Source of the DNA: a virus | Lineage: Duplodnaviria; Caudoviricetes | Direction: 5' to 3' (one strand) | DNA: 64,000 nt | Virus record (IMG/VR): IMGVR_UViG_3300014204_000124 | Span: 1 to 64,000 of that record | Shown here: positions 1 through 64,000 of the stretch, piece after piece | How the letters are laid out: every line of letters starts with the position of its first letter | Numbering within the stretch: position 1 is the stretch's first letter | Position numbers and translations under genes: made by a program | Notes under the pieces: model-generated | The model's database searches: none | Told to the model about the DNA's origin: nothing | Seen by the model: the letters and a program-made list of their open reading frames with translations, nothing else

Positions 1-2
1 CG

Positions 3-128
3 GATTTTCCTGGGTTTAGTTTACCGAGTTTGAAACTACCGGGGTTACCGAGTTTTTCACTACCGAGTTTCACTTTGCCGAGTTTACCTTCGTTGCCCAG
101 TTTCAGTTTGACGTGTCCGCTGGACTAA
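3..128 (+). CDS. 3' end of a Leu-Pro-Ser repeat protein (partial, starts upstream of window)
   Basis: Frame 3 reads DFPGFSLPSLKLPGLPSFSLPSFTLPSLPSLPSFSLTCPLD* (TAA 126-128), which explains the TACCGAGTTT nucleotide repeats. Confidence 0.7.
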   Translation, partial: DFPGFSLPSLKLPGLPSFSLPSFTLPSLPSLPSFSLTCPLD

Positions 129-183
129 CGATGGTTTTGACAAAGCACCCGGAATGGGTGATAGTGCATTGAAGGGGGGCCAT

Positions 184-693
184 ATGAAGCAGTTGGAGCG
201 TTTGAGAGTTTTGTTAGAATCGGCGAGCGAGCGAGTTGACGAGTCCGTCTGGGTACCGACGTATGGGAGAGAGAAAGAGACAGACCCGGTTGAAATTGAC
301 GGGTCTTATATGCAGCGATTGGTGGCAGCCAGGGTTGGCTGGTTGGCTGAGGTGGTGGCGGGGATCGCTGCGAGGGTTCTTTCTATCAAGGACGGGTCGC
401 AGTACGAATATAGCAGTGTGAAAAGGGTTGCTCCGTGGGAGTATGCTGGTGCTGATTACAATTTTGTGTCGAGGGTGGGAACAGGGAGTATTGAGTTCAG
501 GCTGGTCAGCAAGGGTGACTCTTATCCCCAAGCTGTCAGTGTGAACAGTGGCGAGAAGAACAGAGTCCCTATTGGTAGTGTTGCCGTAGCATATACGGCG
601 AGAGACGATTCGATTGTAACGAAGACGTTTATGTTCGACGCGGGCACTAAGCCAGCGGAGTTGGCAACTGCCATTCTGGGGTTTATTGGTTGA
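184..693 (+). CDS. Hypothetical protein with shared N-terminal leader (MKQLERLRVLLES), putative capsid-internal protein
   Basis: Purine-rich SD (GAAGGGGG) before ATG 184; leader matches six other proteins in the window. Confidence 0.65.
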   Translation: MKQLERLRVLLESASERVDESVWVPTYGREKETDPVEIDGSYMQRLVAARVGWLAEVVAGIAARVLSIKDGSQYEYSSVKRVAPWEYAGADYNFVSRVGTGSIEFRLVSKGDSYPQAVSVNSGEKNRVPIGSVAVAYTARDDSIVTKTFMFDAGTKPAELATAILGFIG

Positions 694-699
694 GCGCAA

Positions 700-1122
700 T
701 TGATTGCGGGGGAGTTGATGTTGGTGGCAGGGACGTTACAGTCTGGGTTTTTGGATATGGCAGTGAACCCGTCTATTGATGTGGCGACAGCGGCGCAGAG
801 GTTCGCTGGAGTGTTGATGTCCTGGGCCAGCGGGGCACAGGCGATGGGAATTCCTGCTGTAGTTTCGGTGGCAGCGGCACAGGCCGGGTTTATGGCGGGG
901 GAACGGTTACCGATGATCTTATCTAAGTTTTGGCCTACTGTTGTTTTTGCAGGGATGGTCGCACCTCCTGTTGGGCCGCCTATGGCCGAGCCTTTGGTAG
1001 CGCCGACAGCGGATGCTGCTGGTGCGGCTCAAACGCTTGCAACGGCTATTCAATCAAATGCGATGATGCAGACGGTGACGTTTTTGGTAGGCGGAGTTCC
1101 AACTGTGTTTCCTATCGTGTGA
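700..1122 (+). CDS. Ala-rich hypothetical virion protein
   Basis: ORF directly upstream of the gp25-like gene; start uncertain (TTG 700 or ATG 718). Confidence 0.55.
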   Translation: MIAGELMLVAGTLQSGFLDMAVNPSIDVATAAQRFAGVLMSWASGAQAMGIPAVVSVAAAQAGFMAGERLPMILSKFWPTVVFAGMVAPPVGPPMAEPLVAPTADAAGAAQTLATAIQSNAMMQTVTFLVGGVPTVFPIV

Positions 1123-1128
1123 GGCATT

Positions 1129-1503
1129 ATGGGATTGGTGGATATCAAATTTGGGCTTGTGAATGCGGGTGGACAGTTCCCGGTCACACTATCGTCGAGT
1201 GATACAGTGGGGGATGTTATTTTGATAGCGTTGATGGTGAAGCGGGGGGCTTTCCCGTGGCTCCCCGAGTTTGGGGGTGACCAATCGGAACTTGTTTTTG
1301 AAAATCTTAGTCTTGATTCATTTAGGTCGAGGTTATTGGACCGATTGAGGTATTTGTTTTCATCGTATCTCCCATTTGTGAGGATTGTGGACGTTTTCCC
1401 GAAGGTAATGAACCATGGGGGGGCAGACGTATGGTTTGCGGATGTCCAGTATGAGTATCAGGGGGTTCCTGGAGGCGTTTTTGTACCATTAGGAGGTAAC
1501 TAG
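1129..1503 (+). CDS. Baseplate wedge/sheath initiator, T4 gp25/GPW-like
   Basis: Motif RGAFPWLPEFGG..SELVFE...YLPFVRIVDV typical of the gp25 family; 124 aa; directly upstream of baseplate wedge gene. Confidence 0.8.
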   Translation: MGLVDIKFGLVNAGGQFPVTLSSSDTVGDVILIALMVKRGAFPWLPEFGGDQSELVFENLSLDSFRSRLLDRLRYLFSSYLPFVRIVDVFPKVMNHGGADVWFADVQYEYQGVPGGVFVPLGGN

Positions 1504-3764
1504 TGGGGCGGAATAAGATAGCGACAGATTTGCCGGTGCGTTTGTACGGTGTGGACCGTGCGATGATACGGGATTTTGTTTTGCAGGAGTTGAAGGGAAA
1601 CGCGTCTTTCGCTGCTGTTTTCAACAATTTTATATCAGCGGCACAGGGGATGCTGTTTATTGAGGTTGTAGTGAATGCCACCTTGCACGCTATTTACTAT
1701 GGTGATCGGCGCGCCAAGAACTCATATCTTCCGACTGCGGATCTTCGGTCGGCAATATCCGCTATATGTGACACACTGGGTTATAAAATGCGAGGTGCGG
1801 CGGCTGGGGTTGTTGATCTGGATGTAGTGGGGTTGCCTTCCGGCCCATATGTGTTTGATGTGGTTATTCCGAGGGGTTTCAAGTTTATAGGTGATGGCAA
1901 GGTATTTGAGTCGACTGAGTCTAAGACCGTCCCTGCTGGGTCGGTAGCGTTAGCGGGTTCGATAGCACTATGCCAAGGGGAATCAAAGACTAGGACATTT
2001 ACCGGGGATGGTAGTGCCAATCAGCGTTTGGTTTTAGCGGATGTTACGGATTCTTCTGGTAAGTATCTTGCTGGTGGCAGTGTGAAGGTTTGGGTCAACG
2101 GAGTCGAGTGGGATATAGTTGATTTTATTTCATTTGGTGCGGGGGAGGAGGTTCAGGTTGATTACAATGCCACTTTCCCGGAGATAAGGGGAGGGGATGG
2201 GGTTGCCGGAAAGGTTTTCCCTGTTGGTGCGACTGTCCTGGTTTCGTATTTTGTTACTGATGGCGAACGGGGCTATGTGGCGAAAGAGCGTATCAACGCT
2301 GCTGCGAGTACATTGACGGTGGCAGGTCAGGTTATTCCATTGGCCGTGCTGAATTCTAAGGCTGTAGGCAGTATGTCGGGGCCGGAGACTCTCACTGAGG
2401 CCAGGGTAGCCGCGCCACGTTGGCGTAGAGCTGGTCAGGCGAAGGTTGTTGCCGATGACATAGAGGCAATGGCCGAGGCTTTCTCGGATGCTCAATACGG
2501 GGTTGTTGCCAGGGCCAAGGCGTTTTCTGCTAGGTCAGCCAGTTCGGATGTGGCGTTCCAGGGGATGTTGTCAGAATTGCGGAGTAGTGTCTCGCAGCCG
2601 TCCTCTGTGATAACATCGGAAGTGGCGGCTATAACTCAGTTATTGCTTGCTTCCAAGGCGTTGGTTGATGGGATTCGTTCGGATCTTTCCGATATAGAGT
2701 CAGCGAAGGGGGATATCTCGGCAGAGCGAGGGCAGGTGGACAATAGCAGAAGCGTACTATCGACCAGACTCATTGATTTGACTTCTCACATATCATCTTT
2801 GCAAAGTCATATCACCAGTTTCACTTCGGCGGCGTCGATAGTGAAGGTAAATGCTATCCCTCTGGCAGCGTTGGTATCGGGCACAATTACAGGGACCGGA
2901 GCACCTGGGGACAACGCATTGGACCCTGTTACGTATGCTGAGTTGGCTTTGTATTCAGGGCTTTTGGCGGTCAATGGGGTGATAGTAGAGTCGCAGACGG
3001 CGGCGTTGGGGCAGGACAAAAATGATTTGCAGGGTGATGCTTCAGCTTTGGGAGGTCTTGCTACGGCGTTGGCGAGTTCGGTTACCAATATAACAGCATC
3101 CGAGAACGAAATTCAGGTTGGCAAGAATTCAGCAACTGTTCGTGCCGATGCGTTAGAAGATGCGGGGGGCACAGTTGGGAAGTTTGTGGATATTGCGGCT
3201 GCATTGGTAGTTGCCGAAACAGCCAATCTTGGATGGTCGGACGATGGCGAGTTATTGGCACAGTCGCTTTACGATCATGTTGACGCTATTCTGTCTCACG
3301 ATTGCAAGGCGAATGTTGTCAGTTTGCCGGTGCTTTCACTAAACTCTGAGGGATACTATGCAGCGCCTTCTGTTGGGCTAATCGCTCGACTTGAATCATA
3401 TATGAACGATGGCAAAAAGGCTCCGTCTGTGTTCATTTCGGTAGCGTCACGCGAAGATTCTTTGGTGGCTGCCACCGTGGAGATAACGGGTGTGCTGTTG
3501 CCTGGGTATGTGCGGGAAGAGGTGCAGGATGCACTTGTTGAAGTCGTTAGTCAGGTATTAAAGTTGAGGGAGTTTGGCGTTTCGTTGTATGAGAAGGAAA
3601 TTTACGATGCAATTCATGATGCCGGTATCAGCGGCATTGGTTCTGCGCTGACTGTTCAAATTACCGGGCCGTCGCAATATCTTGATTCTCGCGGCAATCT
3701 TATCATTGATTCAACAAGGGTAGTGACGAAGGGGAATGTTTCTGCCATTCTGACATTGTCATAG
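1503..3764 (+). CDS. Baseplate wedge protein (T4 gp6 / baseplate J-like) with central helical insertion
   Basis: SYLPTA.LRSAI..ICDTLGYK, GDGVAGK, GPETL.EARVAAP, VVADDIE motifs; gene order after gp25. Confidence 0.8.
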   Translation: MGRNKIATDLPVRLYGVDRAMIRDFVLQELKGNASFAAVFNNFISAAQGMLFIEVVVNATLHAIYYGDRRAKNSYLPTADLRSAISAICDTLGYKMRGAAAGVVDLDVVGLPSGPYVFDVVIPRGFKFIGDGKVFESTESKTVPAGSVALAGSIALCQGESKTRTFTGDGSANQRLVLADVTDSSGKYLAGGSVKVWVNGVEWDIVDFISFGAGEEVQVDYNATFPEIRGGDGVAGKVFPVGATVLVSYFVTDGERGYVAKERINAAASTLTVAGQVIPLAVLNSKAVGSMSGPETLTEARVAAPRWRRAGQAKVVADDIEAMAEAFSDAQYGVVARAKAFSARSASSDVAFQGMLSELRSSVSQPSSVITSEVAAITQLLLASKALVDGIRSDLSDIESAKGDISAERGQVDNSRSVLSTRLIDLTSHISSLQSHITSFTSAASIVKVNAIPLAALVSGTITGTGAPGDNALDPVTYAELALYSGLLAVNGVIVESQTAALGQDKNDLQGDASALGGLATALASSVTNITASENEIQVGKNSATVRADALEDAGGTVGKFVDIAAALVVAETANLGWSDDGELLAQSLYDHVDAILSHDCKANVVSLPVLSLNSEGYYAAPSVGLIARLESYMNDGKKAPSVFISVASREDSLVAATVEITGVLLPGYVREEVQDALVEVVSQVLKLREFGVSLYEKEIYDAIHDAGISGIGSALTVQITGPSQYLDSRGNLIIDSTRVVTKGNVSAILTLS

Positions 3765-3773
3765 GAGGGGAGG

Positions 3774-5846
3774 ATGCCTGTCAATTTAGTGCCGGATCTC
3801 GGTAAAGGAAACGTGAAGGTTCGGTTCAAGGAGCGGTATGTTTCGGAGGGGATAAACATGCGCCAGTTTGGGCTGGCACCTCGTGGAGTGATCCGTGGTT
3901 TTGAGATTGTACCGTCACTCGGCAATTGGCTGGTTGATGTAGTTATTGATGGGGATTTGCTGGATAGCGTAGCTGTCGTGGAGTTATCTACGGGGGTTCA
4001 GGTTAAGGTTAGGCTAGACGCCAGTATGCTGGGCGTAGATTTGACTGCATTAGCGGGCGTTAGAGCGGTATTTGTGCTGCGGGTAGATTATGTTTCAGGG
4101 GCGGAGACTGTGCTGGCGTTGGATGCGTATACGGAAGCCGACTACTTGGCGGCTGCGGACGAGTTTATGTGTGTGCTTGGTGAGGTCGATGTTCCTGCTC
4201 TTGCGGCACCAATAACAGAGGATATGATCGGTGGCCTGTATCGGAAGTGGTATTTTCTCGGTGCTCCGAAGGGCACGGAAGATTATGAGCGTTATGGGAT
4301 AGGTCGGCAAAGGGTCGGTGTGCAGATGGGGGTACTTGATACTCTTGCGCAGGATGTTTTTGTTTTTAACCCTATCGGTGCGGGGGGGGAAGAGGTTCGT
4401 TCGGAGGTGGCTCATATTATCGCAGGTGGTATACCCTGGGTTGAGGGCAACAAAGTTCTCCACTTCGATTTAGCGCCTGTGGCAGCCGAGAAATATGCGG
4501 CTTTTTATATGCCTATAGCGACGAGGGTGCCCTGTGTTTCGGGGGACCGGTTTATATTGGATTTGGCCGTTGAACTGACGGCTGTTGAGTTCAAGGCGGC
4601 ATGGGGAGGTAATGATCGTCTCGGTGTTCGTTTCGCTTACTATGATGATTCGGGGGTGGCGGTAGGGAGCCAGGAGTTTGATTTGAGGGACTACGTATTA
4701 GGTCCGCCGTACGCTACGGTAGGGTTCGAACGGTTCACTGTACCCTATACTGCTATGGCTGGTTGCCGATATGTATCTGTTTACTTCGAGGCCCTTGGGC
4801 TTTGGAAAAAATTAGGGGCTGTGTGGGGGGACAGTTGCGTGAGGATTGCTTTCGCTGATGTTTACAGGCAACGGCATGATCCTGCATTCGGCGGAGTTAC
4901 GGACGGGATTCAGAATCCCAAGACATTTACCTCTTTGTATCTGGCTCCTTTGCAGGAATTGTCGGCTTTGCGAAGGATTTACGATGATTTACCCGCTGGG
5001 GTTCCATATCCATATGTAGCGTCGTTACCTTTGAGCGGTGTTTCATTCCGTGTCGAGGTTTGCGATTCGGGAGCTGGGGTTCCTGCTTCCCGGTTGGTGG
5101 TGGAGGGGTTGAACGGGGACAAATATCCTGGTGGTATGCCAGCTCTAGAGTTCGTGAGTAATCTTTGGACGAAGATTGGAGGTTGGGGGGCTGGAGTTGG
5201 TACTGTCGGGCAAGACCTTGCGTATATGGCGGGCGGCACTGGTGCCGGGGGGGAAGCCAGGGTCTCCTGTGGTGGCCTGGGTTCTGTCCGTGTTTACACG
5301 GATGATGGTGAGCTTCTTATTTTTACGACGGGGATTGGTAATTTGTCATTGACGACGCTGAAGCTATTATCGTTGACGGGTGTTATCCCAGATGCTGGGG
5401 TGGACTTTGCGGGGACGAAGGTTATCGGTGCGGCATGTCCTAACGCTGTACTGCTCCGTGAGGAAGCGGGTGTACCAGCCGTTGGTGGTGTCTTCAAGCG
5501 CGTCGATGACATAAAGGCGTGTGTCCCGGCGGAAGATATTTTGTACGAGGAGTGGTTCAATTGCATAACCCCGGCTGCTTTTGCCGTTGTTCCGTTCTAC
5601 TATTTTTGGATTCGGTTCCCTTACACCTATTTTACGGGCGGTTCTCCTACGAATCCTGCAAACTGGTATCTGCCAACTGCCGCGGAGATCGATATTTCGG
5701 CTTCTGTCAAAACTGCGAATATTAATGTAGCAGAGGTAACAGACGTGACAGAGTATGGATTTACGGTGAGACTGGCGATGGACCCCACTGCTGTTGCTGG
5801 CCAACCTACAACGTGTCAGTTGAAGTGGAAATTTGTCCCTGCGTAA
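3774..5846 (+). CDS. Baseplate/tail-fibre-associated structural protein
   Basis: 690 aa, beta-rich, SD GGAGG, follows baseplate wedge gene. Confidence 0.55.
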   Translation: MPVNLVPDLGKGNVKVRFKERYVSEGINMRQFGLAPRGVIRGFEIVPSLGNWLVDVVIDGDLLDSVAVVELSTGVQVKVRLDASMLGVDLTALAGVRAVFVLRVDYVSGAETVLALDAYTEADYLAAADEFMCVLGEVDVPALAAPITEDMIGGLYRKWYFLGAPKGTEDYERYGIGRQRVGVQMGVLDTLAQDVFVFNPIGAGGEEVRSEVAHIIAGGIPWVEGNKVLHFDLAPVAAEKYAAFYMPIATRVPCVSGDRFILDLAVELTAVEFKAAWGGNDRLGVRFAYYDDSGVAVGSQEFDLRDYVLGPPYATVGFERFTVPYTAMAGCRYVSVYFEALGLWKKLGAVWGDSCVRIAFADVYRQRHDPAFGGVTDGIQNPKTFTSLYLAPLQELSALRRIYDDLPAGVPYPYVASLPLSGVSFRVEVCDSGAGVPASRLVVEGLNGDKYPGGMPALEFVSNLWTKIGGWGAGVGTVGQDLAYMAGGTGAGGEARVSCGGLGSVRVYTDDGELLIFTTGIGNLSLTTLKLLSLTGVIPDAGVDFAGTKVIGAACPNAVLLREEAGVPAVGGVFKRVDDIKACVPAEDILYEEWFNCITPAAFAVVPFYYFWIRFPYTYFTGGSPTNPANWYLPTAAEIDISASVKTANINVAEVTDVTEYGFTVRLAMDPTAVAGQPTTCQLKWKFVPA

Positions 5847-5857
5847 TGGAGGTATAT

Positions 5858-6367
5858 ATGAAAGAGCGTTTTGTTTCCGAGACATTTTGGGGTGCTGTTG
5901 AAACGGGTGTTGCGTCAAGGGTGGTGGTTACAGAGGAGGTGTTGGCGCAGCGTGTTCCTTCGGCACCAATGAAGCAGGCTATTGGTAAAGTAACTGCTAA
6001 GATATCAGGACTGTTGTCCGACTTTTTTGATGAGGAGTTCAAGCGTCTTGGGGGGCGGTTAGTGTCGGCTCTGTTTTCTAGCGGGAAGGTTGTAGTCAGG
6101 GGCGAGTTTGAGAGGAATGGATGGTCGGTGGATCTGACGATTACCTATCCATTTGTTCCAGGCTTGGTTATGTGGAAGATGGAAAGAGTGAACGAGATAC
6201 CATGGCGGGCGATAGTTTCTGGTTATGGGATAGAGGGGGAAGAGCGAGTTGGGGCGATGACACTGAGTGCAACGTCTGTTGTGACCTTGGATGACTTTGT
6301 AGAGGCATTGGGTGTTGGTAAAGTGATGGGCTCGCCTTCCAAGGGGACGAAGTTGGTGGGGGCATGA
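5858..6367 (+). CDS. Hypothetical protein
   Basis: SD GGAGG before ATG 5858; overlaps next gene by ATGA. Confidence 0.6.
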   Translation: MKERFVSETFWGAVETGVASRVVVTEEVLAQRVPSAPMKQAIGKVTAKISGLLSDFFDEEFKRLGGRLVSALFSSGKVVVRGEFERNGWSVDLTITYPFVPGLVMWKMERVNEIPWRAIVSGYGIEGEERVGAMTLSATSVVTLDDFVEALGVGKVMGSPSKGTKLVGA

Positions 6368-6738
6368 AGCGCAAGTTGAGGACACTATTTGGGTGTGAAA
6401 ATCGTGTTTCTCAATCTGCGGAAGATATTCTGCGGAAGTCTGTCAAGTTTATCGTTAGGTACTTGGACATGTATGGAGTGGACCGATTAGGTGAGGATGT
6501 TATTGCATCGAAGGGGAATGTATTACTGAGATGTACAGGGTTAGCAGGTGGGGAAGATGTCATTCTGGAGATTTCCCCAGACGGGGTAGACTTCCATGCT
6601 GAGTTGAGGATTGGTGAGGGAGTGTTCTTGGATTGGTATGTAGAGCGGAGTAGAGTAATGGCTATTCGGGAGTTGCCCGAGGTGATAGGGTGGGCGGCGG
6701 AAGCGCTCCTGTCGCAACGATTTAATAGGAGGGTCTGA
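6364..6738 (+). CDS. Hypothetical protein
   Basis: ATGA translational coupling. Confidence 0.6.
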   Translation: MKRKLRTLFGCENRVSQSAEDILRKSVKFIVRYLDMYGVDRLGEDVIASKGNVLLRCTGLAGGEDVILEISPDGVDFHAELRIGEGVFLDWYVERSRVMAIRELPEVIGWAAEALLSQRFNRRV

Positions 6739-7799
6739 TGCCTATCACGGGGAAATGCAGGTGGACGTATCCAGAAAAATATTCAGTGGAGTGGTACGAA
6801 GTTTTTGGTTCGCTTTTAACGGAGCAAGACGAAGCCGTTTATGCAGCTCGTGAAGACCGTAATTTACTTATTATGGCGGAGTGTGAGTTTTCTTTTGTGT
6901 CAGGGACGGGGGAAGTGTCATGGGATGCGTCTATTGATATCCTTGGCCCTACGACTGGGAAGGTTGGGACGATAGGGGCGGATACGGCTGTTTTGTTAGA
7001 TGGGGAGATGCTTGTTGTGCCTTTGGTACGTTCTCCCCAAGACGATCTACTTTTGTCGGTTGAAGTAGTAGAGCGAGTTACCGATTCTGTGGGGGGCATT
7101 CCGCTGGACCAGGATAGTGTTTTAGTTTTGGCTATCAGGCGTGGTGCTTCTGTTTTTTTCAGGAATGGCATTGTACTGCATGATGGTGATGCTTGTCAGG
7201 TGTTTTCCGGGTCTGATTCCATGCGCAAAGGCGTGTATGACACCAATGATGATGGCAAGGTTGATGCTGCTGAGGTAGCTGATACGGCCACTATGGCGGA
7301 CGCAGCCAAGGCTATCAATGATGGTGTTTATACGGCGAGTGCTTTGCAACTGGAGTATGCCAGGAAGAGAAACTGGGATAGCATGGTGCTTCATTTAGGG
7401 ATGGACAAAGTGGCAACGCAAGCGGTCCCTGCGTTGTCGTGTAGCCAGTTCCATTGGTACAACGGTTACTGGGGTTACGGTTTTTGGGGACTTGCCGAAC
7501 CTGCCTATTATTTCACAGTGGTTGCTTGGGTCGCAGGGCCTACACCTGGGACTACGGTGAAGGTTGAATTATACAATCTCACCGATGGGGAACTGGTTAC
7601 GGGAACGGACCTTACGACGGGGTCTGGAACGCCTGTCGTATTGAAGTCGCCTGTGCTTTTGGTGGGAGGCGGTGCGGGACAACTCAGGAATGTCGAGTCG
7701 TTGTATGAGGTGAGAGTGACGTTGATAGGAGCCGCAGACCCGGCTGATTTCGGCTATTTAGGCAGTTCTAGTCTCAGGTTTATCCATACTATCGTATAG
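6738..7799 (+). CDS. Tail fibre-like structural protein
   Basis: Contains SMRKGVYDTNDDGKVDAAE, a motif common in phage fibre proteins; structural context. Confidence 0.55.
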   Translation: MPITGKCRWTYPEKYSVEWYEVFGSLLTEQDEAVYAAREDRNLLIMAECEFSFVSGTGEVSWDASIDILGPTTGKVGTIGADTAVLLDGEMLVVPLVRSPQDDLLLSVEVVERVTDSVGGIPLDQDSVLVLAIRRGASVFFRNGIVLHDGDACQVFSGSDSMRKGVYDTNDDGKVDAAEVADTATMADAAKAINDGVYTASALQLEYARKRNWDSMVLHLGMDKVATQAVPALSCSQFHWYNGYWGYGFWGLAEPAYYFTVVAWVAGPTPGTTVKVELYNLTDGELVTGTDLTTGSGTPVVLKSPVLLVGGGAGQLRNVESLYEVRVTLIGAADPADFGYLGSSSLRFIHTIV

Positions 7800-7807
7800 G
7801 TGGGAAC

Positions 7808-8680
7808 ATGGCGCATAAGATAACTAAAGAAGTGGCAAGTGCTTTGCATTTACGGAAAGAGCTTGTATGGCGTGTCTACGATCACATAAACACAGATGCT
7901 GTGAGCGGTTGGGTTATTACTCATGTAGTGGGGACGTGGACCAATGCAGGGACCGTGGCAGACGGCAATTATTTCGTAGCCACCTCGTCGGATGGTCAGC
8001 AGATTATTATGTCCGCTAATGATAGCGGTGGAACCGTCAACCTAACGTGGGGAACTGCGGGTAAGATTGCTTCAACAGCCGTTGGGTTGGTCTATTCTCC
8101 TACGGGAGGGTGGGTGACTGGTGACTTGAATTTTACCAATGCTACGCTTCCGCCTACATATGTGGAAACAACCTTCATCGCTTTTCAGACTACCAGTATA
8201 TACCATCGTGTCAGTATCATTACGGAGGCAGATGCTATCATTGTGTTTTGGTTCGCCAAGCACACATCGCCGCCTGCTGTCACGGATTCGCCGAGGATGA
8301 TATATGCTGGTTTAGGTGAGACCGCTGAGGTTGCAGATGTACAGCCGTATGTGGCGATAGCGGGGGAACCGGTAGCTACGGCTTCGACCGGTTGTTGGGG
8401 ATACAGAATAGCTGGGTTGGGGCGGGTGGTTAATACGGCGGGGAACGCGTTCGAAGCGGGGTTTATGGGGCCGGTTCTTCCCATAGGTGGATATGGTCAA
8501 ACGAAGGGAGGTCGCTGGGTGGAATTTGATTGTGCGTTTATGTATAGTTCGGCGGCCCCCAAATACTCTTTGAAGCTGAAGCATGTGAAACGAATTGACT
8601 CGTCTTCGGGGACGCTTAACACGGATCAGGCTCCAGTTTCTCGCGTGTGCGTATGCGAGGTAACTGTTCCTTGGGAGTAG
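7808..8680 (+). CDS. Putative virion structural protein
   Basis: Thr/Gly/Ala-rich beta protein in tail module. Confidence 0.5.
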   Translation: MAHKITKEVASALHLRKELVWRVYDHINTDAVSGWVITHVVGTWTNAGTVADGNYFVATSSDGQQIIMSANDSGGTVNLTWGTAGKIASTAVGLVYSPTGGWVTGDLNFTNATLPPTYVETTFIAFQTTSIYHRVSIITEADAIIVFWFAKHTSPPAVTDSPRMIYAGLGETAEVADVQPYVAIAGEPVATASTGCWGYRIAGLGRVVNTAGNAFEAGFMGPVLPIGGYGQTKGGRWVEFDCAFMYSSAAPKYSLKLKHVKRIDSSSGTLNTDQAPVSRVCVCEVTVPWE

Positions 8681-8683
8681 GAG

Positions 8684-8932
8684 ATGGCAGAACTTACGTT
8701 CGCTCCGGTATCTATTGATATGGGCACACTAGCTACGGCGTCGTTTGCACAGGCTAATTCAGGCGGTGGTGCGTTGGCTTTCCTGAATCGTGCTCGTCAC
8801 ACGAGCGGAGTGTTCATTTCGTGGAAGAGTTTGGATTCGCAGGATTTGGCTATGACCTATTGCCCAGGTAGTCCGAACCCTGTGGACTACAGTGATTTCG
8901 TTGTGTTGGGTACGTATTGGGAGGCGGGATGA
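8684..8932 (+). CDS. Small hypothetical protein
   Basis: SD AGGAG; coupled to next gene. Confidence 0.55.
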   Translation: MAELTFAPVSIDMGTLATASFAQANSGGGALAFLNRARHTSGVFISWKSLDSQDLAMTYCPGSPNPVDYSDFVVLGTYWEAG

Positions 8933-10692
8933 GCGGGTTCGGCAATGACAGATTTGGGGAGACGCCCTTCGGAATAGCGGGATGGTCTCGCAAGATGTTG
9001 GTCGATGTATGGCCAGACGAGTTGCGTGAACTTACAGTTGAGCGGGGCGGTTATCTATTGACGTTGTGCGAGGCTCTTTGCCCCCTGTTCAACGCAATAA
9101 TCCATGAGCATACCGAATCTATTCATTGGTGGAATGCTTGGCGATGCCGGGATGAGGACCGGATCATTACTGGTTTTTGGTGGGATGGTATTGAGTTCAG
9201 GGAGAGCAATACAGCGACGTTATATGCTGACACAAAGCGTGTCGGGGCGATGTGGGAGCCTGGGATATTTATTCCCAAGGGGAGTTTGTACGTTGATGCG
9301 GCGGCTAAGTCTTGGTTCGTTACGGACGTTAGACGAGGCTATCCCATAGATTATGTTCGCAGTGATGGCAACTCTTACGTCGATTTGATAGAGGTAGACA
9401 TATCGTGTTCTAGGGTTAGCGATGTGACGCCGGTTATTGCATCTCCGGGAACTGGCCATTCTATATTGACACAAGACGGTCTTTTGGAGTGGTTGGCAGC
9501 GACTATTGGAGTGAGGTGGGTTAGTGGGCTGACCGAGAATTACAGGCGTTTGCTGGTGGGTCGGCACCACCAATTTATATCTATGAAGGGGTCTGTTGAA
9601 GGGGCGGCTGCGTTTGCCAAGATGCACGGGTATGATGCTGTTGTCGAAGGGCTTTATTGGTTGTCTGCGGAGACTGTTCCATACTTGCCGGTCGGTGATA
9701 TTATCGATTTGAAGCAGTCTCTGGTCCAGTACCCAGTGTTTTGGGGCGATGGTGTTAGCAGTATAGTGAGTTCGGATGGTAGTTTAGGGACTGTATGCAG
9801 ACATTTGAAGGATGACCCGGATTACAGGGGGGCATTGGTGGAGCCTGCTGCTGGGCATGATGGGGATGTAGCGATTGAGTTTTGGGTAGTGAAGGGAGGG
9901 GTGGAGAGCCGGTATTTATTGAAGGATCGTGGTCTCGGTATCGGCGTGGGGAATCTTATCCCAGCGGGAGCATATCCCAGTTCGGTGGCCATGTGTGGGA
10001 CTGTCCATTATGCCACGGGAGCCATAGTTCTGCGTGCATACGATTTATCGACTCCTGGAATTTCTATGGGTGTGTTCGCACGAGCTAGGCCGGTGCTTGT
10101 CTCATTCAAGCGAACCGGGCAATATACGTTAAAGGAGCCTATCCAGCCTCTATTTGACGAAATCCCAGCCGATTATCGTGAGTTGGACGCGTACTGTTGG
10201 GAAGAGCCTATTGTTTTTGCCGATGCTACTGTTGTTATCGATTCCATGCCAGTTTCGCCGTATACAAGCGATTCTATTTGGACCGTGAGGCTGACAATAC
10301 CATCCGCTACGATAGAATTCCCAGTGTTGCCTAGATATGGGTCTATTTTGGGGGCATGGGCACCTATTTCGGGCCGTTGGTTGTTCTCCGACGGGGGTGT
10401 TGAGCACTACCTGGAGCAGATTTATGAGCCAGGGCCTTTGGACCCACCTGTTGCGTACACGTTGATACGCGTGAAGGGGACGGTCCCCATTACCCCAGGT
10501 GTCAAGACATTGACCTATCTTTGCCCCAACGTGAGTTCGTGCGATTTTGCTTTGTCGAACCGCATTCAGTTGACTTTGACACGTCCGCATCCAGAGGCAT
10601 TTTTAGCTGTTCCCTCCCCTGACTATGATGCCACGTTGCTTTCTAGGTTTGGGGAAACATTAGGAATCCAAGAAGAACTGGTGGTTCCATGA
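8929..10692 (+). CDS. Baseplate wedge protein with P2 gpI (Tail_P2_I)-like domain
   Basis: LEWLAATIGV.W....ENYRR.L......SMKGSVEG motif characteristic of gpI/gp7-like proteins; ATG 8929 overlaps upstream TGA. Confidence 0.7.
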   Translation: MSGFGNDRFGETPFGIAGWSRKMLVDVWPDELRELTVERGGYLLTLCEALCPLFNAIIHEHTESIHWWNAWRCRDEDRIITGFWWDGIEFRESNTATLYADTKRVGAMWEPGIFIPKGSLYVDAAAKSWFVTDVRRGYPIDYVRSDGNSYVDLIEVDISCSRVSDVTPVIASPGTGHSILTQDGLLEWLAATIGVRWVSGLTENYRRLLVGRHHQFISMKGSVEGAAAFAKMHGYDAVVEGLYWLSAETVPYLPVGDIIDLKQSLVQYPVFWGDGVSSIVSSDGSLGTVCRHLKDDPDYRGALVEPAAGHDGDVAIEFWVVKGGVESRYLLKDRGLGIGVGNLIPAGAYPSSVAMCGTVHYATGAIVLRAYDLSTPGISMGVFARARPVLVSFKRTGQYTLKEPIQPLFDEIPADYRELDAYCWEEPIVFADATVVIDSMPVSPYTSDSIWTVRLTIPSATIEFPVLPRYGSILGAWAPISGRWLFSDGGVEHYLEQIYEPGPLDPPVAYTLIRVKGTVPITPGVKTLTYLCPNVSSCDFALSNRIQLTLTRPHPEAFLAVPSPDYDATLLSRFGETLGIQEELVVP

Positions 10693-11333
10693 GTTTGCTG
10701 GATTTATTTAGTACGTTACCGAGGAGTGTTGCTGCTCGCAAACCCAAGCCTATTTGGATAGGTGTACAGGACCCGACGAACAAGGCGAAGTTCACGGAGC
10801 GTTCGATGCAGTGGTTTCCTGAGACGTTACAGGAGACAGGAGGAGCGGAGTGGGAAGAGAAAAAGGTCCCAGGCGGTTCGCATCCTCTTTATAACTACAG
10901 TGGTGGTCAGGGCCGTTCCTTCTCTTTTACATTGGTATTCACGAGTGATGAGGACCCGGATCTTGGAGAAGTGACTCGGGGCAAGAATGAGGCATATGGT
11001 GTTCGCAACTTGGATTTGCGTGAGGAGTTGGGGTGGGTTCGGAGTCTATGCGCTGCTATGTATAATTCGACAGAGGGAGGGCAGCGTGTAGTTCCTCCAC
11101 CGGTTGTAAAGCTTCGTGTTGACAATTTAGGTTGGGGTGTGGGGAATGGGGCTGAGGTATATTGTCTATTCCAAAGTTACGACATCACCTATGAGAAAGT
11201 ATGGTCGTCTGGATATCCTCGGTTGGCGACAGTTTCTCTACAATGCGTGGAGACTATACAGGAGTCGGGGAAGATTCAGTTTTTGGGCAGGGGGGCACCT
11301 GGAGATTGGGCGTTGGGGTTGAAACGAGGGTAA
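10689..11333 (+). CDS. Tail tube initiator / CIS-tube-like protein
   Basis: QWFPETL......W....VPGGSHPLYNYSGGQGRSFSFTLVF and PPPVVKL motifs of the contractile-injection tube family. Confidence 0.7.
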   Translation: MSLLDLFSTLPRSVAARKPKPIWIGVQDPTNKAKFTERSMQWFPETLQETGGAEWEEKKVPGGSHPLYNYSGGQGRSFSFTLVFTSDEDPDLGEVTRGKNEAYGVRNLDLREELGWVRSLCAAMYNSTEGGQRVVPPPVVKLRVDNLGWGVGNGAEVYCLFQSYDITYEKVWSSGYPRLATVSLQCVETIQESGKIQFLGRGAPGDWALGLKRG

Positions 11334-11336
11334 AAC

Positions 11337-11443
11337 TTTCGAAGTCTCAGAAATAAATTCTTGACATTATTCGCAGTCCGATTATGCTGTAAGCGTCCAG
11401 TAGAGGAACTGGGCATTGACAGCTAATGGAGGACATCATGAAA
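11337..11443 (+). repeat. Promoter-leader cassette repeat, copy A
   Basis: 11337-11434 matches 57780-57877 with 4 mismatches in 98 bp; also near-identical to 43388-43483. Confidence 0.95.
11361..11392 (+). promoter_or_regulatory. Sigma70-type phage promoter (family copy)
   Basis: TTGAC-N17-TATGCTGTAA with A-rich UP element. Confidence 0.85.
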
Positions 11444-12435
11444 AACTACAGAGTCGTCGGCCTGCGGGCCGAGTGTTTAGCACCCGTGCCCGCGGACAAC
11501 GGGTACGGGTTGTCAATAACTGCCGACACTAATGATGTCGGTGGATATAAGCTGGCGTGGCACGGCCACACGCCGCGGCAGTTTTGCCGGGCTTGTGCGG
11601 GAGAGGGGCCATGCCCCATGGAAGCCGCTGTTTTGGGGGCGTGGGTGGTACAGCGACGCGGCTAACCTCCAGCGCCAGTCGGGGCCTTGTACCGGCGGGA
11701 GGAAGAGATGTTTGTCGACTATGGAGATTTGGATGGGGCTAAGGCCGCCGGTAGGGAGGCGAGGGTGCAAGAGGCGACGGGCGTTGTTTATGCGTATTCT
11801 CTTTTGATAGACCGTGTGAGGGAACATGCTGAGTGGAGGGTGAACTTAGACCCTACTTGGCAGAGAGATATGTCCGGCGATTTTATTCGTAACGGTGAGT
11901 TGGTGAAAGGGCCGTGCCTTTGGACGAGTCCTCCGAAGTTTGAATCTGCCAGCATAGACCGCCAAGGGGTTGTAGAGGTGTGGTTCGCTTCCGTGCGAGA
12001 CGGTGAGCAATCCTTCACTTTCCCGATGGTGGATTTGTTCGTTCTAGAACACGAGTTGTCTGGTCGTATTGAGACAGAGGCGTCGGAACGGTTTTCAAAA
12101 CTTCGAGACGAGTATAAAAAACTTCGAGACGAGTATAATGGGTAGCAAAGAGGTGATTCATGAAAAGCGGTGGCTCGGCAAGGCGTAGTGTGTCCAGAGT
12201 CGTGTTGAAGTGGTCTGAGAATGACCGTGACCGCGGTTATTGGGACGTGTCATGCTTCGATGCTGAGGGGGTGTATATGTCGAACGCTGCGTTGGAACTG
12301 TTGGTGGAAGACTACAATCTTTTGGAGTATCCGCAAGCGGCAGATGCGGTGCGGCGGGTCTTCCCGAGTGCGACTGTGGAAGAGGACCGATTTGATTTTG
12401 GTCCGGTGAGGATTGGCTCTATGGTCGGAAGATGA
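11438..12435 (+). other. Three small hypothetical CDSs (11438-11665, 11708-12145, 12160-12435)
   Basis: Each has an SD; tandem on + strand downstream of promoter. Confidence 0.6.
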
Positions 12436-12462
12436 ATGTAGTGCAACTGTAGGAGCATTGAA

Positions 12463-13020
12463 ATGACGAGGGAAGAGTTTAAGGCCAGATGGGAGTCTGG
12501 GGATGATGGCGGCGGGATAACGCTTGGCGACATTGCAGAGTGTGCGCGAGAGTGGGGGTTTGCTTCATACCCACAAACGATGTGTATGGAAGAGGTTGTG
12601 TGCATGGTGCTGAAAGAGGCGGGCATCAGCGATGCTGAGGGCATAACAGAGCGCATGTTCGTTGTGATAGGGGGGGGAGACATGTTCTATGATTACGGAG
12701 ATCCGGACGCCATGGAAGCGTGCGCACTTGAGAACAGGGTAGAGGATGATTGGCCGCCTGACCACAAGAGGCTTGCGGTGAGCAAGGCGTTGGTGGCGTC
12801 AGCCACGTTTCATTGTCTTGACTGCGGAAGCCGGTTGGTGAAGAGGTCGGGGCGCTTCGGGGAGTTCCTGGGGTGCTCGGATTTCCCGAGGTGTACGTTC
12901 TCTGTTTCGATTATTGGTGATGGGGAGCAAGACCGTGCTGAAAAGGCTTTGGATAAGTATTTAGCCGACGCAGACCTGTGTGTCGGTGGTGTGGATGGTT
13001 ACGGTTCGTTTAGGAGGTAG
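12463..13020 (+). CDS. Protein with topoisomerase-type C4 zinc ribbon
   Basis: CLDCGSRLVKRSGRFGEFLGCSDFPRC motif. Confidence 0.75.
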   Translation: MTREEFKARWESGDDGGGITLGDIAECAREWGFASYPQTMCMEEVVCMVLKEAGISDAEGITERMFVVIGGGDMFYDYGDPDAMEACALENRVEDDWPPDHKRLAVSKALVASATFHCLDCGSRLVKRSGRFGEFLGCSDFPRCTFSVSIIGDGEQDRAEKALDKYLADADLCVGGVDGYGSFRR

Positions 13021-13023
13021 GTC

Positions 13024-13792
13024 ATGGGGAAGGCACAAGATCCGAGAGTGGAAGTAGTCGAGAAGATGAAAAAGCTGCTGGAGCGGTGGGCCTACAGCTT
13101 CGAGATCCCGCAACCTCACGTTGTCGAGACGAAGTATGGCAAAACGGTTTGGTATGGATGGACGGTTGGCAACTATTCCATTGCTCTGAGAATTGTCGGT
13201 CCTGAGTCTAACTTCACTTTCACTCTCATGAAGTTTGGTAGAACCGAGAGCATTCTGGGCGACGACATTGCCAGCCAGGGGTTGATTCTTGGTTTCTTCG
13301 CAGCGTATATGAGTCGGCAGGAGCGTATTGAGAAGGGGAGAGGCGTTTCGTTCCAGCGGATTGAGTTCGTCGAGATTGAACGGTTTGAATCTGAGGACGA
13401 GGCCATTGATTGGATGGTGGCCGAAGTGAATGACCCGTGCATTGACAATCACCGTGTTGGGTACTTCGATAATCCGAAGTCGCTCAAAGAATATGCGCGC
13501 TTAGAGAATGAGGGGTGCTGCGGGTCTTTTGATCACATCGTTTTCATTGGGAAGCGTAGGGCGAAGATTGGTTGCAACTACGGGCATTAAGGAGGCGGCA
13601 ATGAGTTGGGAACGAGCGGTGGGAAAACCAGTCAGAGAAGTGAGGCCGGGGGAGTGCCGGAAGGCGTTGAGGTTAGCGGGGATACTTACGTTCTTGGTGG
13701 ACATGGGGAAAGTGACTGAGGACGAGTTGGGGGCGCTGGGGAAAGAGGCAGTCGAGCAATACCGTAGGTGGGATGCGGAGAAGAAACGATGA
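13024..13792 (+). other. Hypothetical CDSs 13024-13590 and 13601-13792
   Basis: SD-led, closely packed ORFs. Confidence 0.6.
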
Positions 13793-14361
13793 TCAGGAGA
13801 ACGAAGAAGGTTTTGATGGCAGGTCCGGTTCCGTTGACAGAGGGCGAGGCCAAGGAACTGTTGGTTGGGATCGCTGGCGAGCCATGGACGGTTGAAGACG
13901 TTCTGTTGGGAGAGATAAAGCCCGAGGGAGTGTTCTGCGTTTGCTCTGAATTGCCGAATTTGTTCGTGTCTCAGTCCGGTGTGAGAGACTTCAATGGTGG
14001 GGATGTGGACCGTGCGCACGTTGTTTCCATTCTGGTCAATGCTCTGATTCGAGCGGGGAAATCTCTCCCCTGGGAACGTGAGATTGCAGCGTTGCGGGCG
14101 GAAGTTCTGAGCCTGAGCGATACAGTCGAAGTCGTTTGGTACTGCGGGGAACCGATATCGGCCCCTAAGTGGCAAGGGACCGATGCCTACGAGTGCGACG
14201 AGTGCGAGACAAGTTGGTCCTCTCTTGAGAAGGAGAGTGATTGGGAAGAAGGGAGTATTTATTCGGAGTGTCCGTCGTGCGGTAAGGTTCACGACAAGGT
14301 ATCGGGTCAAGCCGAATTGGTAGTAGAATTGATTAACTCTTACGAAGGTGATGTTAAATGA
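13789..14361 (+). CDS. GEPW-family paralog 1, with C-terminal Zn finger
   Basis: GEPWTVEDVLL...LPWERE shared with 51903 and 56441; two CxxC motifs. Confidence 0.65.
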   Translation: MIRRTKKVLMAGPVPLTEGEAKELLVGIAGEPWTVEDVLLGEIKPEGVFCVCSELPNLFVSQSGVRDFNGGDVDRAHVVSILVNALIRAGKSLPWEREIAALRAEVLSLSDTVEVVWYCGEPISAPKWQGTDAYECDECETSWSSLEKESDWEEGSIYSECPSCGKVHDKVSGQAELVVELINSYEGDVK

Positions 14362-15148
14362 TTGAGATGAAACTGAAACTGATGTCGTTTGAAGTGCCTA
14401 CCAAAGTCGTGGTCGCTGAAGCTGTTGGTCAAAGACAGGATGGCTTTCACAGCGTGACGGTGAGTCTGGAGGATGTGCCAGAGGAAGCGTTATCGGCGTT
14501 GTGCGATGAATTCCGCAGCGGTGTTTTCGCCGCTGCTGGCAAGTGCGATCCTAGATTGACTGACAAGGAGGTTCCATGACAGAGGATATAGGTGTTATTC
14601 AGTATGAAGAGGTCAGAACTGCGTTAGAGAGCGCACCTGATTTGATGCGAGACGAGTTCTTTCGTATCAAGGCCCGAGTGGTGGAGGGGAATTTCGATGA
14701 GATCCCGTTCCTTTGCGACCGAGCTGTTTCTGGGATTGAGCAGACCACGCCGGTAGTCGTACAGCGTGATATAGAGGGCGGCGAAGCAATGACACGAAAG
14801 CGACACAAGCCAGGGGAGTATGTCGAGACTCATTGGGGCGGGAAGAAGGCAGATTTCGAATTGGTCTACGGCTGGGTGGACGAGGAGACCTTCGACGAGG
14901 TAGTTAAGCAAGGCCGTGAAGCCATAGGTGGTGATGCGGATCATATCCCGACACTTGGCCCGGCTCGCCACACCTATTGCAGAATCATACCGGAGCCGAG
15001 TGGAGAAAATGCGTTCGTCTACTACTTCCCGAATGATCCTGGACGTGGCGCGTTCAAGGCAACGGTCGCTTTCCGTGATTGTCGCAATATCCGAGAGCTA
15101 GAGCGGGCAAAAAGAGAAGCTGACCCTTTGCCGAAAATAAACCCTTGA
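14358..15148 (+). other. Hypothetical CDSs 14358-14579 and 14576-15148
   Basis: ATGA-coupled ORFs. Confidence 0.6.
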
Positions 15149-15176
15149 CTCTTACCACGATTTGATTATGCTGTAA
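15145..15176 (+). promoter_or_regulatory. Promoter family copy
   Basis: TTGAC-N17-TATGCTGTAA. Confidence 0.85.
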
Positions 15177-15213
15177 GGCGAACAGAGGCGGCGAGTCTTT
15201 GTAGGGAGGCGAA

Positions 15214-18118
15214 ATGACAACGTATATTTGTTCTCACGGTTTTATGGATGTAGGGGAAGGGAAGTTGGGTTTGCGCGATTGGAGGGAGTTTAGTAGCCCG
15301 TCCCCTGAGAGTGTCGCTTTGATGTACGCCATAGAGCGGCAGTGGCAATACGATGGCCTTGCGGGGAAACCGTGGGTGACGCTCGTCGTTGTGACGAAGG
15401 CCGAAGATCCCCCGTTAGGGGTTATCAGGGTTTGGTACTCGTTCGAAGTCTCGCTTGGGTTTGGTAAGAACCGATTGAACTGCTACTCGGTTCAGGCGCG
15501 AGGGTATGCCAGTCCGGTGTTAGATGTGCTTAAGTCGCAGTTTGTATCGGTCCACGATGGAGGATCGCCGTTTTTCTTGGCGCAATCGATTGCGCCCCCC
15601 GTTGATAAGTCCCCGAAGGGAGGCCGTGGAGGAACAAATGAAAGCTGAAAATGCTGATTTTTTCGATTTGTTTGAGACGATTGAGTGGGTCGGGACAGAG
15701 CCAAAGGGGCATGGTTCTTTGGGGCAGAGCGTAGCGACGACGGCGGCAGGGGCCGCCCTGGACTACATGCTGGACGAGGGGGCTAATGCTCTTCCAGAAG
15801 TGTGGGTGCAGGGGCCGGAAGGCCCGGAGACGCTTGAACGGTTCGCTGTGAATTGCGTGTACGGCGGTTTTTGCGTGAAGAGCCTGGGAGGTCCGCAAGA
15901 GTTTGCGCAGGAGATCCAGGGTAAAATTGAATCCGCCACGAAGCGGTTTGACGACGCGTGGGGAAAGGGCGGAAGTAAGCGCCCCGGTGAAGGCTATCGG
16001 GCGATGAAGAACGTCTTTGGAGGCGAGCTTGGCGAGATCATCCCGCCGCCTGGGGGGGGGACGGCAATAGGTCCGTCCGCCGCTGTGAGGTCATACGAAG
16101 AGGTTTTGCATCTTGCTGTTTTTGAACCGTTGCTGGCGACGGTCAACGACATTCGGGAAGCGGTGGAAGCCTATTTGGAGCTTATGCCACAGTCGCTAAA
16201 GTCGCTCAGTGTGTGCCGGTGGGTTCTCTTGACTGCCAGATGCGAACGGTTCCGGGGGTGTTGGATGGTTTTGCGGGATTTTGATGGGGTGTTGGTGGAC
16301 CCGAGTGACGGTGACATCATGTTGCTGCGCCGGGAAGGGAGGCCAAGGGAGTGGAGAGTTGTGGAAAGCTCTAGCGATAACCGTGATCGAGTGAAGCGGT
16401 GTTTCGAGGGGGTGTAGCATGGGCGGCATAGGAGTGGTACAGGTCGACAAGGTGAAGTGGACCAAGAACGGGTTCGAGTTGGAAGAGAAAAGCTGTTGCC
16501 CAATCCCTGGAGGAGTACGAGTGTTTACGCTCCGGTCGGTTTGTGCATGGTGGGGTCACCCGGAAATCGAGTTGAATGCCCTGTCCAGAGAAGACCTCTA
16601 CAGGGAAGCTGTAGAGGCAGGATGTGTCAACACTGGCAAAGAGAAGGCGTAGCATGGATAAGGGACTGTTGGACCAAATAGGTGACTGGCTGCGGGCGAA
16701 CAAGATCCCGTTCCCGAACCGGATGATGATGGTGACTGACTTCGTTCCCAGTGGAAGCGCCAAGGAGCGGTTCCCGCTGTTGAAGCTGGGGTGGGAGAAC
16801 GGGTTGCTGGGGAGCAAGGTATTTATTGAGGTAGAAGATCTGAGGGAAGAGGCTGCCTTCGCTGTGGCATCGGTGACGTTGAACGGTGGCAGTACGGTGA
16901 AGTATGACTGGAATGATTCTCCCAAGCTGGAATGGATCAAGGAGCTTATCAACGAGGTCTACTTCCCGACCCCAGAAGTGATAGGTGGCGTGTTCCCAGA
17001 TAGCGATGCCGATTCAGACCTTCGGGCCGGGTTGTCGCTGGGGTTTCTGAAGCGTGGAGTCCCTGCGCCGTTGGTGTTTCGAGTTGAGGATGATCTGATG
17101 ATGTTTGCAACGAAGGTGGGATGCAAGTGGAAGGCGTGTGTGAAGCCGATGAACGCTGGTGACTTCCGGGAACACGCGAAGTGGAGTGTTACATATCCTG
17201 GTCTGGTGTTACAAGCGAACGTGACCTTTCGAGAAGTGGCAGCACAGTTCCCGAAGAGTTTGAGCGACCAGAATGTTGCGTTCGTGCGAGGGTACATGGG
17301 AGTGGGTGACGAGGCGGTTCCACCGGCTGACCATTGGGCAGGGATGGTATGGCGGGGCAGGACGTTGCATGGTGAGTGATGAAGGACTAGAGTGGCGATA
17401 TGTTAGTTATCTTAATGGTGCTGTTCGTGGTGTTGTTGGCTTGGTTGAAACCGTGGAAGGATAGGTGAGTCATGATGACCGTGCAAAAGCTGGGGGTTTC
17501 GTTGGCTGAGGCGGTGCTGTCTGCACTGAGGAGCCAGGGCGTAGCGGACGAGTTCGGGAGCATCATGCACGTAGGCTTCGACTTTTACGACGGGAAGGCC
17601 GGTACGGCTAGCGTGCCCAAGATCATGTGCATTGCCTATAATGGCGAGACGACAGGCTACATCATTGATACAGCCAAGTTCGACTGTTCCATGTTCAAGG
17701 TTCGCAAGGGCAGAATACGCCAAGCACGTCGTTGTGTCGGGGAGCTTACGCTGCCGCAGGGCAATGTTCGGAACAGAGGGGGTGAGTCATGAAAATCGTG
17801 TTTGAACTGGAGTTACCGGAGTTCTCGCCTGCGTATGTGAAGAGTTTCGGGTACGGTGAGGTTGAAAACCCGCATATCGGTGCCGAGATGATAGTGGGGC
17901 ATTCGCTTCCGTGGACCCAAGCCCCTCCGAGAGACGAGACGGTGACCATGGCTTATACGTCGAATGCCGAATGTGCTTTTGACGAGGCGGTAGCGCAATT
18001 GATTTCGGGGGTGAAGGCCCGAGGTCTTGGACCCCACGTTGTGAAGGCGCAGGACAAGGAGGTCCTTGACATGATTCTGGCGGTAGCGTTGAAGGCCAGA
18101 ATGAAGGAAGGGTTGTAG
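15214..18118 (+). other. Hypothetical CDSs 15214-15648, 15638-16417, 16419-16652, 16654-17379, 17472-17792, 17789-18118
   Basis: Packed + strand ORFs with SD sequences. Confidence 0.55.
15579..15596. promoter_or_regulatory. Perfect 18-bp palindrome, candidate operator
   Basis: GGCGCAATCGATTGCGCC; related copies elsewhere in window. Confidence 0.5.
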
Positions 18119-18129
18119 CGACAAAATGC

Positions 18130-18161
18130 TTGACGTTTCAGCGTGGTCTGTTATGCTGTAA
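18130..18161 (+). promoter_or_regulatory. Promoter family copy
   Basis: TTGAC-N17-TATGCTGTAA. Confidence 0.85.
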
Positions 18162-18182
18162 TGCGAGCTAGCGGATTGAGTA

Positions 18183-19526
18183 TTGGAGGCTGTCATGATG
18201 AGGACCGAGTCTGAGATTGAGCAGAAGCTTGCTTTCGTTCGTTGTGAGATTGCGAGGCTTTCGGACGAGATTTCGTTCGGAGAAAGCAACGAGGATAACG
18301 AGGATAGAATCGCAGAACTGCGTGAGCAGGAGACGGCATTGGTGAACCGAGACATGGACCATCCTGATGTTGGCGAGTGGCTTAACGGCGAGTTTTCGCC
18401 GTTGAATGACGACCTGGATTGGTAACTCGTGGATAACATGGACGACATGCTTCGGTTGAACGAGGCTCTGGGCCGTGAGTGCCCTAGACCGCTTGATATG
18501 AAAGGTGAGATCATGAAGTGTCCTAGATGCGGAAACGGATTAGGCGGTGACTGGACAGAAGACAAGTCGAGCCGGTACCTATGCTCGGGCTGTGGATGGG
18601 CAAGCCCGAGCGTCAACCAAATGGTCCTAGCCTCTCCCGCCTACCGCCTTGCCAAGCTCCAGGCCGAAGGAGCGGCTCCGGGCTGGTATGGCCCGGACGG
18701 GAGAAAACTTACGCCAAAGGCGGATGACTTCGGGAACATTGGGCTATGCGTTGACGGCTGCGGACTGTGGGCTGCTGACATTGAGTCCGATGAGGAAAAT
18801 GAGGCCGCCTTGTTGGGATTTGCCCGCCGTTGCGGGTTTGTGGAGGTGGTGATATGAGCAAGGGTACGCTCGGAGTTGAACAGCGGACGGACAGGGGGTT
18901 CAAGTTCGTTCGATTTTGCGATCACTACGGAGACGAGTGCAGCATTCAGCAGAGTTCGCTGGTATCGGACCAAGGCCCGTGTCTTTGGCTAGGGCTGGAA
19001 TCGGCTGACCCCAAAATTATGAAAAGTGACGCACTGCGATTGGGAATGGAGCTGCCCGGTGGCCCAGTGGAAGGCTGGATGCCATATCCGCTGCCGAAAG
19101 AAGCTCTTCTGAGCACTCGAATGCACTTGAACAAAAAACAAGTGCGAGCGTTGGCGGCGATGTTAAACCTATGGTTGCGCACGGGCGGGTTTGTGAAGGA
19201 GGGCAGTAGTATGGACAAAGGGGCGATAAGCGGATAAGGTGATTTGAGCGGAGGTTTGGATGGTTGCTAAAAGCCTACTGACATGGCGTGTAGCAAAGCT
19301 CAGAACATGCTGGCGCTGTGCTAACCAGTTGCCGGAGACTCAGTGTGTCGGTTTGACAATGCTGGGTTGGTTGTGCCAAAAATGTTATGATGCGCATCCG
19401 GTAGTGTGCTCTGGTTGTGGAGTACGACTTCAACCATGGGGTCTGAAGGGAGGCAATTTCGCCGCCGCTGACAGTAAGCGTTCATGGTGCCGAGAATGTG
19501 CCGAGAAGATGGGGGGAATGAAATGA
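18183..19526 (+). other. Hypothetical CDSs ~18195-18425, 18429-18857, 18854-19237, 19260-19526 (two Cys-rich)
   Basis: ORF track; 18854 ORF has the RGF...F.D.YG..CSIQ.SSL...CLWLG pattern common in phages. Confidence 0.55.
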
Positions 19527-20206
19527 GAACACTCGCACTAATCGTTTATTTATTTGTTTGGGTGTCGCCCGTGTTGGCGGACACCTATGATACCCGCCAC
19601 AGAGAGGAGCGGGCGGTTGCCCGAGAGGATGCAGTGATGTATGTCGCTCAGGAGACGGGGGTTCCGGCTGATATTCTCCGCTCCATGATAGGAGGAGTTG
19701 AAGGCCAGACAGGGGAGTCATCTGGCTATACCGGCGCGGTGCGTTGGTGTAGTGAGTGGGTGGTACGGCCCGACGGGAAACTGACCTGCCCCAACGACAA
19801 ACTCCCCGATGGGACCAACCGGCAGAAGTCCTGCTACTACAATTGTCGGGGCAATAAGATATGGAAGAATCGGCTGGACATCGGTATTTGGGGATTGCGA
19901 GACCCGCCCGCAAAGGTCGGGGGCGTCCCCGTCAAGGGATGGTCGTGGATTAGGTGGTATGAACGAAAGACGGGGGAGGATCTACCCAAGATGTGCGCGC
20001 TGGATTGGACATGCGCATCGGTTGTCATGATCGCTGTTGTCCGCCATTTGCAGGCGGGCGCATCAAGGGCTAAAATCAAGTGCCGCAAGCCCATATATGT
20101 GCCTGAGTTGCAATGGCTGGAGGGATGGAACGGCTGCTCCAGTTACAAGGCAAGAGTGACATACTGGCTCAGCCAGGGCGGCAAGCCAGAGGATCTCGAT
20201 AAGTAA
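19523..20206 (+). CDS. Secreted protein, possible lysozyme/lytic-transglycosylase-like fold
   Basis: Signal peptide MRTLALIVYLFVWVSPVLA; VAQETGVPADILRSMI..VE and DIGIWGL resemble SLT motifs. Confidence 0.45.
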   Translation: MRTLALIVYLFVWVSPVLADTYDTRHREERAVAREDAVMYVAQETGVPADILRSMIGGVEGQTGESSGYTGAVRWCSEWVVRPDGKLTCPNDKLPDGTNRQKSCYYNCRGNKIWKNRLDIGIWGLRDPPAKVGGVPVKGWSWIRWYERKTGEDLPKMCALDWTCASVVMIAVVRHLQAGASRAKIKCRKPIYVPELQWLEGWNGCSSYKARVTYWLSQGGKPEDLDK

Positions 20207-20221
20207 GAAAGGAGACTGCCG

Positions 20222-21232
20222 ATGAACATCACACTTCCTATCAAACAGATCCAGTCGCTTTGGGCGATACTTGCGACCAAGCGACACAGCAAAGACTTCC
20301 CCACCATCCGGGTGGGGTCAAAGGACGAGGCGGCTATCGCATGGCTTCGGGGCTATCTGCGAAAGGCAGGCTTTCCAGTCAAACCAACGGGCCCTTTTGA
20401 CGAGGCTCTTGGGAACGTGGTGGAGGCACTACAGGAGGATGAGAGACTGCTGCCCGACCGTACGGTGGGCAAGATGACGTGGGGACTGCTAATCGAATAC
20501 CCGATGTCACCGATGCCCATTCAGCCAGAGACCATTTCGCACAACGTAGCGAGGCTCAACACGCTGTTAAACCCTGAAGTTTGGAGCCAATGTGGATACT
20601 ACAGCAGCACCATGGACGATTCTGAGAAACCGTACTACGGGCTGAGAAAAGCCGGTGCCGCACAACGAGCGCTGGCAGCGACGCTCGGATACAAGGCTCA
20701 GTACGGCCTATCGTGCGGGCACTTTGGCGATTTTCTAGTCAAACTGTACCTGGGCCAAGATGACCCCAAGACTCGCAGGACGGGAATGAATTTGTCATGC
20801 TTCCGCACCTATCGGGACTGCCCGCCTCTCCCCAGGGCGAGCAACTGCGGAGCTGGCCTCTTCGGCCCCCAAGTGAGGAGTTTTGAGGTGCCGGAGAAGA
20901 AGCCGTGGACGACGACGGTGCGAGGTTTGTATGGCGCTGGGTTGGAGCGACTTGGCAAACTGGACCCAACCAGATTGACATTGGTGGAAGAGGCTTCCCA
21001 CGTTATCTGCTACGTGCCCGTTGAGCAGTGGTCAGGGATCAAAGATCCTCGGACGGGGCTGCTGGCACGGCTAGGCGGTTACCGAGTAGCCGCTGATGGC
21101 GGATCGTCAAAGGCAGGGAAGCCGTGGACATTCCGTAGGTGGCGCTCCTCGGATGATAGGGGAATCCACTATTGGGCGGTGAACCCAGGAGTGGAGAACT
21201 CCCCCCGCCAGAGTGCTTGGATAAATGGGTGA
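20222..21232 (+). CDS. Peptidoglycan-binding-domain protein (putative endolysin)
   Basis: GSKDEAAIAWLRGYLRKAGF...TGPFD..L...V.ALQ....L.PD..VG.MTW matches PG_binding_1. Confidence 0.7.
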   Translation: MNITLPIKQIQSLWAILATKRHSKDFPTIRVGSKDEAAIAWLRGYLRKAGFPVKPTGPFDEALGNVVEALQEDERLLPDRTVGKMTWGLLIEYPMSPMPIQPETISHNVARLNTLLNPEVWSQCGYYSSTMDDSEKPYYGLRKAGAAQRALAATLGYKAQYGLSCGHFGDFLVKLYLGQDDPKTRRTGMNLSCFRTYRDCPPLPRASNCGAGLFGPQVRSFEVPEKKPWTTTVRGLYGAGLERLGKLDPTRLTLVEEASHVICYVPVEQWSGIKDPRTGLLARLGGYRVAADGGSSKAGKPWTFRRWRSSDDRGIHYWAVNPGVENSPRQSAWING

Positions 21233-21235
21233 TCT

Positions 21236-21418
21236 ATGAGTAATGTTATAGTTACGTTAGAGATAACGAAGTCTTTGTCAAGTCGTGTTGAGGCGGCGTT
21301 GCAGTTGATGAGGAAGAAAGATGCGCCAACGTTTGTTCCTGCTGATGCTGCCAGCCTGTGCGAGCAGCTCCTTATTAAGTGGGTGGCTAAGAACGCCACG
21401 GATGTAGGGGAATTGTGA
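21236..21418 (+). CDS. Small hypothetical protein (possible ribbon-helix-helix)
   Basis: 60 aa, beta-strand plus two-helix pattern. Confidence 0.35.
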   Translation: MSNVIVTLEITKSLSSRVEAALQLMRKKDAPTFVPADAASLCEQLLIKWVAKNATDVGEL

Positions 21419-21538
21419 CAGGAGGTTTCTATGATAAGATCATTGTGGATACTGTTGTTCTTGGTAGTGTTGCTTGGTGTGATTTGGGCATTGAGGGAGA
21501 GGTCGTAGACTGGCCATTGACGATGGGAAGGTAAGATA

Positions 21539-21850
21539 ATGAGCGATAAATTCGATTTCGGGACTGCATTGTATTATCTGCGGCTGGGCTGCAAGGTGTG
21601 CCGGGAGGGCTGGGATGGCAAAGGCATGTGGATTGTGCTAATGCCTTCGCTGTCTTTGCCTCCGCACTCCAGTCAGGCTCCTGGGGCAAAGGTCAACGAT
21701 CGCACGGCCAAACACATAGGTGCTGACACTCCTTTGGAGTCACAACCGTACTTGGCGATGTGGACCGCAGCAGGTCAGTGGCAACCCGGCTGGCTTGCAT
21801 CTCAGGCGGATATACTCGCCGATGACTGGATGCTTGTTGAGAGCAGTTAG
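21539..21850 (+). CDS. DUF2829 / Tad2-family protein (putative Thoeris anti-defence sponge)
   Basis: FDFGTAL..LR.G.KV.REGWDGKGMW ... QPYLAM ... GWLASQADILADDW, the DUF2829 signature. Confidence 0.85.
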   Translation: MSDKFDFGTALYYLRLGCKVCREGWDGKGMWIVLMPSLSLPPHSSQAPGAKVNDRTAKHIGADTPLESQPYLAMWTAAGQWQPGWLASQADILADDWMLVESS

Positions 21851-21870
21851 CACGCTGCCTCTGGGTCGCT

Positions 21871-22378
21871 ATGTGGCCTGGGAATGCGGTTATAGGAGCG
21901 GAAGTGACTACGTATAAGGTCAGGATTCGGGAAGATCCATCTTGTTGCAGCGAGGTTCTCGCCGAGTCCGCTGCAATTGCGGCGGAGCGTGCTGCGTTAG
22001 CCATTACAGGCGGGCGGTATGTGGATATGCCAGATATCTGCGTGCTGTTGTCCGGTACATGGCGGTGGTATCGGTGGGATGGTGAGAGGATGGTTCGGGC
22101 TGACAGAGCGAAACGGTGAAGGAGGAGGGGTCATGAAGTGGTTCGAAACGTTATTGAGATGGCTTGACTATTCACCGCCTCTTCCGAAGAAGTGTCTGTG
22201 TGGGAAAGACCCAGTCCTGCACTATTCTACGGAGATAGGTCGGCGGAGTATGCAATATCGTTGTGAGGACAGGGTCGGATGCGGAGAAGTAGGACCGTAT
22301 AGGTTGAGCCGAGCAGAAGCCTGTGTAGCATGGGATGTCTGGATAGACCGTCAGAGAGAGCGCACACGTCGTAGGTGA
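21871..22378 (+). other. Hypothetical CDSs ~21904-22119 and 22133-22378
   Basis: ORF track, SD sequences; second is Cys-rich. Confidence 0.5.
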
Positions 22379-22429
22379 GGCCAAGCCAAGGGATGGTGAG
22401 ATGATGGTCTGGCCTAAGAGGGGGCTGAT

Positions 22430-22801
22430 ATGAGGAAGATCGTCGCTGTGGATTTTGATGGGACGGTTGTAATGCACGAGTACCCTGATGTTGGAGGTGA
22501 TGTGCCCGGAGCGGTGGAAGCGCTGAAGCTGTTGGTCAAGGAAGGGTGGTCGATCATTCTGTGGACGATGCGGAGCGGGCAGGAGTTGAAGGAAGCAGTA
22601 GAGTGGTACAAGGATCGTCGGATACAGTTGTGGCAGGTGAACTGCAATCCAGAGCAGGCGTCGTGGACCAATAGTCCCAAGGCGTATGCCCAGCGCTACG
22701 TGGACGATGCGGCGGTCGGTTGCCCGCTGGTCAGGAGTGGCGGGGGCAGGCCGTATGTGTCATGGCCGGACGTTTTGAAACTGTTGCTGATCGAGAGTTG
22801 A
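22430..22801 (+). CDS. Small HAD-superfamily hydrolase
   Basis: VAVDFDGTVV, ILWTMR and K.YA..YVDD motifs. Confidence 0.85.
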   Translation: MRKIVAVDFDGTVVMHEYPDVGGDVPGAVEALKLLVKEGWSIILWTMRSGQELKEAVEWYKDRRIQLWQVNCNPEQASWTNSPKAYAQRYVDDAAVGCPLVRSGGGRPYVSWPDVLKLLLIES

Positions 22802-22802
22802 G

Positions 22803-23273
22803 ATGCCTATAAGACCAGAGAATCGTCATTACTACGCGGGTCCAGAGTGGAAGGCTATTAGGGCAGAGATTCTTGAACGAGCCAAGAACTGTTGTGAACG
22901 ATGCAAGGCTCCTAACGAAGGGATAATGCGCACTGATTCATGGCAGCTTTCCCCAGATGTAGCACCAATGCCTGTCTATTTGATTATAGGTGAAGAGAAG
23001 ATTCGAAGTTCTGAGACAGGAGAAGTGGTGGCTCATCTATCTGGTTACTCAGACACCCTTGTCATGCTGAATGATTTAGTAGCTGAAGGTTGGAGACCAA
23101 TTAAAGTAATTCTAACCATAGCCCATCTCGACCACGACCCAGGGAATAATTCCCGAAACAACCTGCAAGCCCTTTGCCAAAGATGCCATAACCGTTACGA
23201 TGTCTCCCACAGAGCAGAGACCCGTAAAACTTCCCGTAAAATCCTACCTATGACCCCCCCAAAAACTGCATAG
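22803..23273 (+). CDS. HNH endonuclease-like protein
   Basis: CCERC ... LTIAHLDHDPGNN..NNLQALCQRCHNRYD. Confidence 0.85.
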   Translation: MPIRPENRHYYAGPEWKAIRAEILERAKNCCERCKAPNEGIMRTDSWQLSPDVAPMPVYLIIGEEKIRSSETGEVVAHLSGYSDTLVMLNDLVAEGWRPIKVILTIAHLDHDPGNNSRNNLQALCQRCHNRYDVSHRAETRKTSRKILPMTPPKTA

Positions 23274-23520
23274 GTAGACCCCCATAGGTGACATGTACTC
23301 CGGGACCCCCCACCCCCTTGTTTTAGAATCCGAGTGGATTACCACCTATTTACCGCCGGGGTAAAAATAGGTGGATTGCGCCAGGGGTCCAAGGCCGGGT
23401 TGGGTACGTATGCTATAACGAGCACTTGGGCTTAGAGCCAGCGGCCTATAATAAGATAGCCATAGGTACACCGCCCGAGCCGGGACGAAATAATTGCGTT
23501 GAGCACCTATACGATAGGTG
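23244..23520. repeat. Array of ATAGGT/ACCTAT inverted repeats in the largest non-coding gap
   Basis: 8 copies; pairs CTACCTATG/CATAGGTAG, CCACCTATTT/AAATAGGTGG, CACCTAT/ATAGGTG. Confidence 0.8.
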
Positions 23521-23603
23521 TGTCATGAGATCTTGTATTGATGGGGTGAGTTTTGAAGCGTCCCTCGCGTGCGCGCGCCATTGTTTGGCCCGCAAGAAAA
23601 AAG

Positions 23604-23635
23604 TTGACAAGCGGGGAAAATTGATTATGCTGTAA
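23604..23635 (+). promoter_or_regulatory. Promoter family copy
   Basis: TTGAC-N17-TATGCTGTAA. Confidence 0.85.
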
Positions 23636-23641
23636 GGCGAG

Positions 23642-24967
23642 GTGAAGGGAATGAGCAACACGAGAGTTCTTTGGCTGGTCATGGGGGAAAATAGGGTTGT
23701 CCGCCGAGTTGTAGCGGATGTGGGGCGGAAGTATCTGAAAGCGAGGGGCATGAGATTCCGTGTCGAGGATCTTGTGCGTGTGCTTAGCGCCAACGAGGTC
23801 ATACAGGAGCATGTAAGGGCGTTTGCCTACCCGTGCGAGGCCAATGAGGTGGCAGATGCCGAGATTGCCTGGGAAGCGTTGAAGAGTCGTCTGGCTTTGG
23901 GGCGCGGGGCATTGAAGGCTTCACAGTTAGAGGCGGCCCTTCAGGCACTAGACGTTTCGCCTACGCGTTCGAAGGAGGTGTAGCATGTTCAAGGTATGCA
24001 AGGAACGCTATGATTGCGAGTCGGCTTTCTGTATGGCGAGGGTTTGCGTGGTTTCCGAAGAGGAAACTTGCTATTGCGATTTTGTGCGCAGAGCGGTCGC
24101 CATGGAAGTTTCTCCGAGGGGTGGCCAGTTCTTTGCTGCCAGCGATTTGCCACTAGGGCGGGGAGAGGCTACGTTTAGCGTGGTCGATGGGGACGGGAAG
24201 GTTTCGTTTGCATTTTACCGGCTATCCCGCTCGTGTGGGGTGGGGGAGGGACTTCCACTTGATGTCCAAAAGGCGGCGATGTTCGTTCTTGACATTCCTT
24301 TGACGACTGAGGGGTTGGCTGGGTGGGAGGTGGCGTGGCGTGCGCTGAGCCAGTTTGACAAGCATGTGCGTGCGCAGGTTGCGGAAGCTCTGGAGTGTAG
24401 AGGTGAGAGCGATGGATAACTGTCCGAAATGCGGAGCAAGAATAGTCAAAAGATGGACTGGCAAGAGCAGTAGGCTGCCCCGTTGGGCTTATCTCTGCGG
24501 AACGGAATGGACAGGGAAGCACTATGTCTATTCGATTAAGTGCCTATGCGGCCAACTTGATATCATGACTGCCCGTGCCGAGAAGGCAGAAGCGGAGCGA
24601 GATGAACTTAAGTCCGGCAACGAAGGGTGGGAAATTCTGGTAACGCAGTATTTAGCGGACAGCCCATCAGTGTGCGGCTGGTGCCTTGCGCCTATTATAC
24701 GGTGCAATTGCAGGGCGAAAAGTCAAGAGGAACAAGACAAGCTGCGAGAGGAAATCAAGGCGTTGCGGGCACGGCTTGTAGGTGAGCCTCCACAACCTTG
24801 TCCTGATAGGTCGATCGATGTTTGTTCTTGATTTTGATAGTGATGTGCCACTCTGTAAGTGCGGGAGCGAGGTGTTCATGTTGGAGTCATGCGTGTACTG
24901 CACACCGGTAACGAAACCACGGTTTCGCGGTAGAACAAGCCAAGAGGACGATAGGAGGCAGCCATGA
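23642..24967 (+). other. Hypothetical CDSs 23642-23983, 23985-24419, 24412-24831, 24818-24967
   Basis: Packed ORFs with SD. Confidence 0.55.
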
Positions 24968-25467
24968 ATGAGTGCGGGGCTGTGGCTACGATAACAAGAG
25001 ACATGGTCGTAGCGTGGAAGCCATGCGAGGACTATTCACCAGACCGCATTGCGGAGCTGGTGCCGAAGACTGGATTGACGCCGGTTGAGGTGGCTGCGTT
25101 GGACAGCGTGCCCGTGGAAGATCGCATTTGGGCGTTGCTGCGATCAGAAGTACTTGGAGGCGCGCTAGAAGGTGCGGTGGAAGCGATCGTCCAGCGGGCG
25201 ATCCGGCGCGTGCTCGGGCATTCGGGGTGCCCCGAATGGGAGGAGTGGGCGGAGAAGTGGCTGTCGGGCGAGGATAGAACCAGTGCCGCATACAGTGCCG
25301 CAGCCTACGCCGCATACAGTGCCGCAGCCTACGCCGCAGACAGTGCCGCAGCCAGGGCCGCAGAGCGCCAACAGCAACTCGCGGACATCGTGGCAGCGCT
25401 GGAGACGAAAAGGCTGCTTTGTTCTTCGAGCGAGAGCGGCAGCTCGCAGACGTTGTATCAGCGTTAG
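24964..25467 (+). CDS. Hypothetical protein with Ala-rich tandem repeat
   Basis: WAEKWLSGEDR followed by (AAYSAAAY)n and AAERQQQ; 24-bp tandem units at 25285-25353. Confidence 0.7.
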   Translation: MNECGAVATITRDMVVAWKPCEDYSPDRIAELVPKTGLTPVEVAALDSVPVEDRIWALLRSEVLGGALEGAVEAIVQRAIRRVLGHSGCPEWEEWAEKWLSGEDRTSAAYSAAAYAAYSAAAYAADSAAARAAERQQQLADIVAALETKRLLCSSSESGSSQTLYQR

Positions 25468-25519
25468 TGGAAGCTCAGTAGCTCGACCGGACGAGAGGCT
25501 TCCTGTAGGAGGAGACAAG

Positions 25520-26518
25520 GTGAAAACAGAATGTTCGAGCGACAGATGTGGGATACCAGATGACATGGACATGGAGTGTGAGAAGCTCTTTGTTGCCCTG
25601 AACACGATAGAGGGGCTGATAACCACTCAGTGCTGTTGTGGCCACGGAGAGCGTCCGTTCTACATGTGGATGCGTGTTAGCAGGTTCGAAGCGTTGAATG
25701 CCTTGGCTAAGGCCATAGGTCAGGATTCCGCTGACTGGACGCTAAGTGTCTACTACTCCAATAGTCTGAAGGAGCCGTTATTGCACCTTGAGAGCACGAA
25801 GGTAGGAGAAGCAGCTTACCACGCTAGTTGGCGGTTGGCGGCTGATATTATTCACGAGTCTCCCCGGTCGAAGGTTGTGGGAGTGGAGTTGAAGCAGACT
25901 CCAGACTTGAAGGAGCGGCCATGAGATGTCCCGAATGTGATAAGTGGGGGTTCCCGTGGTTAGGCGGGGCGAGGTTTGGATGCGGGAGCCGGATTGAAGA
26001 GGGCAAGTTTGTGAAGGGAGTCAACTGCTATAGCTACGGGGAATTGTGCAGGTTTATCGGGAAGGGGCTGATTCTTATGAGGTGGTCGAGGGTGAACGAG
26101 GTGGCCCGGCGGCATAGGTCGGCGTTGTTTAGGATTCGGGAGTTGATGTTGGCGGAGTTGAAGAGGGAGGGTCTGGAAACTCCAGACTTGAAGTATCTAT
26201 TGACTGCGGAGTTAGTTGAAGAGGGTTTACGGCGACTGAGGGAGAAACGGGATGTTTCCACCAAATTGTGAACTGTGCGGGGCCGGGCGGGTCAAGTTTA
26301 CGAACGAGTCTACCCGGCACGAGGTTCGGCGATGGCCCAGCGGGCTTCGGACGCGGTCTTACCCATTGGTAGAGATAACGGTCGTTGATCCTACCGGGAA
26401 ATCTGAAAGCTACTCGTGCGGAACCACTGTTTGGGTCGACGACGGGACGAGGCAGCGGATTATGGGGCCTCTCTGCATAGACCGTCAGCTTGACAACGAG
26501 AAGCGCCAAAGTTGTTGA
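25520..26518 (+). other. Hypothetical CDSs 25520-25924 (LN..EG..T..CCCGH), 25921-26271, 26252-26518
   Basis: SD AGGAGG before GTG 25520; coupled ORFs. Confidence 0.55.
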
Positions 26519-26546
26519 CATTTCGCAAGGCCAGATTATACTGTAA
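26515..26546 (+). promoter_or_regulatory. Promoter family copy
   Basis: TTGAC-N17-TATACTGTAA. Confidence 0.85.
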
Positions 26547-26565
26547 CCAGAATCGGGGGTTGACG

Positions 26566-29386
26566 ATGACGATCGAAGAAGCAATTAGACATCATCGATA
26601 TGTAGCGGAGCGTATTGAATGTCCAGAGGTAGAGTGTCCAGAGGCGGACTGCGTAGCGTCGCATTTGCAGTTGGCTGAGTGGTTGACCGAGTTGGCGGCT
26701 CTACGGGAGGAGGTCGTTCATTTGCGTGGGGTGGCATCGTTGGTGCGGCCATCAGTTGCGTACAAGGCGGTGTTTCGGCTACGCTTTGCTAACAGGGAAG
26801 AGACTCCGTGGGTGGCGGTTCTCGCTGGTGATGGTAATCGAGAAGTGGTGCAGGGATACGGGGTTACGCCTGCCGATGCTATGGAGTCGTTTGACCGTGC
26901 CTTTGCGATCGGGACTGGCGTGTATATCTCGCCTGGGGCGCAGAAGATGCTGGACGGGAGTCATGAGAGGTTCATGCAGGAGCAGGCAAGGTTAAGGGCA
27001 GATGTGCCCGAGTTTTAGCGGACGACTAAATCGTAAGGAGGTTGGCATGACTAGGCTGTTGGTGGTAAGTGGGGATAGAAAATATACCGGAATCGTGGCA
27101 GGGCTTGCCCCAGACTGCGAAGAAGTCCACAGAGAGCCGGTTACGGCTGGGATTGGGTTTCTGGAGTTGGCGGGGCGACAGAACCGTTTCGTGGAAATGC
27201 TTGAGCGTGGCAAGAGTGTAGCGGTGCATGGGAAATTACCGACTGAGCTTATCGGGGTGTTCCGTGAGATAGGCGAGTTGTGTGGGGTTCCCGTTGACGT
27301 TGTTCTTGTCAAGGATAGCAGCGAACGAGGCCATGAAGAGCGTATCAGCGAGCCGGTTATGTCTGGCATACTTCCGAACCCGGAAGAGGTCAGGCCCCAT
27401 GTTCTTCCCGACAAAGCCACCGGAGGGCTTGTCGTTTGGCCGCCGGTCCCTGTGCTGGGTAATGTTGTTGCTGAGCAAGGGCTGGCAGCGAAGGTCTTGG
27501 CATTGGTGCGTGTTTTCGTGAGTGCTCCACGTTCTGGTGGTCTGGAATTTGCCATTGTCCGATGTTCTAGGGAAATTCTGGACCCGCTGAAGCCGGAACT
27601 TCTGTCTGAGTTGAATAGGTTTTGGGAGGATGACAGCAAGTCTTTGAACGGTCTTGAACGACAGATGGGGGACTTGCTGATGTATGTCAAGAAGATGGAC
27701 CTGTTTGCGCCATTGGCAGAAGTTGACGTTGGACTTAGGAATTTGCTGATGGCGTTTGCTGCTGGTGCCGCAGCCTGTGTTATTCCGAATGACTTGCGCA
27801 TGGTAGCCGGTTCTGGCTGTACGCTTCGGGAATTGAGCCGGGATGTCTCGGTTGAGCTTTTCCGCACGGTTCTGACGCGTTTGGGAGAGTACGGAGGGGA
27901 AGCGGAGCGTTCGCGGCAGTATTGGAAGCTGCTCGGGATGGTTTGGGATGGTGCCCCGGCCATTATGAGAAGAGAGGACCGTGAGATAGGTGAGAGGAGC
28001 TAATATGCGGGACATGATGCGTGACGTGAGCCGAGTGATCCGGGTGAAGGTTCGGGACTTGCCGGAGCCGGAGATGCGGGGGCCAAACGAGGGAGTCTGG
28101 CCGGTGCTCGTAGGTCGACTTGTGGCCGTCCGGGACTCCAAAACCGGGTATTTGAATTTTTTGAACGAGTTCGACCCGGAGCCAGAACATTCCGTGTATA
28201 GGGTCGAAGGGGACCCGGTGCTTGAACCTGTTTCTTCTATCCCTCCTTCCGAATTTCGGACGGTGCTTCTGACGGTAATGGCCGGGCAGAGGTGGTTTCA
28301 CGAGGTTTTCGCCTATAGGTGGAAGCAGATTACTGCGGAGTTGAAGCGAGAGAATCGGGAACGGTCTCCGGTGTTGACCCGTTTCTGTGGGAAGAAGAAA
28401 ATCCGGGCTTGTACAGCGGGTGTATTCCGGATGGTGAGTCAGGTGTTGGGGTTGAAGCTGGCCTGGGTCGAGAAGCAGAGAGTGGGGTATACGTTCTCCG
28501 GGGGCGTCTATGATCGGGATACCGATTCGTGTTGCGGGCACCTTGACATTCGGATCAACGGCGTTGATGTGCTGCGCTATGACTTCTGGGATGTGAAGGG
28601 GGTGGTAGAGGAGAAGTTCGTCCCGTACCGCTACAACGTGTTTAAGCTGAAGGAGGAGCACGATAGGTGGCTGGCAGAGGAGAAGGAGAGGCTGAGAATG
28701 GAGTCATTGACCAGGGAGGTGATGGCCAACCAAGTGGCGTATCTGGAGAAGCAAGCCGGTGACCCGCCGAACAGTGTTCCTTTCCATGAGCAGATGGGTC
28801 AGATGATGCGGAGAGCGTTCCCTGAATACATCGACCCGCAGATCAAAGTTCAAACGTTCAATGGGGCGGAAGAGGGGACCGTCGAAATCTGTGCCGAGTA
28901 TCGGGTTCCATACGGTTGCGATATGCCTATTTCAGAACAGCTTGCGGGGATGGTTTGCGAGGCAGCAGCCGTAGTTCTCACGGTGTATCGACCGGGATGG
29001 GAAGCCAAGGTTGAGGCGGCTTTGCGCAAGGCGATAGGTGAGACTCGGGGTCAGGTCAGGATCAAGATTGGGCCGGGCAAGGTAGATGGGAGTTGCGACG
29101 TGGAGTTCGAGTTTGAAGATTCGTTCGATCTTCAGCGGGTGTTGTCTGACGATTTTTCCCCGATTTCGATTCAATACATTGTTTCTTCGGACGAGTTAAA
29201 AGGATGATTCGGCACATGGTTGTGTGCGACGACTGCGGGGTGATAGGTGATGGGGACTATGGCAAGGACCGCAAGCGATTGCACCAAATACGGAAGTCGC
29301 TTCGTGACCTTGGATGGTGGTGCGCCCTGCGAGGTGGGATTGACTACTGTCCCGTGTGTAAGAAAAGGCATCCTGGGGTCCGCTAG
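26566..29386 (+). other. Hypothetical CDSs 26566-27018, 27047-28003, 28005-29207, 29204-29386
   Basis: Long ORFs with SD (AAGGAGG before 27047; GAGGAG before 28005); no motif recognised. Confidence 0.6.
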
Positions 29387-29408
29387 AATTTTTCTTCAAA
29401 CAAAATCC

Positions 29409-29440
29409 TTGACTTCGGATTTACTTCGATTATGCTGTAA
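29409..29440 (+). promoter_or_regulatory. Promoter family copy with leader hairpin and TGACAGC
   Basis: TTGAC-N17-TATGCTGTAA; GTCGGG..CCCGGC hairpin, TGACAGC at 29465. Confidence 0.85.
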
Positions 29441-29488
29441 CGGTCGGGAGGGGAAAGCCCGGCTTGACAGCGAACCGAGGAGAATGTC

Positions 29489-29659
29489 ATGGCAGAGAAA
29501 ATCGATTGCCAAGCGAAGTACGCAAGCCGTGAATTGAAGGCTTACTGGAAACGCCGTCTCACTCGTGAGGAGCGCCGGGCTTCGAAGGTTGCCCTTGTGA
29601 GTCGTCCAGAGGATTGCGGGCGTATCGAAGCTCGCTTGACAAAGGGTTGGGCAGGGTAG
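29489..29659 (+). CDS. 56-aa basic protein (not in ORF track)
   Basis: SD GAGGAG; MAEKIDCQAKYASRELKAYWKRRLTREERRASK...KGWAG*. Confidence 0.6.
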   Translation: MAEKIDCQAKYASRELKAYWKRRLTREERRASKVALVSRPEDCGRIEARLTKGWAG

Positions 29660-29661
29660 TC

Positions 29662-31086
29662 ATGGAAGAAAAAACGAAAAGTATGTGCATCGGATGCACC
29701 GAAAACTTCTACAACGGGAATAACCCATACGGAATTACCGAGTGCTGGGGGTTTGCAACGGCGACAGTCGAGAAGCGGAAGTTCGTGCCCATGGATATGC
29801 GACCTCCATGGGATTTGCCGTCTGAGGAGACGTTGGACTGCCACAAGAAAAAGGGTTATATTTCGGTTAGAGAAGGAGTTATGTGTTGATGGGAGCGAGA
29901 GCATACAACCGAGGCACGGCCCTTGTGGCCCGGCAGATTGCAGAGGACTTTGCGGCGAAGCGTCGGGAAGGCTGGCAGACCGATGATGTAGCCGAGTTGG
30001 CTTTTACTGCCAAGGCAGAGATTGAACGGCTGAAGAAGGAACTGGAGAGAGCGAAGCGTGGAATCCGCAGTCGGGATCTCGTGATCGCTACGGAGCGTCG
30101 CCGAAACGTTTTGGTTCTGGAGGTTTTGAAAGACGTGTATCGAAAATTCAAGGAAGTGACTCCGGTTAGGACCAGACAGGACTACCGGGTTATGTACTGG
30201 TTGACACTCGCCCGATATCGTGCGAACAGAGTCGACCCGAGTGAAGGGGTTATTTTGTAAGGAGAAAGTTATGGTTTGGAAAAGTGATTGGTGGAAGTAT
30301 TTTGTCGTACTGCTGATTTTGGGATGTCAGCAGAAGGTGGTAGAACGTAGTCTGCCCGATTTAGTTCCGGTGGACGTGGCCGTAACTGATGAGCCAGTTA
30401 CGGAGGAGTTTTTGTCAGCGTTTTGGCGGGCGTTGAAACGTCATATGCCCAATGGCTTGGATTTTGCGATGTTGAGACAACTAATGAGGTAGGTTATGCA
30501 CGACGACGGTTACAGGGTGAAGAGCACGGGGATGTGTTGCGGCGGGAAGTGTGGCGAAGATGATTTCTACATTGTAGCAGAAGATGAGGGGGAAATTATA
30601 CTAGTAGAGGGACCGTACGAGGGGAACGGTGTTGTCACTCACACGAGGATTCCTATAGTCGCAAATTACGCGGGAGTTCCTGTAGAACACGTAACGGTTA
30701 CGAAACTTTGCGATATAGGTAAGACGGTGTCTGACTTCCGAACCTCCGAGGTATCTGATGATGAACCTGAATTTGAGAGTTTGGAGTTCAGCATGGCTCG
30801 TGAAGAAGGTATCCCGACTTTGTCTGTTGTTTGCGGCCTTATGGAGTTCGGGATGTCTCTGCCCCGGTTCTATACGTGGCTCGGGCGGGTTATGAAAGCC
30901 GTGTTTGCTATTGAGGAAGTTTTGTCTAGGTTTGGGTTAAAGAGAATAGAGGGGCCGGATGCTTTGGTGAGCGAAGAATCGGAGTATTCTTTCACGGTAT
31001 GGGCGACGTGGCAGTTCGAAGGTGATGAGAAAACGATGAGAATGGTAGCGGCTGTATTGGCGGGCAAGGGAGTGAAGCCGGGATGA
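29662..31086 (+). other. Hypothetical CDSs 29662-29889, ~29889-30260, 30271-30492 (lipobox-like LILGC), 30496-31086
   Basis: Packed ORFs. Confidence 0.55.
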
Positions 31087-32072
31087 ACACGCTGGGGCGT
31101 TTCAGACTTGTAGTGGAGGCGGTGGGGCGGGTGTCCTATTCCATGGATAGGTATCGGAAGACTCTGGATTCTGTGATGTTGCATTGGGCGGAGATTGCCT
31201 ACGACAAGGTGCAAGCTGCGAAGGCGTCACCTCCTGATTGGGGGGCATTGGTAAGAGACGTGAGGGATTTGCTGGGTGATGCTGCTGCTTCTGTTATGGA
31301 CCCGAAGGGGGGCAAATGGGTGTCACCATTGGTGGTCCAGTTGTTGCGAAATCGTTCTACTGAAGACTACGCGAAGTATCGGGACGTATACAAGCGATTG
31401 CTGGCGTTTGAAGATTCTGTGGCAGATGTTAGGTCTTGGGCAGAGACGGTGAAACAGACGAAGGCCGAGGCCGCCGATATAGCCAAGTTGACTGAGCGTG
31501 AATTGCGAACAGCGGCGAAGTTGGTGGGGGCCGCTATAGGTAGGGTGGAAGCTTGGGGAGGTTCTGAGGTAGCGGTAGAAGTAGCGGAGCCGGGTGAATC
31601 GTTTGAGAAGCCGGTAACCACGTTCGAGGTGAGAGTAGGGCCGAAGGCGGGGTTCACCTTGTTTCTGGACAAGGGCGAGGTTTCTGTAGATGATGTACTT
31701 GACGCTGGGGATGATGATTTCTTTGCCACTGTTGGGGAATCGGCTGACTACTTCTCATTGGTGAAGGAATTAGAGCAGCCAGGGGCAACGTCGAAGGGAA
31801 AGACATTGGTGCTGTATACCGCACGTCCGGCGAAGGACCGGAAGCAGTTTGAAGGGGCCAAGAAGTTGCCGGTTGGGTTGTTTTTGACTTCTACGCTGAA
31901 CGATGCAGAGGGGATTGGCTCTGATTTTGGCGGGCGTGACATTTGGAAGGTGTGGATTGACGACAGGTATTTGATGCAGATGTTGAATGCCGGTGGCGTA
32001 AGGCATTATCAGGTGGTGGGGCGTGAGCCAGCGCCAATGAAGCGAGCGATGGAGCGTATTGGAGGTGATTGA
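31083..32072 (+). CDS. Leader-tagged putative capsid-internal protein; C-terminal ADP-ribosyltransferase-like segment (tentative)
   Basis: MNTLGRFRLVVEA leader; LVLYTAR...GLFLTS..NDA pattern. Confidence 0.5.
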   Translation: MNTLGRFRLVVEAVGRVSYSMDRYRKTLDSVMLHWAEIAYDKVQAAKASPPDWGALVRDVRDLLGDAAASVMDPKGGKWVSPLVVQLLRNRSTEDYAKYRDVYKRLLAFEDSVADVRSWAETVKQTKAEAADIAKLTERELRTAAKLVGAAIGRVEAWGGSEVAVEVAEPGESFEKPVTTFEVRVGPKAGFTLFLDKGEVSVDDVLDAGDDDFFATVGESADYFSLVKELEQPGATSKGKTLVLYTARPAKDRKQFEGAKKLPVGLFLTSTLNDAEGIGSDFGGRDIWKVWIDDRYLMQMLNAGGVRHYQVVGREPAPMKRAMERIGGD

Positions 32073-32398
32073 TGAACCAGTTAGACAGGCTGAGGTTATT
32101 GGTGGAAGCCAGTCAGCGGGGGGTTGCTCCTCGTACTGGGGAAGGCAAGGATATTCCGTCGTGGCGTCAGACGCTGAACAACGCACTGACTTATTCGTTT
32201 GTGAACACGAATGTTTATCTCATTGTTGACGTTTTCAAGGACGGCGAGAAGGATACGACTGTGTCCGGCAGTGCGTCTAGGCTTTCCAGTTGGCTGGCCG
32301 ATTTCCAGAAAACGAGTGGTGATGCTCGGGTCTCGGTTGAGATCAAGGCATTTTCTACGGATCGCAATTGGTCCAGGTCTAAGGCTGACGAGGTGTAA
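32072..32398 (+). CDS. Leader-tagged putative capsid-internal protein
   Basis: MNQLDRLRLLVEA leader; SD GGAGG. Confidence 0.65.
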   Translation: MNQLDRLRLLVEASQRGVAPRTGEGKDIPSWRQTLNNALTYSFVNTNVYLIVDVFKDGEKDTTVSGSASRLSSWLADFQKTSGDARVSVEIKAFSTDRNWSRSKADEV

Positions 32399-32403
32399 CT
32401 CGG

Positions 32404-33087
32404 ATGATCCGTTACGGGAACAGGGCCAGGAAGGTGTCAGACGGGACGTTGACGCATTGGTCTAGCGTTGGCGGGTATGACCCTTCGATGGCCCAGCATC
32501 CGGCTGCACTGAACCCGGCACTCTATACGGACTTTGCTGCGTGTGCGTTCTTTGTCGATAACGTATGCGGGTGGGACGACCTAGTCTTTCCTGCTGTTGG
32601 GGTGAATCTGATTGGGCCTGCGGTTGACCCAACGGCAAACTTGACCTATATGACGCTGGATTTTACTGATGCTAAGGACTGCGTTGTTCATGTAACGTAT
32701 CAAATGCCGCATAGTTGGAAGGTTGGTTCAAATGTCAACTTCCATATCCATTGGCAACCGTCGAATACGGACGTTGGAAGTTGCAACTGGGAGGTTCGGT
32801 ATCAGTGGCGGAACGCTACAGGAGACGTTGCTTCGGCGGCGGTCTCGGCTTGGGCTCTTGTGCCGAAGGCCGTGACGCCTGGGGGTGTGGCGAGAGTAGC
32901 GCAAATGGATACCCTTGCCAGCTTCATCGGAACTGGTAAAGGGGTGTCTTCTCTGCTACAGATAGAATTGCGAAGGCTCGGGACGACAGACGCTTTCACT
33001 GGAGATGCAATGCTGGTTTCGCTGGACTTGCACTATCAGATTGACACCGCTGGTTCTGTTACCGAGAGTAGCAAATATGGGTTATAG
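32404..33087 (+). CDS. Beta-rich putative virion protein
   Basis: WDDL.FP ... QMPHSWK.GS....HIHW ... LDLHY.ID..GS pattern seen in phage structural proteins. Confidence 0.5.
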   Translation: MIRYGNRARKVSDGTLTHWSSVGGYDPSMAQHPAALNPALYTDFAACAFFVDNVCGWDDLVFPAVGVNLIGPAVDPTANLTYMTLDFTDAKDCVVHVTYQMPHSWKVGSNVNFHIHWQPSNTDVGSCNWEVRYQWRNATGDVASAAVSAWALVPKAVTPGGVARVAQMDTLASFIGTGKGVSSLLQIELRRLGTTDAFTGDAMLVSLDLHYQIDTAGSVTESSKYGL

Positions 33088-33137
33088 GTTCAGCATGGCG
33101 GGCCTGGGTTGGCCCTTGAGGATATACGAGGTGTAGT

Positions 33138-34475
33138 GTGGACGTTGTTGATCGATTCCGAATGGTGGTAGAGAGCAAGGCTATTGGGGCCGACAAGTCG
33201 GAAGAGATGGTTCGACGAGGTCTGAACACGTTTTCTGGGATGTACGATATTGCGTTGGAACAGTGGTTCTTGCGGGTGAACCGGCGGGAAGATGGGAAGG
33301 CTCGGAGTAGTCTGTTGCCGGGGAAAGCTAAGAAGGCATTGGCGAAGGTTTCGGCGTCTGTGAAGGCTTCGGTGAAGCCAGGGATGAGTGTGAAGCGGTG
33401 CTGGGGATTGTGGAAGGCAGCGGCGGCGGAAGCGTTTAGCGGGGAAGAGTACAAGAGTTTGTATGATAGCAAATGGGGTGAGTTGAAGCGAGCCAACGCC
33501 CAGTTGGACGCGTATTTTCGAGCCGCCAGTGACGGCGCAACGGAGGGTCTTATGAGAGATTTAGATAGGTTGAGAATGATTCTGGAAGCGGCTGACAAGA
33601 GTGTGACGAGGGTGAGGATATTGGCTCAGGCGCAGTCGGTCGAGGTCTGGGATAAGGACCGTCTTGTCATGGATTCCGAGAAGACCGATTTCCCGTTTGA
33701 GCCGAACTGGAAGGATTTACCAGGACTTGTAAAGCGTTGCCAGAAGGCATGGCCGAAGGCGAAAGTGGAGTTGAACGAATCGTTCGAATCTGACACGTTG
33801 AACCAACTTTTGGATATGGAAGTCGAACCTTCCCTGACAGAAGAGGGTGTCTCTGCGGACGGTTCTGCGATGATCGTCTTGAAGCTGGATTCTGAGTGGA
33901 AGAAGACGCAGAAGGCGTTGGTGGTAGTTGTCACGAAGGGGTTGGCAGCGGTGAATGCTTGGGCGAAGCAGCAGGGGCTGAAGTTCAAGAAGGCAGCGAA
34001 TCTGTTTGGCGGGGAGTACGTTGACGGGGAAGGCAACTTCTATGTGGCGTACCCTAAAATGCTGAAGGATGGTGCGGCTGAAGGCGGGCGTGTTGCTTGG
34101 GCTGAAGATGAGGACCGTGAGCCTGCGAATCTGGACGAAGCATCTGTGCCGCAGAAGTCGGAGGAAGCGTTCATTGCACCTATGGCGAAGGTAACGGGGA
34201 CGAAGTTCAAGTTGGGCCGAACGGTGATGACTGCCGGGGTCAATGCTGAGATTCAGGATACACCGGCTCTGGGTGGCTGGGTGGCTCAGTGTTTGCAGCG
34301 GCACGCCAAGGGCGACTGGGGCGACATTGACAAGGAAGACGAGGGTGAGAACGACAAGGCGTTGCAGAGCGGCGGGCGGCTCTTCTCCGTCTACAAGAAG
34401 GGGCGTGTAAAGATCTGGATTATCACAGAGGCAGATCGTAGTTCGACGACGGTGCTATTCCCGGATGAATACTAG
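33138..34475 (+). CDS. Multi-module leader-tagged protein with a second in-frame leader/start at 33552
   Basis: MDVVDRFRMVVES; internal SD GGAGGG plus ATG giving MRDLDRLRMILEA; C-terminal RH..GDWGD...WIITEADRSSTTVLFPDEY domain. Confidence 0.75.
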   Translation: MDVVDRFRMVVESKAIGADKSEEMVRRGLNTFSGMYDIALEQWFLRVNRREDGKARSSLLPGKAKKALAKVSASVKASVKPGMSVKRCWGLWKAAAAEAFSGEEYKSLYDSKWGELKRANAQLDAYFRAASDGATEGLMRDLDRLRMILEAADKSVTRVRILAQAQSVEVWDKDRLVMDSEKTDFPFEPNWKDLPGLVKRCQKAWPKAKVELNESFESDTLNQLLDMEVEPSLTEEGVSADGSAMIVLKLDSEWKKTQKALVVVVTKGLAAVNAWAKQQGLKFKKAANLFGGEYVDGEGNFYVAYPKMLKDGAAEGGRVAWAEDEDREPANLDEASVPQKSEEAFIAPMAKVTGTKFKLGRTVMTAGVNAEIQDTPALGGWVAQCLQRHAKGDWGDIDKEDEGENDKALQSGGRLFSVYKKGRVKIWIITEADRSSTTVLFPDEY

Positions 34476-34483
34476 GGGGTGCC

Positions 34484-36718
34484 ATGAAAGCGATTGACCG
34501 GCTTGTGCGGGTGTTAGGGGAAGCGTTCGCAGACAGGGCAGAAGAGAGGGCTATGGTCTCTAATTTTGAGTCTGCGTTAAAGGCGTGGGTGAAGTCTTCC
34601 CCGAAAGAGTGGGGAGCGCGTGTTTCTGTACTAACGCCCATTATGAAGCGGTACGCTGGCACAGAGTTCCCGTTCTTGGTGATATTCGACGGGATATCTA
34701 GCGAAGGTCGCCCTGTCTCGTTCAAGTTGACGTATATCACAGCGGAGACGGCGGGGGGGTCTGGCGACGGTGGTATGGAGGTTGCTGCCCAGCATGGTGT
34801 TCCTGTGTGGAAGGGCCGTCGTTTCGACCGTTTATTTGTAGGTGACTTCAAGACTATCTGGCCCGAGTGGCTTGCGCATTGGGACGTTCGGATAAAGGCC
34901 GATATTGAGTCTGGGATTGAGGGAGGGAAGTTTGTTCTTGAGTCTTCCGATGACGAGTCGAATCTGACTGAGGCGGCGATAACAGGGGACAGTCTGTATG
35001 GCCCTGGGAAGGCTGCAAGCAAGTTCGTGAGGAAGCTGGATGTAACAGAGGCGGTGTTTCAACTGACCAAGTATTCTCTGCTGAATCCAGGTGTGATCAC
35101 GCTTGGCGGGAAGGCGGCGAAGGCAGTGTTTCGGGTGTCTGGCTACATTTTGATTGGTTTACCAGGGCGGGTGACGTTTTCAGCGGATTTTGACGATGTA
35201 GCGGTTCAAGTTGATATGGTGCTGGACGGGGAGAAGGCTACGGCGAAGGGTGCCACGGTTGCTTCTGGGATAGACTACGGGGACGCTATTGACGCTGAGG
35301 ATCTCATTGAGAAGCATCTTACGGATGGTGATGCTCTGAAGTTCTACGCCGATTTTTTTGATGATATTCAGGCGAAAGAGGTAGCCAAGGCAAGGGACGC
35401 TGAGGCTGCGAAGCATCCCGCACCTAAGTTTCGGGTTGGTGACAGAGTCTGGTTGCTCGACGACAAGTCTCGGGCTAGGGCTATGAAGTCGAAGGGGCTG
35501 TTCCGTATCGCGAAGTATCTGGGGATTAACACCGACATCCGGGGGGATGCTCACCAATATGAGATTGCTCTTCCTGGAGGAGTGCCGACAGCCGAGTACA
35601 CTAAGCGTTACGAAGGAGAACTTCGTGCTGCGACGTATGCGGAGATGAAGGCGTTTGAGAAGTTGAAGAAGGCGGTGAAGGAGGAGTTTGGAGAAGCGTC
35701 GGCAATGGACGTGACGGTGGTCACTCCTGACAACGAGTTGTCCGATTCGGAGTTGGCTGCCAGGATCAAGTCTTACGGCATCGACAGAAGGGCTGCATGG
35801 AGTCAGTTTGTCATAGCGAGGTCTTTGTCTCCACGTATGGATGCGAAGGACTTCATGGCTATTTTCGATGGAGTTTCGGCAAACCCTCACAAGAAGACGG
35901 TTCGGGTGGATTTCGAGCCTACGCATAGGTCAAAAGACAATCAGGGGCTGACGTGTATGGTGACCCAGCGTCTTCCCCAGCAGGTCCGCTATGTCTTGAG
36001 TCACGGGGGAACAGGGGCAGACCCAGTGTCTATGTTTGAAAAGGGGTGGATACCCATTGGTAAGTCTGAGTCCGTTTCCGAATCAGCGCCCAGTCCGAAA
36101 GCTGAGTGTTTCGAGGTGATGGGGAAGTTGTGGGCAGCGGTATTGAAGAAGACAGGTGCGGAGAAGGTTGCCGAGAAACTGAGCGGGGATGGTGCGAAGC
36201 CGTTCCAGGTCAACCTCGTGTTCATGGTTTCGGATCTGGCTGCCGACGTTCGCAATGCACCTATCGGACGGGGCATTCGCCAGTTCGGGCGTGGTCCTGG
36301 AGGGAGGCTCGGGATTGATCCGCCCGAATTGAGTCTGGAGGCTGCGAAGTGGTGGTATGACCAGACGGATGCGGTGCAATACACGATGACACGGGCGATT
36401 CTTGCGGAGTTTGCCAAATCCAAGGGAATCACCTATGACAAGAAGAAGATGATTGAGAGCGAGGACGAGTCTGAGCGGATGTTGATTGTCACCGATCTCG
36501 ACAGTCTGTATGCGAAGGCTCTGGCTGTGGACCGTCCGAAGAATTCCAATGTTCTGGAGACGGTTCGGCAGTTCTTGAAGCGTGTGCCTGGGTCTAAGCA
36601 ATATGAGTCCAGTGCGACGGGGGGGGAGGCTCCTACGGAAGCCGAGTTGACCTCTTGGGTTGGTGTTTTGAAGCGTTTTTTCTCTGACAACGGAGTGGAC
36701 TGCGGCTGCGAAGGCTAA
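34484..36718 (+). CDS. 744-aa multi-module leader-tagged protein
   Basis: MKAIDRLVRVLGEA leader; modules separated by acidic LxE|S/A linkers. Confidence 0.75.
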   Translation: MKAIDRLVRVLGEAFADRAEERAMVSNFESALKAWVKSSPKEWGARVSVLTPIMKRYAGTEFPFLVIFDGISSEGRPVSFKLTYITAETAGGSGDGGMEVAAQHGVPVWKGRRFDRLFVGDFKTIWPEWLAHWDVRIKADIESGIEGGKFVLESSDDESNLTEAAITGDSLYGPGKAASKFVRKLDVTEAVFQLTKYSLLNPGVITLGGKAAKAVFRVSGYILIGLPGRVTFSADFDDVAVQVDMVLDGEKATAKGATVASGIDYGDAIDAEDLIEKHLTDGDALKFYADFFDDIQAKEVAKARDAEAAKHPAPKFRVGDRVWLLDDKSRARAMKSKGLFRIAKYLGINTDIRGDAHQYEIALPGGVPTAEYTKRYEGELRAATYAEMKAFEKLKKAVKEEFGEASAMDVTVVTPDNELSDSELAARIKSYGIDRRAAWSQFVIARSLSPRMDAKDFMAIFDGVSANPHKKTVRVDFEPTHRSKDNQGLTCMVTQRLPQQVRYVLSHGGTGADPVSMFEKGWIPIGKSESVSESAPSPKAECFEVMGKLWAAVLKKTGAEKVAEKLSGDGAKPFQVNLVFMVSDLAADVRNAPIGRGIRQFGRGPGGRLGIDPPELSLEAAKWWYDQTDAVQYTMTRAILAEFAKSKGITYDKKKMIESEDESERMLIVTDLDSLYAKALAVDRPKNSNVLETVRQFLKRVPGSKQYESSATGGEAPTEAELTSWVGVLKRFFSDNGVDCGCEG

Positions 36719-36725
36719 TTTATGC

Positions 36726-36753
36726 TTGACTACTCTCACGGTTCGATTATGCT
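36726..36753 (+). promoter_or_regulatory. Promoter family copy (divergent downstream of -10)
   Basis: TTGAC-N17-TATGCT. Confidence 0.75.
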
Positions 36754-36778
36754 ATGTCGTGAACGGTGAGGGGAAGAC

Positions 36779-37186
36779 GTGATGATAGCGTTATTAGCGG
36801 TTGCGGCGGTCGTTTGGTGGTCCTTGATGGGCTTTCCTACGGCTCCGGTGCTTGCGCTATCACCCCCACTACTTGCCAACCTTCAGCCAATACTGAGCAG
36901 GGAGGGGTCCGTTGCTAGGATAGCAGGGGTGTGGTACAGGAAGTTCATTCTTCCACCGCCCCCTCTGTATGCTACATGTGGTCTTGGGACGCCTACGAAC
37001 GTTAACGGTGCGATTTTGATTGGGGGGGCGGAGAGCCGCCCCCGTGCTATAGGGGGAAAGGATGTGGTGGTATCTGTTGGTTTCGTTTGGGGTGACTCAG
37101 ATTCTAACGACGAGCAAATTGTTTGGGCCGTGGCGCAATCGATTTCGTGCCAGGGTGGAGCGTTCTATGCGAGCGAGGGGATGTGA
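36779..37186 (+). CDS. Hypothetical protein with N-terminal hydrophobic segment
   Basis: First ORF after promoter, SD GAGGGG; overlaps next ORF by 125 bp. Confidence 0.4.
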   Translation: MMIALLAVAAVVWWSLMGFPTAPVLALSPPLLANLQPILSREGSVARIAGVWYRKFILPPPPLYATCGLGTPTNVNGAILIGGAESRPRAIGGKDVVVSVGFVWGDSDSNDEQIVWAVAQSISCQGGAFYASEGM

Positions 37187-37436
37187 GGAGCAAGAGGTCC
37201 AGCGTTTTGCCGGGTATCTGGAGTGTCCGATGTGCGTGGGTGTTCCGGTGGGATTCGTTCTTTCCCAGGTCATGGGTGTCTACGCTTCTTTGGGGGGTTG
37301 GGTGGACCTACTGGGGGAAGGGTTCTGGGGCGAGGTTGTGTTCTTTGGAGTAGGTGGTCTGTTGGCGTCGTTTGCCGTCTCTGGTACAGCGTATGTTTTC
37401 ACGATGCTTGGACGGGTGTTGGAGAACCATGAGTAG
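37062..37436 (+). CDS. DUF1360-like membrane protein
   Basis: Hydrophobic helices and LECPMCVGV motif. Confidence 0.6.
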   Translation: MWWYLLVSFGVTQILTTSKLFGPWRNRFRARVERSMRARGCEEQEVQRFAGYLECPMCVGVPVGFVLSQVMGVYASLGGWVDLLGEGFWGEVVFFGVGGLLASFAVSGTAYVFTMLGRVLENHE

Positions 37437-37743
37437 GTGGTCGAGAGGCATTTTGCGAACTACCTATTTGCTGGCCCGCAGGGATGCAAACCATCCATGG
37501 CGAGTGTATCGGAAGGAGCGGTGGCGTCCGCGCCATCAGATATTGCGTGTGGAGTCAATAGAGGTTCGAGAGTTTGTTGAAGTGACGGATCGTGCTTCGT
37601 GGGACGAGGTTATCCGGTTGCGAAAGTCTGCGGCGAAGTTGAATGAGCAGGCTCGTGCGTTGGTTCGTCGAGTGAAGGCGACAGCAGAGTACGAGGCGTG
37701 GGAGAAGAGCGTTGAACCATATATCGGGAAGAGGCTGCTGTGA
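37429..37743 (+). CDS. Hypothetical basic protein
   Basis: SD GGAG; coupled to neighbours. Confidence 0.55.
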   Translation: MSRWSRGILRTTYLLARRDANHPWRVYRKERWRPRHQILRVESIEVREFVEVTDRASWDEVIRLRKSAAKLNEQARALVRRVKATAEYEAWEKSVEPYIGKRLL

Positions 37744-38372
37744 TTGTTACGATATGCCGCAAGCCTTTATCGGGAACTGTGGCTGCCAATGTCGAGCAAT
37801 GGCAGACGGGTGGGGTCAACGTTGACGGATGCCGTATTGGTACGACGAAGGACATTCCTTGGGGGTCTCCAAAATCAGTTGCTGCCAGTACGCATACCGT
37901 TTCAATGCCAGCGGGACGATTGACGGATAGTGCTTTTGATCCAAACATAGGCAGATGGCCTGCGAACTTCATTTTACAGCATAGTGCCGAATGCACTTGT
38001 GCTGGGGAGATAGAGGTAAAGTCCCAAAATGCAGTATTCAAAAATACAGAGGCGGGTAAAATAAATAACCATATTTATAGTGGGGGCATGAAAAGGAGGG
38101 GAAGGGGGGAGTATGGCCACGCGAACCAGAATGGTCTCAATACCATTCTGGATTGGGACTGCTCTGAGGGGTGCCCTGTGGGGGGGTTGAATGCTCAAAG
38201 CGGGGTTTGTTCCTCGACCTTATATGGGAGGATTCCCTATGGCGAGACAAGGCCAAATCCGGGCAAAACGGATAAGTCTCCCCTAGTTTACGGTGCTGGT
38301 CTTAATGCCCTGGTGTCAAACGTCTATTCAGATTCCGGGGGAGCCGCTCGGTTCTTTAAGCAGGTGAAGTGA
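37740..38372 (+). CDS. Stand-alone fragment of a phage N4/N6 DNA methyltransferase (insert region only)
   Basis: RKPLSGTVAANV...GGVNVDGCRI, GRWPANFIL, DSGGAARFFK; no DPPY or FxGxG motif. Confidence 0.65.
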   Translation: MIVTICRKPLSGTVAANVEQWQTGGVNVDGCRIGTTKDIPWGSPKSVAASTHTVSMPAGRLTDSAFDPNIGRWPANFILQHSAECTCAGEIEVKSQNAVFKNTEAGKINNHIYSGGMKRRGRGEYGHANQNGLNTILDWDCSEGCPVGGLNAQSGVCSSTLYGRIPYGETRPNPGKTDKSPLVYGAGLNALVSNVYSDSGGAARFFKQVK

Positions 38373-38423
38373 GCGGGTTCGCAACCCGATATTCGGGGCC
38401 GTTTCTTTTCCGAAAATAAATCC

Positions 38424-38455
38424 TTGACTTCTCCGGTGAGCTGATTATGCTGTAA
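38424..38455 (+). promoter_or_regulatory. Promoter family copy with leader hairpin and TGACAGC
   Basis: TTGAC-N17-TATGCTGTAA; GTCTGGT-AGAGGA-ACCGGAC, then TGACAGC. Confidence 0.9.
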
Positions 38456-38500
38456 GAGTCTGGTAGAGGAACCGGACATTGACAGCTTTCGGAGGACATC

Positions 38501-39728
38501 ATGTATGAAGTAGAAAATCTGAAGACTGGGGAATGTCGAGTCTCCTTCACGCTAAAGGATGCGAGGGAGATCGCCAGAGGCAAGACTCACTACGCGATAT
38601 GGGAAGGGGAGCTGGATGAGTTGGATGACGGAGGGTTCTATGGGAATCGTCGTGTGGAGCTTTGCGATCCTTACGAGGGAGACGACGACAGAGTGAAGCA
38701 GGCGTTGGGCCAGTCCGATTCAGTTCGATAACAGCTAGGAGGATATTATGAACAGAGAAATCAGAAATGCTTCTCCCAAGATCCTTCATGCTTTGCGTGC
38801 GTTGGATGCTTCGGAGCATACCGGATACAACGCATTGATCCCGGAGGGCCGTGAGAAGGCTGCGTGGGAACTGCTTTGCAGTGACCCGTGTGTGGTTCAA
38901 GTCGAGGCGATCTTCTACGGAGAGTTGTCTGACTCTGCGATGATGGGGTGAGCTATGACTTTGGACGATGCGAAAAACTGGGTCGTTGAAGCGGTGCGTG
39001 CGGGCCGCTTCGGACGGGCACGCGATCTGTATAAAGAGAATTGTTTCCTGTGTGGCCGGGAAACGATTGAAGCCGTTTGGGCCACGGGTGCGATTTCGAA
39101 GCGGCAATTGAAGCGATACTTCGGCGTGAAGGTCGTTTCTCTGGATGCCGAGGACGCTGTCTGTGAGCACGGGATGTTTGCCAGCGACGTTGAATACTTG
39201 CGTCGTGAGGCGTGGTCGCATGGGATAATGTGGTCAGATGTCAAGACGATTTTTGCTGACAGTGACAGGAAAATTGCTGCGAAAGTGAAACGGTTCAACG
39301 ACAAGTTTGAACGGGAATTGCAGCGTCGTGGAATGTTCTAGTTGGCTAAGGAGAATGGAATGGGGACAAATTACTACATGGAGCGAGGGGTTTGCCCTCA
39401 TTGCGACAAGTCTGAATTCGAGTTTCACATTGGCAAGTCTTCTATGGGGTGGGCGTTCACGTTACACGTCTATCCGGGGGGTGATTCTGGCTGGGCTGAT
39501 TCTCCAGAGACAAAGGGTTTCCCGCCCCGAACGTGGGAAGAGTGGAAGACAGAGTTGATGGTTCCGGGGACTCGTGTTGTTAACGAGTATGGGGATTGTG
39601 TTGCGTTCGATGAATTTGTGGAGACGGTAGAAGCCAGAGGGACTTCGTTTCGTCGGCATGATATCGGGCAATTTTGCCTGAGCCACGGGGAAGGGTCGTG
39701 GGATAATTGTACGGGGGTGTTCTCATGA
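38501..39728 (+). other. Hypothetical CDSs 38501-38731, 38748-38951, 38955-39341, 39360-39728
   Basis: SD-led ORFs; last has MGTNYY...HIGKSS.GW.F pattern common in phages. Confidence 0.6.
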
Positions 39729-40993
39729 GAAAGCTCTTCATTTTGTTGTTTGTTTTGTCGTGTTCGGAGGGTGCCGAACCGGGCATGGAGGTTGACCCAA
39801 TTGAGGCTGGGATGCCGGGTGGGACTTGTTACGGGAACGGGACGTGCAATGAGGGGCTTGTTTGTAAGGCGTGGGTATGTGTGTATGCTTCGGATGTAGT
39901 GTCCGATTTGGAGGAGGTCGTCGCCCCGGACTTGGCCGAAGAGGTCTTTGTTCGGAAGGATGGGACTGAGGAAGTTGGCGACATACAGCCGAATTGCGAT
40001 TGTGGCTGGAGGGTCTGTGGGCCGGATGGTTGCGGTGGGAGTTGCGGGGATTGTGAGGGTACAGACGAGTGCGAGACGGGGCTTTGCGTTTGCCAGCCGA
40101 ACTGTGCGGGTAAGGAGTGTGGTGCCGATGGGTGCGGGGGAAGTTGCGGAAGTTGTTCGGTAACGGAGTTATGTGATACGGAGATTTGTGTTCCTGTGTG
40201 TGACATCAATGTGTGTGGGCCGAACGGGATGGGGGGGAGTTGTGGGGTGTGCGAGTATGAATGGGAAGAGTGTATTGAAGGGCAATGTGAAGTATACCCG
40301 TCTCCGGTGATTTGGGTTTCGATACCGGGCGGGTCGTTTGAAATGGGGTGTTCGCCGGGGGATACATTCTGCCAGGATGATGAGTATCCGGTGCATGTAG
40401 TGAACATATCATCGTTTGAGATGCAGGCGGCTGAGGTGACTGTGTGGCAATGGGTTTCCGTTTTTGGAACGGTGCCGGTCTGTCCTGGTCAAGGGACGGA
40501 TTCTGCGTACCCTGCGGGGTGTGCGACTTGGGAGAAGGCGGTTGAGTATTGTGAGGCGATTGGAGGCCGTTTACCGACTGAGGCTGAGTGGGAATATGCG
40601 GCACGGGGCGGGACGACGACGAGGTTCTACTGCGGCGATGATCCTGCGTGCGTGTACGATATTGGATGGGGGCGGTGGAATGCGCCGCATGGTGCTACTC
40701 AGAAGGTAATGGGGAAGTTGCCGAATGCTTATGGTTTGTACGATATGATTGGGAATGTTCGGGAGTGGACGGCTGATTACTATGGGCCGTACAATGTTTG
40801 GGAGCAGTATGATCCCAAGGGTCCGAGTGAGGGGGAGCATCGTGTTTCGAGGGGTGGTTCAGCGGCGGAAGGGACTACTGGGGTATCCAAAACTGTTCTG
40901 ATGAGTATATCGACTAGGCTTCCATTGTCCGTGGGACAGGGCTACCATCCCATAGCAAGTATGTGGCAGGGATTCCGCTGCGTGAGGGATTGA
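39725..40993 (+). CDS. Lipoprotein with Cys-rich repeats and FGE-sulfatase (C-type lectin fold) domain
   Basis: Lipobox FVLSC; CGPDGCGGSCG repeats; GSFEMG, RLPTEAEWEYAARGG, PNAYGLYDMIGNVREW, RGGS, GFRCVR. Confidence 0.9.
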   Translation: MRKLFILLFVLSCSEGAEPGMEVDPIEAGMPGGTCYGNGTCNEGLVCKAWVCVYASDVVSDLEEVVAPDLAEEVFVRKDGTEEVGDIQPNCDCGWRVCGPDGCGGSCGDCEGTDECETGLCVCQPNCAGKECGADGCGGSCGSCSVTELCDTEICVPVCDINVCGPNGMGGSCGVCEYEWEECIEGQCEVYPSPVIWVSIPGGSFEMGCSPGDTFCQDDEYPVHVVNISSFEMQAAEVTVWQWVSVFGTVPVCPGQGTDSAYPAGCATWEKAVEYCEAIGGRLPTEAEWEYAARGGTTTRFYCGDDPACVYDIGWGRWNAPHGATQKVMGKLPNAYGLYDMIGNVREWTADYYGPYNVWEQYDPKGPSEGEHRVSRGGSAAEGTTGVSKTVLMSISTRLPLSVGQGYHPIASMWQGFRCVRD

Positions 40994-40994
40994 T

Positions 40995-42811
40995 ATGGAA
41001 AGACTTGAAGAAATCATGAAGTCATTTGCCGAGGAAGTGACGGCGGAGTTGAGGCACAAGGAGTTGCTGGAGGATGATGTCCAGACGGTAGAATTCCATT
41101 TCGAGTACGACAAGGCTGGGTTTAGAAAGCTGGTCGAGTGTCGAGTTCTCCTTGGGCACCGGGGGGAGAATGGCCTTTGTCAGGGTCTGAGAAGTGAGCG
41201 GTTCAAGGTGGAGGACTTTTGGGTTGAGGAGTCGACTGTACACTACGTTGGGGACTAAGATGACTGTAAGCGAAGCATTGAAGAAGATTGTGGGGACGAC
41301 GGACTGGGCAAGGCCGGTGACGTGGAAGGGAAACGGGCGTGGTGTGATTGTAGAGCAGGGGCAGTTGTCTGAGGTGCCGTCTAGCAGGGGTGGGAGACAC
41401 TTCGTCCCGTCTTTCAGGGATCTTACCGTGAGGTGGGAAGTTGTGTCGGTTGAAGACATTTACGAGGGGAAGTGATATGAGCACAAGAGAAATAGTCGAG
41501 ACCTTCGCCAGAGACGTTACTGTGAGAATGAGGACGAGGAGGGAATTACCACCGGACGGAGAAATTTCGTCGGTGACGTTGGAGTTCGACCACGTCGAAC
41601 CCCTAAACGTGTTCTATACGCCAAGACTGACTAGAGTGACGGCTTCTTTCCGTAGTGGTGACTGGCACCGGGGAGATTCTTGCTGCTTCGAGCGGGGGGT
41701 GTACCATCAAGCGAGACGATGATGGTTCGAAGCAGAAATTCTTGTGGTATTCAGTGGTCCCTATTGAGGACCACGGGGAGTTTGTGTGTGGGGAAGAAGG
41801 CGACGTAGTGCCGCCTGTCCGGGTTTCATATTGAAGGGGGAGAGAGATGTCTGGGATGTTTGATAGGTACATAGCTCATGTGGAGGTGTTGAAGCGGATT
41901 CGTGCGCATGGTGGCGCTGAGTCGTCGGAAGAGGATGCTCTCCTGGAATCCATGGATGCCATTTGGTCAGTGTTATCGGAGCCAGAGCGGGCTTTGGTGA
42001 GATCTCGCAATGGGGCTGCGCCGGAAGTGGCGACGAGCACTGTTCCCGAGGTCCAGTTACACCTGTTGAAGTCTTCGAAAGAGTGTCCTGTGTGCGGAAT
42101 CATAATGTTTGTCTTTGCCATGGAGAGAGATGGGAAAAAGTTCATCATTCCTGGGTCGGAGCGATGCTTCAACGAGAAAGGCAAGGCCCCGAATGCGAAG
42201 ATCCCTGGACCTTGTGCGAAGGCGCATGAAAGACCCAGCGTGTACAGTTGGGAAATGTACACAGAGGAGATTTTAGAATGAGGATGACAACGATGTGCGA
42301 TACAGTGGCAAGGTTGGTGCGAGAGGCGCTGGGGGAACTCTGTGCCGATGGAAACGTGCGTGAAGAGGGTAGTCCGTTGTATCCGTTCTACACGAACCGT
42401 GTTGAAGGCGGGCAGGATATAGGTATTGCTCGGGTCAAGGATGACATCCCGGAAGAGGCATATGACTTTCCCGCAATCATGTTAGATGTGGTACTGGAAC
42501 TTCCCGGTTGGGCAAGAGACTTGTTTGAGGCATCGGATCTATTCACAGACGATCTGGTGATGGTCTACAACCGGCATATTCTGGAGAAGACGGGGGCTAT
42601 CGTTGTGCCGTCTCGCGATGGCGATGACTATGAGGTGACCTATGTAGGTGGGCGTTGTCCTGAATGTGGAGCCCGAACCATGCGGATGGTTTGCAAGTCT
42701 CCTGAGTGGGAATGGGGTGACGGGGTCCAGGGAAGGTTCGACTTGTGTTTGAACGAGAAGTGTGCGAAGCGGATCGCAGGCGATGGATATACCATGCCGT
42801 GTCGGCCATAG
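40995..42811 (+). other. Hypothetical CDSs 40995-41258, 41260-41475, 41477-41722, 41847-42281, 42278-42811
   Basis: Packed ORFs. Confidence 0.55.
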
Positions 42812-42819
42812 GAGGGAAC

Positions 42820-43365
42820 GTGGAGAAGAAGCAGATTGGTGAGTTGTGTCAGAAGATCCATGACAATGCGGTGGCTCACGGCTGGTGGGAAGGCGGAGTC
42901 AAGGGGCTGAACTTGGACGAGGTGCTGTTGCTCATTGTAGGTGAGGTCTCTGAGTTGCACGAGGCGTATCGGCGGAACAGGTTGGATGCACCGTGCGACA
43001 AGGATACCACTCCTAAGCTGAATTGTTTCCAGGAGGAGGCAGCGGACATTGTGATCCGATTGCTCGACCTAATGGGAGCTTACGAAGTGAACCCGGTCAC
43101 GGTGTCGTTGTGGCCGAAGCCGATGGGGGGGACGTTCGGAGCCCAGTTGTTCTTCTTGGTTCACGAGATTGCAGCGATGCGCCAGGAAGCGGATGATTAC
43201 GATGTAGACGACATTGGTGCTACGCTGTCTGCGTTCGGGGAAGAGATTCTTTCCCAGGTCTGGGTTTTGTGTGAGGCCAACGGTTATGACCTTTGGGAGT
43301 GTGTTGAGGTTAAGCACGCGTACAATGTTACCCGCCCGTATCGGCACGGGAATCTGAAAGCCTAG
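42820..43365 (+). CDS. MazG-like nucleotide pyrophosphohydrolase
   Basis: HDNAVAHGWW, IVGEVSELHEAYR, EEAADIVIRLLD, KHAYNVTRPYRHG; SD GGAGG before GTG 42820. Confidence 0.8.
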   Translation: MEKKQIGELCQKIHDNAVAHGWWEGGVKGLNLDEVLLLIVGEVSELHEAYRRNRLDAPCDKDTTPKLNCFQEEAADIVIRLLDLMGAYEVNPVTVSLWPKPMGGTFGAQLFFLVHEIAAMRQEADDYDVDDIGATLSAFGEEILSQVWVLCEANGYDLWECVEVKHAYNVTRPYRHGNLKA

Positions 43366-43387
43366 TCCGAAATCGATTGCGCCCTTC

Positions 43388-43483
43388 GAAATAAATTCTT
43401 GACATTATTCGCAGTCCGATTATGCTGTAAGGGTCCAGCAGAGGAACTGGGCATTTGACAGCTAATGGGGGGACATCATGAAA
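43388..43483 (+). repeat. Promoter-leader cassette repeat, copy B (promoter 43399-43430)
   Basis: Near-identical to copies A and C; includes SD and ATGAAA. Confidence 0.95.
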
Positions 43484-43702
43484 TGGAGTTGTAGCGGTTC
43501 GGTTCGGGGGAGTTGCGGTATCACTCACGGGAGTTTTGCGGCGGCGTGGAAATGCTGCCAAAAGGATCACCGCTCGGTCACTAAGGGGCAGCGAGGTGGT
43601 TCGTTGACGCACAGCTATTCGGACCGTGCCCCATACCCTGTCGACGGGTGGGATGATGCGGCGGAGAGTGAGCAGGCCGATTTTCTTGCGACGAGGTGGT
43701 AA
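43478..43702 (+). CDS. Small hypothetical protein
   Basis: First gene after cassette B. Confidence 0.65.
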   Translation: MKWSCSGSVRGSCGITHGSFAAAWKCCQKDHRSVTKGQRGGSLTHSYSDRAPYPVDGWDDAAESEQADFLATRW

Positions 43703-43703
43703 G

Positions 43704-44078
43704 ATGGAAGCAGTCAAGTTCGTGTATCTTGTCAACTACCGTCCGATATCGTCGTGCACGGTTCCGCAGAAGGACTGGTTGTATGAGGAGCGAGTAGAGT
43801 TGGGAGTGTGTCCAGAGGGCCGCAGGATAGCGAGGCACGGTACAGTGTCTTACAGCAGGCCGTTGACTGAGGATGAGATACGGAGTTATGAGTTGACGTT
43901 TTGGAGCGGGGACGGGAGCACGGATCGCGAGCGGGTCCGGGCGATGATGAAGAACGGCGTGTACGGGGAGAGTCAACACGTTGTGTATGTTCACTCGATG
44001 ATGGGTGAGCACTCGGTGAATTTTGCCTTTGACGATACGGGTCGGTTTGATTCGGTCCGTGCGAAGGAAGCCCGATGA
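43704..44078 (+). CDS. DarA C-terminal-like (defence against restriction) domain protein
   Basis: Y....RP....TVP ... G.VSY.RPLT.DEI.SYEL motif. Confidence 0.6.
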   Translation: MEAVKFVYLVNYRPISSCTVPQKDWLYEERVELGVCPEGRRIARHGTVSYSRPLTEDEIRSYELTFWSGDGSTDRERVRAMMKNGVYGESQHVVYVHSMMGEHSVNFAFDDTGRFDSVRAKEAR

Positions 44079-46594
44079 AAAGGGAAGACATTTACTGGAC
44101 CGTGATCCGGGTGACATACGGTGACGGGTCTGTTGTCGAGAACAACGAGACCAACATCGCCTTGATCAATGCTTACACTGGCGAGGGACGAGGCGGAGAA
44201 GTCAAGCGAGAGTACATAGAGCGGGTGGACCCGGATGGGGCGTGTGGAACGAGCCGATGGAAAGGGGTAGGGACGCCTGTAGAGCGTCTTGAAGTGATTG
44301 CCAGGGATATCCGGCAGCGGATTGAAGACAGCACGAGCCCTGTGAGTCTAGACTTTGTGCTGGGGAGACTGTTGGAAGTCGTAACCCCCTTGGTTGACCC
44401 TTCTGTGATGATGATTGGAACCCACAGTGTGAAGTACAAGGATTCTCTACTGTGCGAGGTAGTGGCGTACATGAATTGGAGGGGGATATGACAAGGCAAG
44501 AACTGGTAGCGTGGATTGACAAGGCGAAGCCGGAGCGGCTTGGCGTGCCTCATTTTCACGAGGCCAGCTACCCTGGGGATTTCGACCGTGTCGAGGTTGA
44601 ATACGCCGGAGCGAGTTTGCCGGTGCCGAGAGGGAGCCTTTGGCTTTGCGTTTTCAACCACGAAAAGCGTGGGGCCAGCCCAGAGCAAAAGGCCGATAGA
44701 AAGACGCGGATGATCCGAACGCGCGAGCGTTTTGCCCGGTGGGTTTCCGCTTTGAAGTTTGAGATGGGAATGAGATGAAGCTGAAGCCGAACGCAGGGGC
44801 GAAGATCCGGCAGTTGCGAAAGGACGTGCAAAAGGCTGCGGATGCGTGGCATTTCGCCCTTCGATGCTGGAATGAGGAGGTCTACTTGCATCGGAAGGCA
44901 TTGCGGCGGGGCGTGAAGTTGGAAGACGAGGCAACCGAGCTTCGAGAGAAGCTGACTGCGGCGGTAGCGGAGTTAGGCAAGTTGGGAGTCAACCGGGACG
45001 AACTGTTGCATGTGTCAACGCACGAGGGAGAGAAATGAGATGGATTCGGAATAGGTTGAAGAAGCTGTGGCGTTGGATTTGTAGACCGTACAGGCGTTGG
45101 AGAACGCGACGGTTTTATGCTCAGGCGGTAAAGAGAGGAGCCGAACAGATCCGTAAAATGGAGGACGAGCGAATACTTGGAGAGTTGATGGAAGCGGCCA
45201 GAATGGACTTCGCTGTGGAGAACGGGCTTTTGGCGGAGTTGAAGCTTGCGGCAAATAGGCGGGAGGAAGTAGGTGTTTTGGAGCCTGAGTTTAACATAGA
45301 TCCGGTGACGCGCCCGATGTATCGCGAGCCGGGGGACTCTGGTCCACCTCTTCGGTTGGAAGCGGACCCTTTCGACCCAAAGGGATTTTATGTGGCCTCT
45401 CCTACTAAGAGGAAGATTAGATTCAAGTGGACTCCAGATGAGTAGACCGAGGAAGAAATATGACTAGGCGAATCTGGCCAGAGGAGACGTTCAGCGGTCC
45501 GGACGAATATCGGATTGGTTCGATACGTTGATGCGACGGATGCTTCTGTCGTTACGGATACCGAAGGAGATGATATGACTGAAAAACGGCAAGACAGTTG
45601 GCTGCGTTGGCTGCAATGGATTGAGTCAGCTTCGGTTGTGTGCCCGAGGTGCGGCGGGAGCGGTCACGATCCGTCTCTGGAGCCTGCTCCTGGTCCGGTT
45701 GCATTGACGAGCGAAGAGCGATGCCATAGGTGCCGGGGAAGTGGGCAGCTTGGAGACGTGGTACTTTTGAAGGCTGCCGCCGTCGAGGTCCGGCGACTGC
45801 GTGCTGAGAATGAACGGTTGAAGGCATTGGTGCTTGTCTGGAATACCGGGACGCCTGATGATGACAGGGAAGTGTTGGTGGCTCGTTCTGGCGAGAGTGG
45901 AGAATGGGTGGAGTTTGCTAGTTTCAGGAGAGACTACGGCGATCCCTACATGGGGATTGAAGGCCTTTGGTGGGCCGAAGAGGTTGGGCAGATCGACGAT
46001 GTGAAGTTCTGGGCAGAGGTTCCGAAGTTCCCGGAGGTTGTTGATGAAGGGTAAGAATCAGGAGAGCAAGGTGCAGCGGAAGCGTCGTTTGCACCGGGAA
46101 TTGGTACTCAAGCGTGCCCGTGAGGATTTGGGGCGTATGCAGGTGTGTACCGGCGGGATTGGCTACGGGAAGACAGCGGCGATGAAGCTGGCGGGTATGA
46201 TGGACGGCGTAGGTGGTGGGATCTCTGCCACGTTGCTTGGCTCGTACCATGTCATGGCAATCTACGATGATTCTGATTTCAGTTACTCGGAGACCGTAAT
46301 GTCGGTCAGCGAGGTTGGCAAACGATTGTTGAAGGAGTGGAAATGAGTCTGTTTAAGTGCCCCAAGTGCGGTAGCAGTGCGCTGGTCGAACTTTCGACGA
46401 GCCACAAGACTTTTGAGCGGAAGATTTTTTGCAGGAATTGCAGTTGGAGGTCGCCTTCGATACCGGAGGCGATGGAGTATATCGATTCGTTAGAACGAAT
46501 CATCAAGGAACGTACGGCGGCACTGTTTTTTATGGGAGGAGTCTATGTCATGTCGCTTCTGGGTGTCGTCCTTTATGGGATGTTGTGTGGATGA
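44075..46594 (+). other. Hypothetical CDSs 44075-44491, 44488-44778, 44775-45038, 45035-45445, ~45575-46054 (CxxCxGxG), 46044-46346, 46343-46594
   Basis: Mostly ATGA-coupled ORFs. Confidence 0.55.
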
Positions 46595-46628
46595 GTAGCT
46601 GAAAAGATATAGGGATTGGAGGCTGAAA

Positions 46629-47489
46629 ATGAAGAAGATGGCAGTGGTGTGCATGGGTCATGGTGGCGGTGTGATGATGGACCCGAAGAACGGTAATACG
46701 AATTTCGCATTGGTGCCAGACCCTCAGTACGATTCGGCGCAGAGGCTTTTGAAGAGCCAGCCGTTCGTTTTGATTGACTGTGGTTACGAGACGTTTCGAC
46801 AGTTGGTGGAGTGGGATGCGATTAAGAATCTTATGGGGATCGTTGTGACGCACTGTCACGCCGACCATACCGGTGGACTTGCGGCATTGGGTTGGCGGCT
46901 CCTGTTCGTCGACCGGAAGCAGATCCCATTGGTGTATTCGGAAGAGGCAGAGCAGATGCTCAAGGGGCAGTTGGCGGAGTTGGGCTGTTTGAATTCCGTA
47001 TTGGTCGAGTCTTTGTTTCCTTTCCCCTTCAAGATGTGCCCGGTTGATTCCTGTGAACAGCACTTTGCGTCTATTTACTCCGTGGGTGAGGCCGGTAACG
47101 TAGAGAATGCGCTGACGTTTTCTTTGTTCCAGGTGAACCATGGGATTCCGACGTTGCCGAGCTGCGGTGTAGGTGTGTGGTCCGGGGACCAGCGGATGGC
47201 TGTGTTCTCTGGCGATACGGCGGAGCCGGTGGTTGGGGACGTGCCGATTGTGTTCCACGATGCGCAGTACGCCGATAGGCCAGCGAACAATTCACATGTC
47301 CACTGCCCGATCAACTATTTGGTTGAGGTCTACGTGGGAGAGTACGGGGAAGATTCGCTGAATCGGTTGGTGGTCTGCCACATTGCAGACACGGCGGCGA
47401 TGGTTCCGTACGAGCGTCGAGGCGTGCGACATGCGGCGAAGGGCAGCGTGTTCGTTATCGATATGGAACAGGAGACAGACCATGAATAG
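46629..47489 (+). CDS. Metallo-beta-lactamase-fold hydrolase, Apyc1-like
   Basis: LIDCG, THCHADHTGG, NHG, FSGDT, FHDAQ, HVH, CH motifs. Confidence 0.8.
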   Translation: MKKMAVVCMGHGGGVMMDPKNGNTNFALVPDPQYDSAQRLLKSQPFVLIDCGYETFRQLVEWDAIKNLMGIVVTHCHADHTGGLAALGWRLLFVDRKQIPLVYSEEAEQMLKGQLAELGCLNSVLVESLFPFPFKMCPVDSCEQHFASIYSVGEAGNVENALTFSLFQVNHGIPTLPSCGVGVWSGDQRMAVFSGDTAEPVVGDVPIVFHDAQYADRPANNSHVHCPINYLVEVYVGEYGEDSLNRLVVCHIADTAAMVPYERRGVRHAAKGSVFVIDMEQETDHE

Positions 47490-48261
47490 GAACAGCGTAG
47501 CGTTTGTCGAGTTTATCCGAGAACTTGTTGCCTCATTAGATGGTGACATTCGTGTCAAGACTGTAGTGGAAAATTCGTGCATTTATTTGGCAGAGCTAGA
47601 CGATCCGAGGACCAGCGAAAATCGTCTAAAGCTGGCCAAAAGTTATCTTGAAGAAGCCAAAAGTTATCTTGAAGAACTGGTCCACTCGATCCGGGACATG
47701 ACGGGCGATACGGTTGTTGGTGTGGACACGGCAGAGCCGGGGAGCGAAGGGACAGCCGTCTGGCAGTACAAGCCAATGACGAGCGAAGAAGTAATACGCC
47801 GGTTGATGGACATGCCGGACCCTCGTGATCCGAATGGTGTGTCGTGGCTGGCTCACGGGGAGATGCCTGAGATTAAGCGTAATGACAGCCATACGATAAG
47901 TGAGGTTGGGAATGCCCTGTTGGGGAAGTCGTTGGTGACACCTCTGGAGGCCCCGGTCCCGAATGGAGGCCGACCTATTTGGGAGATGGTCGTTGAAGAC
48001 ATGAAGGCCAGAGTCATAGGTGATATGAGAGAGCGAGACAAGTTCGGCCGGGACAAGTACGGGGTGCCGCTTCAGGCATTCAATGGCCGCCCAACTATTA
48101 TAGATCTGTATCAAGAGGCGCTTGATATAACGGTCTATATTAGAGCGGAGATTGAGGAGCGGGCTATCCTTGAACGGGAACTGAAAGATGCCAAAGAAGA
48201 AATCGCTCTGTTGAAGTCCCGCATTGCCGAGTTGTCGCCCCTGTCCGGGGAAACCCTCTAA
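47482..48261 (+). CDS. Protein with C-terminal all-alpha NTP-pyrophosphatase-like domain
   Basis: ERDKFGRDKYGVPLQ.FNGR..IIDLYQEALDITVY. Confidence 0.55.
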   Translation: MNRNSVAFVEFIRELVASLDGDIRVKTVVENSCIYLAELDDPRTSENRLKLAKSYLEEAKSYLEELVHSIRDMTGDTVVGVDTAEPGSEGTAVWQYKPMTSEEVIRRLMDMPDPRDPNGVSWLAHGEMPEIKRNDSHTISEVGNALLGKSLVTPLEAPVPNGGRPIWEMVVEDMKARVIGDMRERDKFGRDKYGVPLQAFNGRPTIIDLYQEALDITVYIRAEIEERAILERELKDAKEEIALLKSRIAELSPLSGETL

Positions 48262-48271
48262 AACATTCTGC

Positions 48272-48303
48272 TTGACTTCCGGCCCGCTTCGATTATGCTG
48301 TAA
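48272..48303 (+). promoter_or_regulatory. Promoter family copy with leader hairpin and TGACAGC
   Basis: TTGAC-N17-TATGCTGTAA; GGCAAGC-GAGGGT-GCTTGCC, then TGACAGC. Confidence 0.9.
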
Positions 48304-48352
48304 GAGTGGCAAGCGAGGGTGCTTGCCGTGACAGCAACTGAGGGGGTGTATC

Positions 48353-50392
48353 ATGCGGATTGACACAACGAAATTCGGGGACTTGACGGGGTGCATGGAA
48401 GGGATGCTTCGCAGGATCACGAACGGGGAACATCGTGAGACAGCCTTGAGCCAGGAGGCGATGAGTCTTGAGGCAGAAATGAACGCGAATAACAAGGACA
48501 AGCCAGACTGCCTTGTCTCGTTCGAGGAGTGCAGACAAGCGATTGCCCAGTGGTGGGAAGTCGAGGAAGACGAGCGGTCCGATTCTGAGGCGTCTCGGAT
48601 GATGGATGAAGAAACCCAGTTTTAGCGGGGTGTTTCATGGAACGGTTGGAACTGTATCGATTCGAGGTCCGGTTGGCTCAGTTGGAACGTGCCGAACTGG
48701 GTGTGATCGCGATTGACCGTAACAAGACTTCCGAAGAGATCGTCTCTGTGGACGATATTGTGAAGGAAGCGATTCGCTTTTACCTCGCTGCGCGACCCAG
48801 GAACGGTATGGGGTGCCTGATTCGGAAGAAGCCATGAAAAAGAAGCTGCAATACATGATCGACTTGGACGGGCCCTTTTCTGGAGGGCGATGCTTTGCTC
48901 CGGTTCCGGATGCGAAGCGGTTCGAATCCAGGCTTGTCAAGGGTCGGCTTATCCGGTCTCGGTTGGGCTACACTCCGAAGGAGTTCTGCGCTGTGTGCGC
49001 GGGCAAAGGCAAACCGTGTCCGATGGAAACGATCGTAGAAGCGGAGTGGTTGAAGTGAGCGTATACGAACAAGTTTTGAAACAGCAAGGTCCGGCTCCAA
49101 AGGGCAGACCGTGGTTCGCGTGGTGTTACGGAGCGCCGGTGACTTGGCATTCGAGTCAAGAGTTGGCCAGGAAGGCTGGGAATCGTCGTGCCAGACGCTT
49201 GAGCCGTGACAATCCTCCCACCGTTTTCGTGATGGGGCCGAAATGAAAGGGTACATCATCCGGCGGAGCAACGACGGGGCCTGTTTTGTGGGGGCCGGTT
49301 GGCGCTGGTCTCCCAAAGCCCCCAGGGTGTTTTCTTTCGCTACCGATCTACCAGACAAGGTAGAGTCCGAGGGTGAGAAGTGGTATCGCTCCGAAAACAA
49401 GGGGCTTCGCTACCGGGATAACAGGGGCGTTGCCAGGGCGCTAATTCAACGAGTGGGGTGAATCATGACTACAGCGGAGAGAATCGGAGCGCACTTGAAA
49501 CGGTTGGATGCGGACGAGTTCGATGCGATGCAAAAATACTTGGCAGCGTTGGGAGACCTGGAGTCGATCTGTGCTGCTGGCCTGGACGCCGGTTATGAGG
49601 AAGTGAGGTTCGCTTGTCGAAAGGCTACGGACCTTGGGCTTCAACTTGAACAAGCCAGTAGAATCGGTGAAGCGGTTCGGTGCGCCTACGTCGAGACCGG
49701 GCATTTGGACGCTCTGACCGGGAAGGTCATACAATGAGGTTCGGCATATACGAATCGGCGGTGCTTGGGCATATCCGCATGATCATGGTTGTGGAGGCTG
49801 ATACGGCGAGAGAGGCGTTCATCCGGTTCGGGTCGTTTCGTCGTGGGAATGGTCCCACAAATGCGCAGTGGGTCCACTGGAAGTTTTTAGGTAAACCGTG
49901 TTGTAGTATCTTCGCAGCGCCAGAACAAGCGGGGTGGGGAATAGGTCATATCCAACAATGGAATGAAAAGCCTCTATATGAGGGCGGCTGCGGAATCTGG
50001 TTCCAACGGGACGGTGGCTACCCTCCAGCTTTCGAGCCGATGCACTGGCACGAGTTGGAGCGAGAGGTAACACTGTTGGTTGCCCCAGTTCAAGCGAGAG
50101 AGGAGAGTGGGAAATGAACGGTGAATTTGACGATATGGGTTATGAGTCTGACGATGATGGCGTCAAACTGAATCGTTGGGATCTGGCAGCGTTTCGTCGG
50201 CATGTTCGGGGACTGAACAAGGTGTTGGCGGATATCCGGGGATACTGTCCAGAAGCCAACTTCTATCTCGCATGTGATTCTTTGCACGTAATGTCAGGAC
50301 AGTCGCATGTTGGCCATACTGGAGAGAAGGCTTGCCAGAAGAACAGCATTGTCAGCGAGAGTCTTTTCCATTCTGGTGGTGGAGATTGGTAG
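48353..50392 (+). other. Hypothetical CDSs 48353-48625, 48637-48837 (RHH-like), 48834-49058, ~49055-49246, 49243-49461, 49465-49737, 49734-50117, 50114-50392
   Basis: Coupled ORFs. Confidence 0.55.
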
Positions 50393-50413
50393 CGACGTTT
50401 GTGAGGTAAAGCA

Positions 50414-50923
50414 ATGAAAGGGTTGACAGTGATACAGCCGTGGGCATGGCTCATAGCGAACGGGAAGAAGCTGATTGAGACGAGGACGTGGTCGACGGAC
50501 TACCGAGGGCCGCTTCTGATTCATGCGGGGAAGAGATTTGGGAGCGAGGAATCGTATGTTTGCCATTGTTTCCGGGGCACCTATATGCGTTCTTCTCCTG
50601 TGCCTGAGAGTCAAAGGGTTCCTGTACCGTATGATCTGGAGCTTGGGGCGGTGGTCGCTGTTGCCGAACTGGCTGGGTGCCGGTTGTTGCGAGAAGATGG
50701 TCTAAGGTCTGCCGCCGGGTTCTTGGGTGTGGAAGGGGAAGTCCCTGAATACGTCGCAAGGTTCTTTCGCCACTACCATGGGTTTCCCCGGCTTTATGCG
50801 TGGGTGTTGAATGATGTTCGGAAGCTGGAGAACCCAGTCGTGTGCCGGGGGTTGCAGAAATTGTGGACGCCATCGGAAGATGTTTTGGCGAGGGTCAACG
50901 AACAGTTGCAGAAAAATTCTTGA
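50414..50923 (+). CDS. ASCH domain protein
   Basis: LTVIQPWAWLIANGKKLIETRTWST.YRGPLLIHAG ... GLQKLW. Confidence 0.9.
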   Translation: MKGLTVIQPWAWLIANGKKLIETRTWSTDYRGPLLIHAGKRFGSEESYVCHCFRGTYMRSSPVPESQRVPVPYDLELGAVVAVAELAGCRLLREDGLRSAAGFLGVEGEVPEYVARFFRHYHGFPRLYAWVLNDVRKLENPVVCRGLQKLWTPSEDVLARVNEQLQKNS

Positions 50924-50951
50924 CAATCCCGCCCCCTTGATTATACTGTAA
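50920..50951 (+). promoter_or_regulatory. Promoter family copy with leader hairpin and TGACAGC
   Basis: TTGAC-N17-TATACTGTAA; AGGC-GATAGA-GCCT, then TGACAGC. Confidence 0.85.
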
Positions 50952-50993
50952 GGGAATTGAGGCGATAGAGCCTAACTGACAGCGAGGGGAACG

Positions 50994-51293
50994 ATGATAA
51001 CTAGAAGCGAGGTGGTCACGTTTTTGAATGTTCTGCGTGAGGACGGAACCCACGTTGAGGAGTTGCAGGATGCGCCGTGCGGTGCCGCTGTTGCGTCTGT
51101 GGGGGGAGGGAGACGTTGGTTGTTTCTCCCTGAGAGGGTAATCGGTGACACGGGGGAGGTTACGGAAGGGTTTTCGTCGGATTTGTGGCCCGTGACAAAT
51201 TGTGGCCACAACCGGCCTGGGTGTAGAAAAGTTGGTTGTCCGGCGGTGGAAGACCAGGAATGGGCTGCCGCTCAAGATGGGGGTGATAAATGA
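50994..51293 (+). CDS. Hypothetical protein
   Basis: First gene after promoter. Confidence 0.6.
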   Translation: MITRSEVVTFLNVLREDGTHVEELQDAPCGAAVASVGGGRRWLFLPERVIGDTGEVTEGFSSDLWPVTNCGHNRPGCRKVGCPAVEDQEWAAAQDGGDK

Positions 51294-51505
51294 GAAGAGA
51301 GCCAGTTATCAGCAGTAATGTGAAGGCCGTAGGGCATGACGCGAAGACCTCAACTCTGGAGGTCGAGTTCAATTCCGGGGCCGTGTATCAGTACACGGGT
51401 GTTCCGAAAGAAGTCTACACGGCGATGGTGGGAGCCCAGAGTGTTGGCAAATACTTCGGGGCGAACGTGAAGGGGGTGTATCCCTTCGTGAAGATCTCCG
51501 GGTAG
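51290..51505 (+). CDS. KTSC domain protein
   Basis: SSNVKAVGHD....TLEVEFNSGAVYQY.GVP...Y..M..A.S.GKYF. Confidence 0.9.
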   Translation: MRREPVISSNVKAVGHDAKTSTLEVEFNSGAVYQYTGVPKEVYTAMVGAQSVGKYFGANVKGVYPFVKISG

Positions 51506-51513
51506 TCAGTCGA

Positions 51514-51529
51514 GCCCCCGCAAGGGGGC
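51514..51529 (+). terminator. GC hairpin with GCAA loop after KTSC gene (terminator or processing site)
   Basis: GCCCCC-GCAA-GGGGGC; no good U-tract; abuts palindrome motif. Confidence 0.4.
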
Positions 51530-51552
51530 GCAATCGATTTCGGGGTGAGTCA

Positions 51553-51906
51553 ATGACTACCAGAGAATCCATGGAGTGTCCGTTCTGCAAAGAGAAGCTG
51601 GTTTTCGTTCGGGTTACGAACGGGGATTGGGGACTGTGTTGCCCGGAGTGTTGCTTCGCACTGCCGACGTTTCGAACTCAGGAAATGGCCGGGGACAAGT
51701 GTTTTGCCTTGTGCGACCAGATCGCTTTGAGGGTAGCTGCGAAGGTAGAGGGAGCGAGAGCGGAGTTGGCCGAAGAGAAGGCGAAGGTGGCTGCGTTGAT
51801 GGACTTGCTTGATGGCAAGACGGTTGATGCGAAGTTCCTTCTCCCAGCACCGCTGAGGTTCGTGGAGATGACATTCGAGCTACCGAAAGATGGAGGCGAA
51901 TTATGA
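51553..51906 (+). CDS. Zn-finger protein, paralog of 55299-55532
   Basis: SMECPFCK.KLVF....GLCC..C. Confidence 0.6.
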   Translation: MTTRESMECPFCKEKLVFVRVTNGDWGLCCPECCFALPTFRTQEMAGDKCFALCDQIALRVAAKVEGARAELAEEKAKVAALMDLLDGKTVDAKFLLPAPLRFVEMTFELPKDGGEL

Positions 51907-52241
51907 CAGAGTTTGAGGCGAAGCAGGCTGTTGTGGATGTAGTGGGAGAGCCGTGGGCGGTGGAAGACGTGTTGCTGCGTCCGTACGGTAACGGAGGCTG
52001 GGCGATTATGGCGACGCGTCCGCTTCGTATAGTTGTCGTTGGGAGACAAGTTCTGGAGTGTCACGGCCCGGAAGCGGGGCGTCCTGCGGTGGTCGGTGCT
52101 CTTGTCGAGTCTTTGTTGTCGAGCGGGCGTTCGCTGCCGTATGACCGGGTGCTACGGGAGAAGGCCGCAGCATGGGCCGAAGAGAAGGAAGAGTTGGAAG
52201 GGAAGATTCAGGAACTTGAGGAAGCGTTGCGGATAACGTAG
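51903..52241 (+). CDS. GEPW-family paralog 2
   Basis: EAKQAVVDVVGEPWAVEDVLL...LVESLLSSGRSLPYDR. Confidence 0.65.
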   Translation: MTEFEAKQAVVDVVGEPWAVEDVLLRPYGNGGWAIMATRPLRIVVVGRQVLECHGPEAGRPAVVGALVESLLSSGRSLPYDRVLREKAAAWAEEKEELEGKIQELEEALRIT

Positions 52242-52252
52242 GGGGTGGCAAT

Positions 52253-52858
52253 GTGCAAGGAAAGCAAGTTCAACTTGGTTGGTGGCTAAACCAGATGAGA
52301 CGCGCCTTGAGAGGGGAAGGAGACTACAAGATTACGCAAGAGCAAGAAAGACGTTTGACGGCTTTAGGAGCACGTCTTTGCCGTAATTTTGTACGAGGCG
52401 AAGAGATGTTTCAAAAAACAATCACAGAGTTGCAAGATTTCAAGTCAGAACATGGGCATTTAGAAGTTCCTGACTCTACCAAATTGGGAGCACGGCTTAC
52501 CAGAATTAGAATGGACATTAGGAGAGGCAAGACAATAGCTGGCGGGAATACGCTTTCGCCCGAGCAGGTACTTTGCCTGCGGGATATGGGAGTGCGCCTG
52601 GAACTGAGAAATGGAAGAGGGGGAGAATGGTTTGAGAAGCGTTTTCAGGAGTTGGTGGAATTTAAGTTAGCGCATGGTGGAAATTTGCCGAATGGAGCGG
52701 ATAAAGCCTTGCGGCACTGGGTTTACATAAGGTCGCAGATGATAAGGGGCAATATCGAATGTACGATGACAGAAGAACAAAAAAGCAGGCTGGTGCAGGC
52801 GGGCGTAGGGGTTACAAAAGACAAAAGCCAGGGAAGCGAGGTGCATCCTTGGGCTTGA
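52253..52858 (+). CDS. Helicase-associated (HA) domain repeat protein
   Basis: ELQDFKSEHGHLEVP...LG and FQELVEFKLAHG...L.HW repeats; no helicase core. Confidence 0.7.
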   Translation: MQGKQVQLGWWLNQMRRALRGEGDYKITQEQERRLTALGARLCRNFVRGEEMFQKTITELQDFKSEHGHLEVPDSTKLGARLTRIRMDIRRGKTIAGGNTLSPEQVLCLRDMGVRLELRNGRGGEWFEKRFQELVEFKLAHGGNLPNGADKALRHWVYIRSQMIRGNIECTMTEEQKSRLVQAGVGVTKDKSQGSEVHPWA

Positions 52859-52895
52859 ATAGGTAATGCCGCATGGAGCGGGGGAGGGGTGTGAT

Positions 52896-54416
52896 ATGAG
52901 AAAAGCGCACGAGGTTGTTCCGAGACCGGATATGACGCAGTATCTTTACTTCTTTGAGAATGGGTACGGTGCTTCGGTGATTCAGTTCAAGGACGGGCAT
53001 GAAGGGCTTTGGGAGCTTGGGGTTAGGGAGAAGGGGAAGCGTGGGATGTGGTGTCTGACCGATAAATCTCCCATTGGCGACGTGGTGTTTGGAGGGCAGA
53101 CCGAGGCTGAGATTGACGCCTTGCTCGACAGGCTTGAAGCGTTGCCGAAGAGGTTCGGGGCGAAAAGTTCTGTACAGAAAGAGGTGGTAAAATGAGGAAG
53201 CGAGGTAAGCCGAGACCGTTCGACGACGTTGGTGGAAAGTTCGACACGACGCCGAAGCGTGAGAGTTGTCTGCCGACTGTCGAGCCTGTACTGGTTGGGC
53301 ACAAAGGCGACCTAACCATTCACGGTCCGCTTGTTTTCCAGACCCCTATTGGTAGACGGAACAACACAAAGGAGCTTTTCGCAAAAGTGATGGCTGAAGG
53401 AGGATTCGCAGCGGCTGCGGTGAGTGTTCCTCCGATGGAAGGCCCTCCGATTGGTTTTACGTTGATGCTTCAAGCCAATAGGGGAGAATCTCGACGGTTG
53501 CATTTGGACTGGTACGGGCTGTGCCGGACGTGCGCCAATTGGGGCGATAAGGTGGGAGCATGGAAGCGTGGGAGCCTGGACGTGTATGTGTGCGGGTGTT
53601 CCGAGTCTGAGCTTTCCGGGCAGCATACCACGTCTTCCGGGCTTTGCCCGAAGTGGGAGTCATTCGACCCGGAAGTGGAGAGCGAGTTAAAGGCCGAATG
53701 GGATCGTGGCGAGAACCCAGGGGAGTAGGTGATGAGGAAGAAGACTGTTCCGAAAAACAATGTCAACAAAGCGTGTGCTTGGGCTGGGATTAGGAGGGTT
53801 CGTCGTAACCTGGACGAGTTTGAAGCGTCGGCATTTGAGACAGATGTCCACCCTTCGCTAGACCTGTCTAGGTGGTCTTGGGAAGGGACGTGCCTGACGT
53901 TCCGGGTTGATGAACGGTCGGTGTTATATTTCTTGTTTGACGGGCCTTCGAAGATGGCTTCCATATTCCAGGTGACTTTGTCGTCTGTTCTGGCTGACGG
54001 CGATGTCATGAATATCGTCTTGTCGGATTTCCCAGGTGGTGATGTCGTTGCACGGGCCTTGTTTGGTGACACGGACGCCTGCGACGGCGTTATTACCGCC
54101 TTGAGCTGGAGGCGGAGACATGAGTAAGGTCTTGTGTTGCTACGAGAGTGAGATAGGTGACCCTGCTGCCTGGAAGGAAGTTGGCGACGTTGACGAAGAC
54201 TGTTCGGAGCGGTGGGCAGTTTCAGATTTCTGCGCAGAGGAGCTGATACGCAGGAACATAGCGGAATGGAAGTTCGACTCGGTGGTGGCCGTGTCTTTGG
54301 ACGGCGGGCAGACGTGGGCGAAGTTCGATTGTTATTACACAGAGGAATGTTGCCCAGACTATAGTGACTGCTGGTGGGCGCTTGAGGCGGAGCGGGTGGC
54401 CGAGAATCGTCCTTGA
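52896..54416 (+). other. Hypothetical CDSs 52896-53195, 53192-53728, 53729-54127, 54120-54416
   Basis: Coupled ORFs. Confidence 0.55.
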
Positions 54417-54440
54417 CTTCGCCCCTGATTGTGCTATAAC
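54413..54440 (+). promoter_or_regulatory. Variant promoter
   Basis: TTGACT-N16-TATAAC preceded by TG. Confidence 0.6.
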
Positions 54441-54443
54441 GCC

Positions 54444-56436
54444 ATGGACGGCAAGGAGGCTGCAATGGACGGGTTGGTGGGCAAGAAGGGCGACAATCTG
54501 TTGAATGGCCGGTGCATCCTGGTCATGCCCGGTGGGGTGACGCTCGTCATCGGGCAGGTCCAGTATATTGGTGGGCAAGCGGTAGAGATTGCAGACGCTT
54601 GCCCGGCTCAGTTGTTCAAGTTCCAACTTGACGACAAGCGGACCTTTGACTTGAAGGTAAAGGAATGAAGTACGTTGTGCGCCTTCCCCTTGAAGTGGAG
54701 GCCATGCAGCTTCGGGCTGATTCGCCGGAAGACGAAGTGAAAGCCTTTATTGGCAGCGAGCGTTTCCGAGGGTTCGTCCACGACGAGAATGGGATCAAAG
54801 AAGTCATTGTCTGGATAACCTCTGGGTTCGTTATCGGTGTCAGACCTTCTATGTTTTTGGTGAAGGATGGCCGCGGCGTGACGGTGTACGAGTGGGCAGA
54901 ATTCGACCGCTTGTACAAGGAGAAGCTATGAACAAGGTAACGGGATTGGTAGTGAGGTTCTTCGGGCTGCCTGCTTCGGCTGTACGGGAACCGCTTTGCC
55001 ATTGGCTCCACGCATTTGGTCCCAGTACGGCCAGATATTTAACGATGGCTGCGAAATGGGAAGGGTTTGGAACTAGCTTGATAATACAGACTAGGCCCAA
55101 AGGGGCTGTGGCCCGGTTCTTTTTGCAGATGAAAGACACGGCGAACTGGAGCGAACCGTGGCCTGTGATCAAGGCGAAATTCGAGTCTGGGCAGTATACC
55201 GGGTACAAGTTGGTGGAGTTCGACCCGGCGTTTGACAAAGAGAAGCGGTTGACGGCGATAGCGATTCTGATTGAGCACTTGTGCAAGGGGAGGGCAACAT
55301 GATGGTTCCTGGAAGGTCTATGGAGTGTCCATTCTGTAAGGGGGAACTTGTTTTCGCCAAGGCCGGGGCTGGGGTTGGCCTTTGCTGTCTCGGGTGCGGA
55401 CTCGTAAAGCCATTGATTGAAGAGTACGAGCGGTTGAGGAACGAGGTGGGGAGCGTGAGGGGGCTTCTTGGGGCGTCTGCTTTGCCGACTGCTGCGTGGG
55501 CGGAGCGGGTGGCCGAGAATCCAGGAGAATAGGTGTCATGATGGATTTAAGAATGTCTTTGGGAGATGTCATTGAAAGGTTTCGTCTGGCGAACGGATTG
55601 CCCTCGATTGCTTCATGGGCTCGGGATGGCCAGGGATGGGTGACGCTGCGAATTGGTCGGATGACCCTCACAATGGGCAATGAGCAAAGATGGCACGCAA
55701 GGAGTTGGGGAGGGATCGCCGACAGTCCGTCTGGAACTCTCCAGGATGCCGTGGAGTGGCTGAAGGCACATGGCTTGGACGTACGTCCCGAGCCAGAACG
55801 GTTCGGGTTGATTGGCTCGAAAACGAATGTCTCCGAGCATGGAGGGATAAGTTGGAGTTGGCGTGGGCAGGATGTTCAGTTGCACTACTACCCGTTGGCT
55901 CCAAAGCCGTGGTCTGTTGTTTGGGATTTTGGCGAACAAGAGAACGATTTTGTTTCTTGTTCTGAGGCATGCAAATGGATGATCTCCACCAAATCGGGAG
56001 TATGGTGTCGATGAACAACAAGTTTAGATATAGATTATCAGAACATGCACAAAGCAACGTCGAGAGATGTCGGTGTGGCGGTGAGTGCATTGTTCGTGAC
56101 AGCACGGCGTTTTGCGATACCGGGAAACGGTATGATGGTTTCGAGTGCAACAGCCGGGACTTTGGGTCTGGCTATTGGTACCGTTCGCCGGAATGCGACA
56201 TGAGGTACATCGCGAAACTAGAGTACGAGAATAAATCTCTTATTGAGCAATCGGAGAAAGCCTTGGCTGAAGTTTCCAGACTACGAGTCGCGCTTGCTGA
56301 GGCGTATGAAGCGGTGCATGAGCATTGCGGCATGATGGCAATTGATCCTGGCCCGACCTATGGGTGGGTGAAGGTAGAGTGTAAGGACTGTCAGAGAACA
56401 CAGTGTGTTGTGCAACGATATCCGTTGGAGGTTTGA
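54444..56436 (+). other. Hypothetical CDSs ~54465-54668, 54665-54931, 54928-55302, 55299-55532, 55538-56014, 56011-56436
   Basis: Coupled ORFs. Confidence 0.55.
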
Positions 56437-56440
56437 CGAG

Positions 56441-56821
56441 ATGAAGGACGTTATGACCATAGAAGAGGCGAGACAGCGGGTAGTGGACTTCGTCGGTCCG
56501 CCGTGGACGCCGGATGATGTGATCATTGGTGAGACGGGCACAAAGGGGTTCTTCTTTGCAAAAACGAGAGTTCCCGACGTTTCCGTATCGAGCAGAGGGA
56601 TTCAAGACTTCCACGGGCGGGAAGTGACGAAGGGATATGTTGCTTCTCGGCTGGTCGAGGCTCTATACAAGGCGGGGCAGATACTCCCGTGGGAGCGTGA
56701 GCTTGCCGGGTCGGAACATAGCCGGGAGACACTGTTCGAGGTATGCCATTCGCAGGAGAAGAAACTCGATAGCCTGGAGAGGCAAGTCGAGGAGTTGAAG
56801 GCATTGGCCGGAGGAGGATGA
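56441..56821 (+). CDS. GEPW-family paralog 3
   Basis: EARQRVVDFVGPPWTPDDVIIG...RDF/QDF...LVEALYKAGQILPWERE. Confidence 0.65.
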   Translation: MKDVMTIEEARQRVVDFVGPPWTPDDVIIGETGTKGFFFAKTRVPDVSVSSRGIQDFHGREVTKGYVASRLVEALYKAGQILPWERELAGSEHSRETLFEVCHSQEKKLDSLERQVEELKALAGGG

Positions 56822-57807
56822 TGATGAATAGGTTCGATGTTGTAGCCGAGAAGTTCGAGGCGTTGTGTCGGCAGTACGCCATGCCTGTTCCGAGGGTCGT
56901 GCCGTCGTTGGCGACTGACCCGTGCGACTTCACGTCGGCAGAAGAGGTTCGGTTGAACGTGGAAGCTGCTGGGGAGATTGACGCTGACTACCATGCGAGG
57001 CATGTGTTCGGGCATTACCTATGTGATCTCCACTGTTCGGAGCCGAGCGGGAATCAGGATTGGGCAGACCCGATTGCCGATCTGATAGCGCAGTGGACGA
57101 CGAGCCATGATTCGATGGTCCGTTTGACCAGAGTATTCGAAGGGGCACGGTCATGTTCATCATCGGGAAGCATTGTAAGGATGTCCCTGGTGCAACCGAT
57201 GTCAGAAGGGGCGAATTTGGCATTTTGGCATGAGGGAAAGGAAGATGATTGAGGTAGGTCAGAAGCTATGGTTCGTGCCGTACGAGCCGCACAGGAATCC
57301 ACCGTTTGAGGTGGAGGTGGTCAAGGTCGGAAGGCGGTATGTCACGGTGAGTCGGTGGGAAGGCGACACCAACTTATTGAAACTGGAGAAGGATTCTCTC
57401 AGGCAGGCAGGTAGTGCCGGAAGCAAGGCATACGTGAGCAGGGGCGCGTATGATGATTGGGTTGCCTGCGAGCGTGCGTGGAGTATGTTGCGGGAAGCGG
57501 TATGCTGGTCAAGACCAGAGAGTGTTACGATGGACCGGATCATGGGAGCTTTGGCCTTGCTTCGGGGTGAATAATGGGAGCCATGAGGGTGCGTGGGAGA
57601 AGATTCGTTGTGTGTGACACTGCCGGGATGTTCCGGGGGTGTGCCAAATGTGAGTTTTCTGCTCCTCAATGGAAGGAGGCATTCTGGGCTCCTCCGAATA
57701 GGGCATATGATGTTTGGCATTCAGGGAGGATGCAGTGCCCGTTTGGGCGAGAGATTGGATGTTATCTAGCTGTCAGGCTTTTCGAAGTCTCAGAAATAAA
57801 TTCTTGA
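56818..57807 (+). other. Hypothetical CDSs 56818-57252, 57245-57574, 57574-57807
   Basis: Coupled ORFs. Confidence 0.55.
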
Positions 57808-57877
57808 CATTATCCGCAGTCCGATTATGCTGTAAGGGTCCAGCAGAGGAACTGGGCATTGACAGCTAATGGGGGAC
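57780..57877 (+). repeat. Promoter-leader cassette repeat, copy C (promoter 57804-57835)
   Basis: 94/98 identical to 11337-11434. Confidence 0.95.
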
Positions 57878-57880
57878 GAG

Positions 57881-59391
57881 ATGGCTATTAGAGTTATGGT
57901 CCGCTTTGAAAGCGACGCGGAAGCATTGGCTTCCGGTCGAGACATCAAAATAGTGAGGGACCATCACTTACACCGGGAGGGAGTGCGCCATGCTGCGGAT
58001 TGCCCGTGGTTCAAAAGCGGTCGTCCGGACGGGGAAGATAAGGAGTTGACGAAGGAATGTACGCGGTGCGAAAAGGTCGGCCCGTTGTATATGGAGACAA
58101 CGCACAAGGGGCTGGTTGTGGCGACGGGTGAGCACAACCACCGCGACGATTCTGATTTTTATGCAATCATTTGGAGCACTTCAAAGGGGTGCCCCGTTGA
58201 AATAACATACGCCACTACACGGGCATGGACATACCCGAATTCGGCCTGTGTCGATGCTCCGCCGGAGATCATGGCCGCATTCAACGAGTGGAAACTGGAG
58301 GAGTATGAGGGGAGACGCCGAGCGGCGGATATAGCGCAGGCGCAAGTGGCCCTAAAGGGCCGCAAGGTGAGGGTTAAGGGAGGGAAGTGGGCGGGGCGTT
58401 CCGGGATTGTCTTTTACAGGGAGGAGCGAAAATCCAAGTATGGAACTTGGAGCTATGGATTCCGCCTTGGGATATCCCCGTCCGGCGTACGGGATTCTTC
58501 CGGGTACTTGGATGCTATTTGGGTGGACGAAAAACTGGTGGAGGTTGAGTGGCAACTATATCTGAAGGACGCGGTCAGTGCGGAGTTGCTTCTCGAATCT
58601 GTAGGAGAGTAATATGACATTCGATGCTGTATTGTCAGAAGTTGAGGCCAGGGCGTTGCAGGCGAGAGTTTACTTCGAAAGCCGTGATTGGGAGCGGGCC
58701 GGAGACAGGGAAGGTCACGCTGCCGCTATGGCCCGGCTTTCTGCGCTGGAATCGCTGCTCAAGTGGATGCTTGAGGAGCTCGACCGCAGCCTGTGCGAGC
58801 AGGCTAAGAGGCAAAATGAAAACTAACCGGGGCAGGGAAAAGGCGGAAGAGCGCATTGCAATGATCCGTCAGATGGCGCGCCTTGTCGCAGACAATCATG
58901 TGGCTCAGGCGGAGGTGGCAACTATGTTGGCAGAGTATTATTCGGGCGTGGTCTCCGAGTTAATACGTTCTCATGGGTGGACGGAAGAACGTGTGAAAGA
59001 GGTTTTGAGCAATCCAGAGGTGACGATGTTCGTTGATGGGGCATTCCGGTCCGAGAAGCCGGTCTCGATGGTGGCAATGGGCGTCGTTTCTGTTGAAGAC
59101 AATCTTCTTATGTGCTAGGGGGATTGTATGTCAGAATTTAGAGACATACAGCGGGGGTGTCCGTATCGTGTCCAGAGCGAGAGACTAGGGAGGCAGCTTT
59201 GGGAATTGCGGCTTGTGGCGGAAGAAGAAGTGGAACAGATCACTCATTTTTGTATTAGGCGTGGTGGGCTAGGGTTTATGGGGGTCGAAGGTGTTGCCGA
59301 ATTTAGTGGATTTGGCCGTTTAGGAGATCCCTGTATGGAGGGCGTGTGTGTGGAGTTGAGGGTAATGAGGGGTGAGGCCGTAAGTATATGA
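57881..59391 (+). other. Hypothetical CDSs 57881-58612, 58614-58826, 58816-59118, 59128-59391
   Basis: Packed ORFs after cassette C. Confidence 0.6.
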
Positions 59392-59468
59392 GTATAGAGC
59401 GCAATCGATTGCGGGACCTTCCCGGACTGGAATTGGGATTGAAGAGTAGACGACAATCCGAAAACATC

Positions 59469-59497
59469 TTGCATAGGTAAAAAACGGCGGGTATCAT
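59469..59497 (+). promoter_or_regulatory. Possible sigma70 promoter
   Basis: TTGCAT-N17-TATCAT. Confidence 0.5.
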
Positions 59498-59523
59498 GGG
59501 CCTAACTTAGGCGAGGAGTTGGT

Positions 59524-59703
59524 ATGCCCGACCTAGAGAAGGACCAGGAATTGGTACTCAAGTTTGGGGGAACCGCTTCAGCGGGTTTCATGGTTATCGC
59601 TATTTCTACTTCGGCTTGGGAAATTGCCCGGAAGAAAGCGGAAGAGGAAGGGACGAAACCGAGCGATATTGTTTCAAGAGCATTGGTAGCTTACTGTTCG
59701 TAG
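59524..59703 (+). CDS. 59-aa ribbon-helix-helix-like protein (not in ORF track)
   Basis: SD GAGGAG; ...FMVIAISTSAWEIARKKAEEEGTKPSDIVSRALVAYCS*. Confidence 0.6.
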   Translation: MPDLEKDQELVLKFGGTASAGFMVIAISTSAWEIARKKAEEEGTKPSDIVSRALVAYCS

Positions 59704-59712
59704 GAGGATACA

Positions 59713-60069
59713 ATGGGAAGATATTTGGAAGCATTGGGGTCTATTGTTATGGCAGAGGATAATCCTTGGCATACCGACACCGGGGAGTTCGGGCTGAACC
59801 CAAAGGGGCCAAGCACCTATTCCCTTTTCTTCAAAAAGAAGGGGGAGCCCAGGTACACTGCGTATCCGTCGAAGTCTGGTGAAAAGTACGCTAAGGCGTC
59901 GAAGATCAAGACGTTATGTGGCCGTTCCGGCCCCGCCCTATGTAAGGGCGGCGGAAAGTTTGCCAAGGCTGGCGAACGAGCTAAAGAAGCTGGAGCCGAG
60001 ACAGATAAGCGCGAGCGCAGAAAAGCCCCTGTGAGTGGGGGAGGTTTCAGAAAGGGTTCTGGTAACTAG
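59713..60069 (+). CDS. Basic protein with NPWHxxxGxF motif, putative head-internal protein
   Basis: MGRYLEALGSIVMAE-DNPWHTDTGEFG; Lys-rich. Confidence 0.55.
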   Translation: MGRYLEALGSIVMAEDNPWHTDTGEFGLNPKGPSTYSLFFKKKGEPRYTAYPSKSGEKYAKASKIKTLCGRSGPALCKGGGKFAKAGERAKEAGAETDKRERRKAPVSGGGFRKGSGN

Positions 60070-60120
60070 AGGCCGCAGTTTTCCTACGGTCTCATTCTAT
60101 AGACAGCGAGGAGGGTTCCC

Positions 60121-61443
60121 ATGAAAGTGACTTTGACTGCGGTAACTGCCTGTGAGTTGCCGAAACCGTTCGGGGGGAAATTAGCCGTTGGTGAGTCCAC
60201 GCCTGCGACAAACATCCGGTTTAAGGATGTATTATCGGATGACTGGTTGGGGATTGTACGTCTTCGACAGCAGGGCATAGTGACGATGACGGTACAGGTT
60301 GATGCAGTCCCTGTATTTGACGACGAGTGGTTCATTGCCGAGATGGGCAAGGTTCGCGATAATGCTGCTGCTCCTGTGACCACTCTGGCTGCTCTGCGGG
60401 CCGTCCCGCAGAGTTTGCGAACGGATCGCCAACTCCGGTTGGTTGAGTCCGAGAACACGCTGTACAGGTTTGACCTGGGCACGCTGGTTGGTGGAGAAGC
60501 ACCGGATGACGAGGTAGATGGCAATTGGTTCAATCTTGGAACTGTGGCTGCTGTTTGGGGCGTTGTTGGTGAGTTGATTGCTATGGGGCCGGATGTTGCC
60601 GCTGGTGCTGGCGTTGTTTCCAAGATGGCTAGAATAGACCATACCCATGCCGTGAACACTGCGTTGGTTGCTGCCATCACCGATGTAGCACCGGATGCTG
60701 TAGCTGCTGCTGGCGTGGCGAACAGTTATGCTCGTGGCGACCACGCCCATGGTATCGCTACGTCGGTCACGGCATCGACGCAGGCTCCTGGCGATGTTGC
60801 TGCTGCTGGTGTTGCTGCGGACGTAAGCCGTGGCGACCATGTTCATGCCATGACTACTGGTCTGGTTGGTGAACTTGCTGCATTAGGGCCGGATGTTGCG
60901 GCTGGTGTGGGTGCTGTAGCCAAGTTTGCTGAGATTGCTCATACGCACGCCGTGAACACCGCTCTTGTCGGCGCTGTGGCGGATGTTGCTGCTGTAGCTG
61001 CTGCTGGCGTGGCGAACAGTTTCGCTCGTGGCGACCACGCCCATGCCATTGGTGCTGGCGTGGTGAAATCGGCGGATCTGGCTGTACAGGCGGCTGTAAC
61101 CGGTGGTATTCCGTTTGTTGTGGTGTTTACGCTTGCTGGTGGTGGTGCTGCCGAGGGTATGTTATGGAACGCCAATTGCCCCATGAAACTCCGTTTCATG
61201 GATGTTGGAATAATGGCAACCGTCGGAAGTGTGGGTGGCACTGTGACGCTGTATGATGACGACCCTTCGGGTGCCGGTGTCCCGCTGACAGATGCCATAG
61301 CCATGGATACTGACAAGGCGGTTACGCGCCTTGGTTCGGTTGAAGGCGACCCCACTGTTCTTGCTGGCGGGTCTCTGTGGTACAAGAAGAACGCTGCTGC
61401 CGATGGTGGCCACGTTACTCTTACGTGTGTTGCTGTGGCATAA
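60121..61443 (+). CDS. Fibre/decoration-like virion protein with HxH repeats
   Basis: Five motifs: RIDHTH, RGDHAH, RGDHVH, EIAHTH, RGDHAH; Ala/Gly/Val-rich internal duplication. Confidence 0.65.
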   Translation: MKVTLTAVTACELPKPFGGKLAVGESTPATNIRFKDVLSDDWLGIVRLRQQGIVTMTVQVDAVPVFDDEWFIAEMGKVRDNAAAPVTTLAALRAVPQSLRTDRQLRLVESENTLYRFDLGTLVGGEAPDDEVDGNWFNLGTVAAVWGVVGELIAMGPDVAAGAGVVSKMARIDHTHAVNTALVAAITDVAPDAVAAAGVANSYARGDHAHGIATSVTASTQAPGDVAAAGVAADVSRGDHVHAMTTGLVGELAALGPDVAAGVGAVAKFAEIAHTHAVNTALVGAVADVAAVAAAGVANSFARGDHAHAIGAGVVKSADLAVQAAVTGGIPFVVVFTLAGGGAAEGMLWNANCPMKLRFMDVGIMATVGSVGGTVTLYDDDPSGAGVPLTDAIAMDTDKAVTRLGSVEGDPTVLAGGSLWYKKNAAADGGHVTLTCVAVA

Positions 61444-61449
61444 TCGGAG

Positions 61450-61773
61450 GTGCCGGTGACCTACCTTAATCTACTGAAGAGGGTAGCGGTGCGGGGGTTG
61501 ATGGAAGGTCGGCTTTCCCCCCGTACCGGTCTCACTGGTAAGAGTCCGGTTTCTGTTTTGCTTTTGCTTACGTCATTAGCATCGGCCCCGGAAGAGTTTA
61601 GTGTTGATGTAGCTGCGAAGGACATTCTTTCGAAGTTTAGAGTCAGCAAGAAGACGCGTGGATTGGTGAACAAGAAAGCCGAGAAAGAACGTGATGTAAC
61701 TGCGGCGTCGAGAATGGCAATGATGGGCGGGGGAATGGGAGGACAATATCCTGAGCCTGAGCCCGAAGAATAG
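61450..61773 (+). CDS. Hypothetical protein
   Basis: SD GGAGG; start GTG 61450 or 61456. Confidence 0.55.
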   Translation: MPVTYLNLLKRVAVRGLMEGRLSPRTGLTGKSPVSVLLLLTSLASAPEEFSVDVAAKDILSKFRVSKKTRGLVNKKAEKERDVTAASRMAMMGGGMGGQYPEPEPEE

Positions 61774-61785
61774 AGGAGGTGACAT

Positions 61786-62193
61786 ATGCGTTGGATAGTT
61801 GTGCTGGTTATTTTGTTGTTTGCGAGTGGGTGCGATTCTGGAGAGGTTTGGGGCACTGTCCTGGAGAATCTTTTACCTATAGTAACGGCGGTGCTTTTGC
61901 CGGTGCTGCTAGTTCTAGTTCGTAAGTTTCTCTTGTGGCTAGAGGTCAAGCTAGATTTCGACATGAACGAGGCTATTGAGCTGAAGATTCTCTCATTGAT
62001 TGAAGAGGGGATTCTTTATGCTGAGGAGCAGGCGTTGAAGGCTTTGAAGGATGGGAAGAAGTTGGGGTCAGACGACAAACTACGTCTAGCTATTGAATAC
62101 GTAGTAGAGCGTTGTAGAGATCTTGGTTTACCAGAGTTGGCAAGGGACAAATTAGTTAAGTTGGTCGAGTCTAAGGTCGGTGTAACCAGATAG
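61786..62193 (+). CDS. Holin-like protein (LL-H-type)
   Basis: N-terminal hydrophobic segments; ILYAEEQ...DKLRLAIEYV...GL...LVESKV pattern. Confidence 0.6.
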   Translation: MRWIVVLVILLFASGCDSGEVWGTVLENLLPIVTAVLLPVLLVLVRKFLLWLEVKLDFDMNEAIELKILSLIEEGILYAEEQALKALKDGKKLGSDDKLRLAIEYVVERCRDLGLPELARDKLVKLVESKVGVTR

Positions 62194-62201
62194 GTGTATC
62201 G

Positions 62202-62492
62202 ATGGCGAGTGTATGGGAATGGCTAAAGAAGTGGGGTTGGGTTGTGATATCACTCGCTGTTGTAGTGATAGGTTTTCTGTTTCTAGGGAGGCGTGTTGGG
62301 GCTCAGTTTTGGGATGGTTTGAGTAATCGTTTGGCGGAGAAGATCCTGGATGCAGATGCTAGATATGTGGAGGCCCGGACGAGGGCCAAGGTTGTTACTG
62401 AAATTGAGCGGGCCAAGATAGAGTCGTTATCGCAGATTCCAGATCCCAGGGAGCGTCGGGACAAGATTGCCGAGATGCTGAAGGATCTGTAG
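62202..62492 (+). CDS. Membrane-anchored coiled-coil protein (possible spanin/lysis accessory)
   Basis: Single N-terminal TM segment followed by charged helix; follows holin-like gene. Confidence 0.45.
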   Translation: MASVWEWLKKWGWVVISLAVVVIGFLFLGRRVGAQFWDGLSNRLAEKILDADARYVEARTRAKVVTEIERAKIESLSQIPDPRERRDKIAEMLKDL

Positions 62493-62522
62493 CCTCATCT
62501 ACCATTGGGTAGAAGGAGATCC

Positions 62523-62550
62523 GCCGTCCCTACGGGGTCGGTGAGTTTTT
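62523..62550 (+). terminator. Probable intrinsic terminator
   Basis: GCCGTCCC-TACG-GGGTCGGT hairpin followed by GAGTTTTT. Confidence 0.55.
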
Positions 62551-62605
62551 GCCTTGAATTCAACGACAGAACGGTATACTATAATCGCAACAATGGAGGT
62601 GTATC

Positions 62606-63204
62606 TTGCGGAAGCGGTTCATGTTTTGCGAGGTGGCTGGCAAGTCAGTTTTGAAGGAAAAGTGCAAGGGGTGTTCGACATTTCCCAAGCTGAGTCCAGA
62701 GTTTGCTGCGTTTCGGGATTCGTGTCCTGTATGGCAGGAGATTTTGAGAGTAGCGAAGGAATCGAAGGCAGAGCGAATGTCAAGGGTTATAGAGAACCCA
62801 TTTACTCTGCCCACAGACGAAGACCCTGGTGTTGCATATTGATATCTTGAATAGGTCTGATGGTTCGGTTAGAGTGTGGCAGTCGGAGGTTTGTCATGGA
62901 AAGTCTGCTGCTGTTTCTGGAGAGTGTATTTGAGGTTGAGGTTCCGGCGGATGTAACGAGTATTGTGTTGGTGCGGAAGACAGGGAAGGCTCGTGGGGTT
63001 GTGAGACGGGGCGGTGACCGTGTTTACGAGGCGAAGGGTGGTGCATTCCAGGCGTTATTGAGGGAGTGTGTGGAGTGGAGCGGGGAGGGGGATGTTCCGG
63101 TTGTCGAGGTTGACGACGGGTTTGTGGAATATGCGTTTGTGTCCGGGGCTTGGCGGAAGGTTGTCGAGTCTGGGACGAGGCGTGTCGTATATGCAGGAGC
63201 GTAA
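62606..63204 (+). other. Hypothetical CDSs 62606-62842 (Cys-rich) and ~62860-63204
   Basis: SD GGAGG; upstream TTGAAT...TATACTATAAT promoter-like sequence at 62554-62585. Confidence 0.5.
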
Positions 63205-63205
63205 C

Positions 63206-63787
63206 ATGGACGTTATCGATAGATTGAAGTCGTTGGTTGAGTCTGCCCAAGTCGATGTACCCGCTGCGCAGGGAAATACGTTTGGGGAGTCTGCTGGATG
63301 CGACGATACGGCGGATGCCATTGGTGGGGCAGAGCACTATCGGGTGACGTGTCCAGTGTGCGGGGGTGTGACGCAGTGCCGGTGCAATTATGCGCAGCAC
63401 GAGGGCGTTGAGGTATTCGAGGCTTCGGTGGTCTGCGAACGATGCAAGGCCAGCGTTGGGGAGTCGGTCGATGGGGCGCAATCGGTTGCAACTGAGATTT
63501 TGCGACAGCTTGGAGGCCAGAAACTCAGGGCAATGCTTGGCATGAAGGGTTATTTGGTGGTGGATGCTTCGGAAGGGTTCAGTGGCGGTGTGGACTTCAA
63601 GTTTCCTAACAAGACCAAGACGGCTCCGAACAGGGTGGAGATTCTGTTGGCAGACGACGACACCTATACGGTGCGGTTCTACCGGGATTCGAGGAAGTTG
63701 AAAGAACACGACGGGATTTACGCAGACGGTCTCATAGATGTATTCGAGTCAGAGACGGGGCTGTATCTGGCGCTTTCGAGGAGGTAA
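63206..63787 (+). CDS. Leader-tagged two-module protein
   Basis: MDVIDRLKSLVES leader; Zn-finger module; C-terminal EILRQLGG...DTY.V.F...FE..TGLYL domain. Confidence 0.7.
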   Translation: MDVIDRLKSLVESAQVDVPAAQGNTFGESAGCDDTADAIGGAEHYRVTCPVCGGVTQCRCNYAQHEGVEVFEASVVCERCKASVGESVDGAQSVATEILRQLGGQKLRAMLGMKGYLVVDASEGFSGGVDFKFPNKTKTAPNRVEILLADDDTYTVRFYRDSRKLKEHDGIYADGLIDVFESETGLYLALSRR

Positions 63788-63788
63788 C

Positions 63789-64000
63789 ATGCGTACATGG
63801 GCACAGGTAGAGCAGGATATTTCAATCGAAGAAGCGAAAGCTCCGAAGCTCACCAATATGGCGACACTTATCACTGCGGGTCTGGACGAACTTATTTCCA
63901 GAGTGATCAATCAGTTGCCAGCGAGAGTGGTTGGTAAGGGCAGAATCCGGGCTTTTGTTGACGACGCGTTGAAGGTAGAAGCGGACGGCGAAGGGACATC
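63789..64000 (+). CDS. Partial CDS running off the window
   Basis: SD GGAGG; MRTWAQVEQDISIEEAKAPK..., open to the end. Confidence 0.6.
   Translation, partial: MRTWAQVEQDISIEEAKAPKLTNMATLITAGLDELISRVINQLPARVVGKGRIRAFVDDALKVEADGEGT

Follow-up and report, generated by a model that had tools for sequence, protein, structure and literature searches.

The principle of capsid targeting by a short N-terminal peptide, the capsid-targeting sequence (CTS), has been established in phage T4 since 1996; the T4 internal proteins are basic, the CTS is carried by these internal proteins only and not by head proteins, and a change of its Glu to Asp still permits loading while blocking the cut. The CTS is 10 residues long (MKTYQEFIAE) and is found on three to four cargo genes (PMC3012670, PMC9026906, PMC8442874). 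Hydrophobic residues at its positions 4 and 7 carry targeting and residues 8 and 10 serve processing (PMC9026906), the cleavage rule of the gp21 protease being L/I-x-E (PMC9026906), a motif that also stands in the N-terminus of gp21 itself as LIE-9 (PMC9026906). In the phiKZ-like giant phages 201phi2-1 and SPN3US, the gp21-like proteases gp175 and gp245 cut inner-body/ejection proteins after Glu (PMC9026906, PMC10052503).

The stretch of DNA analysed here (the window) is the part from base 1 to base 64000 of a virus record of 129,634 bp, a circularly assembled 129.6-kb phage genome from a landfill sample in which 12 copies of a short peptide tag on 11 ORFs make up the full family. Six tagged ORFs lie within the window and five further ones just beyond its end, as follows.

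184..693, plus strand: tagged ORF of 169 aa; tag at codons 1-12 (184-219), M-K-Q-L-E-R-L-R-V-L-L-E, then S
31083..32072, plus strand: tagged ORF of 329 aa; tag 31083-31118; helical N-terminal half and predicted C-terminal ADP-ribosyltransferase-like domain (residues ~239-329)
32072..32398, plus strand: tagged ORF of 108 aa; tag 32072-32107
33138..34475, plus strand: tagged ORF of 445 aa with a GTG start; tag 33138-33173
33552..33587, plus strand: second tag, inside the 33138 ORF at residues 139-150 and provided with a GGAGGG and an ATG of its own (14.9 bits)
34484..36718, plus strand: tagged multi-domain ORF of 744 aa; 13-residue form of the tag, 34484-34522
63206..63787, plus strand: tagged ORF of 193 aa; tag 63206-63241, AGGAG upstream; first gene of a cluster that runs on beyond the window
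64196, 64602, 65542, 66026 and 66549 (start positions in the genome, past the window): tagged ORFs of the cluster begun by 63206

The bodies behind the tag are otherwise unrelated, and their common N-terminal peptide of 12-13 residues ends in Glu. The earlier note had listed seven tagged proteins in the window; all seven peptides are present on the plus strand, each with an SD-like purine-rich stretch 4-12 nt upstream, but they belong to six ORFs, the 33552 copy lying in frame within ORF 33138-34475 with no stop between the 33138 start and the 33552 tag. This copy may be either an internal start or the junction of a fused two-cargo polyprotein. The general proposal that cargos are polyproteins on x-x-E linkers was rejected, [LIV]-x-E-[SAG] not being enriched in tagged proteins (0.58 vs 0.49 per 100 aa), which if anything have fewer [LIV]-x-E sites (1.36 vs 1.92 per 100 aa). 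As had been stated for the accessory ORFs, no further ORF in the window has the tag.

Over all 12 copies the consensus is M-x-x-[LIV]-[DEGNQ]-R-[LF]-x-x-[LIV]-[LV]-(x)-E, then S, A or G. The core of the consensus first proposed was kept, and two positions proved broader than it had allowed: position 5 may also be N or Q, and the residue after Glu may also be G or E. The extra residue noticed in the 34484 copy is real and recurs in three others, the 13-residue form thus being present in four copies. Glu occupies P1 and L, I or V occupies P3 in 12/12 copies, with S, A or G at P1' in 11/12, and every tag is either N-terminal or preceded by its own Met. A core regular expression gives 11 matches in the called proteome; in 500 within-protein shuffles it gave 0.32 on average and 2 at most, and N-terminal matches in none. 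A tag HMM scores the tags at 12.8-20.7 bits vs 4.9 for the next best proteome site, and a PSSM scores them at 12.7 or above vs 9.4. Five different codons (CGT, CGA, CGG, AGA, AGG) encode Arg6 and synonymous variation is also seen at the Leu/Val positions, so selection acts on the peptide and not on DNA or RNA. The tag is moderately amphipathic, with a mean hydrophobic moment of 0.48 vs 0.30 +/- 0.16 for all N-termini. That the sequences after the Glu are unrelated was borne out by BLASTP among the bodies (best E 0.17, i.e., no similarity), except that 64602 and 66026 resemble each other just past the tag; the bodies span 92-744 aa and differ in fold or domain content, and the mature cargos, with pI 4.9-8.9, are not basic.

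The head module of this phage, at genome positions 100075-107917, is T4-type and in T4-like order, with a portal (PF07230) that contains an intein, two small core-position proteins, a protease (PF03420) and a major capsid protein (MCP, PF07068). The prohead protease gene, which the earlier note had yet to locate, is present as a gp21-family Peptidase_S77 gene alongside those of the gp20-type portal and the gp23-type capsid protein; its product, fused to a coiled-coil scaffold, matches PF03420 with 42.9 bits (cut-off 27; E 5e-11), aligns to the T4 gp21 structure 5JBL (E 4e-7) and keeps the D-H-P and S-S-R-G motifs; its protease domain comprises residues 1-184. Its cleavage specificity is presumably that of T4 gp21, to which it is about 30% identical. 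The tag ends fit the gp21 rule, aliphatic-x-Glu followed by a small residue, V at P3 widening the rule slightly; likewise, the conserved hydrophobics at 4 and 7 match the T4 targeting residues, and the P3/P1 pair matches processing residues 8 and 10. The first 12 residues of the protease end in L-I-E, and endings of this or the V-L-E type recur at residues 10-15 in the protease and in the 109626 and 110360 products. The MCP propeptide contains [LM]-x-E72, which does not vary among 12 homologues. Alignment of the MCP to mature gp23 did not fix the cut site. The earlier note had proposed to test whether the scaffold and the capsid propeptide have the motif too, and the outcome was negative: in the HMM search of the proteome the tag was on no head protein, protease and scaffold included, which agrees with T4, whose CTS is confined to internal proteins. 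Homologues of gp22, gp67 and gp68 were not detected by sequence, and the only candidates for core components are two positional analogues, 277 and 236 aa long, and the protease's coiled-coil tail.

By analogy with T4, we consider it probable that the tag is a capsid-targeting propeptide of CTS type. Its amphipathic first part (hydrophobics 4 and 7, Arg 6) would dock the cargo on the scaffolding core during prohead assembly, the gp21-family serine protease would then cut after the terminal Glu at aliphatic-x-E, and the mature cargo, free in the head, would leave with the DNA at infection. We infer that the tagged proteins are loaded into the prohead, cut after Glu and injected, and that they act as effectors, from a set of features that support capsid loading: the AF2 model of the 31083 protein shows an unpacked tag, the bodies are unrelated, the head module is T4-type and the tag ends follow the gp21 rule. 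The capsid-loading reading of the earlier note stood in so far as the computed checks (protease, tag ends, MCP motif, syntenic tags, leader swapping) came out as predicted, and gave way where one of the seven proteins turned out to be an internal copy. As in T4, unrelated, hypervariable proteins begin with a common short peptide that closes with aliphatic-x-Glu and is followed by a small residue; the genes for portal, protease and capsid protein are homologous, and the ADP-ribosyltransferase-like cargo parallels Alt. Unlike the T4 CTS, the tag is of unrelated sequence, has 12-13 residues with a conserved Arg, and stands on 11 cargo genes instead of 3-4, whose products reach 744 aa and are not basic; moreover, the protease differs from T4 gp21 in its fusion to a long coiled-coil scaffold. 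The phiKZ-like phages resemble the arrangement proposed here in that a diverged gp21 homologue cuts many proteins of the head interior after Glu, but there the motif is S/A-x-E and little else determines the site, the propeptides are long and no single short tag is used, whereas P3 is aliphatic here as in T4.

One of the putative cargos is the 31083 protein. Its AF2 model (mean pLDDT 85.9) leaves tag residues 1-11 unpacked (pLDDT 34), the fold starting at residue 12, and the C-terminal domain is predicted to adopt an ADP-ribosyltransferase-like fold. VIA-align gave Z scores of 9.1 to the Rhs toxin TreTu, 8.1 to the diphtheria toxin catalytic domain and 8.0 to Tpt1, and all 50 rows listed for the model are ADP-ribosyltransferases or related toxin/effector catalytic domains; for residues 239-329, VIA Z ranges from 9.1 to 5.7 and the Foldseek probability to Tpt1 is about 1.0. 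Across the family R248, part of L-Y-T-A-R-P, never varies and F-L-T and Y-Q are also conserved, with no canonical Q/E-x-E. The ADP-ribosyltransferase-like body has no Pfam match, and tblastn of the domain against GenBank phages gave none either. A homologue 73% identical overall (P0218) keeps 11/12 tag residues, so the tag is better conserved than the body. Homologues at 36-44% identity, from other metagenomic phages, begin with other short leaders ending in Glu, with MNWY/MNWL, with the T4-CTS-like MK.F.EWL.E or with no leader; the MNWY/MNWL leaders are common to 5-7 neighbouring genes and the MK.F.EWL.E leaders are also common to neighbours. Since one body family carries other leaders or none elsewhere, tag and body have separate histories. 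The MNWY-type leaders, found in uncultivated huge phages, likewise head arrays of neighbouring genes in which one short leader precedes unrelated bodies, the same ADP-ribosyltransferase-like family among them, but they differ in sequence, in the lack of a terminal Glu and in the phage lineages concerned. Our literature search found no paper describing them.

These data bear directly on the view that the tags have no targeting function and are a remnant of repeated duplication with diverged bodies, or reflect a constraint on translation initiation, which we regard as very improbable. The tandem clustering of the genes and the similarity of 64602 and 66026 just past their tags would be expected of common descent, but bodies of such different size and fold or domain content, the association of one body family elsewhere with other leaders or none, and the stricter conservation of the tag than of the body in the 73%-identical homologue all speak against it, and synonymous codon variation rules out a constraint at the RNA level.

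In the 34484 protein, residues ~400-530 form a widespread domain of ~120 aa that also occurs standalone or inside proteins of 2,500-5,300 aa; AF2 modelled residues 395-540 with pLDDT 91.7, and Foldseek found no PDB match for this conserved domain. A word-indexed homologue search with the 744-aa cargo returned only itself. The 63206 protein combines a Cys-rich, Zn-ribbon-like insert, whose Pfam/PHROG matches are sub-threshold, with a C-terminal PHROG 9437 domain of unknown function (phrog_9437, E 1.5e-17), and Pfam and PHROGs searches of 10 tagged proteins gave nothing beyond these two. PHROGs matches of 10 neighbouring genes were uninformative, an Atlas search with the 33138 protein gave weak leads only, and the DNA of 30000-37000 had no match among GenBank phages. 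The cargo types fit injected proteins: the 31083 protein has an ADP-ribosyltransferase-like fold, as does T4 Alt, and the 34484 domain recurs in giant multi-domain proteins.

Capsid-protein identity to the phage records of the searched collection is only 27-31%. Neither the 744-aa cargo nor the capsid protein, each used as a single query, returned related loci; relatives were found with an alignment of capsid proteins as query. In one relative (G001; MCP 70% identical, 101/210 proteins shared), as in another (G005), the exact DRLR regular expression is absent; a looser Met-anchored pattern revealed seven diverged, tag-like N-termini in G001. Five of these occupy the three loci that are tagged here, as does a weaker tag-like start at 112599, and the other two of the seven (33080 and 34926) are on orthologues of the untagged-looking genes 59713 and 61456. 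The tagged bodies of G001 are mostly non-homologous to those here; G001 28516 is a partial homologue of the 34484 protein (50% identity over 127 aa) and 37099, the homologue of 63206, is also tagged. The retention of tags at the same loci on mostly non-homologous bodies further supports capsid loading. De novo tag searches in G003 and G004 were weak or confounded by crude gene calls; as a lead, four small proteins of G005 start with 'MF..L[IV]'.

The 184 ORF belongs to the baseplate module of a contractile tail, with the gp5-like hub gene on one side and the wedge genes on the other, and its syntenic G001 counterpart (112599) has a tag-like start on an unrelated body with no Glu at position 12-13. 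Its position and that of its counterpart, this missing Glu and the absence of the tag from head proteins would suit a docking peptide that need not be cut, addressed to another virion compartment (tail tube or baseplate lumen) or to a dedicated chaperone. Such a signal is known from the Photorhabdus virulence cassettes, in which an N-terminal packing signal of ~50 residues loads diverse effectors into a contractile-tail-derived particle; there, however, the tube lumen is loaded, no head protease is known to remove the signal and there is no capsid, and the signals are ~50 residues and disordered, as against 12-residue helices here. In addition, 10/11 tagged genes lie away from the tail module, a gp21-type end (12/12) with a small residue after it (11/12) would be superfluous in a peptide that only docks, and the T4-type head module provides a direct precedent for head loading. 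We therefore find docking in another compartment rather improbable.

The genomic setting counts in part against capsid loading. Besides the 184 gene in the baseplate module, the cargos that are not basic and the lack of a tag on any head or scaffold protein, 10/11 tagged genes are outside the structural block and tail module, and a k-mer search found no late-promoter motif common to structural/head genes and tag loci. The tagged genes outside the structural block belong to transcription units headed by sigma-70-like cassette promoters; those at 29409 and 36726 bracket one cluster (cluster b), and that at 57804 precedes another (cluster c), which is interleaved with lipoprotein-like and membrane-protein-like genes. 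One might thus see in the tag a signal acting in the infected cell, outside the virion, such as a degron, an amphipathic helix that binds membranes, or a handle by which early/middle accessory proteins are gripped by a common partner from phage or host: both clusters lie in the accessory region behind these promoters, cluster c has putatively membrane-associated neighbours and the peptide is moderately amphipathic. We hold this unlikely, although somewhat less so than docking in the tail, as it leaves unexplained the invariant terminal Glu with its aliphatic P3 and small P1', the parallel to T4 CTS positions 4/7 and 8/10, and the T4-CTS-like leaders on homologous cargo in other phages.

If the tag is a capsid-targeting propeptide, it marks 11 proteins, ~2,700 residues, as carried in the head and probably delivered into the host; the ADP-ribosyltransferase-like 31083 protein and the large multi-domain 34484 protein are among them. 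Proteins delivered in this way face host defences before any other phage factor does, and homology searches can hardly ever identify them. The case would extend a principle already known from T4 rather than surprise specialists: CTS logic would reach, with a different peptide, an uncultivated lineage that is only distantly placed within the T4 head superfamily, and one cargo family would move between phages by leader exchange. Short leaders differ by lineage, being DRLR-type here, MNWY/MNWL-type in huge phages and T4-like (MK.F.EWL.E) in low-GC phages. It is tempting to speculate, although we do so tentatively, that the DRLR-type tag is one dialect of a wider, undescribed leader code among uncultivated tailed phages, in which lineage-specific leaders are swapped onto a common stock of effector domains, the ADP-ribosyltransferase-like one for example, each leader matched to its own scaffold and protease. 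The 12-residue leader and its matching protease are a candidate portable protein-packaging signal; were the leader code true, such leaders in general could serve in this way, and the set of proteins that a phage injects would be readable from sequence alone.

The shared N-terminal tag, a peptide of 12-13 residues (M-x-x-[LIV]-[DEGNQ]-R-[LF]-x-x-[LIV]-[LV]-(x)-E, then S, A or G), is confirmed and extended by our analysis. On translation, the seven peptides listed in the earlier note match exactly at all seven coordinates, each preceded at 4-12 nt by a purine-rich SD-like stretch, but they do not amount to seven proteins: since the 33552 copy lies in frame within the 33138 ORF (GTG start codon), as its residues 139-150, the window holds six tagged ORFs. 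This internal copy may reflect a fused pair of cargo genes or an internal start. A six-frame search of the whole genome found five further N-terminal tags just past the window, at genome positions 64196, 64602, 65542, 66026 and 66549, so that the family counts 12 tags, carried by 11 ORFs at three sites (184; cluster b, 31083-36718; cluster c, 63206-66827). In four copies the Glu is preceded by an additional residue. The tagged ORF furthest downstream (92 aa, L002:6549-6827 = genome 66549-66827) overlaps by 58 nt the called start of the next gene (66770).

The core regular expression matched 11 times in the proteome; 500 shuffles averaged 0.32 matches, never exceeded 2 and gave zero N-terminal matches. 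A small HMM scored the tags at 12.8-20.7 bits versus 4.9 for the next best site in the proteome, a PSSM shows the same gap, and N-terminal pair scores reach 38 versus 22 for an internal control segment. Because five codons are used for the conserved Arg and synonymous variation is seen at the aliphatic positions, selection acts on the tag peptide and not on the nucleic acid. The sequences after the Glu are indeed unrelated, as had been claimed: the best E-value by BLASTP between bodies is 0.17, with the sole exception of 64602 and 66026, which are alike just after the tag. Pfam returned no match for any of the 10 tagged proteins searched, and the only PHROG match among them was that of 63206, to a family of unknown function. 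A domain of ~120 aa in the 744-aa protein (34484) recurs alone in many small proteins and within proteins of 2,500-5,300 aa, one of which also has a Zeta-toxin/AAA_33 domain; the model of the ~120-aa domain is confident, and no solved structural relative of it was found.

Synteny was compared with the relative G001, a complete genome of 133.7 kb whose capsid protein is 70% identical and with which 101 of 210 proteins are shared. The exact motif is absent from G001, but seven of its N-termini resemble the tag, with the form M-x-x-[LIV]-x-[KR]-L-x-x-L-[LIV]-(x)-E. Of these, five, together with a weaker one at 112599, occupy the same three loci as in our phage, namely downstream of the gp5-like gene and of the homologues of 30496 and 62896. 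The bodies at these loci are mostly non-homologous between the two phages (184 versus G001 112599, E 2.0), a common domain being found in two pairs, 34484/G001 28516 and 63206/G001 37099. The same pattern, with position and leader kept and cargo replaced, has been described for T-even internal-protein loci. The other two tag-like genes of G001 (33080 and 34926), with the clear starts M-G-S-Y-V-Q-K-L-L-D-L-V-E and M-R-Q-L-R-R-L-E-R-L-V-E, are orthologues of the untagged-looking 59713 and 61456. These small genes (window 59713-60069 and 61456-61773) flank a conserved 440-aa gene, and their starts, degenerate relative to the tag, are possibly tags that have decayed or varied. Relatives further removed (capsid protein ~47% identical) are without the phage tag.

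The window is the first 64,000 bases of an IMG/VR record of 129,634 bp, whose ends overlap by 39 bp, and the assembly is thus circular; by our own crude gene calling, 208 of the 210 genes of the whole genome lie on the + strand. The junction (window 1-128 + genome 129378-129634) is spanned by a small ORF that follows the gp5-like gene and encodes T-E-F-rich short repeats, with ACCGAGTTT-like DNA. A contractile tail is represented by sheath, tube, hub and gp6-like wedge, and the head module is of T4 type, with its genes in T4 order:

Portal, genome 100075-102837 (L004:5075-7837): PF07230, split by an intein that carries an HNH endonuclease (PF14890, PF13392).
Two small proteins, where T4 gp67 and gp68 sit: assigned by position only.
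Protease-scaffold, genome 104661-106343 (L004:9661-11343): 560 aa, the first 184 residues a Peptidase_S77 (gp21) domain, the remainder coiled coil.
Capsid protein, after the protease-scaffold: gp23 family.

The portal of G001 (566 aa) is without intein. The capsid protein is at most 31% identical to any phage record in the collection searched, and metagenomes contain a large clade of its relatives. The prohead protease that the earlier note proposed to look for is therefore present as the Peptidase_S77 domain, which aligns with the T4 gp21 structure 5JBL and retains the D-H-P and S-S-R-G motifs. The N-terminus of a 236-aa core-position protein (genome 103749-104459 = L004:8749-9459), E-L-R-E-V-G-I-L-T-E, resembles the C-terminus of the protease-scaffold, E-L-L-E-V-G-I-L-V-E; the pair is found in diverged form in the related phages G001 and G005, and G003 has the N-terminal copy. 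This motif may serve the head core as a second signal for docking plus cleavage.

[quoted passage not shown] In the phage, P1 is Glu and P3 is Leu, Ile or Val in 12 of 12 tags, P1' is Ser, Ala or Gly in 11 of 12, and the conserved hydrophobic residues at tag positions 4 and 7 coincide with the CTS targeting residues. The protease itself begins with a 12-residue peptide ending in L-I-E, recalling LIE-9 of gp21, and [LM]-x-E72 of the capsid protein is invariant in 12 homologues, N-terminal to the conserved fold, the exact cut site not being fixed by alignment to mature gp23. It seems fairly probable, then, that the tag works in the manner of the T4 CTS, directing proteins to the capsid before removal by the S77 protease. 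Tagged proteins contain the [LIV]-x-E motif marginally less often than the other proteins of the genome (1.36 versus 1.92 per 100 aa; 35 seen versus ~49 expected), perhaps because spurious protease sites are avoided; internal x-x-E "linkers" in tagged proteins were rejected, as they show no enrichment.

Several observations count against capsid targeting. The tagged cargos are not basic, the accessory half of the genome holds 10 of the 11 tagged genes, and the HMM search found the tag on no head protein, a negative answer to the earlier note's question whether scaffold and capsid propeptide share it. Clusters b and c lie in transcription units headed by a 16-copy promoter cassette that occurs only between 11.3 and 91.6 kb and nowhere in the structural block:

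Sigma-70-like cassette TTGAC-N17-GATTATGCTGTAAG, window 11361, 15145, 18130, 23604, 26515, 29409, 38424, 43399, 48272, 50920 and 57804; five more beyond the window; a degenerate copy at 36726.

The copies at 29409 and 36726 bracket cluster b and that at 57804 lies upstream of cluster c; no late promoter could be defined. Since the 184 gene sits in the baseplate module, a variant in which the tag loads proteins into the tail is kept alive beside the favoured capsid targeting.

The 31083 protein tells most about how leader and cargo combine. Its AF2 model, with the homologue alignment as input, has a pLDDT of 85.9, tag residues 1-11 (pLDDT 34) being unpacked on the body, and residues 239-329 match only ADP-ribosyltransferases (ARTs) and the catalytic domains of related toxins and effectors: an Rhs ART toxin aligns over 83 residues at 2.2 Å with a VIA Z of 9.1, and Tpt1 and the catalytic domain of diphtheria toxin each reach ~8. 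The catalytic motif in the homologue alignment is non-canonical. The obvious comparison is with T4 Alt, an ART that is packaged and whose propeptides are cleaved. Among the homologues held by metagenomes, whose conserved body begins at an [IV]-x-[IV]-D strand, one that is 73% identical keeps 11 of 12 tag residues and more distant ones carry other short Glu-ending leaders or none. About 16 of the 62 homologues examined in metagenome loci start with MNW[YL]-, MHWY- or MWY-type leaders, four have T4-CTS-like MK.F.EWL.E leaders, and others are without leader; tag and body have accordingly had separate histories. In three longer loci (L144, L168, L182) the MNWY-type leader is common to 5-7 neighbouring genes, and these, with L164 and L130, hold arrays of 4-7 adjacent genes whose products start MNWY.. 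or MNWL.K.. and have bodies unrelated to one another, one body belonging to the ART-like cargo family. Such arrays are the same phenomenon as the phage tag with a different leader, and our literature search found no paper describing MNWY-type leaders. Likewise, a 29% GC contig (L196:729-3872) has 4-5 adjacent genes with T4-CTS-like leaders (M-K-K-F-S-I-W-L-E-E, M-K-F-S-E-W-L-E, M-K-T-F-Y-Q-F-L-E and similar; also at L181:4871 and L184:718), one again of this cargo family. Three leader types are thus linked here through one family of ART-like cargo, and the phage tag, probably of the T4-CTS kind, is a new peptide in a distant uncultivated lineage.

Follow-up and report, generated by a model that had tools for sequence, protein, structure and literature searches.

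The DNA analyzed here, a window of 64,000 nucleotides (64 kb), derives from an uncultured, T4-like phage whose 129.6-kb genome encodes the T4-like hallmarks of a Gp23-type capsid protein, a Gp20-type portal and a tail sheath. Similarity to T4 is only remote, the major capsid protein being ~30% identical to that of any isolate. Many of its predicted early gene blocks open with one unit, comprising: a promoter, an RNA hairpin, a fixed 7-base word (the heptamer TGACAGC) and a ribosome site (SD). These cassettes are promoter-proximal and head multi-gene, co-directional units; the genes behind them are ORFans, and the downstream genes have no Pfam match. The gene of a KH_KhpA-B RNA-binding protein (80863-81132) lies directly upstream of one cassette, and relatives of the phage encode such a protein too.

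The cassette promoter reads TTGAC-N14-GATTATGCTGTAAG, where GATTATGCTGTAAG is a 14-mer core, and by its sequence is a predicted promoter of the host sigma-70 type (TTGACa, a 16-bp spacer, TATGCT and a fixed discriminator, GTAAG). The -35 spacing is uniform across the class, which a promoter scanner calls as TTGACx-16-TATGCT. There are ~18 copies in the genome, on the + strand without exception and confined to 11-92 kb, the non-structural part, where they recur every 3-9 kb; 12 fall within the window. A-rich tracts of the AAATAAA type precede the cassette promoters. About seven promoters of this class, missed by an earlier sequence-only reading, have short leaders without the hairpin. Each promoter lies 16-50 nt past the preceding stop codon, often with its -35 inside the preceding gene, and terminator scans found no terminator upstream of the cassette promoters. 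Given these short gaps and the lack of a preceding terminator, read-through from upstream is expected. The cassettes and plain promoters of the window are as follows:

11361-11440, + strand: cassette 1 (-35 at 11361; core 11380-11393; inner hairpin 11395-11414; heptamer 11417-11423; SD; ATG 11438)
15145-15216, + strand: plain promoter of the same class, short leader, no heptamer
Cores at 18149, 23623, 26534 and 36745, + strand: further plain promoters of the same class, no heptamer
29409-29491, + strand: cassette 2 (core 29428-29441; hairpin 29443-29463; heptamer 29465-29471; ATG 29489), with an orthologue in metagenome locus L015
38424-38503, + strand: cassette 3 (core 38443-38456; hairpin 38458-38477, a compensatory variant of the cassette 1 hairpin; heptamer 38480-38486; ATG 38501)
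43399-43480, + strand: cassette 4, a paralogue of cassette 1 (core 43418-43431; hairpin; heptamer 43456-43462; ATG 43478)
48272-48355, + strand: cassette 5 (core 48291-48304; unrelated hairpin 48308-48327; heptamer 48329-48335; ATG 48353)
50920-50996, + strand: cassette 6 (core 50939-50952, one mismatch; weak 4-bp hairpin 50960-50973; heptamer 50977-50983; ATG 50994)
57804-57883, + strand: cassette 7 (core 57823-57836; hairpin; heptamer 57860-57866; ATG 57881)

The sequence-only reading had described seven promoters followed by a stem-loop, TGACAGC and an SD, and this arrangement was recovered at every position it gave, including TGACAGC on the + strand at 11417, 29465, 38480, 43456, 48329, 50977 and 57860 and hairpin starts at 11395, 29443, 38458, 48308 and 50960. 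In all seven, the heptamer lies 23-24 nt 3' of the 14-mer GATTATGCTGTAAG and 10-17 nt 5' of the start codon, always 0-6 nt upstream of the SD. About 3.8 occurrences of TGACAGC per strand are expected by chance in 64 kb, and the remaining ones in the window (three on the + strand, four on the - strand) agree with this figure; chance does not account for seven at a constant offset within a set of 12 promoters. Two more full copies (72041 and 81224, the latter with its promoter at 81184) and two variant copies (67548 and 75549), all overlooked earlier, were identified beyond the window in the same genome. Three of the copies (11337, 43375 and 57780) are recent duplicates, cassette 7 being 96% identical to cassette 1 over 98 nt, and the set therefore represents ~6-7 independent lineages, not 9. 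As a separate matter, the heptamer was considered as the -35 of a second promoter and rejected, since promoter scans detected no -10 downstream of it.

The inner hairpin varies in sequence with its pairing kept, as the earlier reading had observed. In five of the seven inner-stem pairs both partners have changed, and the score for covariation, 0.202, computed on an alignment that had been fitted to the structural model, compares with 0.107 in shuffles and was reached by none of 500. The loops differ between copies (AGAGGA, AGGGGAAAG, GAGGGT, GATAGA, GAGTT, TGGTAT, TGGA and TTAC): there are at least 8, of 4-9 nt, with AGAGGA present in 5/12 and common by descent, and purine-rich, SD-like loops (GAGG, GGGG) occur in part of the copies only. 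A general CsrA site, suggested by GGA in the loops, is not supported: a CsrA/RsmA target would have GGA in every loop and again at the SD, but GGA is found in only ~7/12 loops and is absent from GAGGGT, GATAGA, GAGTT, TGGTAT and TTAC. The hairpin mostly begins at a G seven nt past TATGCT (offset from the core = 1 in 8/12), which we infer to be the +1 of the transcript. In folds of the cassette's own transcript the heptamer is unpaired.

A second pairing had gone unnoticed: the ACAGC of the heptamer is complementary to GCTGT in the -10/discriminator region of the promoter. All 11 hairpin-bearing leaders, together with the L015 orthologue, adopt one two-tier fold that reaches from the -10 box to the heptamer (z -1.75 to -5.5; -3.85 in cassette 1, at -16.8 kcal/mol, -4.71 in cassette 3, -3.60 in cassette 5 and -2.10 in cassette 6). 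This composite structure has 5 + 2 + 7 bp with two 1x1 mismatches over 38-41 nt; three copies add a further 4 bp. In 11/12 leaders the predicted fold is more stable for the sense strand than for the antisense (sum -167 vs. -125 kcal/mol), owing to G-U pairs, a modeled bias that favors RNA over a DNA cruciform. The most plausible reading of the heptamer is as the strand that pairs with the -10 region of its own promoter, not as a boxA signal; its invariance would follow from promoter function, which fixes the sequence it pairs with.

Several independent solutions of this lower helix were observed. The helix is GCUGU/ACAGC in canonical copies (p ~0.03), GUAAGC/GCUUAC in copy 75549 (p 0.0014) and GCUGUAA/UUACAGU in copy 67548 (p 0.043), where both departures from the heptamer preserve or improve pairing; the significance of these values appears only with the pairing constrained to flank the hairpin, and the additional solutions were recognized post hoc. 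In a whole-leader test, an equally strong duplex arises by chance in ~20% of random segments. The canonical helix is just 5 bp long and constant among copies, and thus carries no internal covariation. In TGACAGC the U and G never vary even though an A stands opposite the G, a constancy that pairing alone does not account for.

Comparison with relatives covered little DNA. In the L015 contig the promoter, the heptamer and a compensated stem are kept while the first gene has diverged, a conservation pattern that we count as a probable sign of selection; the sole indel is not in the cassette but past the first gene. In a second relative, L016, the inner hairpin is lost and the spacing from promoter to motif is halved, with GCUGU and GACAGC both kept and GACAGC again 4 nt before the SD. 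In a relative of 66% identity, UAUGCUGU pairs with a segment containing its AUG (p 0.012), and the orthologous leader, next to a discriminator that reads ACAAC, has GUUGGAGC (p 0.067); for that leader the promoter-pairing fold is less stable than a competing one, and one hairpin-bearing leader of this relative lacks the lower helix altogether. In two copies the lower helix extends to the SD or start codon. It covers the start codon in one of the relative's cassettes and in copy 67548.

The earlier reading interpreted the element as a boxB/boxA-like load site for Nus antitermination. Its conserved leader module, placed after an early promoter class and with a stem kept by compensatory change, holds; the antitermination part is not supported. 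According to that idea, a nut/rrn-like or put-like site on the nascent RNA would make RNA polymerase termination-resistant across long early operons. The module is indeed promoter-proximal at the head of multi-gene, co-directional units, rrn leaders and lambda nut sites likewise place a conserved single-stranded word after a hairpin, and Rho-dependent termination would escape scans of sequence. Nevertheless, the loops are not conserved, and the one that recurs does so by descent. The boxA of E. coli rrn and lambda has a U-rich core that is bound by NusB/NusE, whereas TGACAGC, compared with both by eye, has no CUCUUU-type core and instead complements the promoter. There are also few terminators to override: three scans returned 11, 14 and 8 terminator-like sites against 16.1, 15.7 and 11.6 expected from shuffles, none convincingly placed. 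Promoters recurring every 3-9 kb make long-range read-through unneeded, and L016 has the word without the hairpin. Finally, none of the Rfam covariance models reached its gathering score anywhere in 143 kb, and the cassettes gave nothing at E up to 10, so that the Rfam search proposed earlier yielded no family. Taken together, we regard antitermination as most improbable.

Three further explanations concern the word itself. It could be a single-stranded RNA operator beside the SD for a sequence-specific phage or host RNA-binding protein, a translational repressor or activator akin to T4 RegA that shuts off or tunes early genes, with the complementarity to the promoter incidental. This would account for the invariance of all seven bases in 10/10 close copies, including the U and G not needed for pairing, for the constant proximity to the SD, kept in L016 at a changed promoter distance, and for the unpaired state of the motif in own-promoter transcripts; the KH_KhpA-B protein encoded by this phage and its relatives would be a candidate partner, by a putative link. 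We still find it unlikely, since in the relative's cassettes and in copies 75549 and 67548 the motif gives way to other sequences that complement their own -10 region, and comparable early ORFans stand behind plain promoters of this class that lack it. Action on DNA is considerably less probable. The sequence TTGACAGC, read in 7/10 copies, contains the -35 hexamer TTGACA and forms an inverted repeat with the promoter's GCTGTAA, which could provide a site for sigma region 4 or a regulator, or an operator pair modulating initiation or early elongation; the nine canonical copies keep the word 31-32 bp (~three helical turns) from the promoter, including where the inner hairpin is small. However, the other three copies have GTGAC or CTGAC, there is no -10 at 15-19 bp downstream and the scanner calls no promoter there, L016 halves the spacing, the variants retain the complementarity and not the word, and the G-U pairs and sense-strand folding bias favor RNA. 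Equally improbable is a functionless heptamer that hitchhikes on cassette duplication and gene conversion and pairs with the promoter by coincidence. The recent duplicates, the recombination known for promoter-early stem-loops (PMC2839356) and the weak whole-leader test would suit it, but the -35/-10 spacer and the hairpin sequence are randomized between lineages while the heptamer is exact in nine copies and L015, it is retained in a relative whose neighboring protein is 56% identical, and a Fisher combination of five flank-pairing tests, on cases picked post hoc, gives ~1e-5.

The element had also been called possibly undescribed, yet cassettes of promoter, stem-loop and SD, the PeSLs (promoter-early stem-loops), are known in the T4-type phages RB49/phi1, T4/PST and KVP40/nt-1 (Arbiol et al. 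2010, PMC2839356; Comeau et al. 2014, PMC4122927). PeSLs are ~100-bp composite units with an A/T-rich tract, a strong sigma-70-like early promoter, a stable stem-loop and an SD with start codon, dispersed in many copies before ORFans in the non-core part of T4-like genomes (PMC2839356). The same elements are found here: a sigma-70-like promoter with an A/T-rich tract, a stem-loop at the promoter, an SD and start at the 3' end, and many copies in an ORFan-rich variable region. In some PeSL subclasses the stem-loop overlaps the -10 box, as it does here, and near-identical PeSL copies can recombine, as might the 96%-identical copies at 11337 and 57780. The present cassettes differ in being two-tier from the -10 box to +29, with an inner hairpin that the cassette's promoter transcribes and that should form a cap at the mRNA 5' terminus (predicted TSS), and with a fixed heptamer that supplies the 3' arm. 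Their stems are not of the G-run/C-run kind, and no U-tract was found 3' of the hairpin in the cassette copies, which are therefore not classical terminators; terminator activity and mini-circle recombination, as shown for PeSLs, would be putative properties of these cassettes. The best reading is that they are a new variant of PeSL cassettes.

Two other systems help to interpret the fold. The T7 early and late mRNAs carry RNase III processing hairpins between genes, often just past a promoter, and the composite hairpin resembles the R1.1 type as an intercistronic hairpin of polycistronic phage RNA, an irregular helix with internal loops. The minimal RNase III substrate is 34 nt, and its internal loops direct single cleavages after which protective 3' hairpins remain (PMC1540722). 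At 38-41 nt with quasi-continuous helices, the composite hairpin is within this size range and a candidate site; against this, its 14-18 quasi-continuous bp with mismatches are short for RNase III, below the usual two helical turns. Of the roles offered earlier, that of a 5' stabilizer fits a hairpin that begins at the predicted +1: as in the E. coli ompA leader hairpin and those of Bacillus and SP82, it would lie at or within 1-2 nt of the mRNA 5' end with the SD accessible, although here the TSS is predicted, not mapped, and SD-like loops occur in only some copies.

We see about an even chance that these are PeSL-type early-gene cassettes in which the inner hairpin caps local transcripts and the composite hairpin punctuates read-through RNA. 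Own-promoter transcripts would begin with a 5'-terminal stem-loop, leaving heptamer and SD single-stranded. Such a stem-loop is an arrangement known to shield mRNA from 5'-end-dependent decay. The lower helix would be confined to read-through RNA because its 5' arm (GCUGU, the last -10 bases and discriminator) lies upstream of the predicted +1. In read-through RNA, a closed 38-41-nt composite hairpin would stand between cistrons as punctuation, most likely as an RNase III-type processing or 3'-end stability site, and less likely as an attenuator or, in the two copies whose lower helix lies at the SD or start codon, as a mask of the start region.

A bolder version, which we offer tentatively and think improbable, is that the promoter writes half of a switch: only read-through RNA would close the composite hairpin, and the phage could cut, block or mask those copies selectively. 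We know of no promoter-built sensor of transcript origin that has been described as a designed mechanism. If this holds, transcripts of one gene could be handled differently according to whether they started locally or read through from upstream, and the promoter itself would contain a sensor of transcript origin.

To gain insight into the hairpin leader element, we analyzed each cassette (early promoter, hairpin leader, heptamer, SD, and start codon) in the whole 129.6-kb genome. The sequence-only reading had placed this element behind seven promoters of the window, and all of its coordinates were correct when checked on the sequence. From 5' to 3' on the + strand, the unit comprises:

an A-rich tract at its 5' end
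TTGAC, 14 nt, then the invariant 14-mer GATTATGCTGTAAG; called by the promoter scanner as TTGACx, a 16-bp spacer, and TATGCT
a single base, the hairpin, then 1-4 nt
TGACAGC, 0-6 nt, the SD, and the start codon

Promoters of this class number approximately 18 genome-wide, all on the + strand and confined to the non-structural part (11-92 kb). The full module of hairpin plus TGACAGC follows nine of these promoters, seven within the window and two beyond it (72041 and 81184); copies 67548 and 75549 keep the hairpin with a different downstream word, and the remaining promoters have hairpin-free leaders of 15-35 nt. Of the 13 + strand TGACAGC sites in the genome, nine lie in cassettes. Cassettes 11337, 43375, and 57780 are recent duplicates, and the genes behind cassettes are ORFans. 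A search with covariance model R1 found no copy outside promoters of this class. The promoter-like site at 54427 was excluded because of its wrong -35 spacing. In copy 75549 the leader is 81 nt long (75549-75643; L009:11549-11643), and another two or three hairpins are predicted in it, ahead of a DUF932 gene; it may represent a distinct structured leader or a small RNA.

The source record (129,634 bp, of which the window is the first 64 kb) has direct terminal repeats, and every gene, in the window and in the rest of the genome, lies on the + strand. The G+C content is ~54% throughout, and the GC skew stays near +0.28 from end to end (G 33.8%, C 19.2%), a strand asymmetry that is unusually strong and uniform for a 130-kb myovirus. 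The genome encodes a Gp23-type major capsid protein, a Gp20-type portal with an intein, a prohead protease, a tail sheath, a baseplate wedge protein, and DnaB-, RecA-, and SNF2-type proteins, and no tRNAs. The T4-type portal (100075-102837; L010:16075-18837) carries an intein splicing domain and an HNH endonuclease in its insert, and intein splicing domains are also present in the SNF2-type helicase (67588-70167; L009:3588-6167). A phage protein at window positions 39707-40993 has a C-terminal FGE-sulfatase (formylglycine-generating enzyme-like) domain, in a family labelled "kinase" in PHROGs. Within ORF 60121-61443, a 56-nt repeat occurs four times (60594-61045) at irregular spacings of 102, 96, and 198 nt, so that the protein has a repeated module. 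The named cellular matches of the DUF932 protein (75644-76696) are Pirellulaceae and Gemmataceae MAGs (~38-39% identity), a weak clue to a planctomycete host.

The covariation of the inner stem, as proposed by the sequence-only reading, was borne out: both partners change in five of the seven pairs, and none of 500 shuffles (0.107) reached the observed covariation score of 0.202, on an alignment fitted to the model. Our analysis also showed that the ACAGC of the heptamer is complementary to GCTGT, formed by the end of the -10 hexamer and the start of the discriminator. All sequences from GCUGU to the heptamer share a predicted two-tier fold, in which a lower helix (GCUGU/ACAGC, often with two further pairs) encloses the upper covarying hairpin, with energies of -9 to -20 kcal/mol and z-scores of -1.75 to -5.5 (11 sequences). 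Owing to G-U pairs, 11 of 12 cases fold better as the sense strand than as the antisense strand, which in these predictions indicates an RNA structure rather than a DNA cruciform.

The canonical GCUGU/ACAGC flank pairing has a p value of ~0.03. In copy 75549, GCUUAC lies right after the hairpin and is complementary to the discriminator GUAAGC (p = 0.0014). Copy 67548 has UUACAGU, which departs from the heptamer at two positions: one change replaces the A-G mismatch by an A-U pair, the other a G-C pair by a G-U pair (p = 0.043). As read from their sequences, these variant copies support pairing over word identity.

Close relatives were found neither among isolate phages nor in IMG/VR, the top capsid match having ~31% identity; megablast and tblastn against isolate phages gave remote relatives only, a related-locus search with two proteins gave no match, and neither the composite motif nor the promoter pattern gave a match in IMG/VR. 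A metagenome scan with the promoter pattern yielded a single genuine orthologue, L015; its other two matches, L013 and L014, were due to chance. L015 is an orthologue of the 29428 cassette (~76% nucleotide identity) with identical promoter and heptamer, compensatory stem changes, and a diverged first gene; replacement of this gene was rejected, as it is a diverged homologue. In L016, a metagenomic relative whose neighboring protein is 56% identical to that of the studied phage, the promoter and GACAGC are kept before the orthologue of the 81247 gene, with the inner hairpin absent and the spacing halved, which argues against a fixed DNA geometry.

In a lineage of 66% identity, for which 40 kb was assembled by walking, the promoter is TTGAC-N14-GATTATGCT with the discriminator ACAAC. 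The downstream word of the orthologous leader, GUUGGAGCUAAU, is complementary to AUUA-GCU-CAAC (p = 0.067), with a more stable alternative fold; in another cassette, UAUGCUGU pairs with an AUG-containing segment around an inner hairpin (p = 0.012), and one further hairpin leader has no lower helix. More distant relatives (L017-L020) have different promoters and are uninformative on the heptamer. In L020, which encodes a DUF932 protein of 56% identity, a different promoter lies behind a common upstream tract, TCATTTTCCCTC followed by TTGAC, at 3265-3457 and 5047-5160, and G/C hairpins lie directly before the SD rather than at +1.

Fisher combination of the five flank-pairing tests gives ~1e-5, by our own arithmetic on cases picked after the fact. 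Measured against entire leaders, no single duplex stands out (p ~0.2), so the case for pairing rests on its nested geometry and repetition. Since pairing does not account for the constancy of the heptamer's U and G, recognition of the word by a sequence-specific binder remains a live rival on the sequence evidence, against which the variant copies speak. The phage also encodes a KH-domain RNA-binding protein adjoining one cassette: an 89 amino acid KH_KhpA-B protein (80863-81132; L009:16863-17132) directly upstream of the 81184 cassette. This gene order is common to three related metagenomic phages (L016, L020, and L021).

The resemblance to boxB/boxA antitermination elements proposed by the sequence-only reading fared less well. 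The hairpin loops vary among copies, the AGAGGA of five being shared by descent; TGACAGC lacks the U-rich boxA core; and L016 has the word without the hairpin. Terminator-like sites are rarer than chance and promoters recur every few kb, leaving little need for antitermination, and an Rfam search gave no family match for the leader element. A CsrA site finds little favor as well, GGA being present in only ~7 of 12 loops. Promoter scans led us to reject the heptamer as the -35 of a second promoter. On the - strand, a promoter-like match (CTTACA, 16 bp, AATAAT/GATAAT) overlaps the forward promoter at 11366-11393, 43404-43431, and 57809-57836; on inspection, the CTTACA-16-AATAAT match is limited to these three paralogous copies, and an antisense promoter at the heptamer was rejected as probably a chance match.

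With TATGCT as the -10 box, transcription would start at the G seven nt downstream, where the hairpin begins in most copies. Local transcripts are therefore predicted to begin with a 5'-terminal stem-loop, leaving the heptamer and SD free. A hairpin at the extreme 5' end of an mRNA is an established protection from 5'-end-dependent decay. The 5' arm of the lower helix would be absent from local RNA and transcribed only by polymerases coming from upstream, which would make the composite hairpin a feature of read-through RNA. Read-through should be common, because the promoters lie 16-50 nt behind the preceding stop codon and no terminator was found between.

Our preferred reading is that the composite hairpin, formed by both helices, acts as intercistronic punctuation, as an RNase III-type processing or 3'-stability site. 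The minimal RNase III substrate is 34 nt, and internal loops restrict cleavage to one cut, after which a protective 3' hairpin is left (PMC1540722); the size and irregular helix of the composite hairpin are within this range. Attenuation, which has been shown for stem-loops of the promoter-early stem-loop (PeSL) cassettes of T4-type phages (PMC2839356), is also possible, but no U-tract follows the hairpin. A further possibility is translation masking of read-through copies, since in 67548 and in one of the relative's cassettes the SD and start codon are predicted to be covered by the lower helix.

PeSL cassettes are the closest known class. They consist of an A/T tract, a sigma-70 early promoter, a stem-loop, and an SD with ATG, in ORFan-rich regions, and the stem-loop can sit in any of five places, among them one overlapping the -10 box (PMC2839356; PMC4122927). 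The cassettes described here share all of these structural features, a likeness read from sequence and predicted folds; new relative to PeSLs are the predicted two-tier design, the frozen 3' arm, and the very distant lineage. This would widen the range of PeSL-type regulatory cassettes to an uncultured T4-like lineage of deep divergence. A base-pairing tie to an unchangeable promoter element would give a concrete, testable reason for a frozen leader word. As a caution for motif searches, a word that is invariant and adjoins a covarying hairpin is not necessarily a protein-binding site. If the composite hairpin acts on read-through RNA only, this would account for the way in which gene blocks stay independent in their expression in phages whose many promoters are tandem and co-directional.

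What the first reader, a model, noticed from the sequence alone, without database searches (positions are those of the whole stretch)
33138..34475. Two tagged genes fused in frame, with a second SD, ATG and leader inside the ORF
Seen: GGAGGG (33542) and ATG (33552) begin MRDLDRLRMILE|A in frame with the upstream MDVVDRFRMVVE|S protein, with no stop between them. Further linkers VELNE|SFES, SLTE|E and NLDE|AS divide the rest into modules of roughly 60-110 aa. Inference: a snapshot of how cargo polyproteins are built. Losing a stop codon is harmless because the downstream tag is itself a protease site, so two isoforms may be made and both processed.
Basis: partly seen in the sequence, partly recalled or inferred. 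Interest (0 to 1): 0.75.

Follow-up and report, generated by a model that had tools for sequence, protein, structure and literature searches.

The report
Phage cargo gene, second internal tag
One gene of an uncultured T4-like phage strings several small protein modules together and carries the phage's short 'load me into the head, then clip me off' tag twice, once at its start and once inside with its own ribosome-binding site; its only two known relatives keep this layout, so it looks like a stable design for delivering several proteins from one gene, not a fresh accident.

Summary
ORF 33138-34475 (445 codons, GTG start) has no stop codon. GGAGGG (33542) and ATG (33552) open a second, in-frame copy of a 12-residue leader that heads about 12 otherwise unrelated ORFs of this 129.6-kb phage.

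A leave-one-out matrix ranks the internal copy first among 170,552 untrained positions, and it is the only internal copy in the genome. The phage has a T4-type head: a Gp23-like capsid protein, a Gp20-like portal and a gp21-family (S77) protease. The leader ends in hydrophobic-x-Glu, so a T4-like capsid-targeting, protease-clipped tag is the best reading. This is inferred, not shown.

The "snapshot of stop loss" reading is only partly right. Both known relatives (about 65% identical) keep tag 2 in frame with CGGAGG and ATG, so the junction is old, and a sequencing error is excluded. A separate-gene form does exist, but the split lies about 85 codons downstream. There the relative L007 has another module, a stop and a third tag, and the window keeps only that tag's clipping half (LTE|E).

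The other proposed cut sites are no more frequent than chance. The last 90 residues are a widespread mobile-element domain of unknown function.

The scan has met T4-like leaders and cargo polyproteins before on other DNA.

The parts
33128..33133 (+). Shine-Dalgarno GAGGTG for the full-length product. It is followed by a TAG (33134-33136) that is the upstream gene's stop in the relatives.
   Evidence: Read. The same GAGGTGTAG + [GT]TG arrangement occurs in L006 and L007.
33138..33173 (+). Tag 1 (residues 1-12, (M)DVVDRFRMVVE|S), with a GTG start codon. It is the putative capsid-targeting and clipped leader.
   Evidence: It matches the genome's leader family. Residues 2-8 are conserved in L006 and L007, which start with TTG, and codon 9 is not ATG in L007, so the start is the GTG/TTG. 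The model predicts a helix at 3-14 with low confidence.
33174..33551 (+). Module A (residues 13-138). It is basic (pI 9.7) and predicted to be a helical bundle.
   Evidence: Charge. Helices at 22-47, 62-78, 85-99 and 103-131, pLDDT 60-85. It is 63-65% identical in L006 and L007 and was found nowhere else.
33542..33547 (+). Internal Shine-Dalgarno GGAGGG, 4 nt upstream of ATG 33552.
   Evidence: Read. CGGAGG + 5 nt + ATG is conserved in L006 and L007 while the flanking codons differ. Only 8 of 772 internal in-frame ATGs have such an SD.
33552..33587 (+). Tag 2 (residues 139-150, MRDLDRLRMILE|A). It is an in-frame internal copy of the leader, a putative second start and a protease site.
   Evidence: Leave-one-out score of 24.7 bits, rank 1 of the untrained positions, and the only internal copy in the genome. 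It is conserved in frame in both relatives. It is not a recent DNA copy of another tag: at most 27 of 42 nt are identical.
33588..33779 (+). Module B (residues 151-214), ending in LNE214|S. It is absent from L006 and L007.
   Evidence: Alignments. Residues 155-190 are predicted disordered and 191-215 helical, with low confidence.
33780..33842 (+). Acidic linker (residues 215-235: SFESDTLNQLLDMEVEPSLTE|E). It contains the joint between L007 gene-1-like and L007 gene-2-like sequence, at about 33822-33835.
   Evidence: The DNA alignment shows that the window follows the L007 gene-1 linker up to TATGGAAGTCGA, and follows the L007 gene-2 start from CC..GA[AG]GA[AG]GGTGT onward.
33843..34139 (+). 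Module C (residues 236-334), ending in LDE334|A. It is an alpha/beta module.
   Evidence: It is 84% identical to P0005, which is L007 gene 2 and carries it twice (C and C'). The L-x-E-A site is conserved there as LGE|A. Residues 307-355 are predicted disordered.
34203..34472 (+). C-terminal 90-residue domain (residues 356-445; GDWG...IWIITEADRSxTTVLFPxEY). It belongs to a widespread mobile-element family with no name.
   Evidence: 5,679 cluster representatives match at E<=0.001, most of them stand-alone proteins of about 95 aa. Pfam, NCBIfam, PHROGs and the PDB sequence search gave no hit. The model has pLDDT 94.5. The only fold resemblance is a weak one to RelE/ParE, Z 5.7. It occurs on 173 plasmids, between a ParB-family gene and the relaxase in the two examined, and in integrase/transposase islands.

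Best explanation
ORF 33138-34475 is a capsid-cargo polyprotein gene of an uncultured myophage with a T4-type head. Its layout is tag 1, basic module A, tag 2, module B, an acidic linker, module C, and a mobile-element domain.

The 12-residue leader (M-x-x-[LIV]-[DE]-R-[LF]-R-h-h-h-E|[AS]) most likely works like T4's capsid-targeting sequence. It would dock the protein into the assembling prohead core, and the phage's gp21-family protease would then clip it after the Glu.

The internal copy, tag 2, is an old and maintained feature. It most likely does two jobs. First, its strong SD and ATG give a second, shorter tagged product of about 34 kDa that lacks module A. The full-length product of about 49 kDa starts at a weak GTG (TTG in the relatives). 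Second, within the full-length chain it is the protease site that frees module A from the rest.

Further cuts at LDE334|A and near LTE235|E would release module C and the C-terminal domain. That domain is probably delivered into the host with the DNA.

Shown: the sequence anatomy, its non-randomness, its conservation in relatives, and the protease family. Inferred: packaging, cleavage, use of both starts, and injection.
For: - The ORF is open, and the SD, ATG and tag 2 are in frame.
- The leader family heads about 12 unrelated ORFs. All copies are on the + strand and all begin at a start codon. Similarity between these proteins ends after the tag.
- Tag 2 ranks first of 170,552 untrained positions and is the only internal copy in the genome.
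- An SD upstream of an internal ATG is rare: 8 of 772.
- The tags are conserved as peptide and not as DNA, with at most 28 of 42 nt identical between any two.
- The head module is T4-type. Gp23 Pfam hit 5.9e-60, Portal_T4 5e-42, Peptidase_S77 5e-11, above the curated cut-off.
- The protease aligns to T4 gp21 (5JBL). Its GEVDHP, GVSSRG and DAVEDP motifs fall in the aligned core.
- The capsid protein has LTE76|D ten residues before the start of the Gp23 model, and the protease ORF itself starts with MKVDPKAQLLIE|T.
- Both relatives keep tag1-A-tag2 in frame, with CGGAGG-N5-ATG and weak TTG first starts.
- Logan's independent assembly of the source run is identical over 32900-34700 at depth 12.
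- mRNA folding around 33552 (-11.6 kcal/mol) resembles that of real starts (mean -11.6) rather than internal ATGs (mean -14.1).
- T4 precedents: the 10-residue CTS, packaging of passengers fused behind IPIII, and an internal start in gene 21 (PMC9026906).
- T4-type and giant-phage prohead proteases cut after Glu (PMC5694885).
Against: - There are no protein or RNA data of any kind. Packaging, cleavage and internal initiation are inferences.
- L006 and L007 are nearly identical to each other around tag 2. Conservation of CGGAGG + ATG therefore rests on about one independent comparison. At about 64% local identity, nine conserved bases have a chance probability of about 0.02, ignoring coding constraints.
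- The mRNA-structure value is only at the 27th percentile of internal ATGs, which is not discriminating.
- The motif count for the extra cut sites is not above chance.
- ITE431|A lies inside the folded conserved domain, so the motif alone cannot define cutting.
- The full-length model is poor outside module A and the last domain (mean pLDDT 61.7).
- The operon is bracketed by sigma-70-like promoter matches, not by a recognised late promoter type.
Confidence: 0.55

Rival explanations
1. Long-propeptide model. Only the full-length chain is made. Tag 1 + module A + tag 2 form a 150-residue N-terminal propeptide or core-binding piece, cut at Glu12 and Glu150 as in giant-phage ejection proteins. 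The SD and ATG at tag 2 are relics or coincidental and are not used for initiation.
For: SPN3US gp53 and gp54 have a conserved 15-residue N-terminus with a cut site at residue 12, plus propeptides of 124-125 residues that are cut again (PMC5694885 and PMC10052503). The A + tag 2 unit is conserved in front of different downstream modules: B-C-domain in the window and D in L007. Module A is a basic helical bundle.
Against: An internal cut site needs no Met, yet all three loci keep ATG and CGGAGG at the right spacing. Every other copy of the leader in the genome is a true N-terminus. A strong SD + ATG in an accessible stretch would be expected to initiate in bacteria. This last point rests on established knowledge and was not tested here.
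Confidence: 0.25
2. The leader is not a capsid-targeting tag. It could instead be a recognition sequence for another phage machine, such as a modifying enzyme, a chaperone or an export route. The tandem tags would then reflect that system.
For: Elsewhere in this scan a shared phage N-terminal leader proved more likely to be a radical-SAM recognition tag than a capsid signal (note e1-127136). Nothing here measures packaging.
Against: The genome record has no radical-SAM gene. The leader has the length of a T4 CTS, is predicted helical, and ends in hydrophobic-x-Glu followed by a small residue. That matches the cutting rule of the protease family the phage encodes. The capsid protein and the protease show the same motif at the expected places.
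Confidence: 0.1
3. Recent accidental stop-codon loss. Two neighbouring tagged genes have just been fused in this one genome, neutrally.
For: Tag 2 retains every feature of a gene start. Gene junctions in this genome are tight, with the stop codon sitting between SD and start, so a single point change could fuse two genes.
Against: The same in-frame junction occurs in two relatives that differ at about 25% of aligned DNA columns (mean column identity 75%) and at about 35% of residues. No relative with a stop at this place was found in 1.84 billion representatives, 5.8 billion clusters, IMG/VR or JGI contigs.
Confidence: 0.07
4. Assembly or sequencing error hides a stop between module A and tag 2.
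For: The record is a metagenome assembly.
Against: An independent assembly of the source run is identical with no indels at depth 12. Two other assemblies from other samples have the same open junction.
Confidence: 0.01

Closest known systems
Phage T4 internal proteins IPI, IPII, IPIII and Alt, with their capsid-targeting sequence (CTS), processed by the gp21 prohead protease
   Same: Both use a short N-terminal leader (10 residues in T4, 12 here) shared by otherwise unrelated proteins. The leader ends in hydrophobic-x-Glu. Both phages encode a gp21-family S77 protease, a Gp23-like capsid protein and a Gp20-like portal. The cargo sets differ between relatives (PMC9026906, PMC3012670).
   Different: The leader sequence is unrelated to T4's MKTYQEFIAE (T4 sequence from my own knowledge). 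The head proteins are only about 30% identical to any cultured phage. Here a complete second leader with its own SD and ATG sits in frame inside the gene, which I do not know to be described for T4 IP genes. No packaging or cleavage has been measured.
Engineered T4 IPIII fusion vectors (Hong and Black 1993; Mullaney and Black 1996, as reviewed in PMC9026906)
   Same: A tagged internal protein carries a passenger fused behind it into the head, and the protease processes the fusion. This is the laboratory analogue of tag1-A followed by further modules.
   Different: Those fusions are man-made. This one is natural, conserved, and has a second full tag at the junction.
Long multi-cut propeptides of giant-phage ejection proteins (SPN3US gp53 and gp54, phiKZ gp93)
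   Same: Both have a conserved short N-terminus with a cut site at about residue 12, a piece of about 110-125 residues, and then a second cut that frees the mature protein (PMC5694885, PMC10052503).
   Different: In those proteins the second cut site is not a repeat of the N-terminal leader and has no internal start signal. The protease motif there is A/S-x-E.
In-frame nested head-assembly genes (T4 gene 21 giving gp21 and gp21s; lambda C/Nu3, the latter from my own knowledge)
   Same: An internal SD and start codon in the same frame give a shorter product that shares the C-terminal part (PMC9026906).
   Different: Here both products would carry their own copy of the targeting leader, and the gene encodes cargo rather than protease or scaffold. 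Production of two products is not shown.
Small accessory genes near the transfer origin of conjugative plasmids (leading-region anti-defence genes; from my own knowledge, Samuel et al. 2024)
   Same: In the two plasmids examined, the C-terminal 90-residue domain is a stand-alone ORF lying between a large ParB-family gene and the relaxase or MobC. In bacterial chromosomes it lies in integrase/transposase islands.
   Different: No function is known for this domain. The RefSeq name 'type I restriction endonuclease subunit M' for a 90-residue protein is not backed by any Pfam or NCBIfam model. Here it is the last module of a tagged phage polyprotein.

Membership tests
T4-type capsid-targeting sequence (CTS) cargo | A short leader of 10-20 residues at the extreme N-terminus, shared by otherwise unrelated proteins of one phage | tested here: met
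   About 12 ORFs carry it. BLASTP similarity between them is confined to the first 14-30 residues.
T4-type capsid-targeting sequence (CTS) cargo | The leader ends in the cutting motif of the phage's own prohead protease (hydrophobic-x-Glu) | tested here: met
   The tags end in VVE|S, ILE|A, LVE|A, LLE|S, LGE|A and similar. The capsid protein has LTE76|D just before the Gp23 core.
T4-type capsid-targeting sequence (CTS) cargo | The phage encodes a gp21-family (Peptidase S77) prohead protease and a T4-type head | tested here: met
   Pfam S77 at 42.9 bits against a cut-off of 27, plus Gp23 and Portal_T4 hits. phmmer to 5JBL gives 8.7e-08.
T4-type capsid-targeting sequence (CTS) cargo | The proteins are found in the head, with the leader removed | not testable with these tools
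T4-type capsid-targeting sequence (CTS) cargo | Sequence homology of the leader to the T-even CTS | not tested
From memory the two leaders are not alike. The claim made here is 'works like', not 'is homologous to'.
In-frame nested gene (two starts, one frame) | An internal start codon with a Shine-Dalgarno at functional spacing, in the same frame | tested here: met
   GGAGGG at 33542-33547, a 4-nt gap, then ATG at 33552. It is conserved in L006 and L007 and rare among internal ATGs.
In-frame nested gene (two starts, one frame) | Both products are made | not testable with these tools
   No RNA run is listed, and there are no ribosome profiling or protein data.
Protease-cut polyprotein | Cut-site motifs lie between independently folding modules, more often than chance | tested here: inconclusive
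   Five of the six [LIVM]xE motifs lie at tag ends or in low-confidence or disordered stretches. LDE334 is in a disordered linker and is conserved in P0005. However, the counts are not above the shuffle expectation, and the model is poor outside module A and the last domain.
RelE/ParE-superfamily fold (for the C-terminal domain) | A clear structural match over the whole domain | tested here: inconclusive
   VIA-align gives Z 5.7, rmsd 3.6 and 74 aligned residues to RelE, with several RelE, YoeB, HigB and ParE rows on top. This is below the level at which a common arrangement can be excluded. Foldseek against the PDB found nothing at E<=0.001.

The most novel reading that the evidence does not exclude
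The internal tag is a working second address label and second start. From one gene the phage would make two separately targeted cargo chains in set proportions: a weak GTG/TTG start for the chain with basic module A, and a strong ATG for the acidic effector chain. The clip-off tag would double as the inter-module joint.

Tags would then be the standard connectors by which this lineage swaps, fuses and splits cargo modules. Module B in the window versus module D in L007, and tag 3 whole in L007 versus half-deleted here, would be examples.

The last module, a domain otherwise found next to plasmid transfer origins, would be an injected anti-defence protein.
Probability: 0.3. Interest if true: 0.6.

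Novelty: new variant of a known kind. Interest (0 to 1): 0.45.

Why it matters
T4's capsid-targeting sequence is the classic way a phage loads proteins into its head for delivery with the DNA. How such cargo sets grow and reshuffle is known mostly from T-even phages.

This locus gives a natural, conserved example in a very distant T4-type lineage. A whole second tag, with start signals, sits inside a cargo gene. A relative shows the same chain split at another tag.

If both starts and both cuts are real, tags serve at once as address, cut site and gene-fusion joint. That would be a simple rule for building cargo polyproteins, and a design hint for multi-protein packaging in phage vectors.

The locus also points to a very common, unnamed 90-residue mobile-element domain as a candidate first-entry (anti-defence) protein. 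This domain could be tested easily on plasmids in laboratory strains.

Tried and rejected
- **Family libraries.** PHROGs and Pfam on nine ORFs of the block, and NCBIfam on the last domain, gave no family. One search was a wasted test call.
- **Searches for more relatives all came back empty.** The ORF, the module A alignment, the 329-aa neighbour and the protease were run against IMG/VR. The module A alignment was run against JGI metagenome contigs. The module A profile against 5.8 billion clusters gave only P0006. The module C region gave only the window's own protein and P0005. The polarity of the gene-1/gene-2 joint (fusion here or split in L007) therefore stays open.
- **Module D.** L007's module D has no match in this genome.
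- **Sequencing runs.** No RNA holder is listed. Contigs of the groundwater runs X2 and X3 are identical where they lie, but none covers 33495-33845, so they say nothing about tag 2.
- **Promoters.** No promoter-like site lies inside the ORF. This is a consensus scan only.
- **mRNA structure.** Folding at 33552 is not discriminating.
- **Motif enrichment.** The extra cut sites are not significantly enriched.
- **Module A.** The ESM Atlas gave no usable hit, and the Atlas model has low confidence.
- **C-terminal domain.** The PDB sequence search gave only chance-level rows. Foldseek against the PDB found nothing at E<=0.001. BFVD gave only unnamed viral proteins. A paper search for the GDWG motif found nothing relevant.
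- **Radical-SAM idea.** A radical-SAM partner for the leader was considered and rejected, because no such gene is in the record.
Full report
**Setting.** The window is bases 1-64000 of a 129,634-bp IMG/VR virus record with terminal repeats. All genes lie on the + strand and GC skew is strong.

Outside the window the record carries a T4-type head and a contractile tail:
- a Gp20-like portal interrupted by an intein with an HNH nuclease;
- a Peptidase_S77 (gp21-family) protease fused to a long coiled-coil region;
- a Gp23-like major capsid protein;
- a tail sheath and tube.

The protease domain aligns to T4 gp21 (PDB 5JBL, 8.7e-08). The capsid protein is at most 31% identical to any deposited phage. 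This is therefore a deep, uncultured branch of the T4-like head lineage. The runs that hold it are landfill and groundwater metagenomes.

**The observation.** ORF 33138-34475 (GTG start, 445 codons) is open throughout. GGAGGG lies at 33542-33547 and ATG at 33552. That ATG is codon 139 of the same frame and begins MRDLDRLRMILE|A. The ORF itself begins (M)DVVDRFRMVVE|S.

The same 12-residue pattern heads ORFs at 184, 31083, 32072 and 63206. Outside the window it heads ORFs at genome coordinates 64196 and 66549. Looser versions occur at 34484 in the window and at genome coordinates 64602, 65542 and 66026. All copies are on the + strand and all begin at a start codon.

BLASTP similarity among these proteins stops after the leader. 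The leaders differ in codon choice, with at most 28 of 42 nt identical between any two, so it is the peptide that is conserved and not a recent DNA repeat.

In a leave-one-out test the internal copy scores 24.7 bits, the best of 170,552 positions not used for training. Without the Met column it still ranks first. No other internal copy exists in the genome. Only 8 of 772 internal in-frame ATGs have GGAGG 4-10 nt upstream, and some of those are probably true starts.

The observation therefore stands. Tag 2 has every mark of a gene start and lies in frame inside a longer gene.

**Is it an error or a fresh accident?** Neither. Logan's independent assembly of the source run is identical across 32900-34700 at depth 12, with no indels.

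An exhaustive HMMER search of 1.84 billion representatives found only two relatives outside the C-terminal domain. Their contigs are L006 (940 bp, ENA) and L007 (6,048 bp, JGI). Both contigs are syntenic with the window: homologues of the window's 109-aa gene (and, on L007, of the 329-aa gene as well) precede the locus.

In both relatives:
- the gene starts with TTG, preceded by GAGGTGTAG;
- it encodes tag 1 and module A at 63-65% identity;
- it runs without a stop into MR[DE]VDRLRRLIE|SA, preceded by CGGAGG-N5-ATG.

The junction is therefore older than the divergence of these phages and has been kept.

One caveat applies. L006 and L007 are nearly identical to each other here. Conservation of the nine SD and ATG bases thus rests on roughly one independent comparison, with a chance probability of about 0.02 at the local 64% identity. 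That is my own estimate and ignores coding constraints.

**What the relatives add.** Downstream of tag 2 the three loci differ.

In L007, tag 2 is followed directly by an acidic stretch (S-T-E-S-L-D-S-D-T-L-S-Q-L-V-D-M-D-I-E). After that come an unrelated region of about 230 residues (module D) and a stop. A separate gene (P0005) follows. It begins MDSIERMKSALAGKNEPVEE|G, a longer and looser tag 3. It carries module C twice, then the C-terminal domain.

In the window, a 64-residue module B sits between tag 2 and the same acidic stretch. That stretch then runs straight into EPSLTEE|GVS and module C.

The DNA alignment places the switch from gene-1-like to gene-2-like sequence at about 33822-33835. 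The window therefore lacks module D, the stop, the SD and the targeting half of tag 3. It keeps only the clipping half of tag 3. Module D has no match anywhere in the window's genome.

No outgroup was found, so I cannot say whether the window is the fused state or L007 the split one.

**Anatomy of the protein.**

| Piece | Residues | Notes |
|---|---|---|
| Tag 1 | 1-12 | leader |
| Module A | 13-138 | pI 9.7; four predicted helices, pLDDT 60-85 |
| Tag 2 | 139-150 | predicted helix, low confidence |
| Module B | 151-214 | partly disordered in the model |
| Acidic linker | 215-235 | contains the joint with L007 |
| Module C | 236-334 | alpha/beta, low confidence |
| Disordered stretch | 335-355 | predicted disordered |
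| C-terminal domain | 356-445 | pLDDT 98 |

From tag 2 onward (residues 139-445) the protein is acidic (pI 5.0).

The ORF has six [LIVM]-x-E motifs, at Glu12, 150, 214, 235, 334 and 431. Five sit at tag ends or in low-confidence or disordered stretches. The sixth lies inside the nearly invariant IITEADR core of the last domain. LDE334|A is conserved as LGE|A in P0005.

The counts, however, are not above the shuffle expectation: 6 against 8.3, and 5 against 2.1 with a small residue after the Glu, two of the five being the tags. The further linkers are therefore plausible but unproven.

**How it most likely works.** The leader has the length and position of T4's capsid-targeting sequence and ends the same way. 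In T4 the first 10 residues of IPIII suffice for head incorporation. Residues 4 and 7 matter for targeting, and residues 8 and 10 (hydrophobic and Glu) matter for cutting by gp21 (PMC9026906). T4-type and giant-phage prohead proteases all cut after Glu (PMC5694885).

This phage's own capsid protein has LTE76|D ten residues before the Gp23 core. Its 76-residue N-terminal piece carries five such motifs. The protease ORF begins MKVDPKAQLLIE|T, and its coiled-coil tail has 22 motifs in 365 residues. All of this fits a T4-like maturation scheme.

Passengers fused behind T4 IPIII are packaged and processed. A chain such as tag1-A-tag2-B-C-domain would therefore be expected to enter the prohead by tag 1 and be cut at the tags.

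Every copy of the leader elsewhere in the genome is a true N-terminus. Tag 2 keeps its Met and a strong SD at the right spacing in all three loci. The full-length start is a weak GTG or TTG in all three loci, whereas all 11 other tags in this genome use ATG. For these reasons I think the internal start is used as well.

That would give a shorter, separately tagged chain without basic module A, and probably more of it than of the full-length chain. T4 gene 21 itself has such an internal start.

This two-job reading gets 0.55. The main rival holds that A + tag 2 is simply a long, twice-cut propeptide like those of SPN3US gp53 and gp54, with no internal initiation. It gets 0.25.

**The last module.** Residues 356-445 belong to a very large family: 5,679 representatives at E<=0.001 and more than 3,480 clusters of stand-alone proteins of 90-100 residues. 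The family has no Pfam, NCBIfam, PHROG or PDB-sequence match.

The fold is modelled with confidence (pLDDT 94.5). It resembles RelE/ParE-type toxins only weakly (Z 5.7; nothing by Foldseek).

The domain occurs in phages and on 173 plasmids, 79 of them conjugative. RefSeq calls it 'type I restriction endonuclease subunit M' without model support. In the two plasmids examined it lies between a large ParB-family gene and the relaxase or MobC. In bacterial chromosomes it lies in integrase/transposase islands.

That placement is typical of genes that act first on entry into a new cell, which I say from my own knowledge of plasmid leading regions. An injected anti-defence role is therefore a reasonable guess, and no more than that.

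**Comparison and novelty.** The system works like T4's CTS and internal-protein system. It meets every membership feature that could be tested here except homology of the leader itself. Packaging and cleavage are untestable with these tools.

Earlier notes of this scan report T4-like leaders and protease-jointed cargo polyproteins in several other uncultured T4-like phages. The general kind is therefore not new.

What is particular here is a complete second leader, with start signals, kept in frame inside a cargo gene across relatives. Added to that is a relative that shows the same chain split at another tag. I class it as a new variant of a known kind, of moderate interest. It is a tidy natural counterpart of the T4 fusion-packaging vectors and a concrete, testable case of how cargo polyproteins are joined. 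It rests on three metagenomic loci and has no experimental support.

Noticed in passing
window 32404-33087 (flanks 32388-32397 and 33126-33135): A 227-aa untagged gene sits between the 109-aa tagged gene and this ORF. It is absent from L006 and L007, where those two genes abut. The 10-bp string ACGAGGTGTA (SD plus the start of the stop codon) occurs at both edges, so this looks like an inserted gene cassette. Its only phage match is a hypothetical protein of a Rhodobacteraceae phage (29% identity, 4e-6).
   Followed up: partly
genome G000 100075-102837 (outside the window; L004:4075-6837): The T4-like portal gene is interrupted by an intein splicing domain with an HNH endonuclease (Pfam Intein_splicing 1.1e-11, HNH_3 1.5e-11).
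   Followed up: no
genome G000 104646-106343 (L004:8646-10343): The S77 protease ORF is 565 aa long, with a protease domain followed by about 365 residues of coiled coil. That tail has 22 [LIVM]xE motifs, so it looks like a protease fused to a scaffold-like region. From its second Met the N-terminus reads MKVDPKAQLLIE|T. That is 12 residues ending like the cargo tags.
   Followed up: partly
window 63206 onward and genome 64196-66827: A second bank of six tagged small ORFs starts at 63206, 64196, 64602, 65542, 66026 and 66549, just upstream of a large helicase gene.
   Followed up: partly
window 33138; L007:3097; L006:359: Tag 1 of this gene uses GTG (TTG in both relatives). All 11 other tagged ORFs of the genome start with ATG.
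   Followed up: partly
L007:4316-5308 (P0005): The relative's separate gene carries module C twice (C and a diverged C'), inserted before the C-terminal domain. A groundwater contig shows the same 355-nt extra piece.
   Followed up: partly
window 29409-29436 and 36726-36753: Two identical promoter-like sites (TTGACT, 16 nt, TATGCT) bracket the block 29.4-36.7 kb that holds the tagged genes. No such site lies inside it except weaker matches.
   Followed up: no
plasmids NZ_CP114199.1 37460-37795 and CP076121.1 49965-50213: The stand-alone form of the C-terminal domain is annotated 'type I restriction endonuclease subunit M', although it is only 82-111 aa long and matches no Pfam or NCBIfam model. 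This is probably a propagated misnomer.
   Followed up: partly
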